Program-made: the position numbers and the translations under genes
Notes under the pieces: generated by a model
What the model was told of the DNA's origin: nothing
Databases searched by the model: none
Seen by the model: only the letters and a program-made list of their open reading frames with translations
Part shown: piece after piece, positions 1-64,000 of the stretch
Numbering within the stretch: the stretch's first letter is position 1
How the letters are laid out: each line of letters starts with the position of its first letter
Virus record (IMG/VR): IMGVR_UViG_3300032050_000075
Location: 16,960-80,959 of that record
Length of the DNA stretch: 64,000 bases
Strand: one strand, 5' to 3'
Source: a virus

Positions 1-159
1 GATAAATATCAGCAGATATATGTGTTTGATGTTGAAAAAAATACTATGTTATTATGGAGAGAAAAACTTAAAGACAAACTTGAAATAGCTAAATATCATT
101 ATAATAATAGATATTACGCTTTACCATATGAGTTTGCAACAGGTAAAATCACCCTATAA
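1..159 (+). CDS. 3' end of a truncated gene, possibly a PD-(D/E)XK-family exonuclease
   Basis: Frame 1 is open from base 1 to TAA at 157-159 (DKYQQIYVFDV...YHYNNRYYALPYEFATGKITL). The family is suggested only by recalled similarity and its position before the polymerase. Confidence 0.45.
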   Translation, partial: DKYQQIYVFDVEKNTMLLWREKLKDKLEIAKYHYNNRYYALPYEFATGKITL

Positions 160-161
160 AA

Positions 162-713
162 ATGGTAACTAAACTGTATACTGAATATATCCAAAAGTCT
201 AGATTATTTATATATCCTCTTTTGGATATTAGAAAAGGTTCTGAGGCTGTTCCAATTGAGAGTTATATCAGTTGGACTGGTCTTCATGATCCTGAAGATA
301 TGAAGTTTGTATGTGTATATCACTTGAGGGACGATGATGTATTTAGAAGATTTGAAAAGAATAAACTTACCAGCAATAAACTTTTCCATTCTTTCTACGA
401 AACAACAAACGATGAGGGTGTGTATGTTTTTGATATGTCTAGTTATAAATATGACTGGGAACAATTCTTAGCCGGTCGGTATTCTCATATGACTACTGAT
501 ACTAAGAATAAAGTACTTAAGTTTTTTATGGCTAATAAGTCTAATTATCATCAAATAAACAGCTATCTAAATCCCGAAATTTACTATGAGCAATATGCTA
601 ACTTACTGAATGTCAGTGAAAAGATCCTACGTGATGTTGGCGAGTTATGTTCAAAGCCAGATTTAAAGAAAGAAAATTTGAAAGCAAAGGTTAAATCTAT
701 ATCTTTGTTCTAG
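162..713 (+). CDS. hypothetical phage protein (183 aa)
   Basis: Intact ORF tightly packed in the + strand operon; no motif recognised. Confidence 0.75.
   Translation: MVTKLYTEYIQKSRLFIYPLLDIRKGSEAVPIESYISWTGLHDPEDMKFVCVYHLRDDDVFRRFEKNKLTSNKLFHSFYETTNDEGVYVFDMSSYKYDWEQFLAGRYSHMTTDTKNKVLKFFMANKSNYHQINSYLNPEIYYEQYANLLNVSEKILRDVGELCSKPDLKKENLKAKVKSISLF
677..707 (+). promoter_or_regulatory. Bacteroidota sigma70-type promoter (-33 TTTG / -7 TAnnTTTG)
   Basis: TTTG at 677-680, 19-nt spacer, TATCTTTG at 700-707, 24 nt upstream of the ATG at 732. Matches the established Bacteroidetes housekeeping consensus. Confidence 0.7.
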
Positions 714-731
714 TATCCTTAAAAAACCAAC

Positions 732-1103
732 ATGAATAATATGATGTTATTTACGTCTAGTTGGAAAAACAACCAGACGTTTAAAATGATTCCTGCAACG
801 GAAGACTGTCCATTTGTAGAATGTATCTTTGATTCACAGCTAAAAGTCTTGGCTGTTATCGGTAAGAACAAGAAAGATCAATTCCATTTAATCACAAAGC
901 TAGATGCTAATGGTGATCCAGAACCTAGGAAGAATCCTAAGTCTGCAGATAAAATGGTTAAAGAAGAAAGAAGAACTCTTGAAACATACCAAGAGTATTA
1001 TTTAGAAGAGAGATCTGATATTGAAGCATTTGTAAATCATTTTGCTTTTAACTCAGACAAGTATGACTTTAAAAAGTTTTTTGAAACAGCGGTAACGGAA
1101 TAA
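732..1103 (+). CDS. hypothetical phage protein (123 aa)
   Basis: Intact ORF with an A-rich leader and no Shine-Dalgarno, typical of Bacteroidota. Confidence 0.75.
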   Translation: MNNMMLFTSSWKNNQTFKMIPATEDCPFVECIFDSQLKVLAVIGKNKKDQFHLITKLDANGDPEPRKNPKSADKMVKEERRTLETYQEYYLEERSDIEAFVNHFAFNSDKYDFKKFFETAVTE

Positions 1104-1109
1104 TAACTA

Positions 1110-3098
1110 ATGAATCATTGGATTATAGACTATGAGACATTAGTAGATTGTACTGTTTTATGTGCTCAGCACTATAAAGATCCTGAAGATTTAAGGGTAT
1201 TCGTTGTATCTAGGCTTCGTAATGATATACAGAAGCTATATCTATTCCTTGTAGATAATGTACTTGATGACGAGTTCCATATCAGCTTTAATGGTATTGG
1301 ATTCGATAATCAGATTACTTCATTTATAATGAACCGTTTTGGTATTGGTATTTATGATACCATGAACGGTGAACATATAGCTGCTGAAATATATGAAGAG
1401 GCACAGAGGATAATCACTGAACAAGATTTTAAGCCGACTTGGAAGAACAATGTAATTAATACCATTGATCTATATAAGTTGAATCACTGGGATAATCCTG
1501 CAAAGAAATCTAGTTTAAAGTGGATACAGTATAGCATGGATTGGTATAACATTCAAGAGATGCCAATTCATCATACAACGTCTATAACAAAACAAGAACA
1601 GCTAGATACTATTATTCAGTATTGTATTAATGACGTTAAGTCCACTACTAAGATATATCAGCTTAGCAAGAGTCAGATAGCTTTACGGAAAGCACTGACA
1701 AAGGAATATGATATTGATATGTTTAGTGCTTCTGAACCTAGGATTTCTAAGCTTTTATTTATGCACTTCTTGAGTAAGAAGACTGGTATAAATAAGTATG
1801 AGCTGAATCAACTTAGGACAAGAAGAGAAACAATACGGATAGGTGATATCATACTGCCATACATTAAGTTTAAACATCCTGAATTTAAGAGTGTGCTAGA
1901 TAAGTTTAAATCCATAGTTCTTGATACAAGAAATACAAAGGGTGGATTTAAATATTCTATTACACATAAGGGTGTTAAAACTGACTTTGGTCTTGGCGGT
2001 GTTCATGGTGCAACATCTCCAGGTATCTATGAGGCTAAAGATGGGATGATTATAATGACGTCAGACGTTACTAGTTTCTATCCTAATCTAGCCATCATGA
2101 ATAAATGGTCTCCAGCACATCTACCTAAGGAAGAATTTTGTGAGCAGTACCAATGGTTCTTTGAGGAAAGGAAAAAGATACCGAAGAAAGATCCTAGAAA
2201 TTATGTTTATAAGATCATTCTGAATAGTACCTATGGTCTTAGCAATGACGAGAATAGCTTTTTGTATGATCCTGAGTTTACTATGCGTATTACTGTAAAT
2301 GGCCAGCTTTGTTTGACCATGTTATATGAAATGCTTAGCACTGGAATTCCCGGATCAATTCCTATTATGCAGAATACAGATGGTCTTGAGATGATGATAC
2401 CAGCACATTACAAAGACAAGTATCTAGAAATCTGTGCAGAATGGGAGAAACTAACGAAGCTAAGTCTAGAGCATGACCAGTACAATAAACTGATTCTTGC
2501 TGATGTAAATAATTACATTGCTGTACATAAAACTAAATCATGTTCCAAGGAAGAGTGGGAAAACTTGAGGTCGCAAAGTCCACATTATATATTTACCCAA
2601 GACAAAGATTGCTATTATTATAACGCAACTAAGTGCAAGGGTAGATTTGAATTTTCGGATCTAGCTCTTCATAAAAACAAAAGTTTCCTGATTATTCCTA
2701 AAGCTATTTATTATTACTTCGTTCATGATGTACTACCAGAACATTATTTACGGGACAATAAAAACATATTTGATTATTGTGCAGGTGTAAAGGCTAAGGG
2801 TGACTGGAAGTTTATTGAGACCTGTATCGTAGGGACAGAGAAAATAAGCAATGAGCTACAGAAAATAGTACGCTACTATGTATCAAATAAAGGATGCAAA
2901 ATAGTAAAGCGTAACACTATGGACGGTAGAGAAATACAAACAGAATCAGGCAGATGGCAGCAGAAAGTATTTAACGAGTATGTAGATCTTCCCTGGTCTG
3001 ATTATGATCTAAATGAAAAGTATTATATAGATCGTATCTATAAAGAGATTAGTAATGTTACTAGTTCTCAAAACCAATATCAATTAACACTTTTTTAG
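1110..3098 (+). CDS. polB: family B DNA polymerase with 3'-5' exonuclease (crAss-like PolB)
   Basis: ExoI IDYET, ExoII SFNGIGFD, ExoIII YCINDV; motif A SDVTSFYPN, motif B KIILNSTYG, motif C QNTDG. Confidence 0.92.
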   Translation: MNHWIIDYETLVDCTVLCAQHYKDPEDLRVFVVSRLRNDIQKLYLFLVDNVLDDEFHISFNGIGFDNQITSFIMNRFGIGIYDTMNGEHIAAEIYEEAQRIITEQDFKPTWKNNVINTIDLYKLNHWDNPAKKSSLKWIQYSMDWYNIQEMPIHHTTSITKQEQLDTIIQYCINDVKSTTKIYQLSKSQIALRKALTKEYDIDMFSASEPRISKLLFMHFLSKKTGINKYELNQLRTRRETIRIGDIILPYIKFKHPEFKSVLDKFKSIVLDTRNTKGGFKYSITHKGVKTDFGLGGVHGATSPGIYEAKDGMIIMTSDVTSFYPNLAIMNKWSPAHLPKEEFCEQYQWFFEERKKIPKKDPRNYVYKIILNSTYGLSNDENSFLYDPEFTMRITVNGQLCLTMLYEMLSTGIPGSIPIMQNTDGLEMMIPAHYKDKYLEICAEWEKLTKLSLEHDQYNKLILADVNNYIAVHKTKSCSKEEWENLRSQSPHYIFTQDKDCYYYNATKCKGRFEFSDLALHKNKSFLIIPKAIYYYFVHDVLPEHYLRDNKNIFDYCAGVKAKGDWKFIETCIVGTEKISNELQKIVRYYVSNKGCKIVKRNTMDGREIQTESGRWQQKVFNEYVDLPWSDYDLNEKYYIDRIYKEISNVTSSQNQYQLTLF

Positions 3099-3099
3099 A

Positions 3100-3987
3100 A
3101 TGAGCAGAACATTGCCAAGTGGTATAACCCGTTCCTTCTTGGAGCAGGTTGCAATACCGAATCATGGGGGTAGGTATACTCCCATTAGCCATAAGTCAAT
3201 TATTGACAAGAGTCTTGAAACAATTGTAAATAAAGGCTTTAATATTAAACAGGAACTGTATGCATCTAATGCATCCGGTACTGTTGCTATGGGTAAAATT
3301 TTATTGGATTACGGAAGTGATCCAGATTTGAAGATGATGTTTGTATGGGGTAACTCATATGATAAGTCAACAAGATTTAAGTGCGGCATCGGTGCATATA
3401 TTGAGAGAACTAACTCTTACATATTTGCAGGACATCTATCCAACTTTGCTAGAAAGCATACGGGTAATGCTGATCAATTAGCTGTAGAGATGATTGAAAC
3501 ACAATTGAATCAGGCTAATATGTTCTACAATTACTTGTGTAATGGTAAGAACCAAATGATTGCCAAAGAGCTTACTGTTAAAGAGATGTCTGAGATTACT
3601 GGTAGATTGTTTATTGAAGAGCAAGTTCTTAATAAAGAACAAGTATCTATGGTAAGGGATCACATTGTTAATGAGGTAGCATTATTTGAAGAATACTCTA
3701 AAAATAATTTGTGGAACTTCTATAACAGTATCGGTTATGCATTGAAGCATTCTCATCCTAAGACCTGGTTTGAAGATCAGAGCAAAGCATACAGCCACAT
3801 TCTAAATAATGTTATCAATCAACCTAGTGTTGCAGTAAACATTACTCCGTCTGAGACTGAAGAGCAAGTGCCTGATAATCAAATGAATATATTTGATGTC
3901 ATTGATGAAGCGGAACCTGTTACAAATTCTGATGAGATTCTTAGTATCTTTGACGATAATAGTCCATTAGAACTTCCTGAACTTTAA
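3100..3987 (+). CDS. DUF932-like protein with acidic C-terminal tail
   Basis: YTPISH..., GNSYDKS, RKHTG and NLWNFYN pattern typical of DUF932/LGT_TIGR03299-type phage proteins. Confidence 0.6.
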   Translation: MSRTLPSGITRSFLEQVAIPNHGGRYTPISHKSIIDKSLETIVNKGFNIKQELYASNASGTVAMGKILLDYGSDPDLKMMFVWGNSYDKSTRFKCGIGAYIERTNSYIFAGHLSNFARKHTGNADQLAVEMIETQLNQANMFYNYLCNGKNQMIAKELTVKEMSEITGRLFIEEQVLNKEQVSMVRDHIVNEVALFEEYSKNNLWNFYNSIGYALKHSHPKTWFEDQSKAYSHILNNVINQPSVAVNITPSETEEQVPDNQMNIFDVIDEAEPVTNSDEILSIFDDNSPLELPEL

Positions 3988-3994
3988 TTAACCA

Positions 3995-4019
3995 GGGGAG
4001 GGGCATGAAATCCCTCCCC
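3995..4019 (+). terminator. GC-rich hairpin (GGGGAGGG...CCCTCCCC), terminator or processing site
   Basis: 8-bp perfect stem right after the stop at 3987; weak U-tract. Confidence 0.5.
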
Positions 4020-4034
4020 ATACCTTTAACTGCT

Positions 4035-4445
4035 ATGAACTTCGAAGATTTTGAACAGATGTCATTGCATAGTCTTGCTGAGATTATGGAAAGATTTCAC
4101 AAGAAGAATGCTGAATATGCATCTATAGATGATGTATTTTCTAATTTTAAAAGAGCGGCAGGAGGACTGTCGTACCATTGTAAAGCTGAACAGGTAGCAT
4201 GGGAATATGCTGTTAAACACCTGCAGTCTGTAAAAGATATGATTGCATCAGAGACATCAACGGCTGAGGCAATAGATGAAAAGATCGGTGATGTAATTGC
4301 TTATATGCTAATCATAAAGGGTATGTTGTATAAAAGGATTAATTATAATCCTAATTATCCGAACTATGAAGGTGGAAGTGATAATCTTTGGAGTATTACC
4401 GAATCCTTGCATGATAGATTAATTTATACCCTTAAACCTGAGTAG
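4035..4445 (+). CDS. Nmad1/DUF1599-like (nucleotide-modification-associated, MazG-like fold) protein
   Basis: KKNAEYASIDDVFSNF ... KH ... EKIGDVIAYMLII motif. Start placed at ATG 4035 because ATG 4005 lies in the loop of the upstream hairpin. Confidence 0.6.
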   Translation: MNFEDFEQMSLHSLAEIMERFHKKNAEYASIDDVFSNFKRAAGGLSYHCKAEQVAWEYAVKHLQSVKDMIASETSTAEAIDEKIGDVIAYMLIIKGMLYKRINYNPNYPNYEGGSDNLWSITESLHDRLIYTLKPE

Positions 4446-4450
4446 TAGAT

Positions 4451-4831
4451 ATGAGAGATTATATTCAAATGGTTGGTGACTTCCATACTGTATTTGACCA
4501 GAAAGATGGAAACAAACCTAGGCTGATCAGCGCTAATGAAGGTAAGTTACGATACTCCTTACTTGCAGAAGAGAACAATGAGTACCTAGAGGCAGTAGAA
4601 AATGATGACCTAGTTGGAATTGCTGATGCCCTAGGAGATCAGCTTTATATTATCTATGGTACAATACTAAAGCACGGTCTTCAGCATAAGATTGAGGAAG
4701 TCTTTAGAGAAATTCATAGATCTAATATGAGTAAATTGGGTGCCGATGGTAAACCAATTTATAGAGAAGATGGTAAAATATTAAAAGGTCCTTCGTATTT
4801 TCGTCCTGATATTAAAAAAATAATCCAATGA
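4451..4831 (+). CDS. MazG-like/PRA-PH NTP pyrophosphohydrolase (DR2231-type dUTPase-like)
   Basis: LLAEENNEYLEA...IADALGDQLY...EIHRSNMSKLGADGKPIYREDGKILKGPSYFRP signature. Confidence 0.85.
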   Translation: MRDYIQMVGDFHTVFDQKDGNKPRLISANEGKLRYSLLAEENNEYLEAVENDDLVGIADALGDQLYIIYGTILKHGLQHKIEEVFREIHRSNMSKLGADGKPIYREDGKILKGPSYFRPDIKKIIQ

Positions 4832-5112
4832 AAGAACCAACAATCCAAATCCATGATTCAAAGAGAAGAATCATGGTAGCTAATGAAGAAACTGGTGAGA
4901 AAGAAAGAACAACTGTCTATGGCTATGTTGTAAAAACAGTAGCTAAAAATGGTCAGATTCTTCAAGTATCCGAAGTATTTAATGACATCAAAGCAGTTAA
5001 AACGCACATCAAAGCAATGATGACTGCTTGGTGTTCAGATGAACTATCTATCACAATCGTTGACAAAACCAAAGAAACTAAGTTTAGCAAGTTTGCTACA
5101 ACTTTAGTGTAG
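4828..5112 (+). CDS. hypothetical protein, weakly YegP/DUF1508-like
   Basis: ATGA overlap with the previous gene; AKNGQILQVSEVF resembles the DUF1508 core. Confidence 0.55.
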   Translation: MKEPTIQIHDSKRRIMVANEETGEKERTTVYGYVVKTVAKNGQILQVSEVFNDIKAVKTHIKAMMTAWCSDELSITIVDKTKETKFSKFATTLV

Positions 5113-5140
5113 TGTTTTAGTTTGTTATTATTTGATTAGG

Positions 5141-5170
5141 AGAGGCCCCGGGTAATACCGGGGTTTTTCT
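5141..5170 (+). terminator. intrinsic terminator between the convergent replication and virion modules
   Basis: GGCCCCGG-gtaata-CCGGGGTT stem followed by TTTCTTT. Confidence 0.75.
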
Positions 5171-5314
5171 TTACCTACCCTGACCGCGATATTTCTTCTT
5201 GTAGTTTTTACTGGACTTTAATCCACTGTTTCTACTCTTAGCTACTACACCTGGTCTTTTTTTTCTTGTGCCTTTAGGTGCAAAGGCATTCTTTACTGAT
5301 ACTGTTTTTGCCAT
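5171..5314 (-). CDS. small basic protein (47 aa), not in the ORF track
   Basis: Manual translation MAKTVSVKNAFAPKGTRKKRPGVVAKSRNSGLKSSKNYKKKYRGQGR; starts 4 nt after the 1910-aa gene stop. The KKYRGQGR ending is seen in small basic phage proteins. Confidence 0.75.
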   Translation of the reverse strand: MAKTVSVKNAFAPKGTRKKRPGVVAKSRNSGLKSSKNYKKKYRGQGR

Positions 5315-5318
5315 TCTA

Positions 5319-8300
5319 TTATCTCCAATTTGATGATTTAACCCAGTTAGTTGTTGCTTGTGCAGGATCTAATGATTTACCTGTAACGCCAAATGATCTA
5401 AAGAAATAACTTATTGCTTTACTTCCTTCTTCTCCTTCTTGCATCCATGAGTATGGTCCTTCTCTCTGATCCCAATATGCTTTAGTGTCATCTATTCCGA
5501 ATAGAGCATTACCTGCCACAAGACCTAATGCACCACCCATCTTCTTATAGTTATCTAAAGTATTTTTCATTGCTATGGCATCTAACTTGAGAATCTCTAG
5601 ATAGTTATCTGCACCTAGTCCAGGCAAAGGTAGCCATTGAACCGTTTCATTTTTAAGTTGCATTGTCATAAGAAGTGCATGGTTAGTTAACCATCCTCCT
5701 AATTTAAAATCAGCTTCATTCTCACTTACCCCAAAGAAGGGCAATGGTCCTGATCTATTTCTAAGTTTCTCAAATTTATCTTCATCATCTTCATCAAATC
5801 CGAAGATCATTGAGATAGCCATGCTAAATAGAATAAGATATGCTACATCGGCAGTTGTCTTGTATAATGCAGCCTTCTCTGATGGTGATAAGAAACTAAA
5901 GTATTCTCCTCTGCTTTGTATTCCTCTGAAGAGTGCTCTCATTGCTTCAACATGGAATCCCATTACAGTATCTCCAACAGCAGCATCATATCTGTATTTA
6001 GGATTACGTATACTACCTCTAAACTGATATCTGTTCAAGAACATTCTAATAAACCAGCGCTTAAAGGCTATTATAAATCTGAAGGCCATAAACTTATCGG
6101 CCTCAGCATAATCAAACTTAGCAAAAGAACCGTTCAGGTTATTGTTTACACCCTGTACCTTATTCTTAAATGCTTTAAACTTAACTCCATTAATCCCCCA
6201 TTCAGGGTCTACACCTTCTTTTAATCTTATTTGATTGTCTACTGTTTCCCATGCATCGATATATGCAATTCTTTTAGTAACTCCATTAATTGTTTGGGTT
6301 ACATTTTTCTCGTGATGCATCATTGCACCGAATATAGACAATGATGAATTTAATTCTGTCCATTTACGGAAGCTAGTCATCCAAGTTAGTCCACCAAGTG
6401 CATCTTTAGTTAACGATCTTGAACCATGGTCTGCAAACTTTTCCTCAAATCTACCCTGATATGCATCAAATATTTCAACAAGCTGTTCGTCATGTGACTT
6501 AGGTCCAAACTTATTTACGTTAAGACTTATCTCCCACATTGTTTTATTTGACCATGCTACTCCTTTAGCATAGTTGGTCATGTTGTAGTATTGACCTCCA
6601 GCTGCTTCTTGAATACTCTGGATTCTAGCAGAAAAAGAGTTCTTAAGTGCACTAGGTACGTCCATAGCAAAGTATCCAAAAGCGGATAACTTCATAATGT
6701 TATCTACGGCTTTGTTAATCCAGTGATTGTCCTTATCCTTACCTAGAACACCTTTACGTACTACTCCTTCAAATTCTCTTTCTATAAAGTTATCTATTGC
6801 TGTTTCTCTTATTGATTTCCCTTTACTCTTACCTAGTGTTGTTTTTTCTCCAACAAGACTCCAGGGACTATTGTTTTTCTGTGTTCTTTTATTAATGTTT
6901 TTAAATTCATTAATAGCATCTTCGGAACCTCTCATTACCATCTGTAGTGCCCTAGCCATTGGATTCATCTCAACAAGCTTTCTCTGCTTTTCAGATGCAA
7001 TCATAAATTTTAACATACCATAAGTTAAATCTAATGACACATCATCAGCTTCTAGAGCAGATAGTCCAGTGATTGGAATTCCGGCATTCTCATCATTGTA
7101 TACTTCGCCATCCATCATCATCATCTGATCTTTGAAGTTGTATCCTTCGTCAGCATCATCAGCTGCAGGTTTCCACAGTGATCTAATTCTTCTCCACCAC
7201 CTAGATATTGGATTTTCTAATTTACCTTCAGCAGTAAAGTATTCCATTCTAGACTCATAACCTTCCTTTCTATATCTAGGTATATCAAAACCTAATTTAG
7301 AATTATTGGGACTGTTTTCCTGGAAGGTAAAATGCCATTTAGTTAAGGCAATAATAGCATTATACAAGTTCTTATCCGTGTTGCGGATATTAAAGAACTT
7401 TTCATTTACATATTTCTTATCGTCAATGTCTAATCTAGGTAACCAGTTACCTTTATTATCTATGTTGGCCTTGGTGATATCTCCCTGTTCAATTGCCTCA
7501 AGTACAGATACAGGCTTCGTAACAAACTTCTGCCTTACAGTTCTCTCATAGTAAAGGTGATTAGGCATACCTACAATTGCCTCGTCCTGACCTAATGAGT
7601 TAGTAAAGCTAAATATTTCATAGTACTGTATGTTCTTGGGTCTTACTACACTCCAAGCTTTTACACGTTCTATCTTTCTAGTCTTTACCCCAAATTTATC
7701 GGTAACTGTTTTGATAATATGATTTTTATCAAACCATTCTTTAAATTCAGGATTAGTACTAACTATAGTATTATAGAAGTCCATGTTCAACACTCTATCT
7801 GCAGTATCCATTGTAAGATCTTTCATGTCAAAGTTTGACTCTAAAAGATTCATATCAACAAGGCTCAGATAGTTATTGAACATATCCATGTAATAATCTG
7901 TTGGATATGATTGCTGTAATTCTCCTAGCTCTGAGTATAGCTGGTACAGTTTAGTTTTATCTTCTTTAGACAAACCAAACTGTGATTTCTTATCTAGTAA
8001 TACTTTTACCTCATCTCTTTCTTCTTGAGTAACTGGCTCCCCCTCAGATAATTTTTCATAGTAATTACTAAGGGTAACATGTTCCAATTCTGTTAGACCA
8101 GTAAGCTTGGGTAAATTTTCTTTTGCAAGATTAATTAACTCCTGTGTTTCCTTTATGGCCTCGATGTTACGTAGGTCCATGGCTGTAGCTTCAGGCTGGT
8201 TATCCTCATCTCTATAGGGATTCATCAGCTGCAAAAGCTTTTCATAATGCTTGCTTATATCATAATCAGCCTGTAAGTTTTTGGGAAGTTTACTAGTTAT

Positions 8301-11051
8301 CTTTTTAATTTCATCTGTAATTCTTTTTTGTTCAGCATAAAAGCTATCCTTAATTACAGTTCTAGTATTCTTTTCAATCCACTTATTTCTAAGTTTCATA
8401 AATGGTACACCCCATTTCTCGTAGCCTTGGTCAATAAGTGACTGCTCATATAGAGCAAGAGAATTAGTAAATAGTTCTGGAATTAGAGTATTATCATACA
8501 AGTCCTTAGAACTATTTCTAAACTCTCGTAATCTTTCTGCAATTTTAACTCCTTCCTCATCTTTTAATTGACCTGAAGAAGTATAGTTAGAATGCAGCTG
8601 TCTGTATTCTCTCCAAAGATTTGCTAATTCATCCCTAGTATCAAAGTTCTCATTTGTTGTCGAGATACCAATTGATGTGGTAAGATTTTGAATTCTTGAC
8701 AATAACTCGTTTCTAGCAGCTTCTGCTTTTGCACCGATAATATCCCCAGGACCTTGATTAAAGATATTAAATCTCTTATAGTACTCCTCCGTATATGGCG
8801 TATGAAAATACTTTTGTTCGTAGTCTCTTTTTTCTTTCTTAAGTCTTAGAACCTCATCATTGTTTCCTGATGCATATGCCACCTCAGTTGCTGCTCTAAT
8901 TTCAGATTCCAGTCTAGCAATGTCAGATCTATAGTCTTTCCAAGGATTAATAATAGTATTTACATCTTTAGTAACGTATTTACCATCCTTATCTATGCCA
9001 CCTTTCTTATCTCTAAAGGTTGCTCTTCTTCCAAATGCAGCAGGATTAGATTGGTTATAACCAGCAGCCTCAAGTATAGGTTTAACCTCATTAAGGAATG
9101 TATTACCTTTTCTTTGGGATGAGGTAAATACTTCAGTAAGATTATTCTTTACCCATCCAGCAAATCCAAATACAATTGGATCTTGGTTATATACAAAAGC
9201 TTCCATAAAGGAATTAAGGGCATGACCATCACCAAGTCTACCGGTCATTAAGTAATCAATCTTCTCATCGGTAAGATATGCACCGTCTCTATAGCTTTTC
9301 ATTTTTAGAATCTCATAGTTGTGAGATTCAATAGAAGACATTGGTAGTCCTTTATCTTTCTTATTTTTAAGATCAAGGAATTCAGAAAGTTCTGGTCCTT
9401 CAAGACCCCAATAGTCTTTTTGTTTCTGGGCTATAATACTTGCAGGAGCATTTCTTCTACGGAGATCCTCCATAATCTGGTCATACTTATCATCAATAGC
9501 AGTTTTCATCGGTGCTATCTGAGACTTGAGAACCTGAGATACACCTTCAGTATATACTTTGTTTGCTGTCTTCTGTGCGTTGGATATCTTTCTTCTGATA
9601 CCTCCGACTAAGGATATAATAGGATTATCAGGTTTAATTGCTCCTGCCTGTAGTTCATTGTTAATGGTAGTCTCCATACCATTTAAGAACTCATCCCATG
9701 AATTCATAATGTTGTTAAAGTAAAATACCTTAGCTACATTATCTTGGGAATTCATATCCTTCACAAGATTGATGAGTTCAGTATGCACTCTATCAGTCAT
9801 TACATTCAGACGCAATAAACTATCAAGAAATGCTTTAGTGTGTTGCTTAGCAAATTCAGCATCCTGTTGAAGTCTTGTCATTTCATTTACCAAGTATACA
9901 TTCTTACTTTGGTAAGGTGCTAAGCTTTCGTAAATCTCCCTAAGGTCAGACCTCTGGTACAAATCTTTAAGGATTTGTTCCATTGCCTTATAATCCTTAT
10001 TATTTTTTATAAGCTGGATATGACCAGAGATCATACTAAATAACTCATCAGTTGAGTTTTGCAAAGTATTCTGTGATACTTTTTCCATTGACTCAATCAA
10101 GTTATCATACTCGGTCATGTAAGCAGCTATGTCTTCACGAGTAATAGATTTTGTATCTATATCAAACTCTTCCATCATCAGCATATCTGCAAGCTCCCCA
10201 ATAGTAGTATTAGGATTAAGTTTTTCAACTTTTACTTTTCCGAATACTCTACGTAGAAGTTGCTTGATTGCATACAACAGATTGGAAATGAACTTGTTAA
10301 ATGCAGAATCAGATGTATCTGTTGCTGCCTGAGTTAAAGCCATAACCAATACTTCCTCCATTATGATTGGATCATTTGGTGCAGCAGAAGGATAAGCTTT
10401 CTTTGAACGGTCAAGTAATTCTTGACCCTTCGATGTAGCCATTACCTGTTTATAGAGGCTATTAAATAGTTCAGGATTGGCTGTTGCAATTGCTCTTACT
10501 AAAGGATGAGCAAATTCATGGAAGACAGACTTCTCTGTTGCTAGTTCTGGTAAGATATAAATGGTATCTCCGAAATAAAATGCAGGTTGTCCAGACCAAA
10601 CATTCACATCTTTAGTAATCTCTTGTGCTTCAGCAGCAGTAACAAACTGATAGGGTACGCCTAAATTACTACTTAGTTTTTCTGCAATAGCATTTATAAT
10701 GGCACGACCTTTAAGATTTGACTGAGATTCAGTGTCAATCTGCAGACCTTCTCTTATAACCTTATACCAAGGGAATGCATTCTCTATATCAACAAAATAA
10801 TCCTTAGAACCTACCGGAGCTTCTGTCACGGTTTGCCTATCAGGAGAGTTAATGAAGATATTATAATCATCCATTATTTTATTGAACTCATCACTAGTCG
10901 GCATAGTAGGTTCTTCCCCTGGCTTAAGGCTAGAGTTATGAATCATATATGCTCTCAATGCCTGACTTACAGCAGATCTTTCAGGTATACCTACGGATAT
11001 AGCATGTTCTACTAATGGTTCAAATTCTGATGGTATCGGACAAGAGTTCAT
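5319..11051 (-). CDS. giant internal virion/ejection protein (1910 aa) with N-terminal zincin-like domain and C-terminal hydrophobic helix
   Basis: VFHEFAH (HExxH) plus downstream EE; hydrophobic VAYLILFSMAISMIFG; adjacent to vRNAP as in crAss-like phages; single Cys at position 4. Confidence 0.75.
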   Translation of the reverse strand: MNSCPIPSEFEPLVEHAISVGIPERSAVSQALRAYMIHNSSLKPGEEPTMPTSDEFNKIMDDYNIFINSPDRQTVTEAPVGSKDYFVDIENAFPWYKVIREGLQIDTESQSNLKGRAIINAIAEKLSSNLGVPYQFVTAAEAQEITKDVNVWSGQPAFYFGDTIYILPELATEKSVFHEFAHPLVRAIATANPELFNSLYKQVMATSKGQELLDRSKKAYPSAAPNDPIIMEEVLVMALTQAATDTSDSAFNKFISNLLYAIKQLLRRVFGKVKVEKLNPNTTIGELADMLMMEEFDIDTKSITREDIAAYMTEYDNLIESMEKVSQNTLQNSTDELFSMISGHIQLIKNNKDYKAMEQILKDLYQRSDLREIYESLAPYQSKNVYLVNEMTRLQQDAEFAKQHTKAFLDSLLRLNVMTDRVHTELINLVKDMNSQDNVAKVFYFNNIMNSWDEFLNGMETTINNELQAGAIKPDNPIISLVGGIRRKISNAQKTANKVYTEGVSQVLKSQIAPMKTAIDDKYDQIMEDLRRRNAPASIIAQKQKDYWGLEGPELSEFLDLKNKKDKGLPMSSIESHNYEILKMKSYRDGAYLTDEKIDYLMTGRLGDGHALNSFMEAFVYNQDPIVFGFAGWVKNNLTEVFTSSQRKGNTFLNEVKPILEAAGYNQSNPAAFGRRATFRDKKGGIDKDGKYVTKDVNTIINPWKDYRSDIARLESEIRAATEVAYASGNNDEVLRLKKEKRDYEQKYFHTPYTEEYYKRFNIFNQGPGDIIGAKAEAARNELLSRIQNLTTSIGISTTNENFDTRDELANLWREYRQLHSNYTSSGQLKDEEGVKIAERLREFRNSSKDLYDNTLIPELFTNSLALYEQSLIDQGYEKWGVPFMKLRNKWIEKNTRTVIKDSFYAEQKRITDEIKKITSKLPKNLQADYDISKHYEKLLQLMNPYRDEDNQPEATAMDLRNIEAIKETQELINLAKENLPKLTGLTELEHVTLSNYYEKLSEGEPVTQEERDEVKVLLDKKSQFGLSKEDKTKLYQLYSELGELQQSYPTDYYMDMFNNYLSLVDMNLLESNFDMKDLTMDTADRVLNMDFYNTIVSTNPEFKEWFDKNHIIKTVTDKFGVKTRKIERVKAWSVVRPKNIQYYEIFSFTNSLGQDEAIVGMPNHLYYERTVRQKFVTKPVSVLEAIEQGDITKANIDNKGNWLPRLDIDDKKYVNEKFFNIRNTDKNLYNAIIALTKWHFTFQENSPNNSKLGFDIPRYRKEGYESRMEYFTAEGKLENPISRWWRRIRSLWKPAADDADEGYNFKDQMMMMDGEVYNDENAGIPITGLSALEADDVSLDLTYGMLKFMIASEKQRKLVEMNPMARALQMVMRGSEDAINEFKNINKRTQKNNSPWSLVGEKTTLGKSKGKSIRETAIDNFIEREFEGVVRKGVLGKDKDNHWINKAVDNIMKLSAFGYFAMDVPSALKNSFSARIQSIQEAAGGQYYNMTNYAKGVAWSNKTMWEISLNVNKFGPKSHDEQLVEIFDAYQGRFEEKFADHGSRSLTKDALGGLTWMTSFRKWTELNSSLSIFGAMMHHEKNVTQTINGVTKRIAYIDAWETVDNQIRLKEGVDPEWGINGVKFKAFKNKVQGVNNNLNGSFAKFDYAEADKFMAFRFIIAFKRWFIRMFLNRYQFRGSIRNPKYRYDAAVGDTVMGFHVEAMRALFRGIQSRGEYFSFLSPSEKAALYKTTADVAYLILFSMAISMIFGFDEDDEDKFEKLRNRSGPLPFFGVSENEADFKLGGWLTNHALLMTMQLKNETVQWLPLPGLGADNYLEILKLDAIAMKNTLDNYKKMGGALGLVAGNALFGIDDTKAYWDQREGPYSWMQEGEEGSKAISYFFRSFGVTGKSLDPAQATTNWVKSSNWR

Positions 11052-14000
11052 TACGCTAATTTACAAGATTTTTTAAGGTCAAATATTTCTTCATCTGTTA
11101 CAGGCTGCCTAGACTGTACAATTCTTCTACCCTGAAGTGTCTTTAAGTAATTAGGATTTAGGTATCCGAATTTCTCAAATAACTGCTGCGAAAGATAGTT
11201 AAAAGTTTCTGGAGCTGATGGTTCAAAATCTGGTTTTTCTTTAAGCGGTAAGTACTCATTATATCCAGCCATATATTGACCATAACCGTTAGCATCAAAT
11301 AATAATTCATAACCCTCAGCTTGCTTGCTTTTTAACTCATTGATCATTGCATCAATCATTTCCTTGTTTTGCTCTAGGGTATCGTCAGTAAACATTAGTT
11401 TTTTGTCTTGTTTACCAGCACGAGTAGTAGGCATTGAACCTTTTTTAGTTATAATACCGTAGGCATATTCTCCCATTGCTCTATAAGCTGAGTTGTTGCC
11501 CTGTGCATTTTTAGTTCTTCCGTCTATCTCATTAAATACAACAAGTTGTTTATCAGTGCTTTGTGCAAGAACACTAGCAAACTCCTTCATTATAGCTTCC
11601 GTGAGATTTTTATCTCCAGTTGAAAACTGTGTACTATTAGTTAAGTTATCTTTTACTAGTGTAAATTTATCTAATTCAATACTCATCTTTCCACTAGGAG
11701 CATCAAGATCAATATACTCTTTTGTGTATCGTCGATATGTGGTTATTTCATCAATAGATTTAGCAAAGGCTTTTACTTTTACCTTCAGAGCCTTATTACC
11801 TTCTTCAGAATACTGTGCTTCAAATAAACTATCGTATAAATCTAATGGGCTAGCATCAGGATTAGCTAAGAACTGCTCATATGGTTCCTTAACTAGATTA
11901 AGATAACTTTCGTTTGATACAAATGGAATCAGACTAAATGTGCTTGCAGTATCAATACCGGACTGAAGTAATGCAAAGTGTGTCATTTTCTGAAACAAAT
12001 TGCTTAGTAGGGCATTTTCAAAAGAATCTTTTACCTTTCTTACTGTAGCATCTGAAAGCTCTTGTAGATTGTCATACAGTCTTTCTATATCTTTTCCTTT
12101 TGGTCTTCCCCCAATTCTAAGGTTAGATATTTCTGTATTTCCGTATCTAGTATTAACAATCTCCAAGTCACTAAGGAACTGGTACTTTTCAAACAGTTCT
12201 GGATTAGTATCTTTCAGAGCCATGATTTGCTTAGCATATGCTCTCTTGCCAAAGAACATATGCCCATGGTAATTCAAACCATCTAATGTTCTATCTCTAA
12301 GAACCATCTCATATGCTTTGAAATCTGCATTTGCATCCCCAGTAAATTCTTTTTTATACTCAAAGAATTCTTTGGTCTTAGATATGTTTTCAAAACTATT
12401 AGTAGCTATTGATCTATTGATCTCTCTTTGGTATGTGTACTTATAATATAATCCCTCTGCAACATCTTTATCGTATAGAGATAAAACTGTTGGATCTATA
12501 GGTGCAATTGCATATCCCCAGGCTTGTCCTGATTTATATTTTTCAGAATTAAATATCTCTTTAATTTTTGCCCTATCTACATAAAGTACACCGTCCTTTA
12601 CAAAAGCACCATTATTAAGTGATTTTACTTCTTGAATATCATAAGTAAGATCTACGCCATTATATGTTTTTGCATTTGGGTCAAACTTATAGTAGTTCTG
12701 CTGAAAGATAAACGAAATAAGATCTGATCTATATTTATTGATTACATCCTCATCATCTGCCATACCTATTCTTTTCTTGAGTGTTGACAGCTTTTGTCTA
12801 AAATTCTTATCCCGTGCCAATAAAGCAGAAGATATATGATTATTTAATTTGTCACCATCTCTTAGCGGGAATATATCTTTGAAAACATCAACAATAAAAT
12901 CTTGAATTTTAAACGCACCCTTAGGAGAGTTATTGATTATCATGTCAATAGACTCCTGTGATATGCCATTTGCCAGGTCATTTAATTCACTGAGTTTTGT
13001 TCTTGCTTCAAACAGTGTAGAGGTTTTACTAGTATCAAAGTTTAACTTCTGTGTAAGATTAGTAACCCCATTTGCCATCTCTTCTATTTCTAGATAATGT
13101 GCAAACACTGCTCTATCTACATCTGTATACTCTTTACTTTTAATATTATCCTCAAGTGCTTTTTCTGAGAAAAGATTTTTGTCCGCACTTTTAGCAATTC
13201 CTTCAATTGTTGGCCATAGCATCCATTTCTTTACCGTACCATCTTTTTCGTAATCTTTTTTAACTAGACCAAACCCAAACTCCTCATCAAATAAAATCTG
13301 ATCTCTTGCCGTAATTCTATAGTATGTGCCTGGATCTTTGATACCAAGCGGTTCATTGAATTTACTACGAAGCATTTTCTGTTTTCTAATGTATTCTCTA
13401 ATTATGGGCTGTGACATAAACAGTGCAACCTGTTTAGCAGGTACACCAGCCTGAATCATAAATACAATTTTAGAAATAGCCTCTTTATCAGCCTGCAAAT
13501 CAAAGATCCAATCATCCTTAGCAACGTCTACAGAACCATTAATCATTTGACTAATTAAGTCTGAAATTTTATCAATACCATCAGCAGAGTATAAACTAGA
13601 CAATGAGATATTACCATCTATAGTATTGTGTGGTAATTCTAGGGTTTGTCTACCATATACATTTCCTGATTCAGTACTTGTTACAACTCTTTCAGGAAGT
13701 AAGACAAGACCTGTTCTATTAAATATTGTACTGAAGGTATTATTAACTGCAATAATTCCTAGAATCATCTTACCAATATTGTTGGATTGATGCTTCTCCA
13801 GGTTAACCTCTGATTCAAAAATATCTGTTGCAGATCTCTTTTGTTTTTTACCTTTTAGTTTTTCAGCAATCTGTTCTGCAATATCCTTTAGAGTGATTGT
13901 TGTATTAGGAGTTACAAGAGAAAGGAAGTTATCTTCTTTCTCCAAAATTTCTTTTGTAATAAATAAGATATCATTTTCAACCCCATTGATTGTATCTCCT

Positions 14001-17000
14001 GTTTCAATCTGTGCTACACCATCCTCGTCAACTTTAATATTTGGGAATAGCGTAAACATCTTATCAATGTCAAAGTCACCACCAGTCTTACCTACAATTT
14101 CTGCGGGGAGTATAATGATATTACCAGATGATTCGGGTAAGAATTCGGCAATCTCCATAAACTCCATTGAGTTTAATCCCTGAGTCGGAATCCTTACTGC
14201 AACAGATGTAATAAGGTTTCTATTATTATTTACCCATTCCTCATCCTTAAGGCGCATATTTAATGCATCTAATGGGGATATATCTTGTTCTCTAGCCAAG
14301 GTTCTTACATCCTCTAGTCTAAGGAGTTCTTTAAACTTACCCTGCATTGCAATTTTTATTTGCATTGCCTGTGTTTTTCCATCCTTTAGGTCATAGAATC
14401 TCAATCCTCTTTGGCCATATTTTTTTGCTTCTTCTTTAGACGGCTTACGGAAATTAGCTTTTTCAAATCCAGTACCTGCAACTTGTACAAGACTTTCACC
14501 ATTTACTTTTTGGTTTATTAAGTTCTTTTGTACAACAGCAACAAGACCTCTCTCAATGCTATCTGCCATTAGAGAAAGATCTAAGCTATTCTTGAATTTA
14601 TTCTTTTGCTCATCAAAATCTACAAATTCAATACTATGTTCGGCCATTTCTCTTCTAGTAAGTTCCCTTCTAATGAACTTAACTAGATCTATTGGATTGG
14701 TTCCAATTTCTTTTTGTAGCTTTTGTTTTTTAAGTTCTACTAACTTTTTTAGTCTAGACTCATATAAGTCAAGTAATCTGTAGTTATTTGAACCTCGCTT
14801 ATTAGTCTCTTCTTTCCACTGCTTAATTCTTTCAAACTTATCCTTAAGTTCTGGTTTCCAGTCAGTTGGAACACCATTCTCCATAAGACCTTCCTCAATC
14901 AATGTTCTCAGCTGAGTTGGGAATGTTACATATCCTTTGTATGCATCATTTACTTCAAGTTGATCTTTAAAGTAATCAAGGAATATATTGTTTTTAGTAA
15001 AGGTGTAGGCAGGATTAGCAAATGCTACAGACTGATCTTTCTCATTAGTATTATCATTATAGAACTTATCTACAGCACCATTATCAGTAATTGTATTGAT
15101 CTTAGACCCGGATTGGAACATTGCGTAGTCTACACCTTGTTCCAACATTCTTTGCTGTAGTATCTCCATATGAGTATCTACAGTAATGTTAGGAATCAAA
15201 GGCATCAAAGAATACTTATGGAATCCATAAACAGGAAGACCATCTGTTGCAAGTGGTCCCCAGTATTGCATCTTTTTAACAGGGAAAAACTGAAGTAATT
15301 CTCTTACATCTACCTGTTCATTATTTATCACCTTAGAATAAAGCTGTTCCTGATAATGTGACCATTTATTAAGTGATAACAGTAAAGATCTATATGCATC
15401 GAAGTTGATCCATCCTTGGCCATCACCTTCTTTCATAGAAGCATAGGCATCATTAAAAATATCCTCAGTCTTTTTTAATGCCTGATTTATTGTATCCTCA
15501 GATAAGTTCAGGTCTCTTAGTCTTGCCTCTTCTTTTTCTTTGGCATACTTAAGATAATCATCTAGATATAATGATCTGGTTGCTGTATCCTGCATTACTG
15601 CAGCAGACATAATTTTGCCAAATGACTTAGGTGTAATACCTAATTTACCGGCTAAAGAATCCTCCCTAAGTTTTTGATTGATGTACTCAATCATATATTT
15701 ATCTGTACGAGGAATGTCTCCTGTAGCAGAGAAACCAGCATTTCTTTTAAAGAATTCGTCTTTACTATGATCATATAATGCAGGGTCACCATAGAACAAA
15801 AGAGTAGACTCATATTTATGTAGCCAGTCATTTGCTGTATAAGCAATAGCTATTGAATCTACAATCTCCTTCTTTCTGTCTCTAGATAGGGTTGTAAGGG
15901 TTTCTGATTTCTCATATCCCTTTTTCTTAGTACGAAGCATTCTCTTAACAAGCTCATCTACAAGCTGATCATTCTGAAAGAAGTTTACTTCATTTAATTT
16001 TTCAGTAATTATATTGCTTCTGCTAAATATATACTCCGTAATTTCTTTTTCAACTGTATTTTTAAGGTCTCGGTTAATTGGGTCATTCAGGTATCTGTAA
16101 AAATTTTCGGCAGTTCTAATACTATTTTCTTTAGCACCTCTAAATGCTTTTAATTTATTCTTAGTAGTATCAGATAAAATTTTATCAAAGATTGCAAACT
16201 GAGTACCTGTCTTGTAATAATTAGATTTACCTACGGTAACTGTTCCTGCAGAATCTCCATCTTCTAGTTTTTGAATACGTTCATATTCACTTGCCAAATA
16301 TTGTACAAGTTGGTTTACGTATTTCTGTACACCTGTAGACATATTTTCTCCAACCGCATCAGAAAAAGAAGCAATATCAATTAAATGAACATTACCTTCT
16401 TCATCTACAACTTTATATAAGTATGTAGTAGACTTATCTGCGTGACGTGTTGCTTCATTGACGCCATATAGCATCATCATAAGCATGTCTTCTAGCCTCT
16501 TAGTAACAGCATCTGCACTAGATGATGCTACTCCAGAATTCTCAACAATACTTTTTACGTTTACTAACTCCCGGCTTACTCCTGACATATTCATCAGTTC
16601 TATTCTAGCCGTAGTCATCTTATTGTTTACAATACCAGTTTTCTTTTTCCCGTTCTTATCAAACAGTCTTCTGAAGAAAGCTGATGTCTTTACAAACGGA
16701 TTACGTCTGCGGGACAAATGATTCATACTTAAATCATCTGCATTGGTCACACCATCCTGAGTAAGTTCAGTTTCAGTATTAGCAGCATTTAACTTAGAGA
16801 TTGTCTGAGAAGCTGAACTTCTTAATGATCTTTCGTACTGGTTCTGGTTCTCCGCATTAGATACAGTAGTGTCAGAAAAGTCGTCAGACCATTTCAATTG
16901 AAACTTCTGAAGATTATTAAAAGTAGCTGTACTTCCTCCAAGTTTTATCTGCGTACTTATTGCTCTTCTTTTTTCAGAATCAGAAGCACCTGGATCCAGA

Positions 17001-20000
17001 CTTATTTTTACTTTAAAGTCTTTTAGAATTTCAGATGGTTTAGTAATTACCAAACGTTTAGTGGGGGAATATTGATTATGATATTCCTGAATTCCCTTTA
17101 GCGTTGTATGAATATTACGAACATCAACAAGCATGTTAGATTCTCTAAATGCTTTCTCGGCAACCTTAGTTGATTCTAACGGCATACCTACGGCCTCCAT
17201 AAACCTGTCAGCATTATCAAATGTAACAACTGGAAAATCTGCTAGTACCTTATCTATATTAAGAGTGTTGACGTTATTCTCATCTACGGTAATATATGGA
17301 CCTGTTGCAATAGCAAATTGGCTATCCCATTTTTTACCAACCTTAGTATATTCTCCAGTAGCCTGAGTAGCCGTTAGGATAACCGTCTTTTTAATCTTAT
17401 CAGAACCTTCGGGTTTACTATTTTCTACCTTTACTCTAAGGCTTACAAGACCAATGCGAGGCATGGTCATAATCTTTTCTATGTCTGACCAAAGTCTAAC
17501 AGAGGAGTTCTCCAGATTAGCAGGACTACCTACCTTATCAATAAACTGTTTTATAATAGGGTAATCAGCAGATGCATCTTGAAGCTTCTTATAGATATCA
17601 TCTACGTTGTTAGACCCTTCAGTAATATTAGTAATCCTATTCCAGCTTCTATTAAAGTCAGCAAGTTTCGGGAAACCAAGCATGTTCTTTTCTACATTAC
17701 CATTAGAGTCATGTGAATGCAGTGTCTTTATAGTATAGAGTAGAGAAGTACCTGCTAATGCCTTCATAGCAGTTTCGTTACCAGCCTTACGGTCAAATTC
17801 ATTACGTTCGTATACATTGACATCCTCAGGCATATCACCAAGTCTATCCTCAAATTCCAAGAATTCTGAAGTCTGACCGTGGTATTTTACAAGACCGAAT
17901 GTGTTGAAGGGGTTGTTACTATCACCAAAGTTGCGTAATGCATATGCAAGCAAACTAATCTTATAGTCAATCTCCTGTCTATCAGCATTAGCATCCATAG
18001 CATTATGCTCTAGTAGGAGTTCTTCTAGCTTATTAGTAAGCTGTTCCTCTACATACTTATATGCAAGGGTTCTTCCTTCCTTATCTAGTAGCAGTGCTCT
18101 AGTAAATGTCTTAGTATTCTCTGCCTGGTTTAGTTTATCAATCAGTTCCCCGATTAATGCATCTGTGCTATCTACTAATAGTTTTGCATCCTGCCTAGAG
18201 ATAGTTCCAGGACCATCCATCAAAGGATCTAATGGTTGTATAGTACTATTAAGTAAAGAGAATTCAGCATTAGCCTGATTAAAGGTGTACTGATTTATAT
18301 CTCCTACTCTTAATTTCTCAAACATCTCACTAATAACAGGGTTACCCATGCTATTATCCTGTACATCCTGTACACTAGTCTTACCAAACAGATAGTTTAG
18401 TATATCTAATAAGAGTTGGAATATCTTGTTTCTTACCGGAGTCTTTTGATTTACCTTCTTACCTTTAGATAGCATAAATTCTCTAAAGTCTTCGGCCAGT
18501 TTCTCTTCTAGTTCTTCTCTGGTAGCATTAGCATATGATACTTCTCTTCCTCTGAAACTCTTAAAGGTTCCTTTATTCTTTCTAGCCTCAGCATATAATG
18601 AATCTCTTTGTTCTTTAGTCAAGAATGTCTGAGTAAAGCCGTGCCATGCTTCATGGTATAGATCTGAGTAGTTAGACCCTTTGTATAGGGTAATGCCGTG
18701 CACATCCCAGGTAGCAATAGATCCTCTAGTCTTAGTATTGACTACATTAAATGCTACAGTAAATGGGATAAACTTAGCAAGAGGACTGTTTTCATACCAT
18801 TCTTTGGCCAGTTTTATCTGCTCTGCAGTAGCCTTGACATTGGTTTGGTCATCAAGTTTGTTACGCAATCTCTTAAGCAAATCATTATTCTTAAGGATCT
18901 TACTTATAGTATCTGCATCACTTGATGATTTACCTTCTTGTTCTTTTACAATTGGTTCAGCCTTTGCAATAACCTCTTCAGTTTTTTTAGGTTGTTTAAA
19001 GTCTGTCTCCTGAATATTTCCTACATACTTATCTCCGATGTATACTTCTACAACATCAAAGAATTCTCTCCCATCCTCAGTAACAACTCTATCTACAAGC
19101 TTTAATGTAGCTTTCTTACTAAGGTCTGATTCATTTATAGGCTCTGCATTTCTATTATAGAAATTAACTACAGTACCATCAGCCTTTATAAATTCAAAAC
19201 GAGTAACACTGTTCTGTGGTCTCTGGATATCTCCTATTACTTCCTCACCTCTAAGTAACTGATCAACTATTGTATCTTTCTTTTCTCTAACTGTAGAATA
19301 AGTTGTAGGTTCTTCTGCTTTAAGTATAGTTTTTCCAATACTCTCCGGTGTAGAAACCAAACTAAAGTATGGATTGTACTGCTTTATAGTTCCATCAGGA
19401 GCAAGTTCTGTTTTTACTTCTGTGACATGGCTCATGTATTCAATAGGAGACATGGCCTTTACTCCAGAAATATATGCGCCACCAGTTCTTTCATCGATTT
19501 CTACGGTATAAAAAGGAACTGCTTCTTCGCTATTAAACTTGTTTGTCAGGAAAGTATATTCACGAAGATTGCCGGTCTTATCTTTTGTAATAGCATTCCT
19601 TACGGCCTGCTCATTATCCAAATCAATAATTTCATTTTTATACTTAAGTACTAATCTATTCTTTTCTGAGTCAGTAGATATGCTTATATCATTAGCAGAC
19701 ATCTTAATATATGTCTGAATGATATTCTTTCTAGTCTCAAGAGATACAGGTTGACCTGCCTGATTAGTAATACTTTTAGTAAGTACATTATAAATAAGAT
19801 TAGTATCTGAATCAGATAGCTTCTTATTCTTCATATACATTAATCCTTTTCCAGAAACAGAAAGATAGAATCCGCCCTTAGAATTTGAAGAACCGGTTGC
19901 CTCAACAATCTGATTCTTATTAAGCAGCATTACCTTCTTAGCAGCACCCTCAAAGTCAATAGTTTTAGGATCTACAAAAGCGGCCTTTTCGTTTACTATT

Positions 20001-21058
20001 GCCCCATAGCTTCCACCTGAAATTGAAAATAAAATCTTCTCTTCAGGATTAGATTTAAGATAGGAGTATGATTGCTCTAATGCTGTAAACTGCGCATTCA
20101 AAAGCTTCTCAGCTTCTAATTCAGTTATGTTAAGATTTTTAGATAGTTCAGTAGGATTCTGAACGTTCTTAACATTTGTTAAAATAAATTTTCCGTCTCT
20201 TTTTGCAGGTAGGAATCTGGTATTATAATAAATCATTTTACCAGATAACGAAACATTGTAGTCCTGATCAAAAATTACCGGATTACCTTCACTATCAGTT
20301 ATCGTATAAACAAAACCGTTATCATACAACTCTTTATCTTCAGGTCTATTAAGATCCATCTTAGAGTGTAGCTGTGCTGCAGGTATTTGATTATACCGCA
20401 TCATTGTAACAAATAGGCCACCGTATACTCCTGGATAATAGATACCAGACAATTCTGTGGCCCCTACACGCTTACCAATATGATTTCTAAGGATCTCATG
20501 AACAAATTTTGTGTAGTACTGCATTCCTGGGTCAGCCCCAAGACTTGGATCATCTGGATCTACTAATTCATTTATAGTAGTAGATATTGCTGTTTGTGGA
20601 CGTAATCTTGCTAACTGAAATGTATTTTCTGATATTTTTTGCTCAACTTTTTTTTGTTGTATTTCTTTTTCTTCTTCCTTAAGAATATCTTCTACTACAT
20701 CTTTAGAAACAATAGGTGCAACATATTCACTTACAAGATTTAATCCATTGACTGGATCTGCAAACTCAATGTTTTTCTTCATTAACTCATTGAGATCCAA
20801 ACCTTTAAACAGAAGCTTGGCAATATCATTCGGTCTATTTGTAGTCAATTGTGATATAATCACAGATCCCATCCTTGCATAGTCTAATGCAAGATTCTTA
20901 TTACCGTTTGATCCGGCTTCAATAAGATTATAAAGATCTTTCAAGTATGACTTAACGTCAAACTGTGATTCTGAACTTGTAAGTATATCTAACAAGTCAC
21001 CTGAAATCTTTACTCTAAGGGTTCTGATTTGATCAGGCGTGAGACTACAATTTATCAT
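11051..21058 (-). CDS. virion-packaged DNA-dependent RNA polymerase polyprotein (crAss-like, two-barrel), with zincin-like domain
   Basis: RIPTQG...GKTGGDFDIDKMF catalytic motif (DFDID as in crAss-like phage RNAPs), DGQGW and FFKR motifs, YHEAWH HExxH; 3335 aa. Confidence 0.9.
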   Translation of the reverse strand: MINCSLTPDQIRTLRVKISGDLLDILTSSESQFDVKSYLKDLYNLIEAGSNGNKNLALDYARMGSVIISQLTTNRPNDIAKLLFKGLDLNELMKKNIEFADPVNGLNLVSEYVAPIVSKDVVEDILKEEEKEIQQKKVEQKISENTFQLARLRPQTAISTTINELVDPDDPSLGADPGMQYYTKFVHEILRNHIGKRVGATELSGIYYPGVYGGLFVTMMRYNQIPAAQLHSKMDLNRPEDKELYDNGFVYTITDSEGNPVIFDQDYNVSLSGKMIYYNTRFLPAKRDGKFILTNVKNVQNPTELSKNLNITELEAEKLLNAQFTALEQSYSYLKSNPEEKILFSISGGSYGAIVNEKAAFVDPKTIDFEGAAKKVMLLNKNQIVEATGSSNSKGGFYLSVSGKGLMYMKNKKLSDSDTNLIYNVLTKSITNQAGQPVSLETRKNIIQTYIKMSANDISISTDSEKNRLVLKYKNEIIDLDNEQAVRNAITKDKTGNLREYTFLTNKFNSEEAVPFYTVEIDERTGGAYISGVKAMSPIEYMSHVTEVKTELAPDGTIKQYNPYFSLVSTPESIGKTILKAEEPTTYSTVREKKDTIVDQLLRGEEVIGDIQRPQNSVTRFEFIKADGTVVNFYNRNAEPINESDLSKKATLKLVDRVVTEDGREFFDVVEVYIGDKYVGNIQETDFKQPKKTEEVIAKAEPIVKEQEGKSSSDADTISKILKNNDLLKRLRNKLDDQTNVKATAEQIKLAKEWYENSPLAKFIPFTVAFNVVNTKTRGSIATWDVHGITLYKGSNYSDLYHEAWHGFTQTFLTKEQRDSLYAEARKNKGTFKSFRGREVSYANATREELEEKLAEDFREFMLSKGKKVNQKTPVRNKIFQLLLDILNYLFGKTSVQDVQDNSMGNPVISEMFEKLRVGDINQYTFNQANAEFSLLNSTIQPLDPLMDGPGTISRQDAKLLVDSTDALIGELIDKLNQAENTKTFTRALLLDKEGRTLAYKYVEEQLTNKLEELLLEHNAMDANADRQEIDYKISLLAYALRNFGDSNNPFNTFGLVKYHGQTSEFLEFEDRLGDMPEDVNVYERNEFDRKAGNETAMKALAGTSLLYTIKTLHSHDSNGNVEKNMLGFPKLADFNRSWNRITNITEGSNNVDDIYKKLQDASADYPIIKQFIDKVGSPANLENSSVRLWSDIEKIMTMPRIGLVSLRVKVENSKPEGSDKIKKTVILTATQATGEYTKVGKKWDSQFAIATGPYITVDENNVNTLNIDKVLADFPVVTFDNADRFMEAVGMPLESTKVAEKAFRESNMLVDVRNIHTTLKGIQEYHNQYSPTKRLVITKPSEILKDFKVKISLDPGASDSEKRRAISTQIKLGGSTATFNNLQKFQLKWSDDFSDTTVSNAENQNQYERSLRSSASQTISKLNAANTETELTQDGVTNADDLSMNHLSRRRNPFVKTSAFFRRLFDKNGKKKTGIVNNKMTTARIELMNMSGVSRELVNVKSIVENSGVASSSADAVTKRLEDMLMMMLYGVNEATRHADKSTTYLYKVVDEEGNVHLIDIASFSDAVGENMSTGVQKYVNQLVQYLASEYERIQKLEDGDSAGTVTVGKSNYYKTGTQFAIFDKILSDTTKNKLKAFRGAKENSIRTAENFYRYLNDPINRDLKNTVEKEITEYIFSRSNIITEKLNEVNFFQNDQLVDELVKRMLRTKKKGYEKSETLTTLSRDRKKEIVDSIAIAYTANDWLHKYESTLLFYGDPALYDHSKDEFFKRNAGFSATGDIPRTDKYMIEYINQKLREDSLAGKLGITPKSFGKIMSAAVMQDTATRSLYLDDYLKYAKEKEEARLRDLNLSEDTINQALKKTEDIFNDAYASMKEGDGQGWINFDAYRSLLLSLNKWSHYQEQLYSKVINNEQVDVRELLQFFPVKKMQYWGPLATDGLPVYGFHKYSLMPLIPNITVDTHMEILQQRMLEQGVDYAMFQSGSKINTITDNGAVDKFYNDNTNEKDQSVAFANPAYTFTKNNIFLDYFKDQLEVNDAYKGYVTFPTQLRTLIEEGLMENGVPTDWKPELKDKFERIKQWKEETNKRGSNNYRLLDLYESRLKKLVELKKQKLQKEIGTNPIDLVKFIRRELTRREMAEHSIEFVDFDEQKNKFKNSLDLSLMADSIERGLVAVVQKNLINQKVNGESLVQVAGTGFEKANFRKPSKEEAKKYGQRGLRFYDLKDGKTQAMQIKIAMQGKFKELLRLEDVRTLAREQDISPLDALNMRLKDEEWVNNNRNLITSVAVRIPTQGLNSMEFMEIAEFLPESSGNIIILPAEIVGKTGGDFDIDKMFTLFPNIKVDEDGVAQIETGDTINGVENDILFITKEILEKEDNFLSLVTPNTTITLKDIAEQIAEKLKGKKQKRSATDIFESEVNLEKHQSNNIGKMILGIIAVNNTFSTIFNRTGLVLLPERVVTSTESGNVYGRQTLELPHNTIDGNISLSSLYSADGIDKISDLISQMINGSVDVAKDDWIFDLQADKEAISKIVFMIQAGVPAKQVALFMSQPIIREYIRKQKMLRSKFNEPLGIKDPGTYYRITARDQILFDEEFGFGLVKKDYEKDGTVKKWMLWPTIEGIAKSADKNLFSEKALEDNIKSKEYTDVDRAVFAHYLEIEEMANGVTNLTQKLNFDTSKTSTLFEARTKLSELNDLANGISQESIDMIINNSPKGAFKIQDFIVDVFKDIFPLRDGDKLNNHISSALLARDKNFRQKLSTLKKRIGMADDEDVINKYRSDLISFIFQQNYYKFDPNAKTYNGVDLTYDIQEVKSLNNGAFVKDGVLYVDRAKIKEIFNSEKYKSGQAWGYAIAPIDPTVLSLYDKDVAEGLYYKYTYQREINRSIATNSFENISKTKEFFEYKKEFTGDANADFKAYEMVLRDRTLDGLNYHGHMFFGKRAYAKQIMALKDTNPELFEKYQFLSDLEIVNTRYGNTEISNLRIGGRPKGKDIERLYDNLQELSDATVRKVKDSFENALLSNLFQKMTHFALLQSGIDTASTFSLIPFVSNESYLNLVKEPYEQFLANPDASPLDLYDSLFEAQYSEEGNKALKVKVKAFAKSIDEITTYRRYTKEYIDLDAPSGKMSIELDKFTLVKDNLTNSTQFSTGDKNLTEAIMKEFASVLAQSTDKQLVVFNEIDGRTKNAQGNNSAYRAMGEYAYGIITKKGSMPTTRAGKQDKKLMFTDDTLEQNKEMIDAMINELKSKQAEGYELLFDANGYGQYMAGYNEYLPLKEKPDFEPSAPETFNYLSQQLFEKFGYLNPNYLKTLQGRRIVQSRQPVTDEEIFDLKKSCKLA

Positions 21059-21059
21059 T

Positions 21060-24000
21060 TTATTTACAGCCTAATGAGTTTAAAAGGTCGTTATCTCTTT
21101 GTTCTTTTGTCATGGACTTGGCTTTCTCCACGTCCTCATTAATAGTATTTATAAGGTCTTCCTCCGTAGTAACAGTATTCAAATTCTCATTTGACAACTG
21201 TTGTTCTTCAGTAGTAACCTCAGGAGTAACCTCTATAGAGGGAATCCCCGTCTTATATATACTAGCAATTTCGTTAGGTATTTCACTTTCTATAAAAGTT
21301 ACTCTATCTTCAGTACCGACAGGTTGAACCGTAATGGTTCTATTAGCTGCATCAGTCTCAATAACTCTTGCGCGTTTTAATGGGAACTTGCCAGAATCTT
21401 TCATTACAAGTACAGTGTTTTCTGTTAACTCTTCAAATTTAACTAATTCTGTAGGAACCGCAGTTGCTTTTTCTGATACTTCTGGTCTAGGTGTACTCTT
21501 ATCTATAAGATTATTCGCAACATTCCAATTATAGATAATGTTAGCCGCATTAGCAGTTGTTTGAACCCATTTTGCAAACTCAGAATCCATCATGGCTTTC
21601 TGACCAGCATTGATCAGATTGTTATTATCAATTCTAAATTGTGCACGTAACTGAGCAATTAGATCTTTAGGAATATCTCCTACGGCCATATCTGTAGTAA
21701 CTGGTTTAGTTACAGTAGGAACTTCTGGTTTAAGACTTACCTCTTCTTCAACCTCAGCAGGCTGTTCTTCTACTACTTCTACAGTCTCTGGCATACCTTC
21801 AAACTTATACCCCATAGCCTCTTCAAAGTCTTTGAGATATTTTATTATGTCGGCATACTTAGGACTATCTTTTTCAACAGCGGTCTTAGTTGCAACATCA
21901 ATAAAGACAGAAGGCAATGCTTTACCTTTTACAAGATTCTCAATTTCATCAGGTAAGATGAATACTTGAAACTTATCGTATAGTTCTGCAATTACTTCAT
22001 TAGAATCCTTCCTACGAATAAACTCAGAATAGGCATCCTCTAAATACTTTTTACTTACCTCTACAACCTGTCTTTGCGAATCACTAAATCTTCTGGCTGT
22101 TTTAAAGAAAAAGTTTGGGTCATTTAATTTATTTACGTTAGCTGCTGCTACTCGTTTATCATGATCTAATTCATAGTAGTCCTGAAGATCGATAACTAAC
22201 TTGTTCATAGAAGCATCGTTCTTAGGTAGGTCAGTCACAATAGATATATATGCTCTTAAATCTTTTTCAAGTTCATTTCTAGAATATTCCAAATAATCTG
22301 GAACAGCATCCTCATCAACTGGAGCCTCTTTATCTACTAAACTTTTTCTGTATTTTTCAAGGTCCATACTGTACAAATCAATACTAGCACCTAATGCAGC
22401 CAATGCCTCATAGCTTTTCTGCTTTTGTTTTGCTAGTTTCTTTTGTTCACTATCTCCTTGTGATAACACTACTGCTTCACTTTTTAAAAGATCTAATTCT
22501 TCTTTTAGCTGAGTAGTATTAAAGATATTAGTAAGCTTTCCTGCAATTGCTCCACCTGCAAATCCCCTAGCTTCCTGAAGAATGCTACCCATTCTTTTTT
22601 CAGCTTGGTCAAAAGTATATTCATTATAGATGGCAGCTTTTCTTGCAAGCTCAAATCCCATATAATCAACAATCTCATCTGAGTCTGGATCAAACGGATT
22701 CTTTATAGTGCTGTATTTTTGATGACGCTTAGAGATTTCTTCAATCTTATTTTCAACACCAGTAAGCTTTTCTCTAATTGATTTATTATATTCATCAGCA
22801 TTTCCATTTTCTTGGCTATAGCCAAATGCCTGGAGTAATTCATCATCAGTTAATTGCTTGAAACTTCTAATCTGATCTTTTAATAAGTCTATATAACCTT
22901 TATTCAAAAGGAGTTCAACATGTTCAAAGATTGAATCTTGTGACGCATCCTTATGTTCTTTTTTATTGCCATCAGATTCAGCACGATCCATTGTTGTTGC
23001 AAAGTCCTTCTGTGCTTGTAGATTAGCATATACAGAATCAAATAAAGTCTTAGGGTCTGCAGCAACATCATTTAAGAAGTTAGTTATCTTTTCTTGCTGT
23101 TCTTTTCTTGTTTTTTGTCTTTCAGCATATTTTGTAGGATCCTTTCTTCTTTCCTGAAAATCTTTAACTACTTGCGGAGCATACTGAAATGCCAATGCTT
23201 GTGGCCCTTGAACAAGACCTCCCATCAAGAAACCAGATAAGAATGTCTCAGCACCCCTACCTGATATTTGATTTCCAAATCCCTCACCTAATGCAGCAGT
23301 ATATGATAAATATCCTGCTCTTTCAGGATTAAGATACTTTTGAGTAAAGTAATTTGTTGTTGCTTCACTTACAGCCTCTTGATATACTTCTTGTAAACCT
23401 TCTGTAAGGTTGGCCGATAAATAGCGCATGCCACCTTTAACTAAGTTTTTAGGCTTAAATTGGTTAGCAATTCTTTTAGCATTTCTTGTAGTAAACCACG
23501 TCTTAGGGTCAGCTGGATCAATGAATCCTTCATATTTCTTACCCTTACCACCTAATCTCTTTACCATTGTTCCAAGACTACCTTCTCCAACTTCTCTAAA
23601 TGGTTTAAACCCATTTAATGCTTTATCAAAAACTATCTTGTTAGAATATACAATGGCCGGCATATTCATCAGTGTAGTTCTAATACCTGCATCTTTTGCT
23701 GTTTTAAGCATCTTATTAGCAGCAATGTCATCCGGAGGCACTACATTATTTTTATTCCAGTCTTCAATAAGTTTATTAAAGACCTCATTCTGTACAAAAC
23801 CACCTTCTAATCTTGATTCAGCTAGTGCAGTATTCATCAGTCGCATATCTCTGAAGAAAGAACCAAATGTTTTAGTTGCCTTAGCTACATCAGTTAGCTT
23901 ATCAAAACCGTTTGCACCAGTGCGTACATTCTTAATAGTTTCAGCAGTATCTGAAAAAGGATTTATAAATCCAGCTACCCCATTCCAAAACTTTCTAGCC

Positions 24001-24926
24001 TGAGAAACATCTTGTACTGAATTAACAGCACTTGTCATTGAGGCAGCTTCTGCAACTGTCTTACTTGCTTTAACTGCGTCGGCCGCATTCTCAGCAGCGC
24101 TCCCCATAGAGAATAATTTTTTTATATTAGCTCCAGTTCTTGCTATAGCTGGTGCTGCTAATGCACCTTCAGTTAATGCTGCTGCACCCCATAATGCTAC
24201 TTCTTCGGCAAGCATTTCCCCCATTACACCGAAGGTATATGCAGAATTTGCAAATTGGTTAGTCATAAAACCACCAATACCACCTCTTGATGTTGATGCA
24301 ATAGACATAAGCCTATTCATCTCCCTAGCATTTTTGGTATCTCCTGCTGTATTTAGAGTAAACAAATCATCCCAGTTTTGGGCAGTTTGTTTAAATCCTA
24401 AACCGGCAAGTTTACCCCACTGATTCCATGCCCTACTAAAATCATCTGTCCAAGAACTATTAGCATTATAGATAGATTCATTATCTACATATGGATTCCA
24501 TCCCAATTGTTTGAATGAGGGATGTGCATAATATCTATCAAAATTTAATTTATTAGGTCCAGCAGTAAATCCAATCTTTCTTGGCCCTATAACAGCTGTA
24601 TTTTCAGGGATTGCTCCCGGAGCAGATATACCACCAATTAGTCCTTTTACATAATCAACATTACCTCCTTGCTTTGGTCTAACAACATTAGGCTTAAATG
24701 AAGCCATACCGTTGTATGTACCTAATTGTTCGTTTGCTTTCTGTATATTTCCACCAGTATAGACACCACCATTACCTGGTTTTTGTAATAACAACTGATC
24801 AATACCCTGTTCTAATCTAGGTACTGCTTGATCTAAATACTGTTTAGTTTGAGCAAGAGTATTTAAATATTGATCAATAGGATCGACACCCTGTATGCCA
24901 GGAGGTATTTGAAAGTTATCTACCAT
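21060..24926 (-). CDS. large internal virion/ejection protein (1288 aa)
   Basis: Ala/Gly-rich hydrophobic stretches, EGLQEVYQ and FLSGFLMGG motifs like phage DNA-transfer proteins; single Cys at residue 1287. Confidence 0.7.
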   Translation of the reverse strand: MVDNFQIPPGIQGVDPIDQYLNTLAQTKQYLDQAVPRLEQGIDQLLLQKPGNGGVYTGGNIQKANEQLGTYNGMASFKPNVVRPKQGGNVDYVKGLIGGISAPGAIPENTAVIGPRKIGFTAGPNKLNFDRYYAHPSFKQLGWNPYVDNESIYNANSSWTDDFSRAWNQWGKLAGLGFKQTAQNWDDLFTLNTAGDTKNAREMNRLMSIASTSRGGIGGFMTNQFANSAYTFGVMGEMLAEEVALWGAAALTEGALAAPAIARTGANIKKLFSMGSAAENAADAVKASKTVAEAASMTSAVNSVQDVSQARKFWNGVAGFINPFSDTAETIKNVRTGANGFDKLTDVAKATKTFGSFFRDMRLMNTALAESRLEGGFVQNEVFNKLIEDWNKNNVVPPDDIAANKMLKTAKDAGIRTTLMNMPAIVYSNKIVFDKALNGFKPFREVGEGSLGTMVKRLGGKGKKYEGFIDPADPKTWFTTRNAKRIANQFKPKNLVKGGMRYLSANLTEGLQEVYQEAVSEATTNYFTQKYLNPERAGYLSYTAALGEGFGNQISGRGAETFLSGFLMGGLVQGPQALAFQYAPQVVKDFQERRKDPTKYAERQKTRKEQQEKITNFLNDVAADPKTLFDSVYANLQAQKDFATTMDRAESDGNKKEHKDASQDSIFEHVELLLNKGYIDLLKDQIRSFKQLTDDELLQAFGYSQENGNADEYNKSIREKLTGVENKIEEISKRHQKYSTIKNPFDPDSDEIVDYMGFELARKAAIYNEYTFDQAEKRMGSILQEARGFAGGAIAGKLTNIFNTTQLKEELDLLKSEAVVLSQGDSEQKKLAKQKQKSYEALAALGASIDLYSMDLEKYRKSLVDKEAPVDEDAVPDYLEYSRNELEKDLRAYISIVTDLPKNDASMNKLVIDLQDYYELDHDKRVAAANVNKLNDPNFFFKTARRFSDSQRQVVEVSKKYLEDAYSEFIRRKDSNEVIAELYDKFQVFILPDEIENLVKGKALPSVFIDVATKTAVEKDSPKYADIIKYLKDFEEAMGYKFEGMPETVEVVEEQPAEVEEEVSLKPEVPTVTKPVTTDMAVGDIPKDLIAQLRAQFRIDNNNLINAGQKAMMDSEFAKWVQTTANAANIIYNWNVANNLIDKSTPRPEVSEKATAVPTELVKFEELTENTVLVMKDSGKFPLKRARVIETDAANRTITVQPVGTEDRVTFIESEIPNEIASIYKTGIPSIEVTPEVTTEEQQLSNENLNTVTTEEDLINTINEDVEKAKSMTKEQRDNDLLNSLGCK

Positions 24927-27900
24927 TATTCTTCAGTTTCTGATAGTTGAGCTGGATCTTTTACAGAATTATTTCTTATGGAGTTTAACTGATTAATATT
25001 AGACTGGCTTACCTGCGCAAAGAAATCCTTGAAGTAACTTGTAATGCTGTTTAAATCGCTATCAGAAGATCCAAATATTGGATTGCTAAGAAACTTTCCT
25101 AGTTCATCAACTGCTTTTGCATGTCCACTATAACTATATCCGCCAAGTGCATTTCTAGTTACAGTAAGTTCACCAGCATCTTTAAAGCTAGTTATGGTAA
25201 TTTTACCATCTAGATTCATAAGCATTTCATCATTACTCATTCTCATTGCTTGAAATGGTGCCGATACGGCTTTATTGGCATCCATAAAGAAAGTAATCTT
25301 GGTATCTTTACCTTCTGATAGTCTTTGTTGTAATTTCCAAGTAGGTCCTTGTTCCTTTTCATTACCTGCATGTTCCATAATCCAGTCAGGAGAAGGATCC
25401 AATGTTACAGCTACTTTATTGGCATCATTAGCGGCAACCGCATTTAAATAATATATTCCCGTTGGTCTCTTTTGATTTTCACCAGTCTTGCCACCATAAT
25501 TCATACTAGCTGAAGCAAAAAATGTTTTTAATGCAAGTTCAGCACTATTATCATGTTGAAAATCCTCAGAAGCATATTCTTCTGCTGTAATGTCGAATCC
25601 AGAACCATAAACGACTTTTGCACCATAATCATCTCTAAATGATGGAGATGCCATCTTTGGAAGGAAATCTTTTTGAAAAATGTCCATTCCCATTGCATAT
25701 CCTAGTGTATTATAGTTAGCTGCATCAAATCCATAGATTTTTGCGTTTGTAAAAAATCTATTTAATCCATCTTTACTGACAAGATTATCATCAAATACTG
25801 ATTTTAATTTTAAATTACCATCAGGATTTTTAGATAGAGTTTCATGTGCTTCTTTAAGATTCTCATAAATATCAATTGCATCATCTCGCATATCTGCAAT
25901 TCTTTCTTCCTCAGAAATGCCATATTCAGTATCTCCACTAAAGTCAGTACCCATAAAACTTCTAATTCCAGTTTTAGGATAATCCTGCATATTATTTTTA
26001 TTGGCCTCAATATATGCTGCAACAAATTCATTTTCAGTTCTAGCACTAGTCATGTCAGGTCTCCAGAATAACTTACTTGTTTCTGCAGTAGTACCAGCTT
26101 CATTTGCCATAGCTACACCTATCTGCTGATTGTTTTGAGTCATTGTGTTTTTAAGGCTGGCAATTAATCGATTACCATTATCAATATTTACTTGCCTTCC
26201 TTCCATTGCAATTTTTGCCTGAGAAATACCATCTTCGTATGATGTACCTTTATATAAAGTATGGGCTTGATTGGTGGCATTTAAAACTCGTTTGTTTACT
26301 TCATTATAGTAATCAGTAGAACTTGGGTCCGATAAATTTGTAAGATCACCTACAAGTTGGTATATGCCATTTTGATCTTTTGCTACTAATCCTCTACTCT
26401 TTACAGCTCCAGGAACTGTAATGGTTTCTTTACCAGTAAAGCCTTCTACAATATTTGCAGCACCAGCACCAAGTGCAGCAGTACCAGCAGCACCGATTGC
26501 TATTTGTGCTGGCAATGTCGCTCCGCCAGTAAATACAGTACCAAGTAATGCCTCTGCCCATGCTCCTACACCAAGTACAGATTGCATGAAACCTTTTCCA
26601 ACTTTACTCCAGTCAGTCGGAAGATCTTCGCCATCTTTAGTATAATCTTGTTGCTTATCAATTATTTGGTATTCTACTACTGCTTCTTTTATATCCTGTT
26701 CAGCTTTCTGCTTCTGCTCAGGCGTTGTATTAGGATCAGTAAGAATGGTATTTTGAAAATCTAAAAATGACTGAATATTTTCTTTTACAAGAGAAGTATT
26801 AGTAGTTGTTGTCTGATCCAGGGCAGCTTCATTTTCTCTTTGAATGGCAACATTTTCAGTCGTTGTTCCACCAGGTCCAGGAATAGCAACATCTGCACCT
26901 GTATTAAGTAATGGATTTAATGATCCACCAGGTACTGCATTTCCTGTTTCTTTAAGTATCTCCGTTGCGATATCCATAATTTTGAGAGTCTTCTTTTTCT
27001 CAAAATCATCTTGTTGTAGCATCCATTTATTTCTAAACTGAACTGCTTCAAGATCATATGGATTAACCTGAAAATCTACCTTAGCTTTACTAGTAGCATA
27101 TTGTGATGCAGTAGTAAGAGCAAGATCATCTATCTTAAAATAAGATAGTGCATTATCAACTCGGTATCTTAATGACTCACGGTCCAAGCCGTTAATATCA
27201 ATACCATCTACTTGTGATAATACTTCTTTATTTTTATTAGAGTCAGCAGCTAATACAGATTGGTCACTAAGAGTGCCTTGATACATTGCAACCAGATCTT
27301 TATCTAACTCAGGATCAATACCATAGGTAGCAACTCTATTTTCAATTACTTTTTTATTTGTATTAGCAGCTTCTAGTTTTTCAGTTGTCTGCTTATTTAA
27401 TTCCGCATAGTACCGATTAATTTCAGTTACTTTATTTTGCAAGTATTCCGTTTCAGCAGCAAACTCATCACCATTAAACTTTATGGCATTCTCTTTAGAG
27501 TAATTCTTTCTTTCAAGATATGCCTGAGTTTCGGTCATTGCCTTTACTCTAGGGTCGGAAAGCAATACTGATGAAAATGTATTTTGAAGAGTAGGAATTG
27601 CCTGTTGACCATTGGTATGCTTAAAAATAAATCCATTAGAGAAATCTAGGTACTCAGGATTAATGTTGTTATCTTTAGCAAACTTAAATAGTTTTTCTGT
27701 GGTATCAATATACGGTGTATACTCTGGATTTCTATATCTCAATGACTCATCATCACTTGATTTAGCAAAATCTTCGGCCTGATAATGTAATGCTGTTACA
27801 CCTTCATTCCAGTATCTTTCATCATTTTTAGGATTAGGATTCCTCTTAAGTGCATCAGCTCTTTGCAGCTGACCATAATACTGTTTTGTAAATGCTATAT

Positions 27901-28222
27901 CTTTTCTGAAATAGTCATTATCAATCAGAGGTTGGAATAACTTACTTGCTTCCAGAACATTTTCCTGCAGAGATAAATCCACACCAGAAAGTCGCTTTAT
28001 ATCAGCATCAATTTGTGTAAATAATGAATCCCTTCTATCTTTATTATCTTGTCTAAGTAGTTCAGAATTAAGCATTTGGCCATAGATAGAACTGATTCTA
28101 TTATAGCCAGCTTGATACTGCTGCTGCTTATGTTCAAGTGCAGATTGGAAAAAGTTAAAATCCGGCTTAAACGGCTGGATTTGTGGAATGTAATCTTGTA
28201 TACCAGGTATGTACGTTGCCAT
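24926..28222 (-). CDS. internal virion protein (1098 aa) with putative membrane-inserting hairpin
   Basis: Coiled-coil N-terminal half; SVLGVGAWAEALLGTVFTGGATLPAQIAIGAAGTAALGAGAANIV hydrophobic segment; no Cys seen. Confidence 0.7.
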   Translation of the reverse strand: MATYIPGIQDYIPQIQPFKPDFNFFQSALEHKQQQYQAGYNRISSIYGQMLNSELLRQDNKDRRDSLFTQIDADIKRLSGVDLSLQENVLEASKLFQPLIDNDYFRKDIAFTKQYYGQLQRADALKRNPNPKNDERYWNEGVTALHYQAEDFAKSSDDESLRYRNPEYTPYIDTTEKLFKFAKDNNINPEYLDFSNGFIFKHTNGQQAIPTLQNTFSSVLLSDPRVKAMTETQAYLERKNYSKENAIKFNGDEFAAETEYLQNKVTEINRYYAELNKQTTEKLEAANTNKKVIENRVATYGIDPELDKDLVAMYQGTLSDQSVLAADSNKNKEVLSQVDGIDINGLDRESLRYRVDNALSYFKIDDLALTTASQYATSKAKVDFQVNPYDLEAVQFRNKWMLQQDDFEKKKTLKIMDIATEILKETGNAVPGGSLNPLLNTGADVAIPGPGGTTTENVAIQRENEAALDQTTTTNTSLVKENIQSFLDFQNTILTDPNTTPEQKQKAEQDIKEAVVEYQIIDKQQDYTKDGEDLPTDWSKVGKGFMQSVLGVGAWAEALLGTVFTGGATLPAQIAIGAAGTAALGAGAANIVEGFTGKETITVPGAVKSRGLVAKDQNGIYQLVGDLTNLSDPSSTDYYNEVNKRVLNATNQAHTLYKGTSYEDGISQAKIAMEGRQVNIDNGNRLIASLKNTMTQNNQQIGVAMANEAGTTAETSKLFWRPDMTSARTENEFVAAYIEANKNNMQDYPKTGIRSFMGTDFSGDTEYGISEEERIADMRDDAIDIYENLKEAHETLSKNPDGNLKLKSVFDDNLVSKDGLNRFFTNAKIYGFDAANYNTLGYAMGMDIFQKDFLPKMASPSFRDDYGAKVVYGSGFDITAEEYASEDFQHDNSAELALKTFFASASMNYGGKTGENQKRPTGIYYLNAVAANDANKVAVTLDPSPDWIMEHAGNEKEQGPTWKLQQRLSEGKDTKITFFMDANKAVSAPFQAMRMSNDEMLMNLDGKITITSFKDAGELTVTRNALGGYSYSGHAKAVDELGKFLSNPIFGSSDSDLNSITSYFKDFFAQVSQSNINQLNSIRNNSVKDPAQLSETEE

Positions 28223-28232
28223 TTCTTATACT

Positions 28233-28257
28233 AAAATACGAAGAAATTTATAAAGTT
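28233..28257 (-). promoter_or_regulatory. candidate phage-specific promoter AACTTT-N12-GTATTTT
   Basis: Same bipartite spacing recurs at 42618-42642 and 58083-58107, each in an intergenic gap upstream of a minus-strand gene. Confidence 0.45.
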
Positions 28258-28279
28258 TAATAAACTTCTCAAGTTTAAA

Positions 28280-31096
28280 TTATCGTGTATAACCTACTGT
28301 ATATGCAAATGGAACTAGTCCTCCTTTTTTATAACCCTGTCCATCGGTATAGTAATTACCAGGTCCAGGATTTTGCACAAACATATCATTAGGTATCGCA
28401 TTAGAATAGGCATTATAGAAATTCTGTTGCGCTGAATATTGTTGTGGCTTTAATCTAGAATTTGCGTTCCAAATTGCTACAGCAGATTCCTCAGAAATAT
28501 CAGGATGCTGATTTTTCCATTGAACAAAGGCATTAGCATTTTGTGTCATTGCAGATGCCTGTCCAGCATTCTCGTCTGCCATCATCGGCATACCAGATCT
28601 GAAGTTCATAAATCCGCCTGTAGATGGGTCAACAATATAATTTGGATAGAGTTGATTCAATACCTGTGCCTGTGCACGATTAGTAACTGCATCAATATAT
28701 GCTTGACGCAGGTTACCTCTTGCCATGCGCTTGGCATTATCATAATTCTGATTAAGAGTATTAAACTCATCAACATACTGTTTTGTAAACTGCTGATTCT
28801 TGATGGTGGCCTCATTTAGAATATCAGTCTTCTTATAAGCAAACTCATTAGATACACCAACATTTAAGTTATTATATCTACCCATTGTGTTGGCAATACT
28901 TTCAGCAGCAGTTCCTTGTATGGCAGCCAAACGTGCTCCCATTGACTGTGCAGATGTACCCATACCTCTAGCTACATCAGCAGCCATTCCAGCCGTTTCC
29001 TGAATAGCAGCAATCTCTCTTGATGGATCATAGAATGTAGGCTGTGGAACGTACGGGGTATATGTAGGTTTGTAAGGCTTATACCTCTTAATGCTATACA
29101 GATCTTGAAGTGCGCCAGATGTTTTAATAATATCCTGTAACCACCAAGGCGAATAACTACCTGATCTTGTATATTTAGGAGATTCGCCACGGACAACATC
29201 TTTAATTTCTTCTTCAGTTGTTACTTCCTCATCAGAAATTTGGGTAATTGGTTTATCATAGGTAAAGGCATCAGCATGTTCAAGGCCTAGTTTTTTATCT
29301 GACCCAAGACTTGGTCTAAAGTCCTCATCTGCAAAATAGGATTCTACAGCATCTGCAAAACCAAGACTAGAGTATTCCTTACCATCACGATCCTTTATTA
29401 CTCTTTTAGGGTCAAGCTTTGCTACTTTTCTACCTGAGATAAAATCTTTACTGTAAAGCTTTTCTGGATTTTCTATGTTAGCTGCAATATGTGGATCTGA
29501 AATATCAAATCCTAGATTGTACAGCATTTCTTTTCTATTCTTTCTTTTCTCGTCGTTAGTAACAACATTTGGATTATTCCAGTCAGCTCCCGTCTTATCT
29601 TGATTCTTAGCTTTCCAGAAACGGTACTCATAAAAATCAGAGTCAGTATATCCGTAGAATCCAGAGTCACCAGAGCCTTGTAATGAGACATTTAGTTCAG
29701 GAGTACCTACACCAATTTGTCCATTAGCCTTACCTACAGAAAAGAAGTCAGTTAAGAATTCTTTCTCCTCTGTATTTAGTTTACTCTTTGCTGAATCCTT
29801 AATTTCCCATCCAGGATTTCTTGTCTCATTCCCTACTTTAAATGGTTTATCATGATATACAGCTGCTTTTTGATTCTCAAGTTTATTAAGAATTTCTAAT
29901 GCTTTGCCTTTATTTTGTTCAAACTGTGCAGGATCAATTTGCTGTCCTGACTTAGTCGCCCTAATAGGTTTATTAATATCATATCCGCCTATTTGGTAAT
30001 ACTTACCATCTGTTTCTAAATAGATATCACCAGTACTAACTGCTTTATCTTTAGGTACTACTTTAGTGGGGTCAATATTAGTTGTCTTCTTAGTCGTAAC
30101 CCGGTATCTTTTACCATCACGTTCAATTATTCTTTCTCCCTCTTTAGTAGTAGGAAGATTATTTTGTCCGTAGAATGCTGAATCAAAACTCTTAACACGG
30201 ATACCTCTACCATCTACATAGTAAGGATTACCATTTGAATCTTGTCTATAGAATATTCCCGTAGATGGATCTGGTTTTTCTTCTTTGGTTACTGTGCTTT
30301 CAGATACTACTTGAGTAAGTAAATCTGTATAAAGCTGAACTAAGTAATTTCTTTCTGCATCTCTTCTTGCTCTTCTTTCTGCTTTTCTAATTTGTCTATT
30401 AGACGGCAAAGAATTTAATTCTGCTTCTTGTTCAGGAGTTACTTGTCCACCAACCTGATATGTAGACATACTTCCACCATATCTAGCCATTGGCATCTGA
30501 CCTCCACCAGCTGACTGTAAATCAGTTGGTAAAATCATTGCAGGATCTATGTTATACTTTGCCAAGTATGGCATAGCAACTAAAGGAATTCCTCCTGGGA
30601 ATCCTTTCATAGATTCTTGAATCAGTGCTAGTTTTCCAAGCTTAATCTGAAAGTTTGCAATGTTTAGTTCAGCAGTTTGAATCTGTAACTTATCCGAATC
30701 TGGATCTTGCAGAATTCTTCTAAACTTATTTATATCATACTTCTTAGCAATCTCAGCAGGAGTGTATCCTTTATTGCTTGCTGGCATTCCAAATTCCTTC
30801 AGAAGATCTGCATCCTTAATCCTCATACTCTTTGTATCACTAAATACAAAAGAGTCTGGAGGTATATTCATCGGTACACCACCCTCATAGTGTCTTGGAC
30901 CGTGAATTCTATAATGTGCTGGCAATCCTTCTTTATCTGGAAGGAATACAGTTTCACCACCTTCTGTCTCAACATTAGCCATAGACCTGTCTACAGGTCC
31001 TAATGATTGGCGTACAGATAACGGCTTTTTAGCTAATGAGTTTGGGATATATGTTGGGGCCATTTGATAGGCCTGTACAAAGCTTTTATTATACAT
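28280..31096 (-). CDS. internal virion (cargo) protein (938 aa)
   Basis: N-terminal ANVETEGGET...GPRHYEGGVPMN...FVFSD domain recalled from crAss-like structural/cargo proteins; ARYGG, YQVGG, YKKGG motifs. Confidence 0.65.
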   Translation of the reverse strand: MYNKSFVQAYQMAPTYIPNSLAKKPLSVRQSLGPVDRSMANVETEGGETVFLPDKEGLPAHYRIHGPRHYEGGVPMNIPPDSFVFSDTKSMRIKDADLLKEFGMPASNKGYTPAEIAKKYDINKFRRILQDPDSDKLQIQTAELNIANFQIKLGKLALIQESMKGFPGGIPLVAMPYLAKYNIDPAMILPTDLQSAGGGQMPMARYGGSMSTYQVGGQVTPEQEAELNSLPSNRQIRKAERRARRDAERNYLVQLYTDLLTQVVSESTVTKEEKPDPSTGIFYRQDSNGNPYYVDGRGIRVKSFDSAFYGQNNLPTTKEGERIIERDGKRYRVTTKKTTNIDPTKVVPKDKAVSTGDIYLETDGKYYQIGGYDINKPIRATKSGQQIDPAQFEQNKGKALEILNKLENQKAAVYHDKPFKVGNETRNPGWEIKDSAKSKLNTEEKEFLTDFFSVGKANGQIGVGTPELNVSLQGSGDSGFYGYTDSDFYEYRFWKAKNQDKTGADWNNPNVVTNDEKRKNRKEMLYNLGFDISDPHIAANIENPEKLYSKDFISGRKVAKLDPKRVIKDRDGKEYSSLGFADAVESYFADEDFRPSLGSDKKLGLEHADAFTYDKPITQISDEEVTTEEEIKDVVRGESPKYTRSGSYSPWWLQDIIKTSGALQDLYSIKRYKPYKPTYTPYVPQPTFYDPSREIAAIQETAGMAADVARGMGTSAQSMGARLAAIQGTAAESIANTMGRYNNLNVGVSNEFAYKKTDILNEATIKNQQFTKQYVDEFNTLNQNYDNAKRMARGNLRQAYIDAVTNRAQAQVLNQLYPNYIVDPSTGGFMNFRSGMPMMADENAGQASAMTQNANAFVQWKNQHPDISEESAVAIWNANSRLKPQQYSAQQNFYNAYSNAIPNDMFVQNPGPGNYYTDGQGYKKGGLVPFAYTVGYTR

Positions 31097-31105
31097 AGTA
31101 CAAAA

Positions 31106-33022
31106 TTACTTTTTACCTTTAGTTTTCTTAAGCATCTGAGGTGTCAGAAAAAACAAATCTGCAGTATCATACATCATCATACCACCATATTGTGCCCCTG
31201 TATATCCTACAGGAACCATTTGATCTGGCGCAGAATCAGCACCTGCTGGATTATTAAATGCGGTCCAACCACTATATTGACCTACATTATTTGCCCATTG
31301 GTCAGGACGCATACTTATACGCTCAAATTTCTTCTGATTTGGAGCCTCAAACATGCTATTTATAACATTAGTTCCTAAATCAACCTTAGGCATAAAATTA
31401 GGATCAAAGTTTTTAACTCTACTTACATCATATCCTACTTCAAATTCTCCTTGATCTGCTGGTTCAGCAGCTTTGGATGGATCAATGTATTGAGATTTAC
31501 CTTCTGCATTAAGCTTGTAGTTATCCATGTTAACCATGTCTAATGTTTTCTGCCAAGGTGCTTGAAATCCAGTTTGGCTAGGTCCTGTCATACCTTGATA
31601 CATTGGCAATACATATGGTCCTCCCATTCTGAATGGAAGGTTATCTTCGCCATCAGAGAATTCACCAGAAAATCTAGTATCTAGATTTTGCTTAGGTGCG
31701 GTTTGATTATCTATATAGGGTTGATTTACAACAGGCTTCTTCATTGCAGCTTTTTTCTTAGCTACATTAGGATCCATTGAGTTAGTATTAGAAGGTGCTT
31801 GACTAGTCCCAGAGTTTCTACCAACCTGCATAGCATCCCAATCCTGCATTGCTCCTATTCTATATTTTGCATATTCAACTTCTTTAGGATCATTAGAATT
31901 TAATTGCTGAAGCAATCTTTCTCTTTGGGTCATGTTTGTCCCAATAAACTTTTCATCTAAATCAGGATACTTACTATTTGTAATATAATCAGCATCAGGA
32001 CTCATAGACGAGGCAGCAGTTCTAGCAGCAGCTTGTTGTGCAGCAACTTGTGCATTAACACTAGGTGCATTATCAGGACCAAATAGATACTCATTCATGT
32101 ATGGCCCATATGGACTCATTCCTTGAGTACCTGGTGCTGTTTGCTGATTCTGAGCTGGAGCAGGAGTAGTAGTTGTTGCTGGTTGACCTGGTACCGTTGG
32201 ATCAAACCCTTTTTGACCAGGCATTAGATAAGGGGTACCCTTAAATTCTTGTTGGCCAGGTTGATTCTTAAATTTAATATTTACCTTTTTAATTCTATTT
32301 TTAGGGAGTATAGCCGCTCTTGTTTCATAGGAAATATCAGCAATATTAGCTGCGCCTGTTTTAATAGCTTCTAATTGTTCTGGAGTAAGATCTCCAAGTC
32401 CTTTTCCTTTTTGTTCTCTAATATTTCTCCAACTGGTTTTATTATTTGGAATATAGAAGTTAAAAGGTTGGTTTCCACCGAATTGACCAACGGCTAATTG
32501 CTTCATATCACTTGATGAATCGTCTTCACTATTCATGATACCAGCCATTATGTTCTTATACGCAGTTTGACGAAGTTTGTCAAAAAAGTCATTTGTCTTT
32601 TGCGTATAGAACGTCTGATCCTTTCCTGGTTCCTGCATCGATGATCCACCGTTCTGCATAGCATAAAAAGCAGAACCTCCTACAGGACCCTGTGGATATA
32701 ATTTAGCTTGAGGATATGCCTCCATATAACTACCACCTACAGCATAAGCATTATTACTGTTACTATAGACAGGGCTAAAGAACTGTGCTTCAGTCTGGAT
32801 TTGTGGATATACAGGTCCTCCATAAGCATGAATGGTCGGAGGCACAGGTACGCCGTAACTAAAGAAGTTATTGGCAGTTGCTATTTGAGGAAATGCTTCA
32901 GGTAAACCTCCCATTTTCATTTTATAGGCGGGATAAGCATTAGTAAATGCTTCTTCTGTAGGATACATTCTATAGAATTCATCCTCAGTAAAACCTGTAA
33001 GTTTTAGAATTTCTTTTTTCAT
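31106..33022 (-). CDS. low-complexity putative virion cargo protein (638 aa) with repeated xxGG motifs
   Basis: MKMGG, HAYGG, YAVGG, MQNGG, GQFGG, FRMGG, AQYGG; Q/P/A-rich. Confidence 0.65.
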   Translation of the reverse strand: MKKEILKLTGFTEDEFYRMYPTEEAFTNAYPAYKMKMGGLPEAFPQIATANNFFSYGVPVPPTIHAYGGPVYPQIQTEAQFFSPVYSNSNNAYAVGGSYMEAYPQAKLYPQGPVGGSAFYAMQNGGSSMQEPGKDQTFYTQKTNDFFDKLRQTAYKNIMAGIMNSEDDSSSDMKQLAVGQFGGNQPFNFYIPNNKTSWRNIREQKGKGLGDLTPEQLEAIKTGAANIADISYETRAAILPKNRIKKVNIKFKNQPGQQEFKGTPYLMPGQKGFDPTVPGQPATTTTPAPAQNQQTAPGTQGMSPYGPYMNEYLFGPDNAPSVNAQVAAQQAAARTAASSMSPDADYITNSKYPDLDEKFIGTNMTQRERLLQQLNSNDPKEVEYAKYRIGAMQDWDAMQVGRNSGTSQAPSNTNSMDPNVAKKKAAMKKPVVNQPYIDNQTAPKQNLDTRFSGEFSDGEDNLPFRMGGPYVLPMYQGMTGPSQTGFQAPWQKTLDMVNMDNYKLNAEGKSQYIDPSKAAEPADQGEFEVGYDVSRVKNFDPNFMPKVDLGTNVINSMFEAPNQKKFERISMRPDQWANNVGQYSGWTAFNNPAGADSAPDQMVPVGYTGAQYGGMMMYDTADLFFLTPQMLKKTKGKK

Positions 33023-33063
33023 GAAATTTATTTGTAATTATCCAACTACCATATGCCTTTTGA

Positions 33064-33071
33064 CAAAGATA
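33064..33071 (-). promoter_or_regulatory. Bacteroidota -7 promoter element TATCTTTG
   Basis: Exact TAnnTTTG on the minus strand in the gap upstream of ORF 33022; no clear -33 TTTG. Confidence 0.35.
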
Positions 33072-33099
33072 AGTCTTTATACTTAATATAGTTATAATC

Positions 33100-34683
33100 T
33101 TAATAGTTATCTAACCATCCACCTTGTTTTTTTACTGGAATTGTTGGGTCAAAAAACTTTGGAATAGGTCTATCATAATCTAGCCCATGCATTCTTTTAT
33201 TATAACCCCTCCAATAATTTGCTTCATTTCCCCATCTACCGCTAAGTTCATCCATTAAATACATCTGTTCTTGCTTGTCAAGTTCAGGATATTTTTTTAG
33301 GTATGGTGCATTTGCTGTAGAATTAGGCTGAGGCTTTGGCTTAGTAGAATTAATTATTTGTTCTGTTCCCCTTCTTAATGCCTTTCTTATTTCTGCTAAC
33401 TCGGTGTCCTTGTTATCTGGTCGATACTGCATTAATTCTACAACTGGCTTAGCCGAACCAAGTAATGCGTAATCTATTGGACCTAGAGTAGATTGAATAG
33501 CACCGGAAGGCAATTGCCTACTATTTCTTACTGCTTCCTGTAATTTTTGTTCTTGGAGCAGCTGTGCATTTTTTACAGTAGGGCCAATCTCTGGATTGTA
33601 TCCTGGCAGATTAGCTTTTACCTGAGTTCCTTCTTGATACTTATCTAGCCAACCACCATATCTAAAGTTAGGTGCAGGTACTACCTTAGGTGCCTGTTTA
33701 TATATATCCTCTTCTTTAATCTTAGATAGAACTGCTGCTGTATTACTTGGAGGCATATATGTCATAGGCATAAGACCTGTATTCGGCATTTCAAGTCTAG
33801 CCTCTCTATATGGTGTAGGTTCTACTTTAGGCTTTTCTTTATATACTGGTTTAATTGGTAGGTCAATAGCTTTAATTTTTTTTGCTTCTTTCGTAACCCA
33901 AGGATAATCCTCTCTTTCCCAACCATATGCTTTTTCATTTTCTCTGGCCAGTGCAACAGCAGCATCATATGTGCTCTTTCTGTATCTATCAGGAAGACTA
34001 TTCCAAGCATTTGCGTTTTGTAAATATTCCTGATATACTTTATTATAAGATTGATTAGCTTTTTTAAACTCTAATGGATCATCATAGTATTTTACCTGCT
34101 GACCTTTCTGAGCTTTATCTAACCAATTAGGTCTAGATAGATCTGGTATAGATATATCTCCGCCGTTTGCATAATTTGGATACCTTAAAAATCCTTCTTT
34201 GTTTTCTATAGGAAACCCTAGTTTATTAACTTCTGGATTTAAACTATACTGTAAAAACTCTTTCCAGGATGTAGGATACCTTTTAGCCTTTAGCCATTCT
34301 CCTGTTTCATAATCTATAGATGGTAGATGCCCAAACTCATCCTCATTGTATAGTTCTTTGGCCCTATTAATATTATATCTCTCATCTTTAAACAGTGCAG
34401 AAGTTCCTTCGTACGGAAAACTATCTTCTGGCAATTCCTCTGCAGATACAATAGATTCTTTTATTTGCTTACCATATTGTGCCATTGGTATTTCATATAC
34501 CATTTTTCCAGGAAACTGATAGTTACCTCCGGGCTGCATTATAATTGGAGGTTGACCAGGTACATATCCCATTACAGGATATGGTACACCTTGCATTGTT
34601 ATTCTACCATCTTCTGTTGGAACTGCAGTAGGCTGTCCTGGATACTTCCATTGTCCGTACTTGCTTACTTTAAACTTTGCCAT
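33100..34683 (-). CDS. putative virion cargo protein (527 aa) with GGWLDKY-type repeats
   Basis: YANGG..NWLDKAQ, FRYGGWLDKY, KKQGGWLDNY; N-terminal ITMQGVPYPV...MQPGGNYQFPG..VYEIPMAQ domain. Confidence 0.65.
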   Translation of the reverse strand: MAKFKVSKYGQWKYPGQPTAVPTEDGRITMQGVPYPVMGYVPGQPPIIMQPGGNYQFPGKMVYEIPMAQYGKQIKESIVSAEELPEDSFPYEGTSALFKDERYNINRAKELYNEDEFGHLPSIDYETGEWLKAKRYPTSWKEFLQYSLNPEVNKLGFPIENKEGFLRYPNYANGGDISIPDLSRPNWLDKAQKGQQVKYYDDPLEFKKANQSYNKVYQEYLQNANAWNSLPDRYRKSTYDAAVALARENEKAYGWEREDYPWVTKEAKKIKAIDLPIKPVYKEKPKVEPTPYREARLEMPNTGLMPMTYMPPSNTAAVLSKIKEEDIYKQAPKVVPAPNFRYGGWLDKYQEGTQVKANLPGYNPEIGPTVKNAQLLQEQKLQEAVRNSRQLPSGAIQSTLGPIDYALLGSAKPVVELMQYRPDNKDTELAEIRKALRRGTEQIINSTKPKPQPNSTANAPYLKKYPELDKQEQMYLMDELSGRWGNEANYWRGYNKRMHGLDYDRPIPKFFDPTIPVKKQGGWLDNY

Positions 34684-37600
34684 TATCTCGGAGAATTTAG
34701 AAGCTTGTTGTTGATTACTTTGAGTAGCATTTTTACGTTGCCTGATATCTTCTTAGTCAGCACTACGTGATTTAAGTAATGTCTAAACTTTTTACGCTGG
34801 AATGCTGGTTTAGCATAATTCAGATTATTAGGATTTAGAACTCTTATATAACCATTAAGCTCTGTATCCCAGATTGATTGCTGTACAAGTGTACCAGCAA
34901 AGAATTCTCCTCTGTCATTCGTAATGTCCCAGAACTGATTAAATCTAATCTTCTGCTCTTCCTTAGAGTAAAGGATATCTATATTAGATAGATTTACTTT
35001 TGGGAATCCTAAAATCATTGGTGCATTATTCTTAGGAGTTGCATTTAGCCTAAGTACACCAGATGTCTGCTCTGTATTGTAAACAATAGCCTCATCAAAG
35101 TTATGATCTAATACTTGGAATCTGTCAATGCCATCTCTATCGTATACATACGATTCAAGTAAGTATTCTACGCTTCTTGTTGTATTAACTGTTTGACCTG
35201 TAGATGATACATAATCAATCTCCCAAGGATATTCAATTCCATAAAAACGGCAGAAAGTACTGCTTGTAAAATTAGCATGCTTCCAAATAAAACTATCATA
35301 ACCAGCATACTTATAGGTAAGGAATCCTCTTGAACTAGCCATCACATAATCAGGATGCCAATCATGGAATGATAACCAAGATTTTGTTTTAGTATCAAAA
35401 CTTACTGTCCATGACACGTCATCAAAATATCTTAAATCTCTTACAGTAGTTCTTACATTAAGATTAAAACCACGGATTGATATCTGACCATCTCCTAAAT
35501 AACGTACCCCACCTTCATATTCAGGTTTAATTTTAAAATCCCGCTTAGAGAAATAAAGTACTCCATTGTCATTATCATATACAACTTGACATGCAATACC
35601 TAGTGTTGGATTACCTATCAAATCAAAATCTGGTATTCTATCTAATAAAAAGTATTTTAGGTACTTAGAGAACCACCATTTCATACCCATATCGGATATT
35701 GCCATAAGGCCATCAGCTACAGTAAATATCTTACCCTGTGCAGCGCTCATCCAGTAAATACCTGCTGGAGTATTGACAACGCTTAGTCTATCTTGACATG
35801 ATCCATGTAAGAACTGAGCATCAGCATTATTTAATGTTTGTAATGGCTGACTAAATAATCCTCCATCACCAATGGTAATTTTAGTTCCAGCAACAGTTTG
35901 AAGTTGGTCTACAGCATTAAATAACAGCGGAGTAGAATTCTCAAATAATATGATTGCCCCGTTCTTATTGATTGATTTAAAGGCAGTTACACGATCTGAA
36001 AAGTCATTATAGTTATTTACAAGATAAACTCTCCAGTAATCTTTCTTATCCTCTTTAGTCTGGGGTAAGGAGTATATTACCCTATTAGGGAAATAAGTAA
36101 AGCATGTTTCGGCTACCTCTGGATTATAGGATCTGTCTTGCAGATTTCCCCAAGATATATAACTATTGTAAATCTTAGAAAGACCAAGAGAAATATCATA
36201 TTTATAGTAGTTTCCAAACTTAATAATATCTGTATCGAATAGCTCCCTTAGGTTGCTATAACCATAAGGGTCATATATGCGTTCTTGTTTTATTTCTCCC
36301 CAGTCCCTTAAATCAACGTTGTATTCTGATTCTACAAAGAAATCTCTTACTCCTGATTGAAATAAATACATGTAACTATTTCTTACCCCAAATCTAAACG
36401 TTAGAGTAACAGGCAAGTCTAAACCAAATATAGAAAGACCATCCGTATCTAAATTATACTTTGATGAGGGTAATAATAACGATAAGGAATCTATAAATCC
36501 AGTAGCGTCATCATCATCAAATATATTTTCAAAAACCTCTCCAAATCCTTGAAATAAATCCGATCCATCAAATTTGGTAAAATCAGCATAAAATCTTGGG
36601 TAATTGATCATATATCTGGTAGTATAATCAATCTCAGTCCCATCAGTAACATTGTATAACCAATCAAAGAAATAAAAGAAAGTATTCTTTTCTGTGTATC
36701 TTCCAATATAAACATCACCTCCTAATATTACAGATGTAGATCTCACCACTACTCTAGCACCAGTCGCATCAGCAAAAAATGATGGTATTTCTTGTCCATT
36801 AGAAAAAACATTTACCGAACAACCTGTTGGAATTTGTTTTGGTGAATCTATCTGACCGTATTGATTTCTATATCTTACTTTTAATCCAGCATAATAACAC
36901 GAACTTGTTGTTCTAAAATATCCTGAGCTTGGATCTTTATATGTAATACCATAGTTTTTGACATAGTCGGAAGTCTCGCCTAATGTTATTACTGTTCCAA
37001 TTGTTTGTACAGATGCATCAACTAATAATGGATTCTGTACATTAAATGGTCCAACTTGCAATCCTATGCATTGGGATCTATATAAATTATTTACTTCTTT
37101 ATCACCAAGAACACTAAATTGATTTTCTAAATAAGTAGAATCAGAAATCGATCTACGGGTATTTCCTAGTTTTACATTACCTGGTTTTATTACAGCAAGA
37201 TCAATATGAGAAATTGATCTATAGACATAGTCTCTATAGGGCACTATGGCCCTTACTAAATCTAATACTGCGCTAGTACTTGACCCCCAGTAAAATGCAA
37301 ATGTTGGGATAGACCCAAGAAGTTGTAAAGCCTGAGGTAAATGCTTAAAATCTGAAGATGTAAGTTCTACCGATTGGCTACCTCCTCCAATAAATGCACC
37401 TGGAAGTGAGGCAGTTAGATATGTACCATATGCAGCATCTTCTCCAAAAATGTTACTTGCAAAATTAGCAAAGGTGTTATATGTTTGTGAATATGCTGTA
37501 AAGGCTCCTGGGGCATTAGCTTCTATTTTTCTTACATTATCACCCCGCATGGCCCTGGCTGCGTAAGCCATACCTACTATTGTTGATATTAGATATGCAA

Positions 37601-39755
37601 AATTGGTTAGCAGTTTTTGTTTTGGATATCCTGGAACAGGTTCAAAACTACCCTTCATGTTGTAGTTATGCCCTAGTTCTCCATATAACTTTAATTCTGA
37701 TGCAGATAAAAAAGGTCTCTGAAAATTAGTGTCGGGAGAATGAAATGTAAAAAAGGTTTGGCTATACGCACTTAACCAATAGTCTGGATCATCTTTTTCT
37801 TGCCTAACATTACCACCATAACTAGTAAGAGTAAAATCACGCCCAAGATAATTTCCAACATAGTTAGGATAAAGTATTTCTTTTGCATCTGGTGATGGTA
37901 GGTCAGTTCCAAGATCCTCCCTATAGGATCTCATATTATTAACTATACCTTTGGCTACTATGGTTCTATTACCTTGTCTATTACTTCTTAATATTTCATA
38001 TCCAACAATTCCAGGAATAACTAGACCATTATTATCTACAGGAGCTTTAATATTTTCAAACTCAACACCTAGTAATCTTATTGCAACTGGTCGTGCAATA
38101 CCACCTCCAATTGTAGTATCTACCCTTACATGACTATAGTTTAAATTAGGATATGGATCAATAACCCCCTCACCATCGGAATATAAAAAGTCAGCAGGCA
38201 TTTTATGGTGCCTAATTGGTAGTCCGCATAAGTCATTAATAGGGTCACTTGTACCGGCCCATTGATATTGAGTAGCATTCCAAACATTTGGTTTATCAGC
38301 AGGATATGATTCTGTAGATTCCCAATATCCCATTTTACCTCTAGCAATAACATTTCCTACTACTAGAGGTGCGTTATCATTTGGAAGTATATTAGGTAAC
38401 GATGTAGCATATGCTGTATTTACAACTTCCCAAACTTTTGTATCATAGTTAGGATCATTAAACCTTTCTATATTATCTCTATTTATTGCTCCATAGGTAG
38501 CTATTTCCCATGGCTGTGCAGCTCTTCCTGGAATATGATAAGAACTTGATCTTTCTCCAGTATTATAAACCCATCTAATCCAGAAACAGTATTGCTCATC
38601 TCGCATGTATCCAGTTTCATTACCACCTTTTTCATAGTAATCTGCTGGATATTCTACCATTACCCAATTTGTTCTAATCTGATTAGCCAGTGGCTGATAA
38701 TTAAAATCAAATCGTCCAGTAGGTGCAGTTCTAATCAAATAGTTATTTACAGCATATACTGCTTCTGATTTTTCGTATATACCAGATCTTAAAGGAATGT
38801 ATTGAATGGGAACGGTTTCAAGTTCTGGATTTATATTATCAAGAGATATGGCATTAGTTTGCGTACTATAATAACCAATAATTCTAGCTACAGTCTGTTG
38901 ATTAATAGTAGAAACTATAACTAATTGAAACTCGCTAAAGTTATCTGTATCAAGATTACTAAAATTAATATCAATAGAGCCTTGAAGATTCTCGTGACTA
39001 AAAATTGGCTGAACTTGAGAAGGGTTGAAATAATCTGTAACACGTTGTTGATTAATACTATAGGCAACTGTTGCATAATATGATCCATTTGGTAACTGAC
39101 CGCCGCTGTATCCTTTTTGAATAGTAATACAAGGAATACTCATTAAACTGCTTATTCGTGTTCTTTCTACATCTAGAGTAAGCGGTACATTTGGAGTACA
39201 GTCTATGCAAGGTCCTGGTAAAGAATCAGTACATTCATATGGTACACCCGTCCATGGTTCATCATTTAAAACTTCCGGATAATTACCCAATGTAATATCT
39301 CCAATGTTTAAAGTCCTATCTGGATTAAGTCCATCTGCCCAATAAATTTGATATGTGCAATCAAAATTTGATTTAGCTGCACCAATTATATTATTAGATC
39401 TTCTAAAATTCCATTGTGCATCACGACTGATAACATAATAACTTCGGGACTTTTCTTTAAATAGGCCTACCTCCGACATTATATCGTCGGTACTAAATAA
39501 TACCCAATAGTCTTCAATAACAGGTACAGCACCTATTAATGAATAAGATAGTTGTGTCCAGGGAATGTTTGATGGTTCATTTCCAACAACACCTAAATCA
39601 CCCTGACTAGAATTATTTACAAGATTTCTTGCGTGGTACCATGTGCCTTCAGGCATAAATGACTCAGACATGTCCTTAACCATTCCTTTGTTAAAGGAAT
39701 TAGTTGTGGCACTAGATGTTTGATCAGATGGTGTATTTTGATTTTTCTTAGCCAT
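34683..39755 (-). CDS. tail stabilization/nozzle-type protein (1690 aa)
   Basis: NSFNKGMVKD...ARNL..GNEPSN N-terminus and WTVSFD..KSWLSFHDWHPDY C-terminal motifs typical of crAss-like/P22 gp10-like stabilization proteins. Confidence 0.7.
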   Translation of the reverse strand: MAKKNQNTPSDQTSSATTNSFNKGMVKDMSESFMPEGTWYHARNLVNNSSQGDLGVVGNEPSNIPWTQLSYSLIGAVPVIEDYWVLFSTDDIMSEVGLFKEKSRSYYVISRDAQWNFRRSNNIIGAAKSNFDCTYQIYWADGLNPDRTLNIGDITLGNYPEVLNDEPWTGVPYECTDSLPGPCIDCTPNVPLTLDVERTRISSLMSIPCITIQKGYSGGQLPNGSYYATVAYSINQQRVTDYFNPSQVQPIFSHENLQGSIDINFSNLDTDNFSEFQLVIVSTINQQTVARIIGYYSTQTNAISLDNINPELETVPIQYIPLRSGIYEKSEAVYAVNNYLIRTAPTGRFDFNYQPLANQIRTNWVMVEYPADYYEKGGNETGYMRDEQYCFWIRWVYNTGERSSSYHIPGRAAQPWEIATYGAINRDNIERFNDPNYDTKVWEVVNTAYATSLPNILPNDNAPLVVGNVIARGKMGYWESTESYPADKPNVWNATQYQWAGTSDPINDLCGLPIRHHKMPADFLYSDGEGVIDPYPNLNYSHVRVDTTIGGGIARPVAIRLLGVEFENIKAPVDNNGLVIPGIVGYEILRSNRQGNRTIVAKGIVNNMRSYREDLGTDLPSPDAKEILYPNYVGNYLGRDFTLTSYGGNVRQEKDDPDYWLSAYSQTFFTFHSPDTNFQRPFLSASELKLYGELGHNYNMKGSFEPVPGYPKQKLLTNFAYLISTIVGMAYAARAMRGDNVRKIEANAPGAFTAYSQTYNTFANFASNIFGEDAAYGTYLTASLPGAFIGGGSQSVELTSSDFKHLPQALQLLGSIPTFAFYWGSSTSAVLDLVRAIVPYRDYVYRSISHIDLAVIKPGNVKLGNTRRSISDSTYLENQFSVLGDKEVNNLYRSQCIGLQVGPFNVQNPLLVDASVQTIGTVITLGETSDYVKNYGITYKDPSSGYFRTTSSCYYAGLKVRYRNQYGQIDSPKQIPTGCSVNVFSNGQEIPSFFADATGARVVVRSTSVILGGDVYIGRYTEKNTFFYFFDWLYNVTDGTEIDYTTRYMINYPRFYADFTKFDGSDLFQGFGEVFENIFDDDDATGFIDSLSLLLPSSKYNLDTDGLSIFGLDLPVTLTFRFGVRNSYMYLFQSGVRDFFVESEYNVDLRDWGEIKQERIYDPYGYSNLRELFDTDIIKFGNYYKYDISLGLSKIYNSYISWGNLQDRSYNPEVAETCFTYFPNRVIYSLPQTKEDKKDYWRVYLVNNYNDFSDRVTAFKSINKNGAIILFENSTPLLFNAVDQLQTVAGTKITIGDGGLFSQPLQTLNNADAQFLHGSCQDRLSVVNTPAGIYWMSAAQGKIFTVADGLMAISDMGMKWWFSKYLKYFLLDRIPDFDLIGNPTLGIACQVVYDNDNGVLYFSKRDFKIKPEYEGGVRYLGDGQISIRGFNLNVRTTVRDLRYFDDVSWTVSFDTKTKSWLSFHDWHPDYVMASSRGFLTYKYAGYDSFIWKHANFTSSTFCRFYGIEYPWEIDYVSSTGQTVNTTRSVEYLLESYVYDRDGIDRFQVLDHNFDEAIVYNTEQTSGVLRLNATPKNNAPMILGFPKVNLSNIDILYSKEEQKIRFNQFWDITNDRGEFFAGTLVQQSIWDTELNGYIRVLNPNNLNYAKPAFQRKKFRHYLNHVVLTKKISGNVKMLLKVINNKLLNSPR

Positions 39756-39757
39756 TA

Positions 39758-40663
39758 TTACACAGCATTATTTACTCTCAAGTTTGACGTTGGATAAGGA
39801 TATGACTTAAACATATCATAGTACTTACCATACATTGCTTTTCTGTTAGCAGCCCATAATTTTTCCATTTCAGAGAAATTAGGAGTATTAACAACAGAAA
39901 GAGCATTGTTTCTTGCGGCTCTGTATTCCTGCATTACCAACTGTAACTGGGCAGTTACATTACTGCCATCCATTAAAAGATTTTCTAAAATCCTTTTCTT
40001 TAGTGCGTACTCATAGTACTCATTAAGGTAAGGATGATCTGGTACCATAAGATTACCGTCTTCATCCTCAAGCGTTCCCTGGTAGTTTATATATAAGTTG
40101 CCTTCCTCAAAATTTGTATAAATCCAACCGTCTTTAATATAAGCCTCGTCCTTTGCTATGTATCCTAAGCTAGGACAGTCTTTATCAACGTATTGCGAAT
40201 TTTTAAATCTAATTGGTGTAAAATGAGAATACGTTCTTGTCTCAGTATTAACTACTTGAATTAACTGATAACTTGATCCGCACTGAGTTAAACATACTGG
40301 CTGTTGAGGTAATGACACATTGGAACAATAGTTCTGCTCTACCCAAGGTCTCCATTCTGGTGTAACCTGTTGAATATTAGTACCTTGTGGTGGTGTAAAT
40401 GTATATGTTGCATCTCCACAAAGAAGTGCAAAGTTCATTACATAAAAATCATCTGGTAACTTAACGCGACTCTTGCATACCTCTACAAGACGTTCTTTGG
40501 TCATATAGATTCTTAGACCAAGGTCATAATTTACACGTATTGCAACTTTAAGAAGTTGGGCAGGATCTACAGTACCGTCAGTTGCTAAACTTCTAAGATC
40601 AAGCTTAACATCCTCAAGTAAGGAATCAAATGACCGGTATTTAAGAGTATATGCAATGTCCAT
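39758..40663 (-). CDS. tail ring/adaptor protein (301 aa)
   Basis: VKLPDDF, IYTNFEEG, DEDGNLMVPD..YYEYALK pattern of crAss-like ring proteins; located just upstream of the stabilization gene. Confidence 0.6.
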   Translation of the reverse strand: MDIAYTLKYRSFDSLLEDVKLDLRSLATDGTVDPAQLLKVAIRVNYDLGLRIYMTKERLVEVCKSRVKLPDDFYVMNFALLCGDATYTFTPPQGTNIQQVTPEWRPWVEQNYCSNVSLPQQPVCLTQCGSSYQLIQVVNTETRTYSHFTPIRFKNSQYVDKDCPSLGYIAKDEAYIKDGWIYTNFEEGNLYINYQGTLEDEDGNLMVPDHPYLNEYYEYALKKRILENLLMDGSNVTAQLQLVMQEYRAARNNALSVVNTPNFSEMEKLWAANRKAMYGKYYDMFKSYPYPTSNLRVNNAV

Positions 40664-40664
40664 C

Positions 40665-41357
40665 TTAGCGTTCTATTATATAATTAGAATAATTGATTTT
40701 TTTAAGAATCTGTCTAGGCTTGCCATAATAAAACTTATGGATCAAAGTATCTCTTTTGATGTTTAAGAAATCTTCAACTTCTCTCTTACTATTAAATATA
40801 GTAACTTCTCCTGTTATTGTATTAGTAAGAGTTACTAGTTTTCCTTTTTTTCTAGATCCTATTGATTTTTTTCTAGCTTCTTTTATAGCTTCAATATGAG
40901 ATTCGGTATAGTTTCTTTTTTGCCCTATAAGTTTTTTTGTTCTTGCGGCAACCCATTCCTTAGGTTGTTTCTTTCCTTTTAAAGATGAAGATTTTCCTAT
41001 TCTGTTTAATCTTTTACGCTCTTTAGCTTCATTTGTTAAAGAACCTAAATCTTCTCCACCATGCGTAAGATTATAACCTTTATCTCTATTACATGTTTCA
41101 TAAGAACTTATCCAAAACATTTCAAATTCTTTAAGTTCTTCCTGCAAGCATTCCTGAACTAGAAATGCAACAAAAGGAGATTTTGAATATGCTGCTTGAA
41201 GATATTCATTGTAATGCTGCTTCCTTACTAAATCTTTTGTGTGTTGATTTATTCTGCTTAGTATATTTCTGGAAAGTCCAATATATTTCTTACCATTGCT
41301 TTTATTCAAAAGACAGTAGATACCGCATGTATTATTTTTTATGTTTAGTATTTCCAT
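40665..41357 (-). mobile_element. free-standing GIY-YIG homing endonuclease (NUMOD-type C-terminus)
   Basis: CGIYCLLN..NGKKYIGLS.NI..R...H; E..WI...GYN; basic NUMOD3-like and HTH-like tail. Confidence 0.85.
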
Positions 41358-42022
41358 TATCTAAGAACGTTTTGTTTATCAGAAATAAAAGTATCCTGAG
41401 GTATTTGAGCAGACTTCATAAAGTCATTTACAACTTGCTGCTCTATTTCTGCAAATAATTCTGGTGGAATATTCATAGCCTGATCTTGTATTGCAGTACA
41501 TGGATCATCGCAAGTATATCCTGATAGGTCACTATCAAAGATACCTTCAACCAACACAGAATCCCATTCAATACCTGGAATATAAATGTATCCATCCATA
41601 AACCAGTAGTACTTATTCTTATTGTATTTAAACGCACTAGTCTTGGTCATACTAGTATATAGTGCTGGAGTTGTTCTATACACCTCTATAGAGTTATCCA
41701 CAGAACTTACAGAACGTAGCAACGGTCCCTGTATTCCTTCCATTACACCAGGTAGTTTTTCTCTGGTTCTCATTATCTTACAACCAGAAGACACATTGCA
41801 ACAGGCCTCAACCTTATCTACCTCAATTAGTTCAATGCATGGTAGTTTTCTAAACAGGCTTCCAAACTTTGCTCTTGTAGCAATGCCGTCCTGTCTTTTA
41901 ATATACATCTTTGCATACTTCTGAATAAGGCTATAAATAACCCTGTCTGTAACAAAGGCATCCATAGTTACAGCCTTGATTATATTTCTTACTCTTGATA
42001 TTGATTCGCCTATAGTAGTCAT
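41357..42022 (-). CDS. tail ring/structural protein (221 aa)
   Basis: CIELIEVD..CC, KLP, YWFMDGYIY motifs like crAss-like tail ring proteins. Confidence 0.55.
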   Translation of the reverse strand: MTTIGESISRVRNIIKAVTMDAFVTDRVIYSLIQKYAKMYIKRQDGIATRAKFGSLFRKLPCIELIEVDKVEACCNVSSGCKIMRTREKLPGVMEGIQGPLLRSVSSVDNSIEVYRTTPALYTSMTKTSAFKYNKNKYYWFMDGYIYIPGIEWDSVLVEGIFDSDLSGYTCDDPCTAIQDQAMNIPPELFAEIEQQVVNDFMKSAQIPQDTFISDKQNVLR

Positions 42023-42606
42023 TAGTCTATATCAAATTCGTTATACTCATTAAATTGCTTTTCCCGTATAGTATCAAAATAATCTTTTTGTCTCATCTTT
42101 TTATACATTTTTGATACTTTCGTAGTATTATCAATTACAAGATATTTTCTCCAGTCTTCCTTAAATGATTTTGTCACTGCTCTTTTAAAGTACCTTGCGC
42201 CATTAAAGGCCCATATACTTCTATCCCGTAATTTATATTTTGCACTGTAGTTACTGTAGAATATCTTCCCTAGATAACCATCAGTGTCATAGTTCTTATG
42301 CGTAACGGCCATACCGTATTTAATTGATTTACCATAATCTATGTTATCTTTTTTAACATATGGACAGGCACCAATAAATACGTATCCTAATCCTTCAGGT
42401 AGCTCTACACCATCTCTATTATCTATAATTGCTTCCCAAAGAAAACCGTTAAACTTCCTTACAATATCTTTTATATCTTTTTTCTGATACTTGGATAGTT
42501 CAGGATGTCTAGAACAAAACTCCTCCATATAGTCATCAGTTATTATATTCTTTTTCTTGACTCTATATCTAGGGGCTGATAAATCTGGTTTTCTAAACTC
42601 GCGCAT
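42022..42606 (-). CDS. HU/IHF-like DNA-binding protein (194 aa)
   Basis: IVRKFNGFLWEAIIDNRDGVELPEGLGYVFI resembles the HU/IHF helix-beta core; crAss-like phages carry IHF-like genes in this module. Confidence 0.5.
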   Translation of the reverse strand: MREFRKPDLSAPRYRVKKKNIITDDYMEEFCSRHPELSKYQKKDIKDIVRKFNGFLWEAIIDNRDGVELPEGLGYVFIGACPYVKKDNIDYGKSIKYGMAVTHKNYDTDGYLGKIFYSNYSAKYKLRDRSIWAFNGARYFKRAVTKSFKEDWRKYLVIDNTTKVSKMYKKMRQKDYFDTIREKQFNEYNEFDID

Positions 42607-42617
42607 AGTACAGTTAT

Positions 42618-42642
42618 AATTTACAAAATATTACTTAAACTT
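42618..42642 (-). promoter_or_regulatory. candidate phage-specific promoter AAGTTT-N12-GTAAATT
   Basis: Second copy of the bipartite motif, 11 nt upstream of the ATG at 42606 and downstream of a hairpin. Confidence 0.45.
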
Positions 42643-42667
42643 GTGTATACTAGGTTCAAATATAAGT

Positions 42668-42700
42668 AAAATACCCCTAAGTCATTACCTAGGGGTATTT
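42668..42700 (-). terminator. hairpin terminator after the Cys-rich fibre block
   Basis: AAATACCCCTA...TAGGGGTATTT inverted repeat in an intergenic gap. Confidence 0.65.
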
Positions 42701-42731
42701 AAGGAGTCACACAAAAACCAACAAATGTGGA

Positions 42732-43442
42732 CTAATCATTCGGTATACAGTCTCCTACTTCAGTTATACTGAGTATAAAGTCATTGTCTGTTTTATTTAC
42801 TGGCCAAACACTATTCTCAGCAGCACATACTGTGACACCAACTGGATCATCAGATACAGAAATAACATCAATTGTTTGATTGCAGTCTGTGTAATAAATA
42901 TCAATTGGACTAATTACAGTTACTTGGTATAACTTACATACACAACAAGATGTCTCAGCAAACGTAATTGAATATCCAGCCCCAATAGGTCCATCACCAC
43001 CAGAACATACACTTATATAAGTAACGGAACCAGGATCAGATCTTAATTCGTATTCTGTTCCATCATCCTCACCATTACAATCTGTAACAGTAAAGGTTCC
43101 ACAGTCTGGATCTGAACATTCAACGAAATATGATGTACATGGTGTTGTCTCTGGGAATGGGGTAACAAATAATACCTTGTTCTGATTTGAATTTATATCA
43201 GAACAACATGGTTGTATATATCCTGTAACTGTAACAGCAACATCGCAAGTAGGCAAATCGGTGGGGATATCTACTAGGCAGTCTACATAATCTGAAAGTA
43301 GTATCTCAACCGTTTTTGCAGTGTTTATTACTGAAGGACTATCATCTTGGTAGCAGCAATACTCAGCGCCTGTTGTTTTAAAACATATTCTATGACATCC
43401 AGAATACCTTGGAGTATATGTAACAACAATAGTTGGGATCAT
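42732..43442 (-). CDS. Cys-rich acidic structural protein (~236 aa)
   Basis: Start moved to MIPTIVV (43442) to avoid overlap with the FN3 gene; many Cys, including CC and CxxC. Confidence 0.65.
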   Translation of the reverse strand: MIPTIVVTYTPRYSGCHRICFKTTGAEYCCYQDDSPSVINTAKTVEILLSDYVDCLVDIPTDLPTCDVAVTVTGYIQPCCSDINSNQNKVLFVTPFPETTPCTSYFVECSDPDCGTFTVTDCNGEDDGTEYELRSDPGSVTYISVCSGGDGPIGAGYSITFAETSCCVCKLYQVTVISPIDIYYTDCNQTIDVISVSDDPVGVTVCAAENSVWPVNKTDNDFILSITEVGDCIPND

Positions 43443-43444
43443 GA

Positions 43445-43723
43445 TTAAAGTGTGCTTTTTAAAATTGTAGCAGAATAGCATGAGGTACCAATACCGCAGA
43501 GTGTATTTACTCTAAACAAGTACTCGGTTCCTGATGTTAAACTACCAACAATAGCAGAAGTAGTTGTTTGTTGAGGTAGTAAAGTATATGTAGTAACAAG
43601 CGGATTATTTACTTTATATTCAACTTGATACCCGGTTGCATCTGTAACAGTACTCCAACTAAGTGTTACTGTTGTACTAGTTACATTAAGTGTAGTAACC
43701 GGAATTGTGGATAAACAAGGCAT
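43445..43723 (-). CDS. fibronectin type III domain protein (92 aa)
   Basis: VTSTTVTLSW...ATGYQVEYK...VGSLTSGTEYLFRVNTLC canonical FN3 pattern. Confidence 0.85.
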   Translation of the reverse strand: MPCLSTIPVTTLNVTSTTVTLSWSTVTDATGYQVEYKVNNPLVTTYTLLPQQTTTSAIVGSLTSGTEYLFRVNTLCGIGTSCYSATILKSTL

Positions 43724-43736
43724 ATTATTATATCAA

Positions 43737-46301
43737 TTAGATTTGACAAATTTTTATGGTAGAACTAGAGTCTCTATATAAAGCATACTGTGGTACTCCT
43801 GCTCCACTAGCTGCAGTATCGTCAGCATATGGTCCAGGTAAGTTTTGTGGGAATCTAATTGTTTGACCTGTACCAACGGAAACCATGGTAAGTTCTGTTC
43901 CAGATTCAACAACATTTATTTTAAATAATGCGTCCCTTGTTGCAGATGTTACATCAGTATACTCATAAGTAAGACTACCTGCGGCATTTGCATTGCCAGA
44001 ATCGTCTTCTATAGTAACACTTAATCCAGTTCCAATACCTATAGCGGCAGTACCTGTTGTAAGTTTTACAAATCGTAATGCAGTCTCAATAGTATTAGTA
44101 CTTTGATTTCTTGTAAGTGATGCTGCTATATTTCCAGATGAGGTTGCTTGTAAAGCAATTCCGGATGTTGATGTTGCAACAACACCAGCACCTGAGTTTG
44201 ATATACCTTGAACTGCAGTACCACTACCTGCATTACCATACACAGAAACAGTACTTACTGCACTAGAGGAAGCATATATTGCAGAACCACTAGTTCCATT
44301 TGTTGATACCCTTAATGCTGTAGAATTTGTAGTACCTGCTGTATTATCAATTGTTAATACAGATGCACCTGAACCGTTCTGTATACCAGATAATGTAATG
44401 TCATATGGGCCAGTATTGATAAACCTGTTTCCAGTTAAATCAGCACCAGCTGATAATGTTGAATAACCTAATTCAACCTGACCAGGTGTTGCACCAATTG
44501 ATAAACCTTCGGCTGCACTAACAGTAATACCTGACGCTGGTTCTGTAATTACATTTCCAGAAGCATCAAATCCTAATAGACCAACAGCAGTTCCTGCAAA
44601 TGATGATGTTGCAGTATATTTATTTAGTACAAGCTGACCAGTTCCAAGTAATTCTAAATTACTTACAGGGTTAATATCACCTGTATTTTTAGTTGAGAGT
44701 GTTAACTTAGTTGCACCTGTCCCAGTTGTAACATCGGTATAAGATGATGTAATAAAACTAGAGTACTGTAAACCTCCAGAAGCAACAAGATCGTTTAGAG
44801 TAAATGATAATTGAGCACCATATCCAACTATTGGAAGTGATGACAAATATGGTGACCTGATACTTAATACTTCCCTTACTCCACCTGTATCATTAACTGT
44901 AGATATGTATGAAGGTCCACCGGTTTGTTGCGCTTCAAATGCAACAGTTTGTGAATCAATTAAAATACCTGTACCATTAGCAGTAATATCAATTGCTCTA
45001 CCTAAGGAGTCACCAGACAACTGGTTAATTTTAATTACTGTACTGCTATTATTACTATTTTCAAGTTGAAGTACTTCTCCGGCTCCGGTTGATGCAGTTA
45101 GGTTTAAAAAGAATCCAGCAGTATCGATATATCTATCCTGAGTAAATGTTGCTGGTGTAGCTAATGTACCGCCTAGCAATGTTTCATTTGGATTTAAAGG
45201 ATTGATTGTCAAACCTTCTGCTGCAGAAATTGAAGCAATAACGGGTTCCCATTCTGCTTCACCTGTAAGTGCTTTCAGGGTAAGTACTTGATTTACAAGT
45301 GCAGTACCAGCATCAATTTTAGGAGTATGTATAATAATTTCATTATCAGAAGTCCCTTCATTAACCTCAAGCCAAGCATCCCCATAAGGAGAAGATACAT
45401 ACATTGCACTGTATAAACTGCCGATTTCTAGACCTGTAGATTCAATAGCACTTGCAGAATCTGTATATACAAGTGATGCAATATTCTGGGCAATATTCAG
45501 CTCAGTTTTATCTGTTGCAAACTCAGTTTTAATATTAGTATTTACACTTGCAGAACTAGAAAAACTATCTAAATCATCTAGCGCAAGACTATATGCATTA
45601 GAGTCACCGTCAATTGTAGTATTCTGAAGCAGTGTACCTCCGAGCCATACTTCCTCATCATTTAATGGATTTTTACTAAGTCCATTATCTGCAGAAATAA
45701 CCACATTTATATCTGTATCTAGGATACCTCCGGCAAAAGAAAGATTAGGACCAATAGTTACATTAGTAAATTTACCAGCACCATCCCCCATTAATACAGA
45801 TGAACCCGTAGTAAGTGTAGGAATATCATCAATTACTAATGCTCTAAACTGTGGTGTATCATCAGGTCCAGAAACAGGCCCTGCAAATACAGTATTAGAT
45901 GGCTGATCCTCTAATGCAAGAGTCAAATTTCCACCAGGCGTAGTTACAGGAACAATAGGAGTAACAAAGATATTTGTTGGAACATCAACACCTACTTCTA
46001 CAATACCGCCACCAGCAAATGGTAATTCATTTCCGATACCTACACCAAAACCTCCAGCATATTCAACACAAAGAGGATTTGTAAGAATCATCGCAATTCT
46101 TTGTAGAATACTATCTAATGTTTCTCCTGGTTGAATACCAAGATCATTAATACCATCAGAAAGTACAATACATGCCGCACTCATATATTCTGAGCATCTT
46201 GGTGGACATGCTGGTAAACATGTTGTTACAACAGGAGTTGTATAAGCGGTATCTTTACAGCCGCATACTTTACTTCCACTTGCACATTTTTTACAACTCA
46301 T
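43737..46301 (-). CDS. tail fibre protein (854 aa)
   Basis: Cys-rich N-terminus, NTVFAGPVSG..PQFRAL motif, three SA(D/A)(N/E)GL...LG repeats, G/S/T-rich beta-helix-like C-terminal half. Confidence 0.7.
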   Translation of the reverse strand: MSCKKCASGSKVCGCKDTAYTTPVVTTCLPACPPRCSEYMSAACIVLSDGINDLGIQPGETLDSILQRIAMILTNPLCVEYAGGFGVGIGNELPFAGGGIVEVGVDVPTNIFVTPIVPVTTPGGNLTLALEDQPSNTVFAGPVSGPDDTPQFRALVIDDIPTLTTGSSVLMGDGAGKFTNVTIGPNLSFAGGILDTDINVVISADNGLSKNPLNDEEVWLGGTLLQNTTIDGDSNAYSLALDDLDSFSSSASVNTNIKTEFATDKTELNIAQNIASLVYTDSASAIESTGLEIGSLYSAMYVSSPYGDAWLEVNEGTSDNEIIIHTPKIDAGTALVNQVLTLKALTGEAEWEPVIASISAAEGLTINPLNPNETLLGGTLATPATFTQDRYIDTAGFFLNLTASTGAGEVLQLENSNNSSTVIKINQLSGDSLGRAIDITANGTGILIDSQTVAFEAQQTGGPSYISTVNDTGGVREVLSIRSPYLSSLPIVGYGAQLSFTLNDLVASGGLQYSSFITSSYTDVTTGTGATKLTLSTKNTGDINPVSNLELLGTGQLVLNKYTATSSFAGTAVGLLGFDASGNVITEPASGITVSAAEGLSIGATPGQVELGYSTLSAGADLTGNRFINTGPYDITLSGIQNGSGASVLTIDNTAGTTNSTALRVSTNGTSGSAIYASSSAVSTVSVYGNAGSGTAVQGISNSGAGVVATSTSGIALQATSSGNIAASLTRNQSTNTIETALRFVKLTTGTAAIGIGTGLSVTIEDDSGNANAAGSLTYEYTDVTSATRDALFKINVVESGTELTMVSVGTGQTIRFPQNLPGPYADDTAASGAGVPQYALYRDSSSTIKICQI

Positions 46302-46314
46302 TTATTTAATTTTT

Positions 46315-47883
46315 TTAGTTCGGAACTCGGATTATATCAGTTTCACAAGAAATCTCCTTAAGACCATACTGAGCACTTGATTGCTGTGACACAACTTTTA
46401 CTTTATATCTGTTATTTACAGAGTATAAACCCGGAAACACATATGTTCGTGCTCCGCCATTATATGTAACTTGGTCAGTAAATATTACCGATCCCCATGC
46501 ATCATTAGGGACATATTCATATAACGAGATATTGTAAGTTGTATCTGCACTTGCAGCATTCCAGGTTAAAGTAAGTCCGCCACTAACATTAGGATTAACA
46601 TTAGTACCTATCAATGCAAAGGACCTATCCTGACACCAGTTCTCATTATAGAATTCATACTGAGCATTATTATTACAAGTTAAACCAGTATCTGTAGTTA
46701 CTTGCAGATTTGCTCCAATAGCATACCATACTGACTGTGCAAGAACAGGACCGATTGCGTTACCAGATATATCAACTGAGAATACTGCACCAGAGTTAAT
46801 GCTAGTAACTATATCTGGATTAAAAGCAACACCAGTGTGACCAAAAGCATCAATAATGGCAAATGGTTGTGGTGTGCCAGCGCCACCAGCAATAGTAAAT
46901 TCAGCTGGAACATCACCTGAAAAATAAATATCTATAAATCTTCCTGCCCTTACTCCTGACGCTGTAAGACCAAAATCTACATCACTGCAGTTAGGTCCAC
47001 AACATGAAAGGTTAGCTGCTTGAAGTGTAATTAGTGCTTCCCTCATATCACATACAGTACGCCATAAATTACTTACTGCATCTGCTAATGCTGTATACTC
47101 TACTTCTGGTACCCAACCAGGAATATTTGCCATAATAGCTCTGGGGTTTGCTAATTGCGGAAGTTCAGCTAATCCAGCACATTGACCATTAAGTGCATTA
47201 TTAACTTCTGCTGTAGTACCAATAATTGCAGTGTATCTACAATATTCTTGTTCGAAGTCTAGCAAAAAAGTCTCAATAGTCTTTTCTACTCCACCCCCTA
47301 TACAGAAACCAGATGTAATAGTTTCTGGTTCTAAACCACCATTAATAATATTTTGAATTTCTGTTTCTGTACTAGTAACTCTGTTTTGCAAATCAGTGAC
47401 GGCGGAAGTTAAGGTATTTACTTCGGCAACAATTGTACAGATTCTTGTACCAACTAGGATTATATAATCTCTAAGTGGTAATTCTGTAATTACATTTCCC
47501 AGGGGATCCGTAGGTTGTAAGCACAGGGCAACTGAAACCAAACAATCATCTGGACATGTTGATGTATTAGGATCTAAGTCAAATCCATTGTTTTCAAGTA
47601 CTGCCTCAACAGTACATGTCTTATTGATCAAAATTTGAATAACATCTGCAAAAGTTCCAGGTTCTGGAGCAATTGCACCAAAACAAGAAATGTCTAATAC
47701 ACTGATATTCAATTGATCAGTAATTGTGCAAAGTTCTTCTGCAAGTTTTGCTACTGTGTCACTAACACTATCCCCTGTACAAAGTTTAATACAGGGAATA
47801 TCTGGACCTTGCCAGATCACACAGTTAGAAGAAATAGGATTACATCCCTCTTGCGTATCTTTTGGTTTTATAGGAAGTGCCAT
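46315..47883 (-). CDS. Cys-rich fibre/spike-like structural protein (522 aa)
   Basis: CNPISSNCVIWQGPDIPCIKLCTGD N-terminal domain, coiled-coil segment, FN3-like C-terminus. Confidence 0.65.
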   Translation of the reverse strand: MALPIKPKDTQEGCNPISSNCVIWQGPDIPCIKLCTGDSVSDTVAKLAEELCTITDQLNISVLDISCFGAIAPEPGTFADVIQILINKTCTVEAVLENNGFDLDPNTSTCPDDCLVSVALCLQPTDPLGNVITELPLRDYIILVGTRICTIVAEVNTLTSAVTDLQNRVTSTETEIQNIINGGLEPETITSGFCIGGGVEKTIETFLLDFEQEYCRYTAIIGTTAEVNNALNGQCAGLAELPQLANPRAIMANIPGWVPEVEYTALADAVSNLWRTVCDMREALITLQAANLSCCGPNCSDVDFGLTASGVRAGRFIDIYFSGDVPAEFTIAGGAGTPQPFAIIDAFGHTGVAFNPDIVTSINSGAVFSVDISGNAIGPVLAQSVWYAIGANLQVTTDTGLTCNNNAQYEFYNENWCQDRSFALIGTNVNPNVSGGLTLTWNAASADTTYNISLYEYVPNDAWGSVIFTDQVTYNGGARTYVFPGLYSVNNRYKVKVVSQQSSAQYGLKEISCETDIIRVPN

Positions 47884-47920
47884 ATCTATAATTTACTAAA
47901 AATTTACTCTATTAAAAAAA

Positions 47921-48859
47921 TTAAGGTAGAAAAAATGGTTCTACCGTTAGATTTACTATTGGTGAGCAGTTAAGTGGTGCTGGTGGTTCTGGATCAGGGG
48001 ATACGCATGGTTCTTCAATAGGGGGAATAATTACGACACACTGATCAGGAGGATTGATTCTAGAATAATCAGATAACTCTTTTTTAATCCAAAGCTTCTC
48101 AAAATTTACATCTGCACAGCAATTGCTGATTCCATTCTTAACCTGATTAAATAACTTATAGTAGTTATTAGCAAACATCTTATTATCTTTTATCTCACAG
48201 TCTGAATCTACTATATGATAAAACTTTTTATAGGGTTTTTGCTTAGATTGAGGAATATCACAACAATCAATATCTTCAATATTTACAGGAGGATAACAGC
48301 ATTCACAATCTGGATATGCATAAGTGATCGTGTATTCATCACATGGGCATCCTGTATCCTCTGTATATGGTCCAAGTACCGTAAAGCAAACCCCTGGATA
48401 TTCTTGAATATTAACTACCATATCAACATAGGCAGTCATATCTGAAGTTGTAACTAACGCATAATCAGGCGATTGAATAATATCTTCTGGTGCTGCTGGT
48501 GGATTATTAAAGAACTCTGTAGATCTACAGTTTGCTAACACATAAGCTCTTGCTAGGTTTGGACAAACTGTCCCAAATTCTGTAGTTGTCCAAAACTGGA
48601 CTAAGGTTCCTAGATCATCATTTATTCTATTAGCGCTATTTGCACATTCAATGCATTCAACTGTTTGTCCAAATCCGTCACATACGTTTGTAATTGTATA
48701 ATATTGCTCAGCAAAATGCAGAGGATCACTAATCTGGATTACATTACCAATACCAGCTAGGTTTACAATATTATCAACCTCTGTTGTATTATAAGTAAAA
48801 TAGTAAGAGACCTCTTGTCTCCTACAACTTACTAGTGTGACGCATCTACTTGCATTCAT
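47921..48859 (-). CDS. Cys-rich structural protein (312 aa) sharing the YxLxNC...YPGxC...CxxC repeat
   Basis: AYVLANC...AYVDMVVNIQEYPGVCFTV...YPDCECC matches the repeats in the 1158 and 1153 aa proteins. Confidence 0.65.
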   Translation of the reverse strand: MNASRCVTLVSCRRQEVSYYFTYNTTEVDNIVNLAGIGNVIQISDPLHFAEQYYTITNVCDGFGQTVECIECANSANRINDDLGTLVQFWTTTEFGTVCPNLARAYVLANCRSTEFFNNPPAAPEDIIQSPDYALVTTSDMTAYVDMVVNIQEYPGVCFTVLGPYTEDTGCPCDEYTITYAYPDCECCYPPVNIEDIDCCDIPQSKQKPYKKFYHIVDSDCEIKDNKMFANNYYKLFNQVKNGISNCCADVNFEKLWIKKELSDYSRINPPDQCVVIIPPIEEPCVSPDPEPPAPLNCSPIVNLTVEPFFLP

Positions 48860-48871
48860 TTTTCTTTTTCC

Positions 48872-51800
48872 TTATATACATTTTATACATGGTGTACAAT
48901 CAGCAAAATCAAGCTCAGGAGATATTGCGTATATATCATCTGGACAGAATGTTACTCTACTTATAATATACGAAGATCCTTGCTGAATTGTCCAAAGATT
49001 TGCAAATGGACATTCAGAATCATTTGTATTAAACCCATATATTTCTAGGGTATTCTGATCAAAAAGCTCCCACCTATTAGGATTAACATTCCATGCAATA
49101 GCTAATTGACCGCCATCCTCCGTAGCAAATCTGTAGTTTTTTCTACCATTAAAAAGATTTACTTCAGCATTTACATTATACTCTACTCCATTTACTATTA
49201 TTTTTATACAGTTACATTTTGGATCTGATACTGTAAAGCATAATCCTGGGAAACCAGCCGCTGTTATAGTTCTACCTAAATAAGGTAGTAAGTTTGTATT
49301 GCTAATAAGATATACGTTTTCATTTGCACAGTTGGTCAGTTGGTAATACCTTACAAGACAAGATGGGCAATCAAGATATGGCGGACCACTTAACGTTAGT
49401 ATTTCTGGATTTGGTAAAGCACTTTGCTCATCAGTACATGCCCAGCAATTTCCAGGATACTCCTGTAGTGTAACTACTTGACCAACATATTGAGAAAAGT
49501 CTTGTCTTGTATTTATAACTACATTCTCATTATCGCAATTAGTGAATACGTATGATGTAACAGGCGTACATATTTCGCAAGTTGCATATGCTTGAGTAAC
49601 AACAACATCTTGATATATGGCTTGTATTTCAGTATCTAATTCGACTAAGTAACACTTAGTTCCAAAGCCTTGTATATTAACATATTGACCAACATATCCT
49701 TGCAAATCATTAGTTGCGGCAGCACAATAGATTACATCACTTTCATTATTGCAATCTGTTAATTTATAATTTATAGTAACTTGCCTTGGACAATCTTGGC
49801 AACCTCCTCCAGTAAAATCAATGCCTGCTGGAGTAATACCGCTTTCTTCATAAGTATTATCTGAACCAATGTTTTCAATTAAGAAACAACGATCAGGGTA
49901 ATTATTATGTGTAATTACATTAGTTCCTGCATCTAGTAAAGTTTGAAACTCAGAATTCTGAGTATAAATAATAAACGTGTTCTCTAGGCAATCTGTCAAT
50001 CGATACCAAGGTTGTGGAGGTGGTGCAAGACAAGCAGGACAACCATCATATTCAGTATCTTGCTGTCTAATGTAGAAAAAATTTGGATTTGCTACGCCTG
50101 TTTCATTTATTTTCCAGCATCCGGTTCCGCCATCATAAAAAAATGGATCAGAATCAACAGCACCTTTTGGTCGTAACTTTATTACTTGTCCTGGAGTTAA
50201 AATAGAAAATGGACTTATTACATTTACCTTTTCTTGAGTAGCGCAGTTTTCTAATTCAAACGTGCAAGGGGTTGAAGTATATTGCTCATAGCATAAACAA
50301 TAGCCTAGATTATCATTTCCTGGGTTTGGTATACACCCCTCAGGACAAACAGGAGATGAGATGATTTCAGCAGCCAATCCTAATCTAATTTGATCTGCAA
50401 CAAACTGTGCGTTATCAAAATATCCACCATCAAGAAAATAATAATTATCTCCCCTATTTGGCACTCTTGAAGGTATTACATAATCAGGACCTAAAGGTGG
50501 ATTATTTTGCGCACGTACATATGGATAAACTACTAAAAAACCCTCTGTTGAATATCTTTCAAACGGACTTCCTAAAACAATTGTCATATAGGTAAATCCT
50601 ATACCATTATTCAGCTGCTCCTTGGCATTTTTAATCAGCTGATACATATTATTTGGAACATTTGCCCAGTTTGCTTGCAAATCTGGAAGATCTGATGGAA
50701 CAATGGGTAAAATTCCAATATCACTTAAATCACAGCTTCTTTGTATTCCAGGTGCATTACCCGTACCATCAGGACCATCAGTAAATAATAGTAATACATT
50801 TTTTGCATTTGGTCTACGCACTGAAGCATCATTTAATGCCCTGATTGCAACACAATTTATTTCTGTATGATTTGTGCCATTATTATTACATAAATTACCT
50901 GGCGGGGTTGTTTCAATTGCCTCTCTAAGTGAAGTAATATCACTTGTAAAATCTTGTATTATACATGTCGCAGAAGACCAACCTATGACAGATATTTCTA
51001 TTGATTGATCTAATAATCTATCCTCTAGCTTTGTTAATAATAATTGTATTAAAGATCTAAAAATTGTTAATTCGTCAGGAGGAGTTGGTGGACGACTAAC
51101 ACTTTGTGAATAGTCCAATGCAATTACAATATTCATTGGAACGATAGTGCTTGGTTTTGCACAGGCACCAAGAAATTCTGAATAAATATATGGTGGTTTA
51201 CATAAAGTACCAACCAGTCTATCGTCTCTATAGCAGTCCCCGGCCACGCCTACCAAAGTAGAAAAAGCTTCACTGCAGGTACTGCATTCAACAAGGGGAG
51301 TTGCTGCTATTGCTTTAGGATTTATCCAGGACGGTTGTGGATTAAATATAAAAGTCCTACCTCCATCAACTGATTTATAGGTACCGGCGGGAGATTTGCT
51401 TAAACCTAAAACAATATTTTCTGATAAGGCAATAATATCAACGCACATTCCTGGAATTGTTGATCTGAGTTGCCAAGTAAATCCGTTGTCATTAGAGTAA
51501 TATAGTCTGCTACTGCTATCTAAAAAATAAACCTTTGATCTATACTCTATATAATCTATAGATGCATCTTCTACATAGGGATCGGTGTTATATGTTGGTG
51601 GTACTGATGCAAACTTTACAGACAAGTCATTTGCTATACTACCTACTGTAACCCCACCTAATAATACTGGTACCGGTGCTTCAGTTAAAGATGGATTTAT
51701 GCTATACAGCGATCCTCTAACTGAATCAGGATCACCAATTGCAAATACTACATTTCTTTCTGGACTTGCCCATACCCCTCTTATTATTCCCATTGTTCCT

Positions 51801-52348
51801 GGAAGAACTAGGGCATCTGGAAATGATTGTCCTCTATCAAATGTGCGTGTTAAAATCTGATCTGCCGATGCATTGTTCTGATCTCCGGCAATAGTCACAT
51901 ATCCACCAGCACTATTTAAAAAATCAAAACTTGTAACAGTAATATTATTATAAACAGAACCTGCATAATTAAAAAGTGGAGCGACATCAATAGTAGTTCC
52001 TATTGTTTGCCCATTATCAAATGACATTCCTAATCTAGAACCACTACCTGTTCCAGAATTTGTACTGCCAAAAACATAGGTAGATTGCCCAACATATGTA
52101 ACTTCTTTACCAAATGTATTTTGTCCAGCTTGGTACGTAACACCATTATCAGAAGAATAATATGGTGTAGTATTAATACCATCACCATATGTAATTACTG
52201 AATCTGAGGATAGGCGGTCACCTAAAGCAATATCATGAACTTCTGATGTTAATGCATTAGATGTTACTTGTGTAAAAGTAGCTCCCTCATCTTCTGAAAC
52301 ATATACCCCATTAGTATTTCTTGTAACTACGTATATAATATTAGCCAT
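48872..52348 (-). CDS. Asp-box (BNR) propeller + vWA + Cys-rich repeat protein (1158 aa), putative adhesin/receptor-binding protein
   Basis: SEDEG/SSDNG/SFDNG/TFDRG/SNDNG/SVDGG Asp-boxes; vWA MIDAS LDYSQS...TNHT...FTDG; five 4-Cys repeats. Confidence 0.75.
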   Translation of the reverse strand: MANIIYVVTRNTNGVYVSEDEGATFTQVTSNALTSEVHDIALGDRLSSDSVITYGDGINTTPYYSSDNGVTYQAGQNTFGKEVTYVGQSTYVFGSTNSGTGSGSRLGMSFDNGQTIGTTIDVAPLFNYAGSVYNNITVTSFDFLNSAGGYVTIAGDQNNASADQILTRTFDRGQSFPDALVLPGTMGIIRGVWASPERNVVFAIGDPDSVRGSLYSINPSLTEAPVPVLLGGVTVGSIANDLSVKFASVPPTYNTDPYVEDASIDYIEYRSKVYFLDSSSRLYYSNDNGFTWQLRSTIPGMCVDIIALSENIVLGLSKSPAGTYKSVDGGRTFIFNPQPSWINPKAIAATPLVECSTCSEAFSTLVGVAGDCYRDDRLVGTLCKPPYIYSEFLGACAKPSTIVPMNIVIALDYSQSVSRPPTPPDELTIFRSLIQLLLTKLEDRLLDQSIEISVIGWSSATCIIQDFTSDITSLREAIETTPPGNLCNNNGTNHTEINCVAIRALNDASVRRPNAKNVLLLFTDGPDGTGNAPGIQRSCDLSDIGILPIVPSDLPDLQANWANVPNNMYQLIKNAKEQLNNGIGFTYMTIVLGSPFERYSTEGFLVVYPYVRAQNNPPLGPDYVIPSRVPNRGDNYYFLDGGYFDNAQFVADQIRLGLAAEIISSPVCPEGCIPNPGNDNLGYCLCYEQYTSTPCTFELENCATQEKVNVISPFSILTPGQVIKLRPKGAVDSDPFFYDGGTGCWKINETGVANPNFFYIRQQDTEYDGCPACLAPPPQPWYRLTDCLENTFIIYTQNSEFQTLLDAGTNVITHNNYPDRCFLIENIGSDNTYEESGITPAGIDFTGGGCQDCPRQVTINYKLTDCNNESDVIYCAAATNDLQGYVGQYVNIQGFGTKCYLVELDTEIQAIYQDVVVTQAYATCEICTPVTSYVFTNCDNENVVINTRQDFSQYVGQVVTLQEYPGNCWACTDEQSALPNPEILTLSGPPYLDCPSCLVRYYQLTNCANENVYLISNTNLLPYLGRTITAAGFPGLCFTVSDPKCNCIKIIVNGVEYNVNAEVNLFNGRKNYRFATEDGGQLAIAWNVNPNRWELFDQNTLEIYGFNTNDSECPFANLWTIQQGSSYIISRVTFCPDDIYAISPELDFADCTPCIKCI

Positions 52349-52360
52349 GTAAATTTTTTA

Positions 52361-55300
52361 TTATATGCATTTTATGCATGGATCACAGTTATCAAAATCA
52401 AGTTCTGGTGCAATATTGTATATTCTTTCTACACAAAATGAAACTCCTGTTATGATATATGGTGATCCTTGCTGTATAGTCCAAAAGTTACTAAATGGGC
52501 ATTCTGCATCTCTTGTGCTAAACCCATAGGTTTCTAATGTCTGACTATTAAATAACTCCCATCTACTTGGATTATTATTCCAAGCTAATCCTAAACTATC
52601 ACCAGACTCTGATTCAAATAGATATAATGTTCTTCCATTATATAGAGTAGATGCTTTACTTACATCATATTGTATATCATTAACAGTTATTCTTACGCAA
52701 TCACATTTTGGTTGTGTAACACTAAAACATAGACTTGGAAATCCAGCAGCAGTAATAGTCCTACCCATATACCTTGATAGCTCTAAAGATGAACTTATTA
52801 AAAATATATTTGGATTTGCGCAATTTGTTAATTGATAATATGTAGTTAAGCAAGCCGGACAACTATCAAACGGATTCCCATCTATAGTAAGTTGTTCTCT
52901 TGGTGCAGCAGATGCAGCCACAGCATTACAGGTCCAACAATTTCCTGGATATTCCTGTAATCTAACAACTTGTCCATCATATTGAAAAAAGTCATTAGTT
53001 GTTGCTAATATAGTTTGTTCCTCCTCACAATTTATAAATTCAAAAATCTGGGGCGGGTTACATTCTATGCAATCTGCAAATGATTCAGTTATAACAACAG
53101 GTTGTATAATAGGTGAATCATCAGAAGTTAATTCAACTGTCCAGCAAGTTGTTGCAGAAATATCTAACTTTACTACCTGACCTAAATATGCTTGTACGTC
53201 ATCTTCAGTATAAATAAAATTATTTGGATCGTTACAGAAATCTGTTAATTTATACCGTATTGCTGCTCTTGGACACAGTCCACAACCATCTAATACTAGA
53301 TCTATACCTGTAGTAAAATCATCAACAAGAGTATAAATATCAGCAGGCACTGGATCAATCCTCCAACATCCAGGATATACACTGTTCGTTACAACAGGTG
53401 TATTTGCAGAAATATAGGATGATAAATCCTCTACTGTATAAAGTATTTCTAATGGGTTATCGCAATTTGTTAAGCTATAATAATTAGGTTCTGGTGTACC
53501 AGTACAATCTTCGCACCTAGTAAAAAATGTGTCTTCATATATAACTAGTTTAAGAAGTCCCGGATTTTCATTAACAAAAGGTGGATAATCAACATAAAAA
53601 CATCCAGGATAATAAATAAAATCATCGGGATCACCAGTATTTTCTGGAGTAGGTTCAATTAATCTTATTATTTTCCCAAGCAGTCCGTTTGCACGAGGTG
53701 TAGTAAATCTAACTTCAAACGGTGGAATTTGACCAGAGCAATCTGTAAGTAGGACTGTGCAGTTTGGTAAACTAAATGTCTCATTAGCATTACAATATCC
53801 TAAATTATCTTGTCCAGCAATACCAACTGTACCCGTCGGGCAAGGTGCCGACGCTATAATTTCAGCAGCTAGACCTAATCTTAGTTGATCAGCAACAAAT
53901 CCAGCTGTATCAAATGTACCAGCATCAAAATAAAAATAATTTCCACTTGGTGCATAATAAGTAGGTATAGCTAAACTAGGACCTGGAGTACCAATTGCCC
54001 AATTATAAAGATTAAATCTTTCGAATGGTGTACCAAGGAACACCATCATAACCTTCATTCCTTTATTATTATTAAGCTGTGTTTTAGCATTTTTTAATAA
54101 TGCAAACATGCTAGTATTAATAGTACCTGCCGACTCAAAAAAACTACTTGTTGCTGGAACTATGGGGAGTAAACCTATATCAGAAAGGTCACAAGATTCA
54201 ACAGAAGAACCAGGAGGATAGGGTGGATTACGAGGACCACTATGTGCACCATCGCTAAATAAAATAAGCACATTTTCAGCATCCGGTCTAGCAACAGATT
54301 CCTCATAGAGGAGCCTTATTCCTTCACACATTCCAGGTGTATGATTTGTCAAACTTGCAAAACATTCCCCAGGAGGATTAGTATCAATTACTTCACGTAA
54401 TATATCTATATCTGAAGTAAAAGGTTGTTGTATACAAGCTTTATCTGACCATCCAATAACTGCAATTTTCATACTACCATCTAAAAGCCTATCTTCTAAT
54501 TTTGTTAGAAGCAGTTTTAGATATTGTCTATACAATAGTCTTTCTTGTGAACCAATACTACCAGAATAATCAAGACTAAGTACAAGATTTGTAGGTACAA
54601 TTGTAGATGGTTTAGCACATGCTTCAAAAACAGTTGAATACTGATATGGCGATTTGCACAATGGTCCTGTAAAGGAATTTTTGATACACCTTATTGGTAG
54701 GTTACCGTAGATTCCCTCATACTGTTCAGGACAATCTTCACATGTAGCTATTGATGCACTAGTTATTCCTACTGGAGAAATCCATGCTGGTTGAGGATTG
54801 AATATAAATGTTGTTCCTCCATCAACCGATTTATAGACGCCTATTGGTGATTTAGATAATATAATTATTATATTTTCAGATAGAACAATCATATCAACAG
54901 GTTGACACGGCACTGTTGATTTAAACGTCCATGTAAATCCATAATCTGAGGAATAATATAATTTTCCTCCACTATCTAAAAAATATACACGAGATCTTGA
55001 GGCAATAGATCCTGCCTGTGGATTAACGTTTTGAGGAGGGTTGGGATCATCATATATTTGAGGGACAGATACAAATTTTACAGCAAGGTCATTTGTTATA
55101 CTGCCGATAGTTATTCCATCTAATACTTTTACGGGAGCTTCTGTTAATGAAGGATTTACACTATATAATGCTCCTCTAAGCGTATCTGGTTCTCCAATTG
55201 CAAAAACAATGTTTCTATCAGGACTTACCCATACATCTCTAATGATTCCCATATTACCAGGAAGTATTAAAGCATCAGGAAATGTTAATCCCCTATCAAA

Positions 55301-55822
55301 TGTTCTTGTTAAAATTTGATCGGCTGATGAATTATTTTGATCGCCAGCAATTGTAATATAACCACCAACAATATTAGGAAAATCGAAACCAGTAATCGTT
55401 ATATTATTGTAGACTGCCCCTGGATAATTAAAAACCGGTGTTACATCAACTGTAGCGCTAATGGTGCCACCATTATTCAATGATATACCGATTCTAGCAC
55501 CTGATCCCGTAATTGTTTTAGGGCCGCCAAAAACAAATCCAAAACTATTTACATATTTTACCTCCTTACCAAAAGTATTTTGCCCAGCAATAAATGTAGA
55601 ACCGCCATCAGATGACCTGTATACACTTGTTGATAAGCCATTTCCATATGATACTACAATATCAGAGTTTTTTCTATCGCTGATAGCAATATCTTGAATT
55701 TCTCCTGTAAGTATATCTGAGGTTACTTGAGTAAATGTAGCTCCCTCATTTTCAGATTTATATAAGCCGCCTGGATTTTTTGTGACGACATACACTACTT
55801 TTTCTAGTACGGGGCGAGCCAT
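52361..55822 (-). CDS. paralog: Asp-box propeller + vWA + Cys-rich repeat protein (1153 aa)
   Basis: Collinear with the 1158-aa protein; MIDAS LDYSGS...TNHT...FSDG; both end CIKCI. Confidence 0.75.
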   Translation of the reverse strand: MARPVLEKVVYVVTKNPGGLYKSENEGATFTQVTSDILTGEIQDIAISDRKNSDIVVSYGNGLSTSVYRSSDGGSTFIAGQNTFGKEVKYVNSFGFVFGGPKTITGSGARIGISLNNGGTISATVDVTPVFNYPGAVYNNITITGFDFPNIVGGYITIAGDQNNSSADQILTRTFDRGLTFPDALILPGNMGIIRDVWVSPDRNIVFAIGEPDTLRGALYSVNPSLTEAPVKVLDGITIGSITNDLAVKFVSVPQIYDDPNPPQNVNPQAGSIASRSRVYFLDSGGKLYYSSDYGFTWTFKSTVPCQPVDMIVLSENIIIILSKSPIGVYKSVDGGTTFIFNPQPAWISPVGITSASIATCEDCPEQYEGIYGNLPIRCIKNSFTGPLCKSPYQYSTVFEACAKPSTIVPTNLVLSLDYSGSIGSQERLLYRQYLKLLLTKLEDRLLDGSMKIAVIGWSDKACIQQPFTSDIDILREVIDTNPPGECFASLTNHTPGMCEGIRLLYEESVARPDAENVLILFSDGAHSGPRNPPYPPGSSVESCDLSDIGLLPIVPATSSFFESAGTINTSMFALLKNAKTQLNNNKGMKVMMVFLGTPFERFNLYNWAIGTPGPSLAIPTYYAPSGNYFYFDAGTFDTAGFVADQLRLGLAAEIIASAPCPTGTVGIAGQDNLGYCNANETFSLPNCTVLLTDCSGQIPPFEVRFTTPRANGLLGKIIRLIEPTPENTGDPDDFIYYPGCFYVDYPPFVNENPGLLKLVIYEDTFFTRCEDCTGTPEPNYYSLTNCDNPLEILYTVEDLSSYISANTPVVTNSVYPGCWRIDPVPADIYTLVDDFTTGIDLVLDGCGLCPRAAIRYKLTDFCNDPNNFIYTEDDVQAYLGQVVKLDISATTCWTVELTSDDSPIIQPVVITESFADCIECNPPQIFEFINCEEEQTILATTNDFFQYDGQVVRLQEYPGNCWTCNAVAASAAPREQLTIDGNPFDSCPACLTTYYQLTNCANPNIFLISSSLELSRYMGRTITAAGFPSLCFSVTQPKCDCVRITVNDIQYDVSKASTLYNGRTLYLFESESGDSLGLAWNNNPSRWELFNSQTLETYGFSTRDAECPFSNFWTIQQGSPYIITGVSFCVERIYNIAPELDFDNCDPCIKCI

Positions 55823-55828
55823 ATTAGT

Positions 55829-56032
55829 TTATTTTAGATTGGCACTATTAATAATTGGAGCAAAAGGATCTATTGAATCTTTTAGATTCGTGTATCTAGT
55901 TTTTGCTGGCTCTGGTTTTGCAGGTTGTGCTGGATTAGTAATACACTTTGTGCATCCTACTTTACCATCAGCTGAAGTTCTTTTTTGACATCCGCAACTC
56001 ATAGTTGCTCCGCAGTTTTGACATTTTGCCAT
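55829..56032 (-). CDS. small Cys-rich (Zn-finger/metallothionein-like) protein (67 aa)
   Basis: CQNCGATMSCGC...CTKC. Confidence 0.65.
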   Translation of the reverse strand: MAKCQNCGATMSCGCQKRTSADGKVGCTKCITNPAQPAKPEPAKTRYTNLKDSIDPFAPIINSANLK

Positions 56033-56049
56033 AATATATTGGTTTTTAA

Positions 56050-56610
56050 TTAGTTACATGAATCACAGCCACAACTGCAGGCCAGTTTGTCTAATCTCTT
56101 AACAACATAATTATAAATATCCATACCTAACCTAGGAGAATGACAATATTCAACTTTTGCCTTAGCTGCTTTTAACATAGTTGTAAGTAACTGTATTTCC
56201 TTAAGTTTCTCCTTTAGTGGAGCTTGAGGATCACAGTCCTGTATATCTAAGCAACAAAGTAAATCATTTATTTTATTCAAAGCAACAGTTGTACGTAAAT
56301 GATTATACTCTACATTAACAATATCGTTTGGATTAACACTATACTTAACAATGTAGACACCATCAGCAAATTCATTATAGTAATTCCCACAATTAGCTGT
56401 CTGAAGTCCTAAGTCACAAGCACTTATGTTTTCCAAAAAACCAGTTTCCAGATTCTCTATAGAGTAAGAGGTAGTAAAACCAGGAGGAGTAATTTCAATT
56501 TTGGTGCAGTCTATAGGTGCCATGTCACTATAGATACTTGCATCTACTACACGAAAAATACACTTGGTCAGTGTATCCGGTATATCTAAAGCTAATTGAT
56601 GTTTTTCCAT
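56050..56610 (-). CDS. Cys-rich structural protein (186 aa), possible tail hub/fibre adaptor
   Basis: DGVYIVKYSVNP motif; C-terminal ACSCGCDSCN. Confidence 0.6.
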   Translation of the reverse strand: MEKHQLALDIPDTLTKCIFRVVDASIYSDMAPIDCTKIEITPPGFTTSYSIENLETGFLENISACDLGLQTANCGNYYNEFADGVYIVKYSVNPNDIVNVEYNHLRTTVALNKINDLLCCLDIQDCDPQAPLKEKLKEIQLLTTMLKAAKAKVEYCHSPRLGMDIYNYVVKRLDKLACSCGCDSCN

Positions 56611-56638
56611 TATAGAAATAGTTGTATTTATAAAAATA

Positions 56639-56678
56639 AAAAAGGAGAGGAGAGTTTATAGCTCCCTCTCCCCTTTTT
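56639..56678 (-). terminator. intrinsic terminator after the 450-aa gene
   Basis: Minus strand GGGGAGAGGGAGC-tataa-ACTCTCCTCTCC followed by a T-tract. Confidence 0.7.
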
Positions 56679-56692
56679 ACTATTTGATTAGA

Positions 56693-58045
56693 TTATGGTG
56701 CTGAAACAGCAGTAACAGCAGTACAAGCTTCTCCAACTCCAAAACAACCTACAGTTTCAAGTTGAACACAGTTAACACCCTGTGCATTTTCAATCCAAGT
56801 CTCTACAAATGTTTCAAAGTCAGTTTGAACACCATCAGCAGCATCTGTAATAATCTCAAGCAAGTATTGATCATTATCAAATGTACCAGTTGGATTATTG
56901 AAACGTGGAACGCTGTGCTGGATGTAGTAACGATAGTATTGTCCTGATCTGTCAATTGCACTATTTACATCATATCCTTGAGTAATCTCACGGATACGAA
57001 GATCCATACCAGTATAGAAGTAGTTCTGACTGTACATTTCGGATTGAATTACATCACGAATAACAGTTTCACCAAAACCAGCACCTTGTACAGGCAAACA
57101 TACTTGTGTAGAACACAGACCTGTAAATGTGCAAGGATCACCATTGTAATCTACTTCAGAAGCATAAATCTTAACTGGTTCAATATATGCCAATACTGAA
57201 TCATTAGGATAGAAAGTACAATCTCCAAAACGAGTATCAATATAACCACCGTTGATAATCAAGCCTGCCAAAGTATCAGCAGGAACCGCATTTGCAGGCC
57301 ATGCTGTAGTACCTTGAATATATGGAATCAAATCTTCCAAGCTAGTTGTAGCACCAGCTGGTACAGATTCGCCATTATCTACATATGCAGCACTTGGAGC
57401 AAGTTGTTCCCAAGTTGCACCAGCGTCAGTAGAATAAGTAATTTGAACATTTACAAAAGGTGAAATCAAAGGACTGTTAACCAAGTTATATGCCCAGTTA
57501 GCATATACAATCAATGGATTAACTGCAACTGGTGCAATAGCATCCTCAGGGCAGCAACCAGTATAAGCATCAGCAGTGTAGTATGTATTACGACTCAAAG
57601 TACGAAGTACAGGTGAACCTTTAACATCTAGACGCAAGTAGTATGTTTCCCCACAGTAGAATACTTTTTCGCAGCTACCAGGATCTTCAAAATTAATCTG
57701 ATTCAAACCAACAGTAACTTGTGAATTTTGAGGATCACAAGGATCAACACGGTAGAATCGAGTAATATACTTTGGATTAATAGTCTTTGACTTGTTTGAC
57801 TCTTGGTAACCTCCGTGAAAAGGACCAATCTTGTCATTCTGATACAAAGAACCAGCAGCAAGAACCAAAGGACAAGCAATAGTACCAGGAACAATTGGTT
57901 GTACTTCCCAAGTCTTAGGATCTACAAATGCAAATTCACCAGTCTGAAGAACGTTATTGGCAGTGCCAAGTACGCCCTCATCAAGTGAGGTAAAAGCACT
58001 TGTTCCAACAAATGCTTTTTGAAAAGCGTGATTAAAATAAGCCAT
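56693..58045 (-). CDS. abundant structural protein (450 aa), possible auxiliary capsid protein
   Basis: Has its own candidate promoter and terminator; codon style resembles the MCP gene; located in the head module. Confidence 0.6.
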   Translation of the reverse strand: MAYFNHAFQKAFVGTSAFTSLDEGVLGTANNVLQTGEFAFVDPKTWEVQPIVPGTIACPLVLAAGSLYQNDKIGPFHGGYQESNKSKTINPKYITRFYRVDPCDPQNSQVTVGLNQINFEDPGSCEKVFYCGETYYLRLDVKGSPVLRTLSRNTYYTADAYTGCCPEDAIAPVAVNPLIVYANWAYNLVNSPLISPFVNVQITYSTDAGATWEQLAPSAAYVDNGESVPAGATTSLEDLIPYIQGTTAWPANAVPADTLAGLIINGGYIDTRFGDCTFYPNDSVLAYIEPVKIYASEVDYNGDPCTFTGLCSTQVCLPVQGAGFGETVIRDVIQSEMYSQNYFYTGMDLRIREITQGYDVNSAIDRSGQYYRYYIQHSVPRFNNPTGTFDNDQYLLEIITDAADGVQTDFETFVETWIENAQGVNCVQLETVGCFGVGEACTAVTAVSAP

Positions 58046-58082
58046 TTTTATACAAAAAATTTAAGTTAATAAATATATACTC

Positions 58083-58107
58083 AATATAGGAAATCCTACA
58101 TAAAGTT
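58083..58107 (-). promoter_or_regulatory. candidate phage-specific promoter AACTTT-N12-CTATATT
   Basis: Third copy of the bipartite motif, in the gap upstream of ORF 58045. Confidence 0.45.
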
Positions 58108-58115
58108 CCAAATAA

Positions 58116-58721
58116 TTAGAGATAATCTTTCATCTCATGGTCAAGAAGCCTCATGGCAATCTTGTCTTCTCCAAATGCTTTTAACTGATCTTTCCAGTTT
58201 TGCATTTTATTATGTTCTTCAACTTGCTCCTTCAAAAACTTAAGTGCAAGTTCATACAGCATATGATCACCTTTTTTCATAGCATCACTAGCTAAATCTT
58301 TGATTTGCATAGAGATGGTTAATTCATGATCAAATGAGGTTTTAATAATTTCAGGTAAGCCAGAAAAATTTTGGTTAGGTGCATTAAGCATAGGTGTAGA
58401 TGGTTGTACACCCATTGACAATAGATATGTTCTTGACCAATCAGCATGTGCAAGTTCTTCAGTAGAGTAATTCTTCCAAAGTTTAGCAGCATTAACATAA
58501 CCATTGTTATCTAGCCACATGGACATTGCAAGATAAATTCTAGAAGAATATTCTTCTTGCTGTACTCTATAATTCAAATAATCAATACATTCAGTAGAGA
58601 TCAATGGATTATGGTCTATTGATATCGGGGTTGGTATACCTGCTGCTTTACTAGAAGCACTAGCTGGTGCGGATTCTGCTGGTTTACGAGATAATAAATT
58701 TCTAGATGGTGTTTCGGCCAT
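58116..58721 (-). CDS. ftn: non-heme ferritin (FtnA-like) with N-terminal low-complexity extension
   Basis: Aligns by eye to FtnA: QEEYSSRIYLAMSMW, EELAH, DHEL, KEQVEE, LLDHEM; ferroxidase-centre residues appear intact. Confidence 0.88.
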   Translation of the reverse strand: MAETPSRNLLSRKPAESAPASASSKAAGIPTPISIDHNPLISTECIDYLNYRVQQEEYSSRIYLAMSMWLDNNGYVNAAKLWKNYSTEELAHADWSRTYLLSMGVQPSTPMLNAPNQNFSGLPEIIKTSFDHELTISMQIKDLASDAMKKGDHMLYELALKFLKEQVEEHNKMQNWKDQLKAFGEDKIAMRLLDHEMKDYL

Positions 58722-58725
58722 TTTC

Positions 58726-59433
58726 TTATGTATTTGATTCTGATGAATTATTTGCTATGCTGTACTGATTCATAGACTCAATATCTCCAGCTAAGATTTT
58801 AACAGTGTCGTCTATTAATATTTCTGTGATATTATCCTGAAATTCACATTCTACATCTATGGGAGAAGCAGTTAGTGTATATGGATCTACACAATCTAGA
58901 ATCTGAAGTTTTCTTGGTTCACGATAATACATTAAATGCGGATCATGAATATCGAACTCATTGTTATTGTAGATCCTGACTCTATTTGAAACAATTGTGC
59001 AGAAGGTTTCTCCCCATTCAAAACTTGGTTTCTTTAGAGTATCCTGTAAAAGAATTGGAACATTTTGTTCCTCGGCTATAAAAATAACGGCAAGATCCAT
59101 AGGATCTTTACAGCAATCTTTTTTAGCACCAGCACTAATTCTTTTAAACTGCAAGTAGTCATCTGGTAATGGATATGATTCAGCATATAGATTCTTTTGT
59201 AGTACTAGTATTGGAGTTTCTTTTAATAGAATCTGAAGATCATCAATCTTACGGGTAGTTTGTTCATCACCCTGTCTTTCAACATTAAGACCAATAATCT
59301 GTCTTCTAACCCATTGAATCTGTGCCTTATTAAACGCCTCTACAATCTGCCAACATTCAATGTTGTCATAATCATTACTAGCTAACTTATTAAGTCGCTG
59401 TTTAATTTTTAATTGTAGAGTTGTATTGTTCAT
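58726..59433 (-). CDS. head-tail ring/adaptor protein (235 aa)
   Basis: LNKLASN...EAFNKAQ...IDDLQIL...YPLPDDYL...YYREP...EILIDDTVKIL pattern of crAss-like ring/tail tubular proteins. Confidence 0.65.
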   Translation of the reverse strand: MNNTTLQLKIKQRLNKLASNDYDNIECWQIVEAFNKAQIQWVRRQIIGLNVERQGDEQTTRKIDDLQILLKETPILVLQKNLYAESYPLPDDYLQFKRISAGAKKDCCKDPMDLAVIFIAEEQNVPILLQDTLKKPSFEWGETFCTIVSNRVRIYNNNEFDIHDPHLMYYREPRKLQILDCVDPYTLTASPIDVECEFQDNITEILIDDTVKILAGDIESMNQYSIANNSSESNT

Positions 59434-59762
59434 CCTTTACGCTTAATGTTTTTCCACATTGCTGCAGCTGCAATTTTTTTTCCTTTTTCTCCACCACCTG
59501 CCTTGGCAGCAACATCGGCAAAAGATTTACCCTTTTTACCAATGTCCTTACCAGCCGATGCTTTTTTTGCAACAGATGATTTTTGTTTCTCTGTTAATCC
59601 AGAAGATGGTTTCTTTTTACCAGTAGTTCCTCCTTTTTTCATAGGAATGCCCATTAGTGCACCTATACCAAGTCCTGCACCAGATCCCCCAATAGCATCC
59701 ATTGCGTTCTTTGCGGTATCAATTAGTGCATTAGCTTTTCTCATTTTTCTAAAGAATCCCAT
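59430..59762 (-). CDS. small basic Lys/Ala/Gly-rich protein (110 aa)
   Basis: MKKGG motif; AGKDIGKKGKSF..VA..AGGGEKGKKIAAAAMWK. Confidence 0.65.
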   Translation of the reverse strand: MGFFRKMRKANALIDTAKNAMDAIGGSGAGLGIGALMGIPMKKGGTTGKKKPSSGLTEKQKSSVAKKASAGKDIGKKGKSFADVAAKAGGGEKGKKIAAAAMWKNIKRKG

Positions 59763-59947
59763 TATTTTTTCTTTTTAATTGTTCCACCTTTTTTAAATAC
59801 ACCGCGTCCCTTTAGAACATCAGCCTGAGTTAGTTTACCATCACCGGTAAGATCTGGAAAAGAACCACCTTTAGCCATTTTAGGTTTCTTACCTGCAGCT
59901 TTCATTGACATTGCAATAGCTGCTTGTTTTTTTGAATTTTTTGCCAT
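59762..59947 (-). CDS. small basic protein (61 aa) with DLTGDGKLTQAD (EF-hand/dockerin-like loop)
   Basis: Start moved to MAKNSKK (59947); MAKGG and FKKGG motifs flank PDLTGDGKLTQADVLKGRG. Confidence 0.7.
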   Translation of the reverse strand: MAKNSKKQAAIAMSMKAAGKKPKMAKGGSFPDLTGDGKLTQADVLKGRGVFKKGGTIKKKK

Positions 59948-59960
59948 TATAGTAATTGAT

Positions 59961-60212
59961 TTAACATTTCCATTTACGTAATGCCTTATTGATCCTACTA
60001 TTAGGGTCATTAGCAGTTTTGCTAGAGGTTAGTTTCTTTTTCATACCAGACATTCTAGCACAAAATGATTTCTTTCTAGGTCCACCTTCAGGTTGAGGAG
60101 CCTTTAAATCTGAGCCAGGATTCTGTCTTTCATAAGACTTTCTTCCCTTTTCATTAAGTCCACCACTTGGTGACTTACCAGATTTCTTTTGCCATGCAGG
60201 TGACTTTGCCAT
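59961..60212 (-). CDS. DUF6321-like small basic phage protein (83 aa)
   Basis: AWQKKSGKSPSGGLNEKGRKSY...RKKSFCARMSGMK...DPNSRINKALRKWKC, a recognisable conserved phage family. Confidence 0.7.
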   Translation of the reverse strand: MAKSPAWQKKSGKSPSGGLNEKGRKSYERQNPGSDLKAPQPEGGPRKKSFCARMSGMKKKLTSSKTANDPNSRINKALRKWKC

Positions 60213-60403
60213 TACTTTTTAGTTTTTTTAGCTACTGATCCACCCAGCATTTTAAGTTGCTGTTCAGTAGCTTTCTTAACCTGATTAATCAAACCTTTGT
60301 CCTTCATGATATTATTATATTCATTAATAGTTCTCATGGCAGACTCAATTTTCCATTGCTGCTCACGTCTTTTATCTTCAGCAGACATTCTAATACTTGG
60401 CAT
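60212..60403 (-). CDS. small basic protein (63 aa)
   Basis: TAATG-coupled ORF; KMLGG near the C-terminus. Confidence 0.65.
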   Translation of the reverse strand: MPSIRMSAEDKRREQQWKIESAMRTINEYNNIMKDKGLINQVKKATEQQLKMLGGSVAKKTKK

Positions 60404-60405
60404 AA

Positions 60406-60567
60406 CTATTTGGTTTTTTTAGATTTAGCTTTAATCTTTTTTTCCTGTTCAAGCATAGCCTTAGTAGGCTTCTTACCAGAACCAGCATTTGCACGGATAT
60501 TATCCCATAGTCCTCTCTGACTATAGGATCCATCTTTCCGTTTAATCATTTGTTTCTTAGCAGCCAC
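60406..60567 (-). CDS. small basic protein (~53 aa, GTG start), not in the ORF track
   Basis: Manual translation (M)AAKKQMIKRKDGSYSQRGLWDNIRANAGSGKKPTKAMLEQEKKIKAKSKKTK; fills the gap between neighbours. Confidence 0.65.
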   Translation of the reverse strand: MAAKKQMIKRKDGSYSQRGLWDNIRANAGSGKKPTKAMLEQEKKIKAKSKKTK

Positions 60568-60691
60568 AGGCACATTTTTTTAAGGTTTTAACAGGTCCCC
60601 CGTTTTTATAGGGGGACTTGTTATTCTTTCCTTGAGGTTTACCGTAAGAAACCATTTTCTTCTGTTCCTCTGGGTTAAGTAGCTTATTCAT
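60557..60691 (-). CDS. small basic protein (44 aa), not in the ORF track
   Basis: Manual translation MNKLLNPEEQKKMVSYGKPQGKNNKSPYKNGGPVKTLKKCACGC; starts 1 nt after the previous stop. Confidence 0.6.
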   Translation of the reverse strand: MNKLLNPEEQKKMVSYGKPQGKNNKSPYKNGGPVKTLKKCACGC

Positions 60692-60692
60692 C

Positions 60693-60956
60693 TTACTTCT
60701 TTTTACCCATTTTCTTCATGCCACCGTAGGACATCTTGCCTCCCATTTTCATCTTACCGCCATACATTGCAGCAGGAATAGCAGATGAAGGAGGAGTATT
60801 TACACCACCGGATGATTTGCCAGTAGCAGCTTTTTGTGCTGTGGCAGCAGTATTACCGCCACCAGATCTACCAGTAGCTACTTTAGATGCCACGGCTTTA
60901 GCATTTGTATTTGCCATGCCGCCGGTCATCATTTTCTTTTTAGACATTTTTTTCAT
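60693..60956 (-). CDS. small basic K/M/G/A-rich protein (87 aa) with tandem xxGG motifs
   Basis: Start moved to MKKMSKKK (60956); MMTGG, AMYGG, MKMGG, MSYGG. Confidence 0.7.
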   Translation of the reverse strand: MKKMSKKKMMTGGMANTNAKAVASKVATGRSGGGNTAATAQKAATGKSSGGVNTPPSSAIPAAMYGGKMKMGGKMSYGGMKKMGKKK

Positions 60957-60984
60957 GTTACAAATATTTATATTATTAATATAC

Positions 60985-62001
60985 TTATTGATTCCAATAC
61001 TTCTCAACTTTTTTTGTCAAATTCACAAGAATTTCTTCATTTAGAGGATTCTTGAGGTATTCAACAACTTCTGAGGGGGTTCTACCCATCATAGCACCAG
61101 AGGAGACTTCATAGATAAATCCGTCAGCTTTAGTAGCAATTAACTTATAGTAAGTAGCATCTTTAACAATAGATCTCAGTTTTAATGATTCCATGTCCTG
61201 ATTAACTGCATCCAAGAACATTTGTGCTGCTCTGTTTGCATTTTTCTCAGTACCCTGGCCATTAATAAATGTATCCATGTTATCATACAATACATCTGTT
61301 GGTGTAGACTTCTTGTATTGAACACTACTTACATCAACTACCTTAGCAATGTAAAGTAGTTTATTTGTATTCTTATCAAACAACTTCTGCAACTCAGCAA
61401 GTGCTTTGTTACGAAGCTTTTTACTTTCTGTTTTAGTAGACACAGTATCTTCATACTTGTCTAGGTAAAACTTCGGTGGTTTTTGTCTTGTTCTAGCCTC
61501 TTCATAGCTTTTAGCAATTATAGAAAAGCCACCAGCCTGAATAGCATATAATTTAATCAAATCATATGGATCCTTTGCTGGATCTAAAAACAATGGTTCG
61601 TTACCACAACGAAGTGTTATCTTACTCCAGAACTCATGATTATCAGGTCTAAGTAATTTAACCTTATTCCAAAATTCTGGATCATCAGGATTAATAACGT
61701 TTGCAGCAAGTTCTTTTTCAAGCTGACAAACCGTACTTCTAATCTCTTTAATCTTAGCCTCACGTTGCTCAGGATCTGGTAGCAATTTTACATCTGGTGC
61801 AAATTCATTCAATCCTGTAAGATATCTACTGATACCGTTTAATTCAACACAAGCTAATTGTTCTTCATGATGTACACCATCATATAATGCCAGTCCATAC
61901 TTTTCTAATCCCATGTTCTGTACATTACTATTAAAGTATGGTTTAATAGCAATGGGTCCCTTCTTAATAGCAGGGTTCTGTTCAATTAATGTAAAACTCA
62001 T
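60985..62001 (-). CDS. conserved head-module protein (338 aa)
   Basis: Intact ORF two genes downstream of the MCP; EFWSKITLR, YLKNPLNEEIL; function not assignable. Confidence 0.65.
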   Translation of the reverse strand: MSFTLIEQNPAIKKGPIAIKPYFNSNVQNMGLEKYGLALYDGVHHEEQLACVELNGISRYLTGLNEFAPDVKLLPDPEQREAKIKEIRSTVCQLEKELAANVINPDDPEFWNKVKLLRPDNHEFWSKITLRCGNEPLFLDPAKDPYDLIKLYAIQAGGFSIIAKSYEEARTRQKPPKFYLDKYEDTVSTKTESKKLRNKALAELQKLFDKNTNKLLYIAKVVDVSSVQYKKSTPTDVLYDNMDTFINGQGTEKNANRAAQMFLDAVNQDMESLKLRSIVKDATYYKLIATKADGFIYEVSSGAMMGRTPSEVVEYLKNPLNEEILVNLTKKVEKYWNQ

Positions 62002-62035
62002 TTTTGTTGGTTTAATAAATTTATGATAAAAGTAT

Positions 62036-62065
62036 AAAAAGGGGAGTAATTATCCTCCCCCTTTT
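62036..62065 (-). terminator. GGGGAG/CTCCCC hairpin terminator
   Basis: AAAAAGGGGAG-taattatc-CTCCCCCTTTT, with A/T tracts on both sides. Confidence 0.7.
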
Positions 62066-62074
62066 AAATATTTT

Positions 62075-62281
62075 TTAGTCTGCCCAAATCTGAATCCAAT
62101 CAGATGGAGAAGAAGTACCGATTGAAATATAAATAACTAATGCATCAGTATTTACATATACAACACCTGGTGCAGCAGGAGCAAAATCAGGAGCAGTTGT
62201 ACCACTCAGTGGTCCAAACTTAGCAATGTCCTGTCCAAGATTTTGCCATACTTTTTTCTTAGGTTTATTATAGATTCCCAT
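62075..62281 (-). CDS. small structural protein (68 aa), possible head decoration/fibre
   Basis: SGTTAP..AAPGVVYVNTD...YISIGT.S.SDW motif; lies right after the MCP. Confidence 0.6.
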   Translation of the reverse strand: MGIYNKPKKKVWQNLGQDIAKFGPLSGTTAPDFAPAAPGVVYVNTDALVIYISIGTSSPSDWIQIWAD

Positions 62282-62297
62282 TTCTTATATTTTTATA

Positions 62298-62325
62298 TAA
62301 AAGGGGAGGTTTCCCTCCCCCTTTA
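62298..62325 (-). terminator. hairpin terminator after the MCP
   Basis: AAAAGGGGAGG-tttc-CCTCCCCCTTT. Confidence 0.7.
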
Positions 62326-62335
62326 TTATCAATTA

Positions 62336-63958
62336 TTAGAATGAACCTCCTGTAACAGGGTTTCTCATAACAATCTTCAACACCTTGGTTGGGTCTTTAA
62401 CCCAGATTGCAGGCATTGTTTGTGTCATGAATACACGGTAACCATTGAACTGACCAGAAGACTGGAAGCCTTGGGTACGACCCATGTAGTCCATAGTACC
62501 GTTTTGATACCACCACTTCAATTGATTATCCCAAGACAACTTCAACAAGAAGATGTTATCATTAGTATTATCAGTAATATCGAAGATGATGAAGCTATAA
62601 GATGACAATGGGAAACCATCAATGATTGGGTTTTCAATGTCATTTGTATGCAAGTTGTCAAATGCTGGGTTCAATACGAACTTAACATTTGCCAAGAATG
62701 GAATCACATATGATGTGAATGCAAATCCAAAGTTCAAGTCCATGCTCTGACCAGAAATTGCACCAATACCTGCATCAGATGCAGCTTGGATAACAAGACC
62801 TGAAGATACAGCCTCTCTACGGATTGCTTCATTTACCATTCTCATACCACCCATACCGGTTTGTACAATCAGTTGACGCTTAGGATCTGGACCCTTGAAT
62901 TCAACCTTACCAGCATAGAAGTTGTAGATTTCAGAACGGAACAAATCCAAGCTAAAGCCTGACTTGTTGTATACACGCTTGAATGAGTTATCAAGCTGCT
63001 TCCAGAGACCGACAGACAGACGGATATCATCTGGACCATCCTGACGTACTCTACCTCCTTGTCCCCACATCAAGTAGGTTTCAATGTCATTAGCAACCTT
63101 AGTAAGGTGTGCTGCTTCCATTGTAGTCAAGAAAGTACGAGACAATGAACCATTATTCATTGCACGTTTAACATAATCCTTACCCATACGGCTAACCATA
63201 GTATCCAAGTTAGCTACAGCAGGATCAATGTTCTTATCAAAGTTACGCCAGATTTCAGTTACAGGTACAGTACCATCTGCATTCATACCACCTTTGATCA
63301 TAAGATCAGCACGGCTAGAAATAGAGTAATGTACGTGTGCTTCAGCACCACCTACAAAGTTGTAGAATTCACGGAAGCCAGTAGCTGTGATGATATCAGA
63401 GAATCTTTCTCCGTATTCACCACGAGCAGAACCTTTACGGAAGATCTTGGTACCAGATACAAGATACTGATCAGAATCAATACCGTTACCAGTATCATTG
63501 TTTACGAGTTGTACAGTGTACAAGAAACCATCACCGAGAGGAAGAATATCATCTGCGGTAACGTACATTTCAAAGCCATTGTACTTGTCATAAGTGATGA
63601 TATCACCATGACCAAATTCTCTGCGTGACAATTTGATCTGGAAGGTAGTACCATCAAGACCAACAATACCCGTAGCTTGTGAATCTACAATGTAAGGAAG
63701 ATCCTGTACAACAGGAGTCTGCCACTTGTATTCACCACGTGCATTGTCTACATTAATTACGTTCTTACCACCAAAGGAAGACATCTGATAAAGCGGCATC
63801 TCAACCTTTTGTGCCATTGCCCAAAGGTCAACTGGTCCAAGGTCCATCGGCTCCGCATTCTTCAGCATGTTAACCAGGTGATATGAATCTACGTGCGAAC
63901 TAGCCGCATAATTGGTATCTCGTAGAAATATACCATTGTTTAAAACTGGAGTTGCCAT
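62336..63958 (-). CDS. major capsid protein (crAss-like, HK97 fold), 540 aa
   Basis: First gene of the virion block, followed by strong terminators; high-expression codon bias; GLWKQL, VQTGMGG, NPAFD, IFD, WVKDPT motifs resemble crAss-like MCPs. Confidence 0.8.
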   Translation of the reverse strand: MATPVLNNGIFLRDTNYAASSHVDSYHLVNMLKNAEPMDLGPVDLWAMAQKVEMPLYQMSSFGGKNVINVDNARGEYKWQTPVVQDLPYIVDSQATGIVGLDGTTFQIKLSRREFGHGDIITYDKYNGFEMYVTADDILPLGDGFLYTVQLVNNDTGNGIDSDQYLVSGTKIFRKGSARGEYGERFSDIITATGFREFYNFVGGAEAHVHYSISSRADLMIKGGMNADGTVPVTEIWRNFDKNIDPAVANLDTMVSRMGKDYVKRAMNNGSLSRTFLTTMEAAHLTKVANDIETYLMWGQGGRVRQDGPDDIRLSVGLWKQLDNSFKRVYNKSGFSLDLFRSEIYNFYAGKVEFKGPDPKRQLIVQTGMGGMRMVNEAIRREAVSSGLVIQAASDAGIGAISGQSMDLNFGFAFTSYVIPFLANVKFVLNPAFDNLHTNDIENPIIDGFPLSSYSFIIFDITDNTNDNIFLLKLSWDNQLKWWYQNGTMDYMGRTQGFQSSGQFNGYRVFMTQTMPAIWVKDPTKVLKIVMRNPVTGGSF

Positions 63959-64000
63959 TTACTTATTTATTTAAATTAAAAGGGTTATCGTTTATCGTTT

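Follow-up and report, generated by a model that had tools for sequence, protein, structure and literature searches.

Three consecutive giant virion proteins of a freshwater crAss-like phage, here named A, R and B, contain four Cys in 6,533 residues by count on their open reading frames, and each of the four lies close to a terminus at which two of these proteins face each other in gene order. This terminal-Cys rule is strongly conserved: it holds across Crassvirales wherever the A, R and B genes are separate. The conservation, the confinement of Cys to the protein breaks and the precedent of a disulfide in cyanopodophage A4 make head-to-tail disulfides joining A, R and B the best reading, one that we consider probable from the sequences and by analogy.

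Cysteines of the cargo cassette

The window analysed is a stretch of 64,000 nucleotides from IMG/VR virus record IMGVR_UViG_3300032050_000075. Its cargo cassette comprises the following features, in the direction of transcription.

34683..39755, minus strand: Crassvirus muzzle protein, 1690 aa with 14 Cys, preceding the cargo block (Pfam PF25731, E 3.9e-28)
24926..34683, minus strand: four Cys-free ORFs (1098, 938, 638 and 527 aa), presumed cargo from their position after the muzzle gene
21060..24926, minus strand: gene A, 1288-aa virion cargo protein, Cys-free save C1287, first in the proposed chain (ORF list, Cys count)
21066..21068, minus strand: codon of A Cys1287, the second residue from the C-terminus (translation)
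11051..21058, minus strand: gene R, virion RNA polymerase (3335 aa, two-barrel crAss type; tblastn, DFDID motif)
21047..21049, minus strand: codon of R Cys4 (translation)
18182..19000, minus strand: zincin-like domain X, spanning R residues 687-959 (profile HMM matches)
18641-18655, minus strand: HEAWH of domain X, R residues 802-806 (motif)
14063..14077, minus strand: DFDID catalytic motif, R residues 2328-2332 (motif)
11063..11065, minus strand: codon of R Cys3332, the fourth residue from the C-terminus (translation; invariant alignment column)
5319..11051, minus strand: gene B, 1910-aa RNAP-associated protein, homologue of phi14:2 gp65 (ORF list, HMM)
10506-10520, minus strand: HEFAH zincin motif, B residues 178-182 (motif)
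11040..11042, minus strand: codon of B Cys4 (translation; invariant alignment column)

A sequence-only reading of this DNA had described three giant ORFs of 1288, 3335 and 1910 aa with only four Cys, all at facing termini, and junctions of the form TAAAATG and TAATG. All of this was borne out: the ORFs are present on the minus strand where they had been placed, both junctions are seen in the sequence, and the four proposed codons each translate to Cys. The sole Cys of A is C1287 (...LGCK), R holds two, C4 (MINC...) and C3332 (...KSCKLA), and the single Cys of B is C4 (MNSC...). The outer ends of the trio and the four ORFs upstream of it, also described as Cys-free, indeed contain none (0 Cys in the 3,201 aa of the four ORFs). 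As these four ORFs have no terminal Cys, they fall outside the proposed chain.

This scarcity is not a property of the phage as a whole. The 20 other window ORFs of at least 150 aa, which served as the comparison set, contain 236 Cys in 9,974 aa (2.37%), and structural proteins of the window are very Cys-rich, with up to 8%. At the comparison rate, the 9,734 cargo residues (trio and four upstream ORFs) would be expected to hold 230 Cys and hold 4 (Poisson P ~1e-92). Given 1, 2 and 1 Cys per protein, the probability of finding every one of them no more than 4 residues from a facing end is ~2e-11. The two probabilities together exclude chance.

The cassette belongs to Crassvirales. A tblastn search with R matched phi14:2 gp66 at E 3e-8 (blastp E 2e-12), as well as other Crassvirales, and R carries the DFDxD catalytic motif as DFDID at 2328-2332. 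The B-family HMM matched phi14:2 gp65 at E 9e-26 and a Kehishuvirus 1349-aa protein at E 9e-35, and the zincin residues H178, E179 and H182 of B are conserved in the family alignment. The cassette sits in a crassvirus structural module that runs from capsid and ring proteins through the muzzle to the cargo genes, with Pfam matches to Crass_capsid, CrAss_Ring_1, CrAss_Ring_2 and crAss_MUZ. Protein A is tied to its named-family counterpart (gp67/gp47 type) by block position and domain X only: BLAST and HMM comparisons gave no match between the two families, neither with the window A-family HMM among named-family proteins nor with an HMM of named-family protein A N-termini among the window proteins. 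PHROGs assigned neither A nor B nor any of the four upstream ORFs to a family, and Pfam gave nothing above threshold for these proteins or for R. With the R region as query, megablast found no match among named phages, and phmmer with R found none among solved structures (E 0.01). A weak match of the B profile to a solved structure (8gl3_A, E 3e-5) was judged unrelated.

Terminal cysteines in homologues, split genes and fused genes

The terminal Cys are retained among homologues, and only at the expected ends. An N-terminal Cys is found in 100/103 B homologues and a C-terminal one in 0/103; for R the figures are 113/120 and 116/120, and for A 0/68 and 64/68. Internal Cys make up 0.009% of residues in B, 0.008% in R and 0% in A, the 68 A homologues having 0 internal Cys across 112,563 aa. 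The pattern persists down to 22-30% identity, and synonymous TGC/TGT changes are seen at the terminal Cys codons. A neighbouring cargo family, that of the 1098-aa protein, served as control and has an N-terminal Cys in 0/150 members and a C-terminal Cys in 1/150. Conservation of terminal Cys only, which had been put forward as a check, is therefore confirmed, at 64/68 to 100/103 per expected end with internal Cys at or below 0.009%. Some exceptions count against a disulfide chain, among them three B homologues without the N-terminal Cys (P0047, P0080 and P0087) and one R homologue without the C-terminal Cys (P0128). P0134 and P0279 end in IGRAHV, presumably through sequencing-adapter read-through.

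We then surveyed the junctions in 15 named Crassvirales genomes, calling a pair strict when both Cys lie within 12 residues of the protein ends. Among the 18 real protein breaks, 16 have a strict Cys pair and 2 a loose one, and a Cys is present at 0/29 outer ends (Fisher p 1.9e-16, a value to be read with the relatedness of the lineages in mind, since the junctions are not independent events). The loose pair of cr273_1 has its R Cys 50 residues from the end, ahead of a low-complexity tail; that of cr110_1 has a Cys at residue 17, counted from the annotated start. In phi14:2, the only Cys are C1797 of gp67, C3 and C2179 of gp66, and C3 of gp65. An apparent break without Cys in cr108_1 proved to be a group I intron and not a protein break, and gp055/gp056 of IAS virus was left out of the junction count because the "break" falls in ambiguous bases.

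The position of the break itself is variable. In the window clade, domain X belongs to R and the A-R break precedes it by ~690 residues; in Kehishuvirus it is found in A, at that protein's C-terminal end (HMM E 3.5e-12), and the break follows it. In each of the two lineages a Cys pair marks the break actually used, and the position used by the other lineage has no such pair. Because window A has no detectable homology to named-family protein A, this shift is read from domain X alone.

In other lineages the genes are fused, and the sequence-only reading had put forward as a check whether the Cys vanish there. Terminal-segment HMMs were too divergent for placing the junction in fused proteins, and break positions were estimated through domain X and alignment to phi14:2 gp66. 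The break could be placed in 5 of 9 fused A-R proteins, and none of these has two Cys at either estimated position; the other four (cr60_1, cr130_1, cr273_1 and cr52_1) have no detected domain X, so their breaks are not placeable. One fused R-B protein likewise has no Cys pair at its estimated break. Lone Cys do occur near some of the estimates, and they count against the disulfide reading. Three fused A-R proteins have a lone Cys within 150 residues of the rough Kehishuvirus-type estimate; alignment to phi14:2 gp66 places these Cys 145-285 residues inside R. The R-B protein cr11_1 gp66 has a lone C2319 ~90 residues before the estimated R end.

Explanations for the paired cysteines

The pairing in chain order, of the A C-terminus with the R N-terminus and of the R C-terminus with the B N-terminus, is supported by conservation, independence of gene order and strand, Cys-free outer ends, the fused forms with placed breaks and the A4 precedent. 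In such an arrangement, A, R and B would lie in the capsid covalently joined into one chain through two disulfides, A Cys1287-R Cys4 and R Cys3332-B Cys4. The facing ends would dock non-covalently first, and the thiols would oxidise after particle assembly or release, as must those of other crass virion disulfides. Each disulfide would take the place of the peptide linkage found between these modules in fused-gene lineages, so that the modules would stay 1:1:1 and head-to-tail. All other Cys would be selected against, and their purge could prevent both scrambling of the two designated bonds and wrong bonds during envelope passage. We infer that the disulfides exist in this phage, that the chain exits as a single thread and that the polymerase is released from it by reduction in the cytoplasm.

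A broader proposal is that A-R-B covalent continuity is an invariant of Crassvirales, provided by a peptide bond or by a terminal disulfide, with the disulfide acting as a compartment sensor and the purge of other Cys protecting both bonds. We put it forward tentatively and think it may well be wrong. A thread of ~6,500 residues would be delivered in one piece, thioredoxin-type reduction in the host cytoplasm would cut it at exactly two points, and these cuts would free the RNA polymerase from its envelope-spanning neighbours. Gut crassviruses inhabit a reducing habitat, which counts against disulfides. Habitat, oxic or anoxic, was considered as a determinant and dropped, as the pattern persists in gut phages and crAss001 virions contain disulfides, many of them structural (PMC10172136; statements drawn from this and the other cited articles refer to the parts of the text that were available).

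The Cys links could instead serve assembly, co-packaging R and B with A at fixed stoichiometry, and contribute nothing to threading order or to release by reduction. The A4 disulfide is indeed described as stabilising the packed pre-ejectosome and not as an ejection device (PMC12002296), and ejection order is untouched by the data of this analysis. We regard a purely assembly-related role as rather unlikely, since the fused forms show a covalent continuity that is compatible with delivery. Moreover, the cytoplasm is reducing, as is well established, so a disulfide would be of no help before packaging.

A metal-bridged clasp, in which Zn or Cu is held by two thiolates and other ligands, would fit the facing Cys pairs as well as a bond does, and the two zincin-type HExxH motifs in the trio imply that metal is present in these proteins. 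However, one Cys per end supplies only two ligands, the terminal sequences listed show no conserved His, Asp or Cys neighbours, and the A4 precedent is a disulfide (PMC12002296). The sequence-only reading had suggested such a clasp; as a single four-Cys site, it does not fit lineages that have one junction and two terminal Cys. We consider a clasp improbable.

It is very improbable that the terminal Cys bind other partners, be it a Cys-rich capsid, portal or tail protein or, as a cysteine switch, a zincin. Partners would be at hand, given the Cys content of the window structural proteins and the zincin motifs 150-800 residues from some terminal Cys, but such binding leaves unexplained both the restriction to facing ends, with none at the 29 outer ends, and the missing pair in placed fused proteins that keep domain X; the terminal Cys also outnumber the zincin sites.

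Finally, the notion that the Cys arose by chance or merely accompany the gene junction, as part of a coupling signal or DNA motif, draws on TGTAAAT occurring near the next start codon at both window junctions, and is refuted by the 15-genome survey, the TGT/TGC codon variation, the placement probability given above and the four genomes in which gene A is on the opposite strand and keeps its C-terminal Cys, as seen in Kehishuvirus, IAS virus and cr85_1, so that neither translational coupling nor a DNA motif is the cause; in a crAss001-genus phage with opposite-strand gene A, the whole terminal-Cys pattern is kept.

Returning to the two-bond chain, it would, if true, jointly explain the extreme Cys depletion and why fused and split genes interchange freely. 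It would also offer a concrete and cheap test, with phi14:2 and crAss001 in culture and only four residues involved. Crassvirales are the most abundant human gut phages. The packing and delivery of the five crassvirus cargo proteins, including the virion RNA polymerase, have been called an open question (PMC10172136).

Comparison with known systems

The closest counterparts are the cassettes of phi14:2 (gp67-gp66-gp65) and crAss001 (gp47-gp50-gp49), which have homologous R and B proteins, an identical terminal-Cys pattern and the same block position as in the window, after the muzzle and cargo genes. Their proteins have been detected in virions by mass spectrometry (10.1101/2020.03.07.982082, PMC10172136). 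A literature search found no description of the terminal-Cys pattern for Crassvirales. The phi14:2 preprint (10.1101/2020.03.07.982082) has 0 instances of "cysteine", of "disulfide" and of "Cys"; the crAss001 article (PMC10172136) has 0 of "cysteine", and the disulfide passages seen there deal with gp57 and the tail.

Cyanopodophage A4 (Anabaena phage A-4L) offers a similar arrangement. Its gp27 (1717 aa, only Cys at 1715) and gp26 (1114 aa, only Cys at 5) are encoded by adjacent genes and carry lone Cys at facing ends, being otherwise Cys-free, and a Cys1715-Cys5 disulfide between them was seen by cryo-EM in the packed pre-ejectosome (PMC12002296). A4 gp27 and gp26 have no detectable sequence homology to A, R and B (best BLAST E 0.018 over 67 residues, no HMM matches), and the resemblance lies in mechanism rather than in protein family. 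A4 also has one link where the trio has two, with no RNA polymerase in its chain. In the part of PMC12002296 that was available, the disulfide is treated as a structural detail and not as a rule; the two-bond chain, if true, would turn this single cyanophage observation into a rule across non-homologous podophage ejection systems.

Schitoviridae (N4, DEV) share with the trio a giant ejected virion RNAP and a strong suppression of Cys, which PMC11445570 ascribes to passage through the periplasm, as the sequence-only reading had noted for N4. There, the modules are held in one Cys-free polypeptide, with 0.00075% Cys among gp71 homologues (PMC11445570). The window trio differs in consisting of separate proteins with four conserved terminal Cys at facing ends, and R is of the DFDxD two-barrel type, a different polymerase fold family. 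Di-chain bacterial toxins have one interchain disulfide, which is reduced in the target cytosol. The proposed chain would resemble them, as a functional analogy only, in that a single designated disulfide joins translocated chains and could be released by cytosolic reduction.

Cargo genes and their cysteine content

The window is assigned by its sequence to a crAss-like phage, of which it is a portion. Near-identical DNA occurs in 20 public sequencing runs from 14 studies, labelled freshwater, lake water or "fungus metagenome". The giant virion proteins A, R and B lie among the following genes:

minus strand: major capsid protein of crassviruses, with ring proteins 1 and 2 (Pfam)
34683-39755, minus strand: crassvirus muzzle gene (Pfam)
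after the muzzle gene and before A: four Cys-free ORFs of 527, 638, 938 and 1098 aa
21060-24926, minus strand: A, 1288 aa
11051-21058, minus strand: R, 3335 aa
5319-11051, minus strand: B, 1910 aa

R is identified as the virion RNA polymerase; it carries a DFDID motif at residues 2328-2332 and, by tblastn against phage records, matches phi14:2 gp66 and 90 others, nearly all crAss-like. B contains a HEFAH zincin motif, and its family profile matches phi14:2 gp65 and a 1349-aa protein of the crAss001 genus. R residues 570-702 (window 18999-19351) resemble the C-terminal part of the A-family protein P0270 (residues 1918-2054; 43% identity, E 7e-25), which hints at domain movement between A and R. 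A GIY-YIG/NUMOD1 homing endonuclease gene (40665-41357, minus strand) separates the two ring protein genes, and a ferritin-like protein gene (PF00210, E 5.6e-21; 58116-58721, minus strand) lies within the structural module.

The sequence-only reading had placed single Cys at the facing ends of the giants (A C1287, R C4 and C3332, B C4), none in the four upstream proteins, and TAAAATG and TAATG at the gene junctions. Residue counts agreed exactly, and both junctions read as described. The cargo is extremely Cys-depleted, since its block holds 4 Cys in 9,734 residues vs 2.37% across the window's 20 other ORFs of at least 150 aa, some tail-region proteins reaching 4-8%. The chance probability of this placement at facing ends is about 2e-11.

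Cys-rich minus-strand ORFs of the tail region are found at 42732-43481 (20 Cys in 249 aa, 8%), 46315-47883 (21 in 522), 47921-48859 (21 in 312), 48872-52348 (42 in 1158), 52361-55822 (39 in 1153) and 56050-56610 (12 in 186), which suggests a heavily disulfide-stabilised tail. Weak Sortilin/BNR matches are common to both ORFs of about 1155 aa, one of which has a VWA domain. In contrast to the tail proteins, the major capsid protein (62336-63958, minus strand, 540 aa) has no Cys.

Terminal cysteines among homologues

Each giant was searched against a large protein collection, a terminal Cys being one within 12 residues of an end. The facing-end Cys proved conserved in all three families. Among B homologues (22-92% identity), 100/103 have an N-terminal Cys (position 3 or 4 in most), the C-terminal 12 residues are free of Cys in all 103, and 89/103 have no further Cys. 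For R, in the 120 homologues listed of 262 passing, Cys is present at the N-terminus in 113 and at the C-terminus in 116, and internal Cys is absent in 95. A homologues end in Cys in 64/68 cases and never begin with one (0/68), with no internal Cys over 112,563 residues.

Most exceptions are incomplete proteins. On the N-terminal profile model, P0112 starts at position 42 and P0199 at position 29; P0113, P0133 and P0218 start within domain X (zincin-like, R residues 687-959), which comes about 560 residues too early in P0202; P0111 has no starting Met; and P0164, P0185, P0238, P0264 and P0267 are short. The terminal string of P0134 and P0279 is presumably adapter read-through. No such explanation was found for the R homologue P0128 (no C-terminal Cys) or the B homologues P0047, P0080 and P0087 (no N-terminal Cys).

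Cargo proteins do not carry terminal Cys as a rule, because these are nearly missing from the family of the adjoining 1098-aa cargo protein (N-terminal 0/150, C-terminal 1/150 in the best 150 of 1,229 relatives, E 0.001). Most members examined of this family (P0292-P0441) share two conserved internal cysteines, at residues 128 and 134, absent from the window copy (24926-28222).

Cysteine pairs and protein breaks in named genomes

The 15 named Crassvirales genomes surveyed showed three architectures:

A, R and B separate, as in the window: phi14:2, Kehishuvirus, IAS virus, cr85_1
A-R fused, then B: eight Suoliviridae and cr108_1
R-B fused, preceded by A: two Intestiviridae, where gp66 has a B-like part at its C-terminus

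At 16 of the 18 junctions with both sides visible, each of the two ends has its Cys among the 12 terminal residues; all 29 outer ends lack Cys. In phi14:2, the sole Cys are C1797 of gp67 (its last residue), C3 and C2179 of gp66, and C3 of gp65. Of the two loose junctions, that of cr273_1 has the R Cys 50 residues from the end, ahead of a low-complexity tail, and that of cr110_1 has Cys at residue 17 by the annotated start, or residue 3 by the start of the near-identical cr11_1. A gene-junction artefact is ruled out: even where A is encoded on the strand opposite R and B (Kehishuvirus 'tikkala', IAS virus and cr85_1), it still ends and R still begins with Cys, and Cys codons switch between TGT and TGC.

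Matches to the domain X profile, which includes HEAWH, fall at the C-terminal end of A in Kehishuvirus (residues 2135-2270 of 2310, E 3.5e-12) and inside five fused A-R proteins. The A|R break therefore precedes X by about 690 residues in the window clade and follows it in Kehishuvirus. In both, the Cys pair marks the lineage's own break, and the site of the other lineage's break has none. The expectation that pairs vanish upon fusion was borne out in part: none of the five fusions with X placed has two Cys at either estimated break position (X was undetected in the other four, cr60_1, cr130_1, cr273_1 and cr52_1), and in three of the five a single Cys lies no more than 150 residues from the rough Kehishuvirus-type estimate, 145-285 residues inside R by alignment to phi14:2 gp66.

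A Cys-less "break" in cr108_1 (MT774385.1) is a group I intron, not a protein break (RF00028, 24460-24778, 80 bits, E 8e-21), inside the catalytic DFDxD motif of the virion RNAP gene; the record annotates the flanking exons as two separate proteins. Read with table 11, the annotated giant ORFs of six Suoliviridae records (L012-L016 and L019) contain 5-74 in-frame stops, which fits a reassignment of stop codons in these phages.

A possible disulfide chain and its precedent

The best reading, which we hold to be probable, is A-S-S-R-S-S-B, with two inter-chain disulfides taking the place of the peptide bonds present where the genes are fused. The bonds would exist in this phage, the A-R-B chain would exit in order, and reduction would release its members. 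It is possible, but rather unlikely, that a link between the facing Cys matters for packaging only. That the facing Cys hold a metal bridge, the alternative of the sequence-only reading, seems improbable; a single four-Cys metal site is ruled out as a general explanation because one-junction lineages carry just two terminal Cys. We give slightly less credit still to a separate partner for each terminal Cys.

Cys suppression is documented in N4-like ejection proteins (PMC11445570). In crAss001 virions, many structural disulfides are described and gp47, gp49 and gp50 are located in the capsid cargo zone; the consulted part of that paper does not mention cargo-protein cysteines (PMC10172136). In the phi14:2 preprint (10.1101/2020.03.07.982082), "cysteine", "disulfide" and "Cys" each have 0 occurrences, and our literature searches found no paper describing the terminal-Cys pattern in crAss-like phages.

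In the cyanopodophage A-4L of Anabaena, a Cys1715-Cys5 disulfide between gp27 and gp26 was seen by cryo-EM (PMC12002296). In its genome, gp27 (1717 aa) adjoins gp26 (1114 aa), each with one Cys, the disulfide-forming one. This is a facing-end single-Cys signature like that of the window. The two proteins showed no resemblance to A, R or B in sequence, so that in an unrelated system the signature goes with a bond that has been observed. One such bond in one cyanophage was already known; new here would be a conserved two-bond chain around the virion RNA polymerase, tracking gene splits across a phage order.
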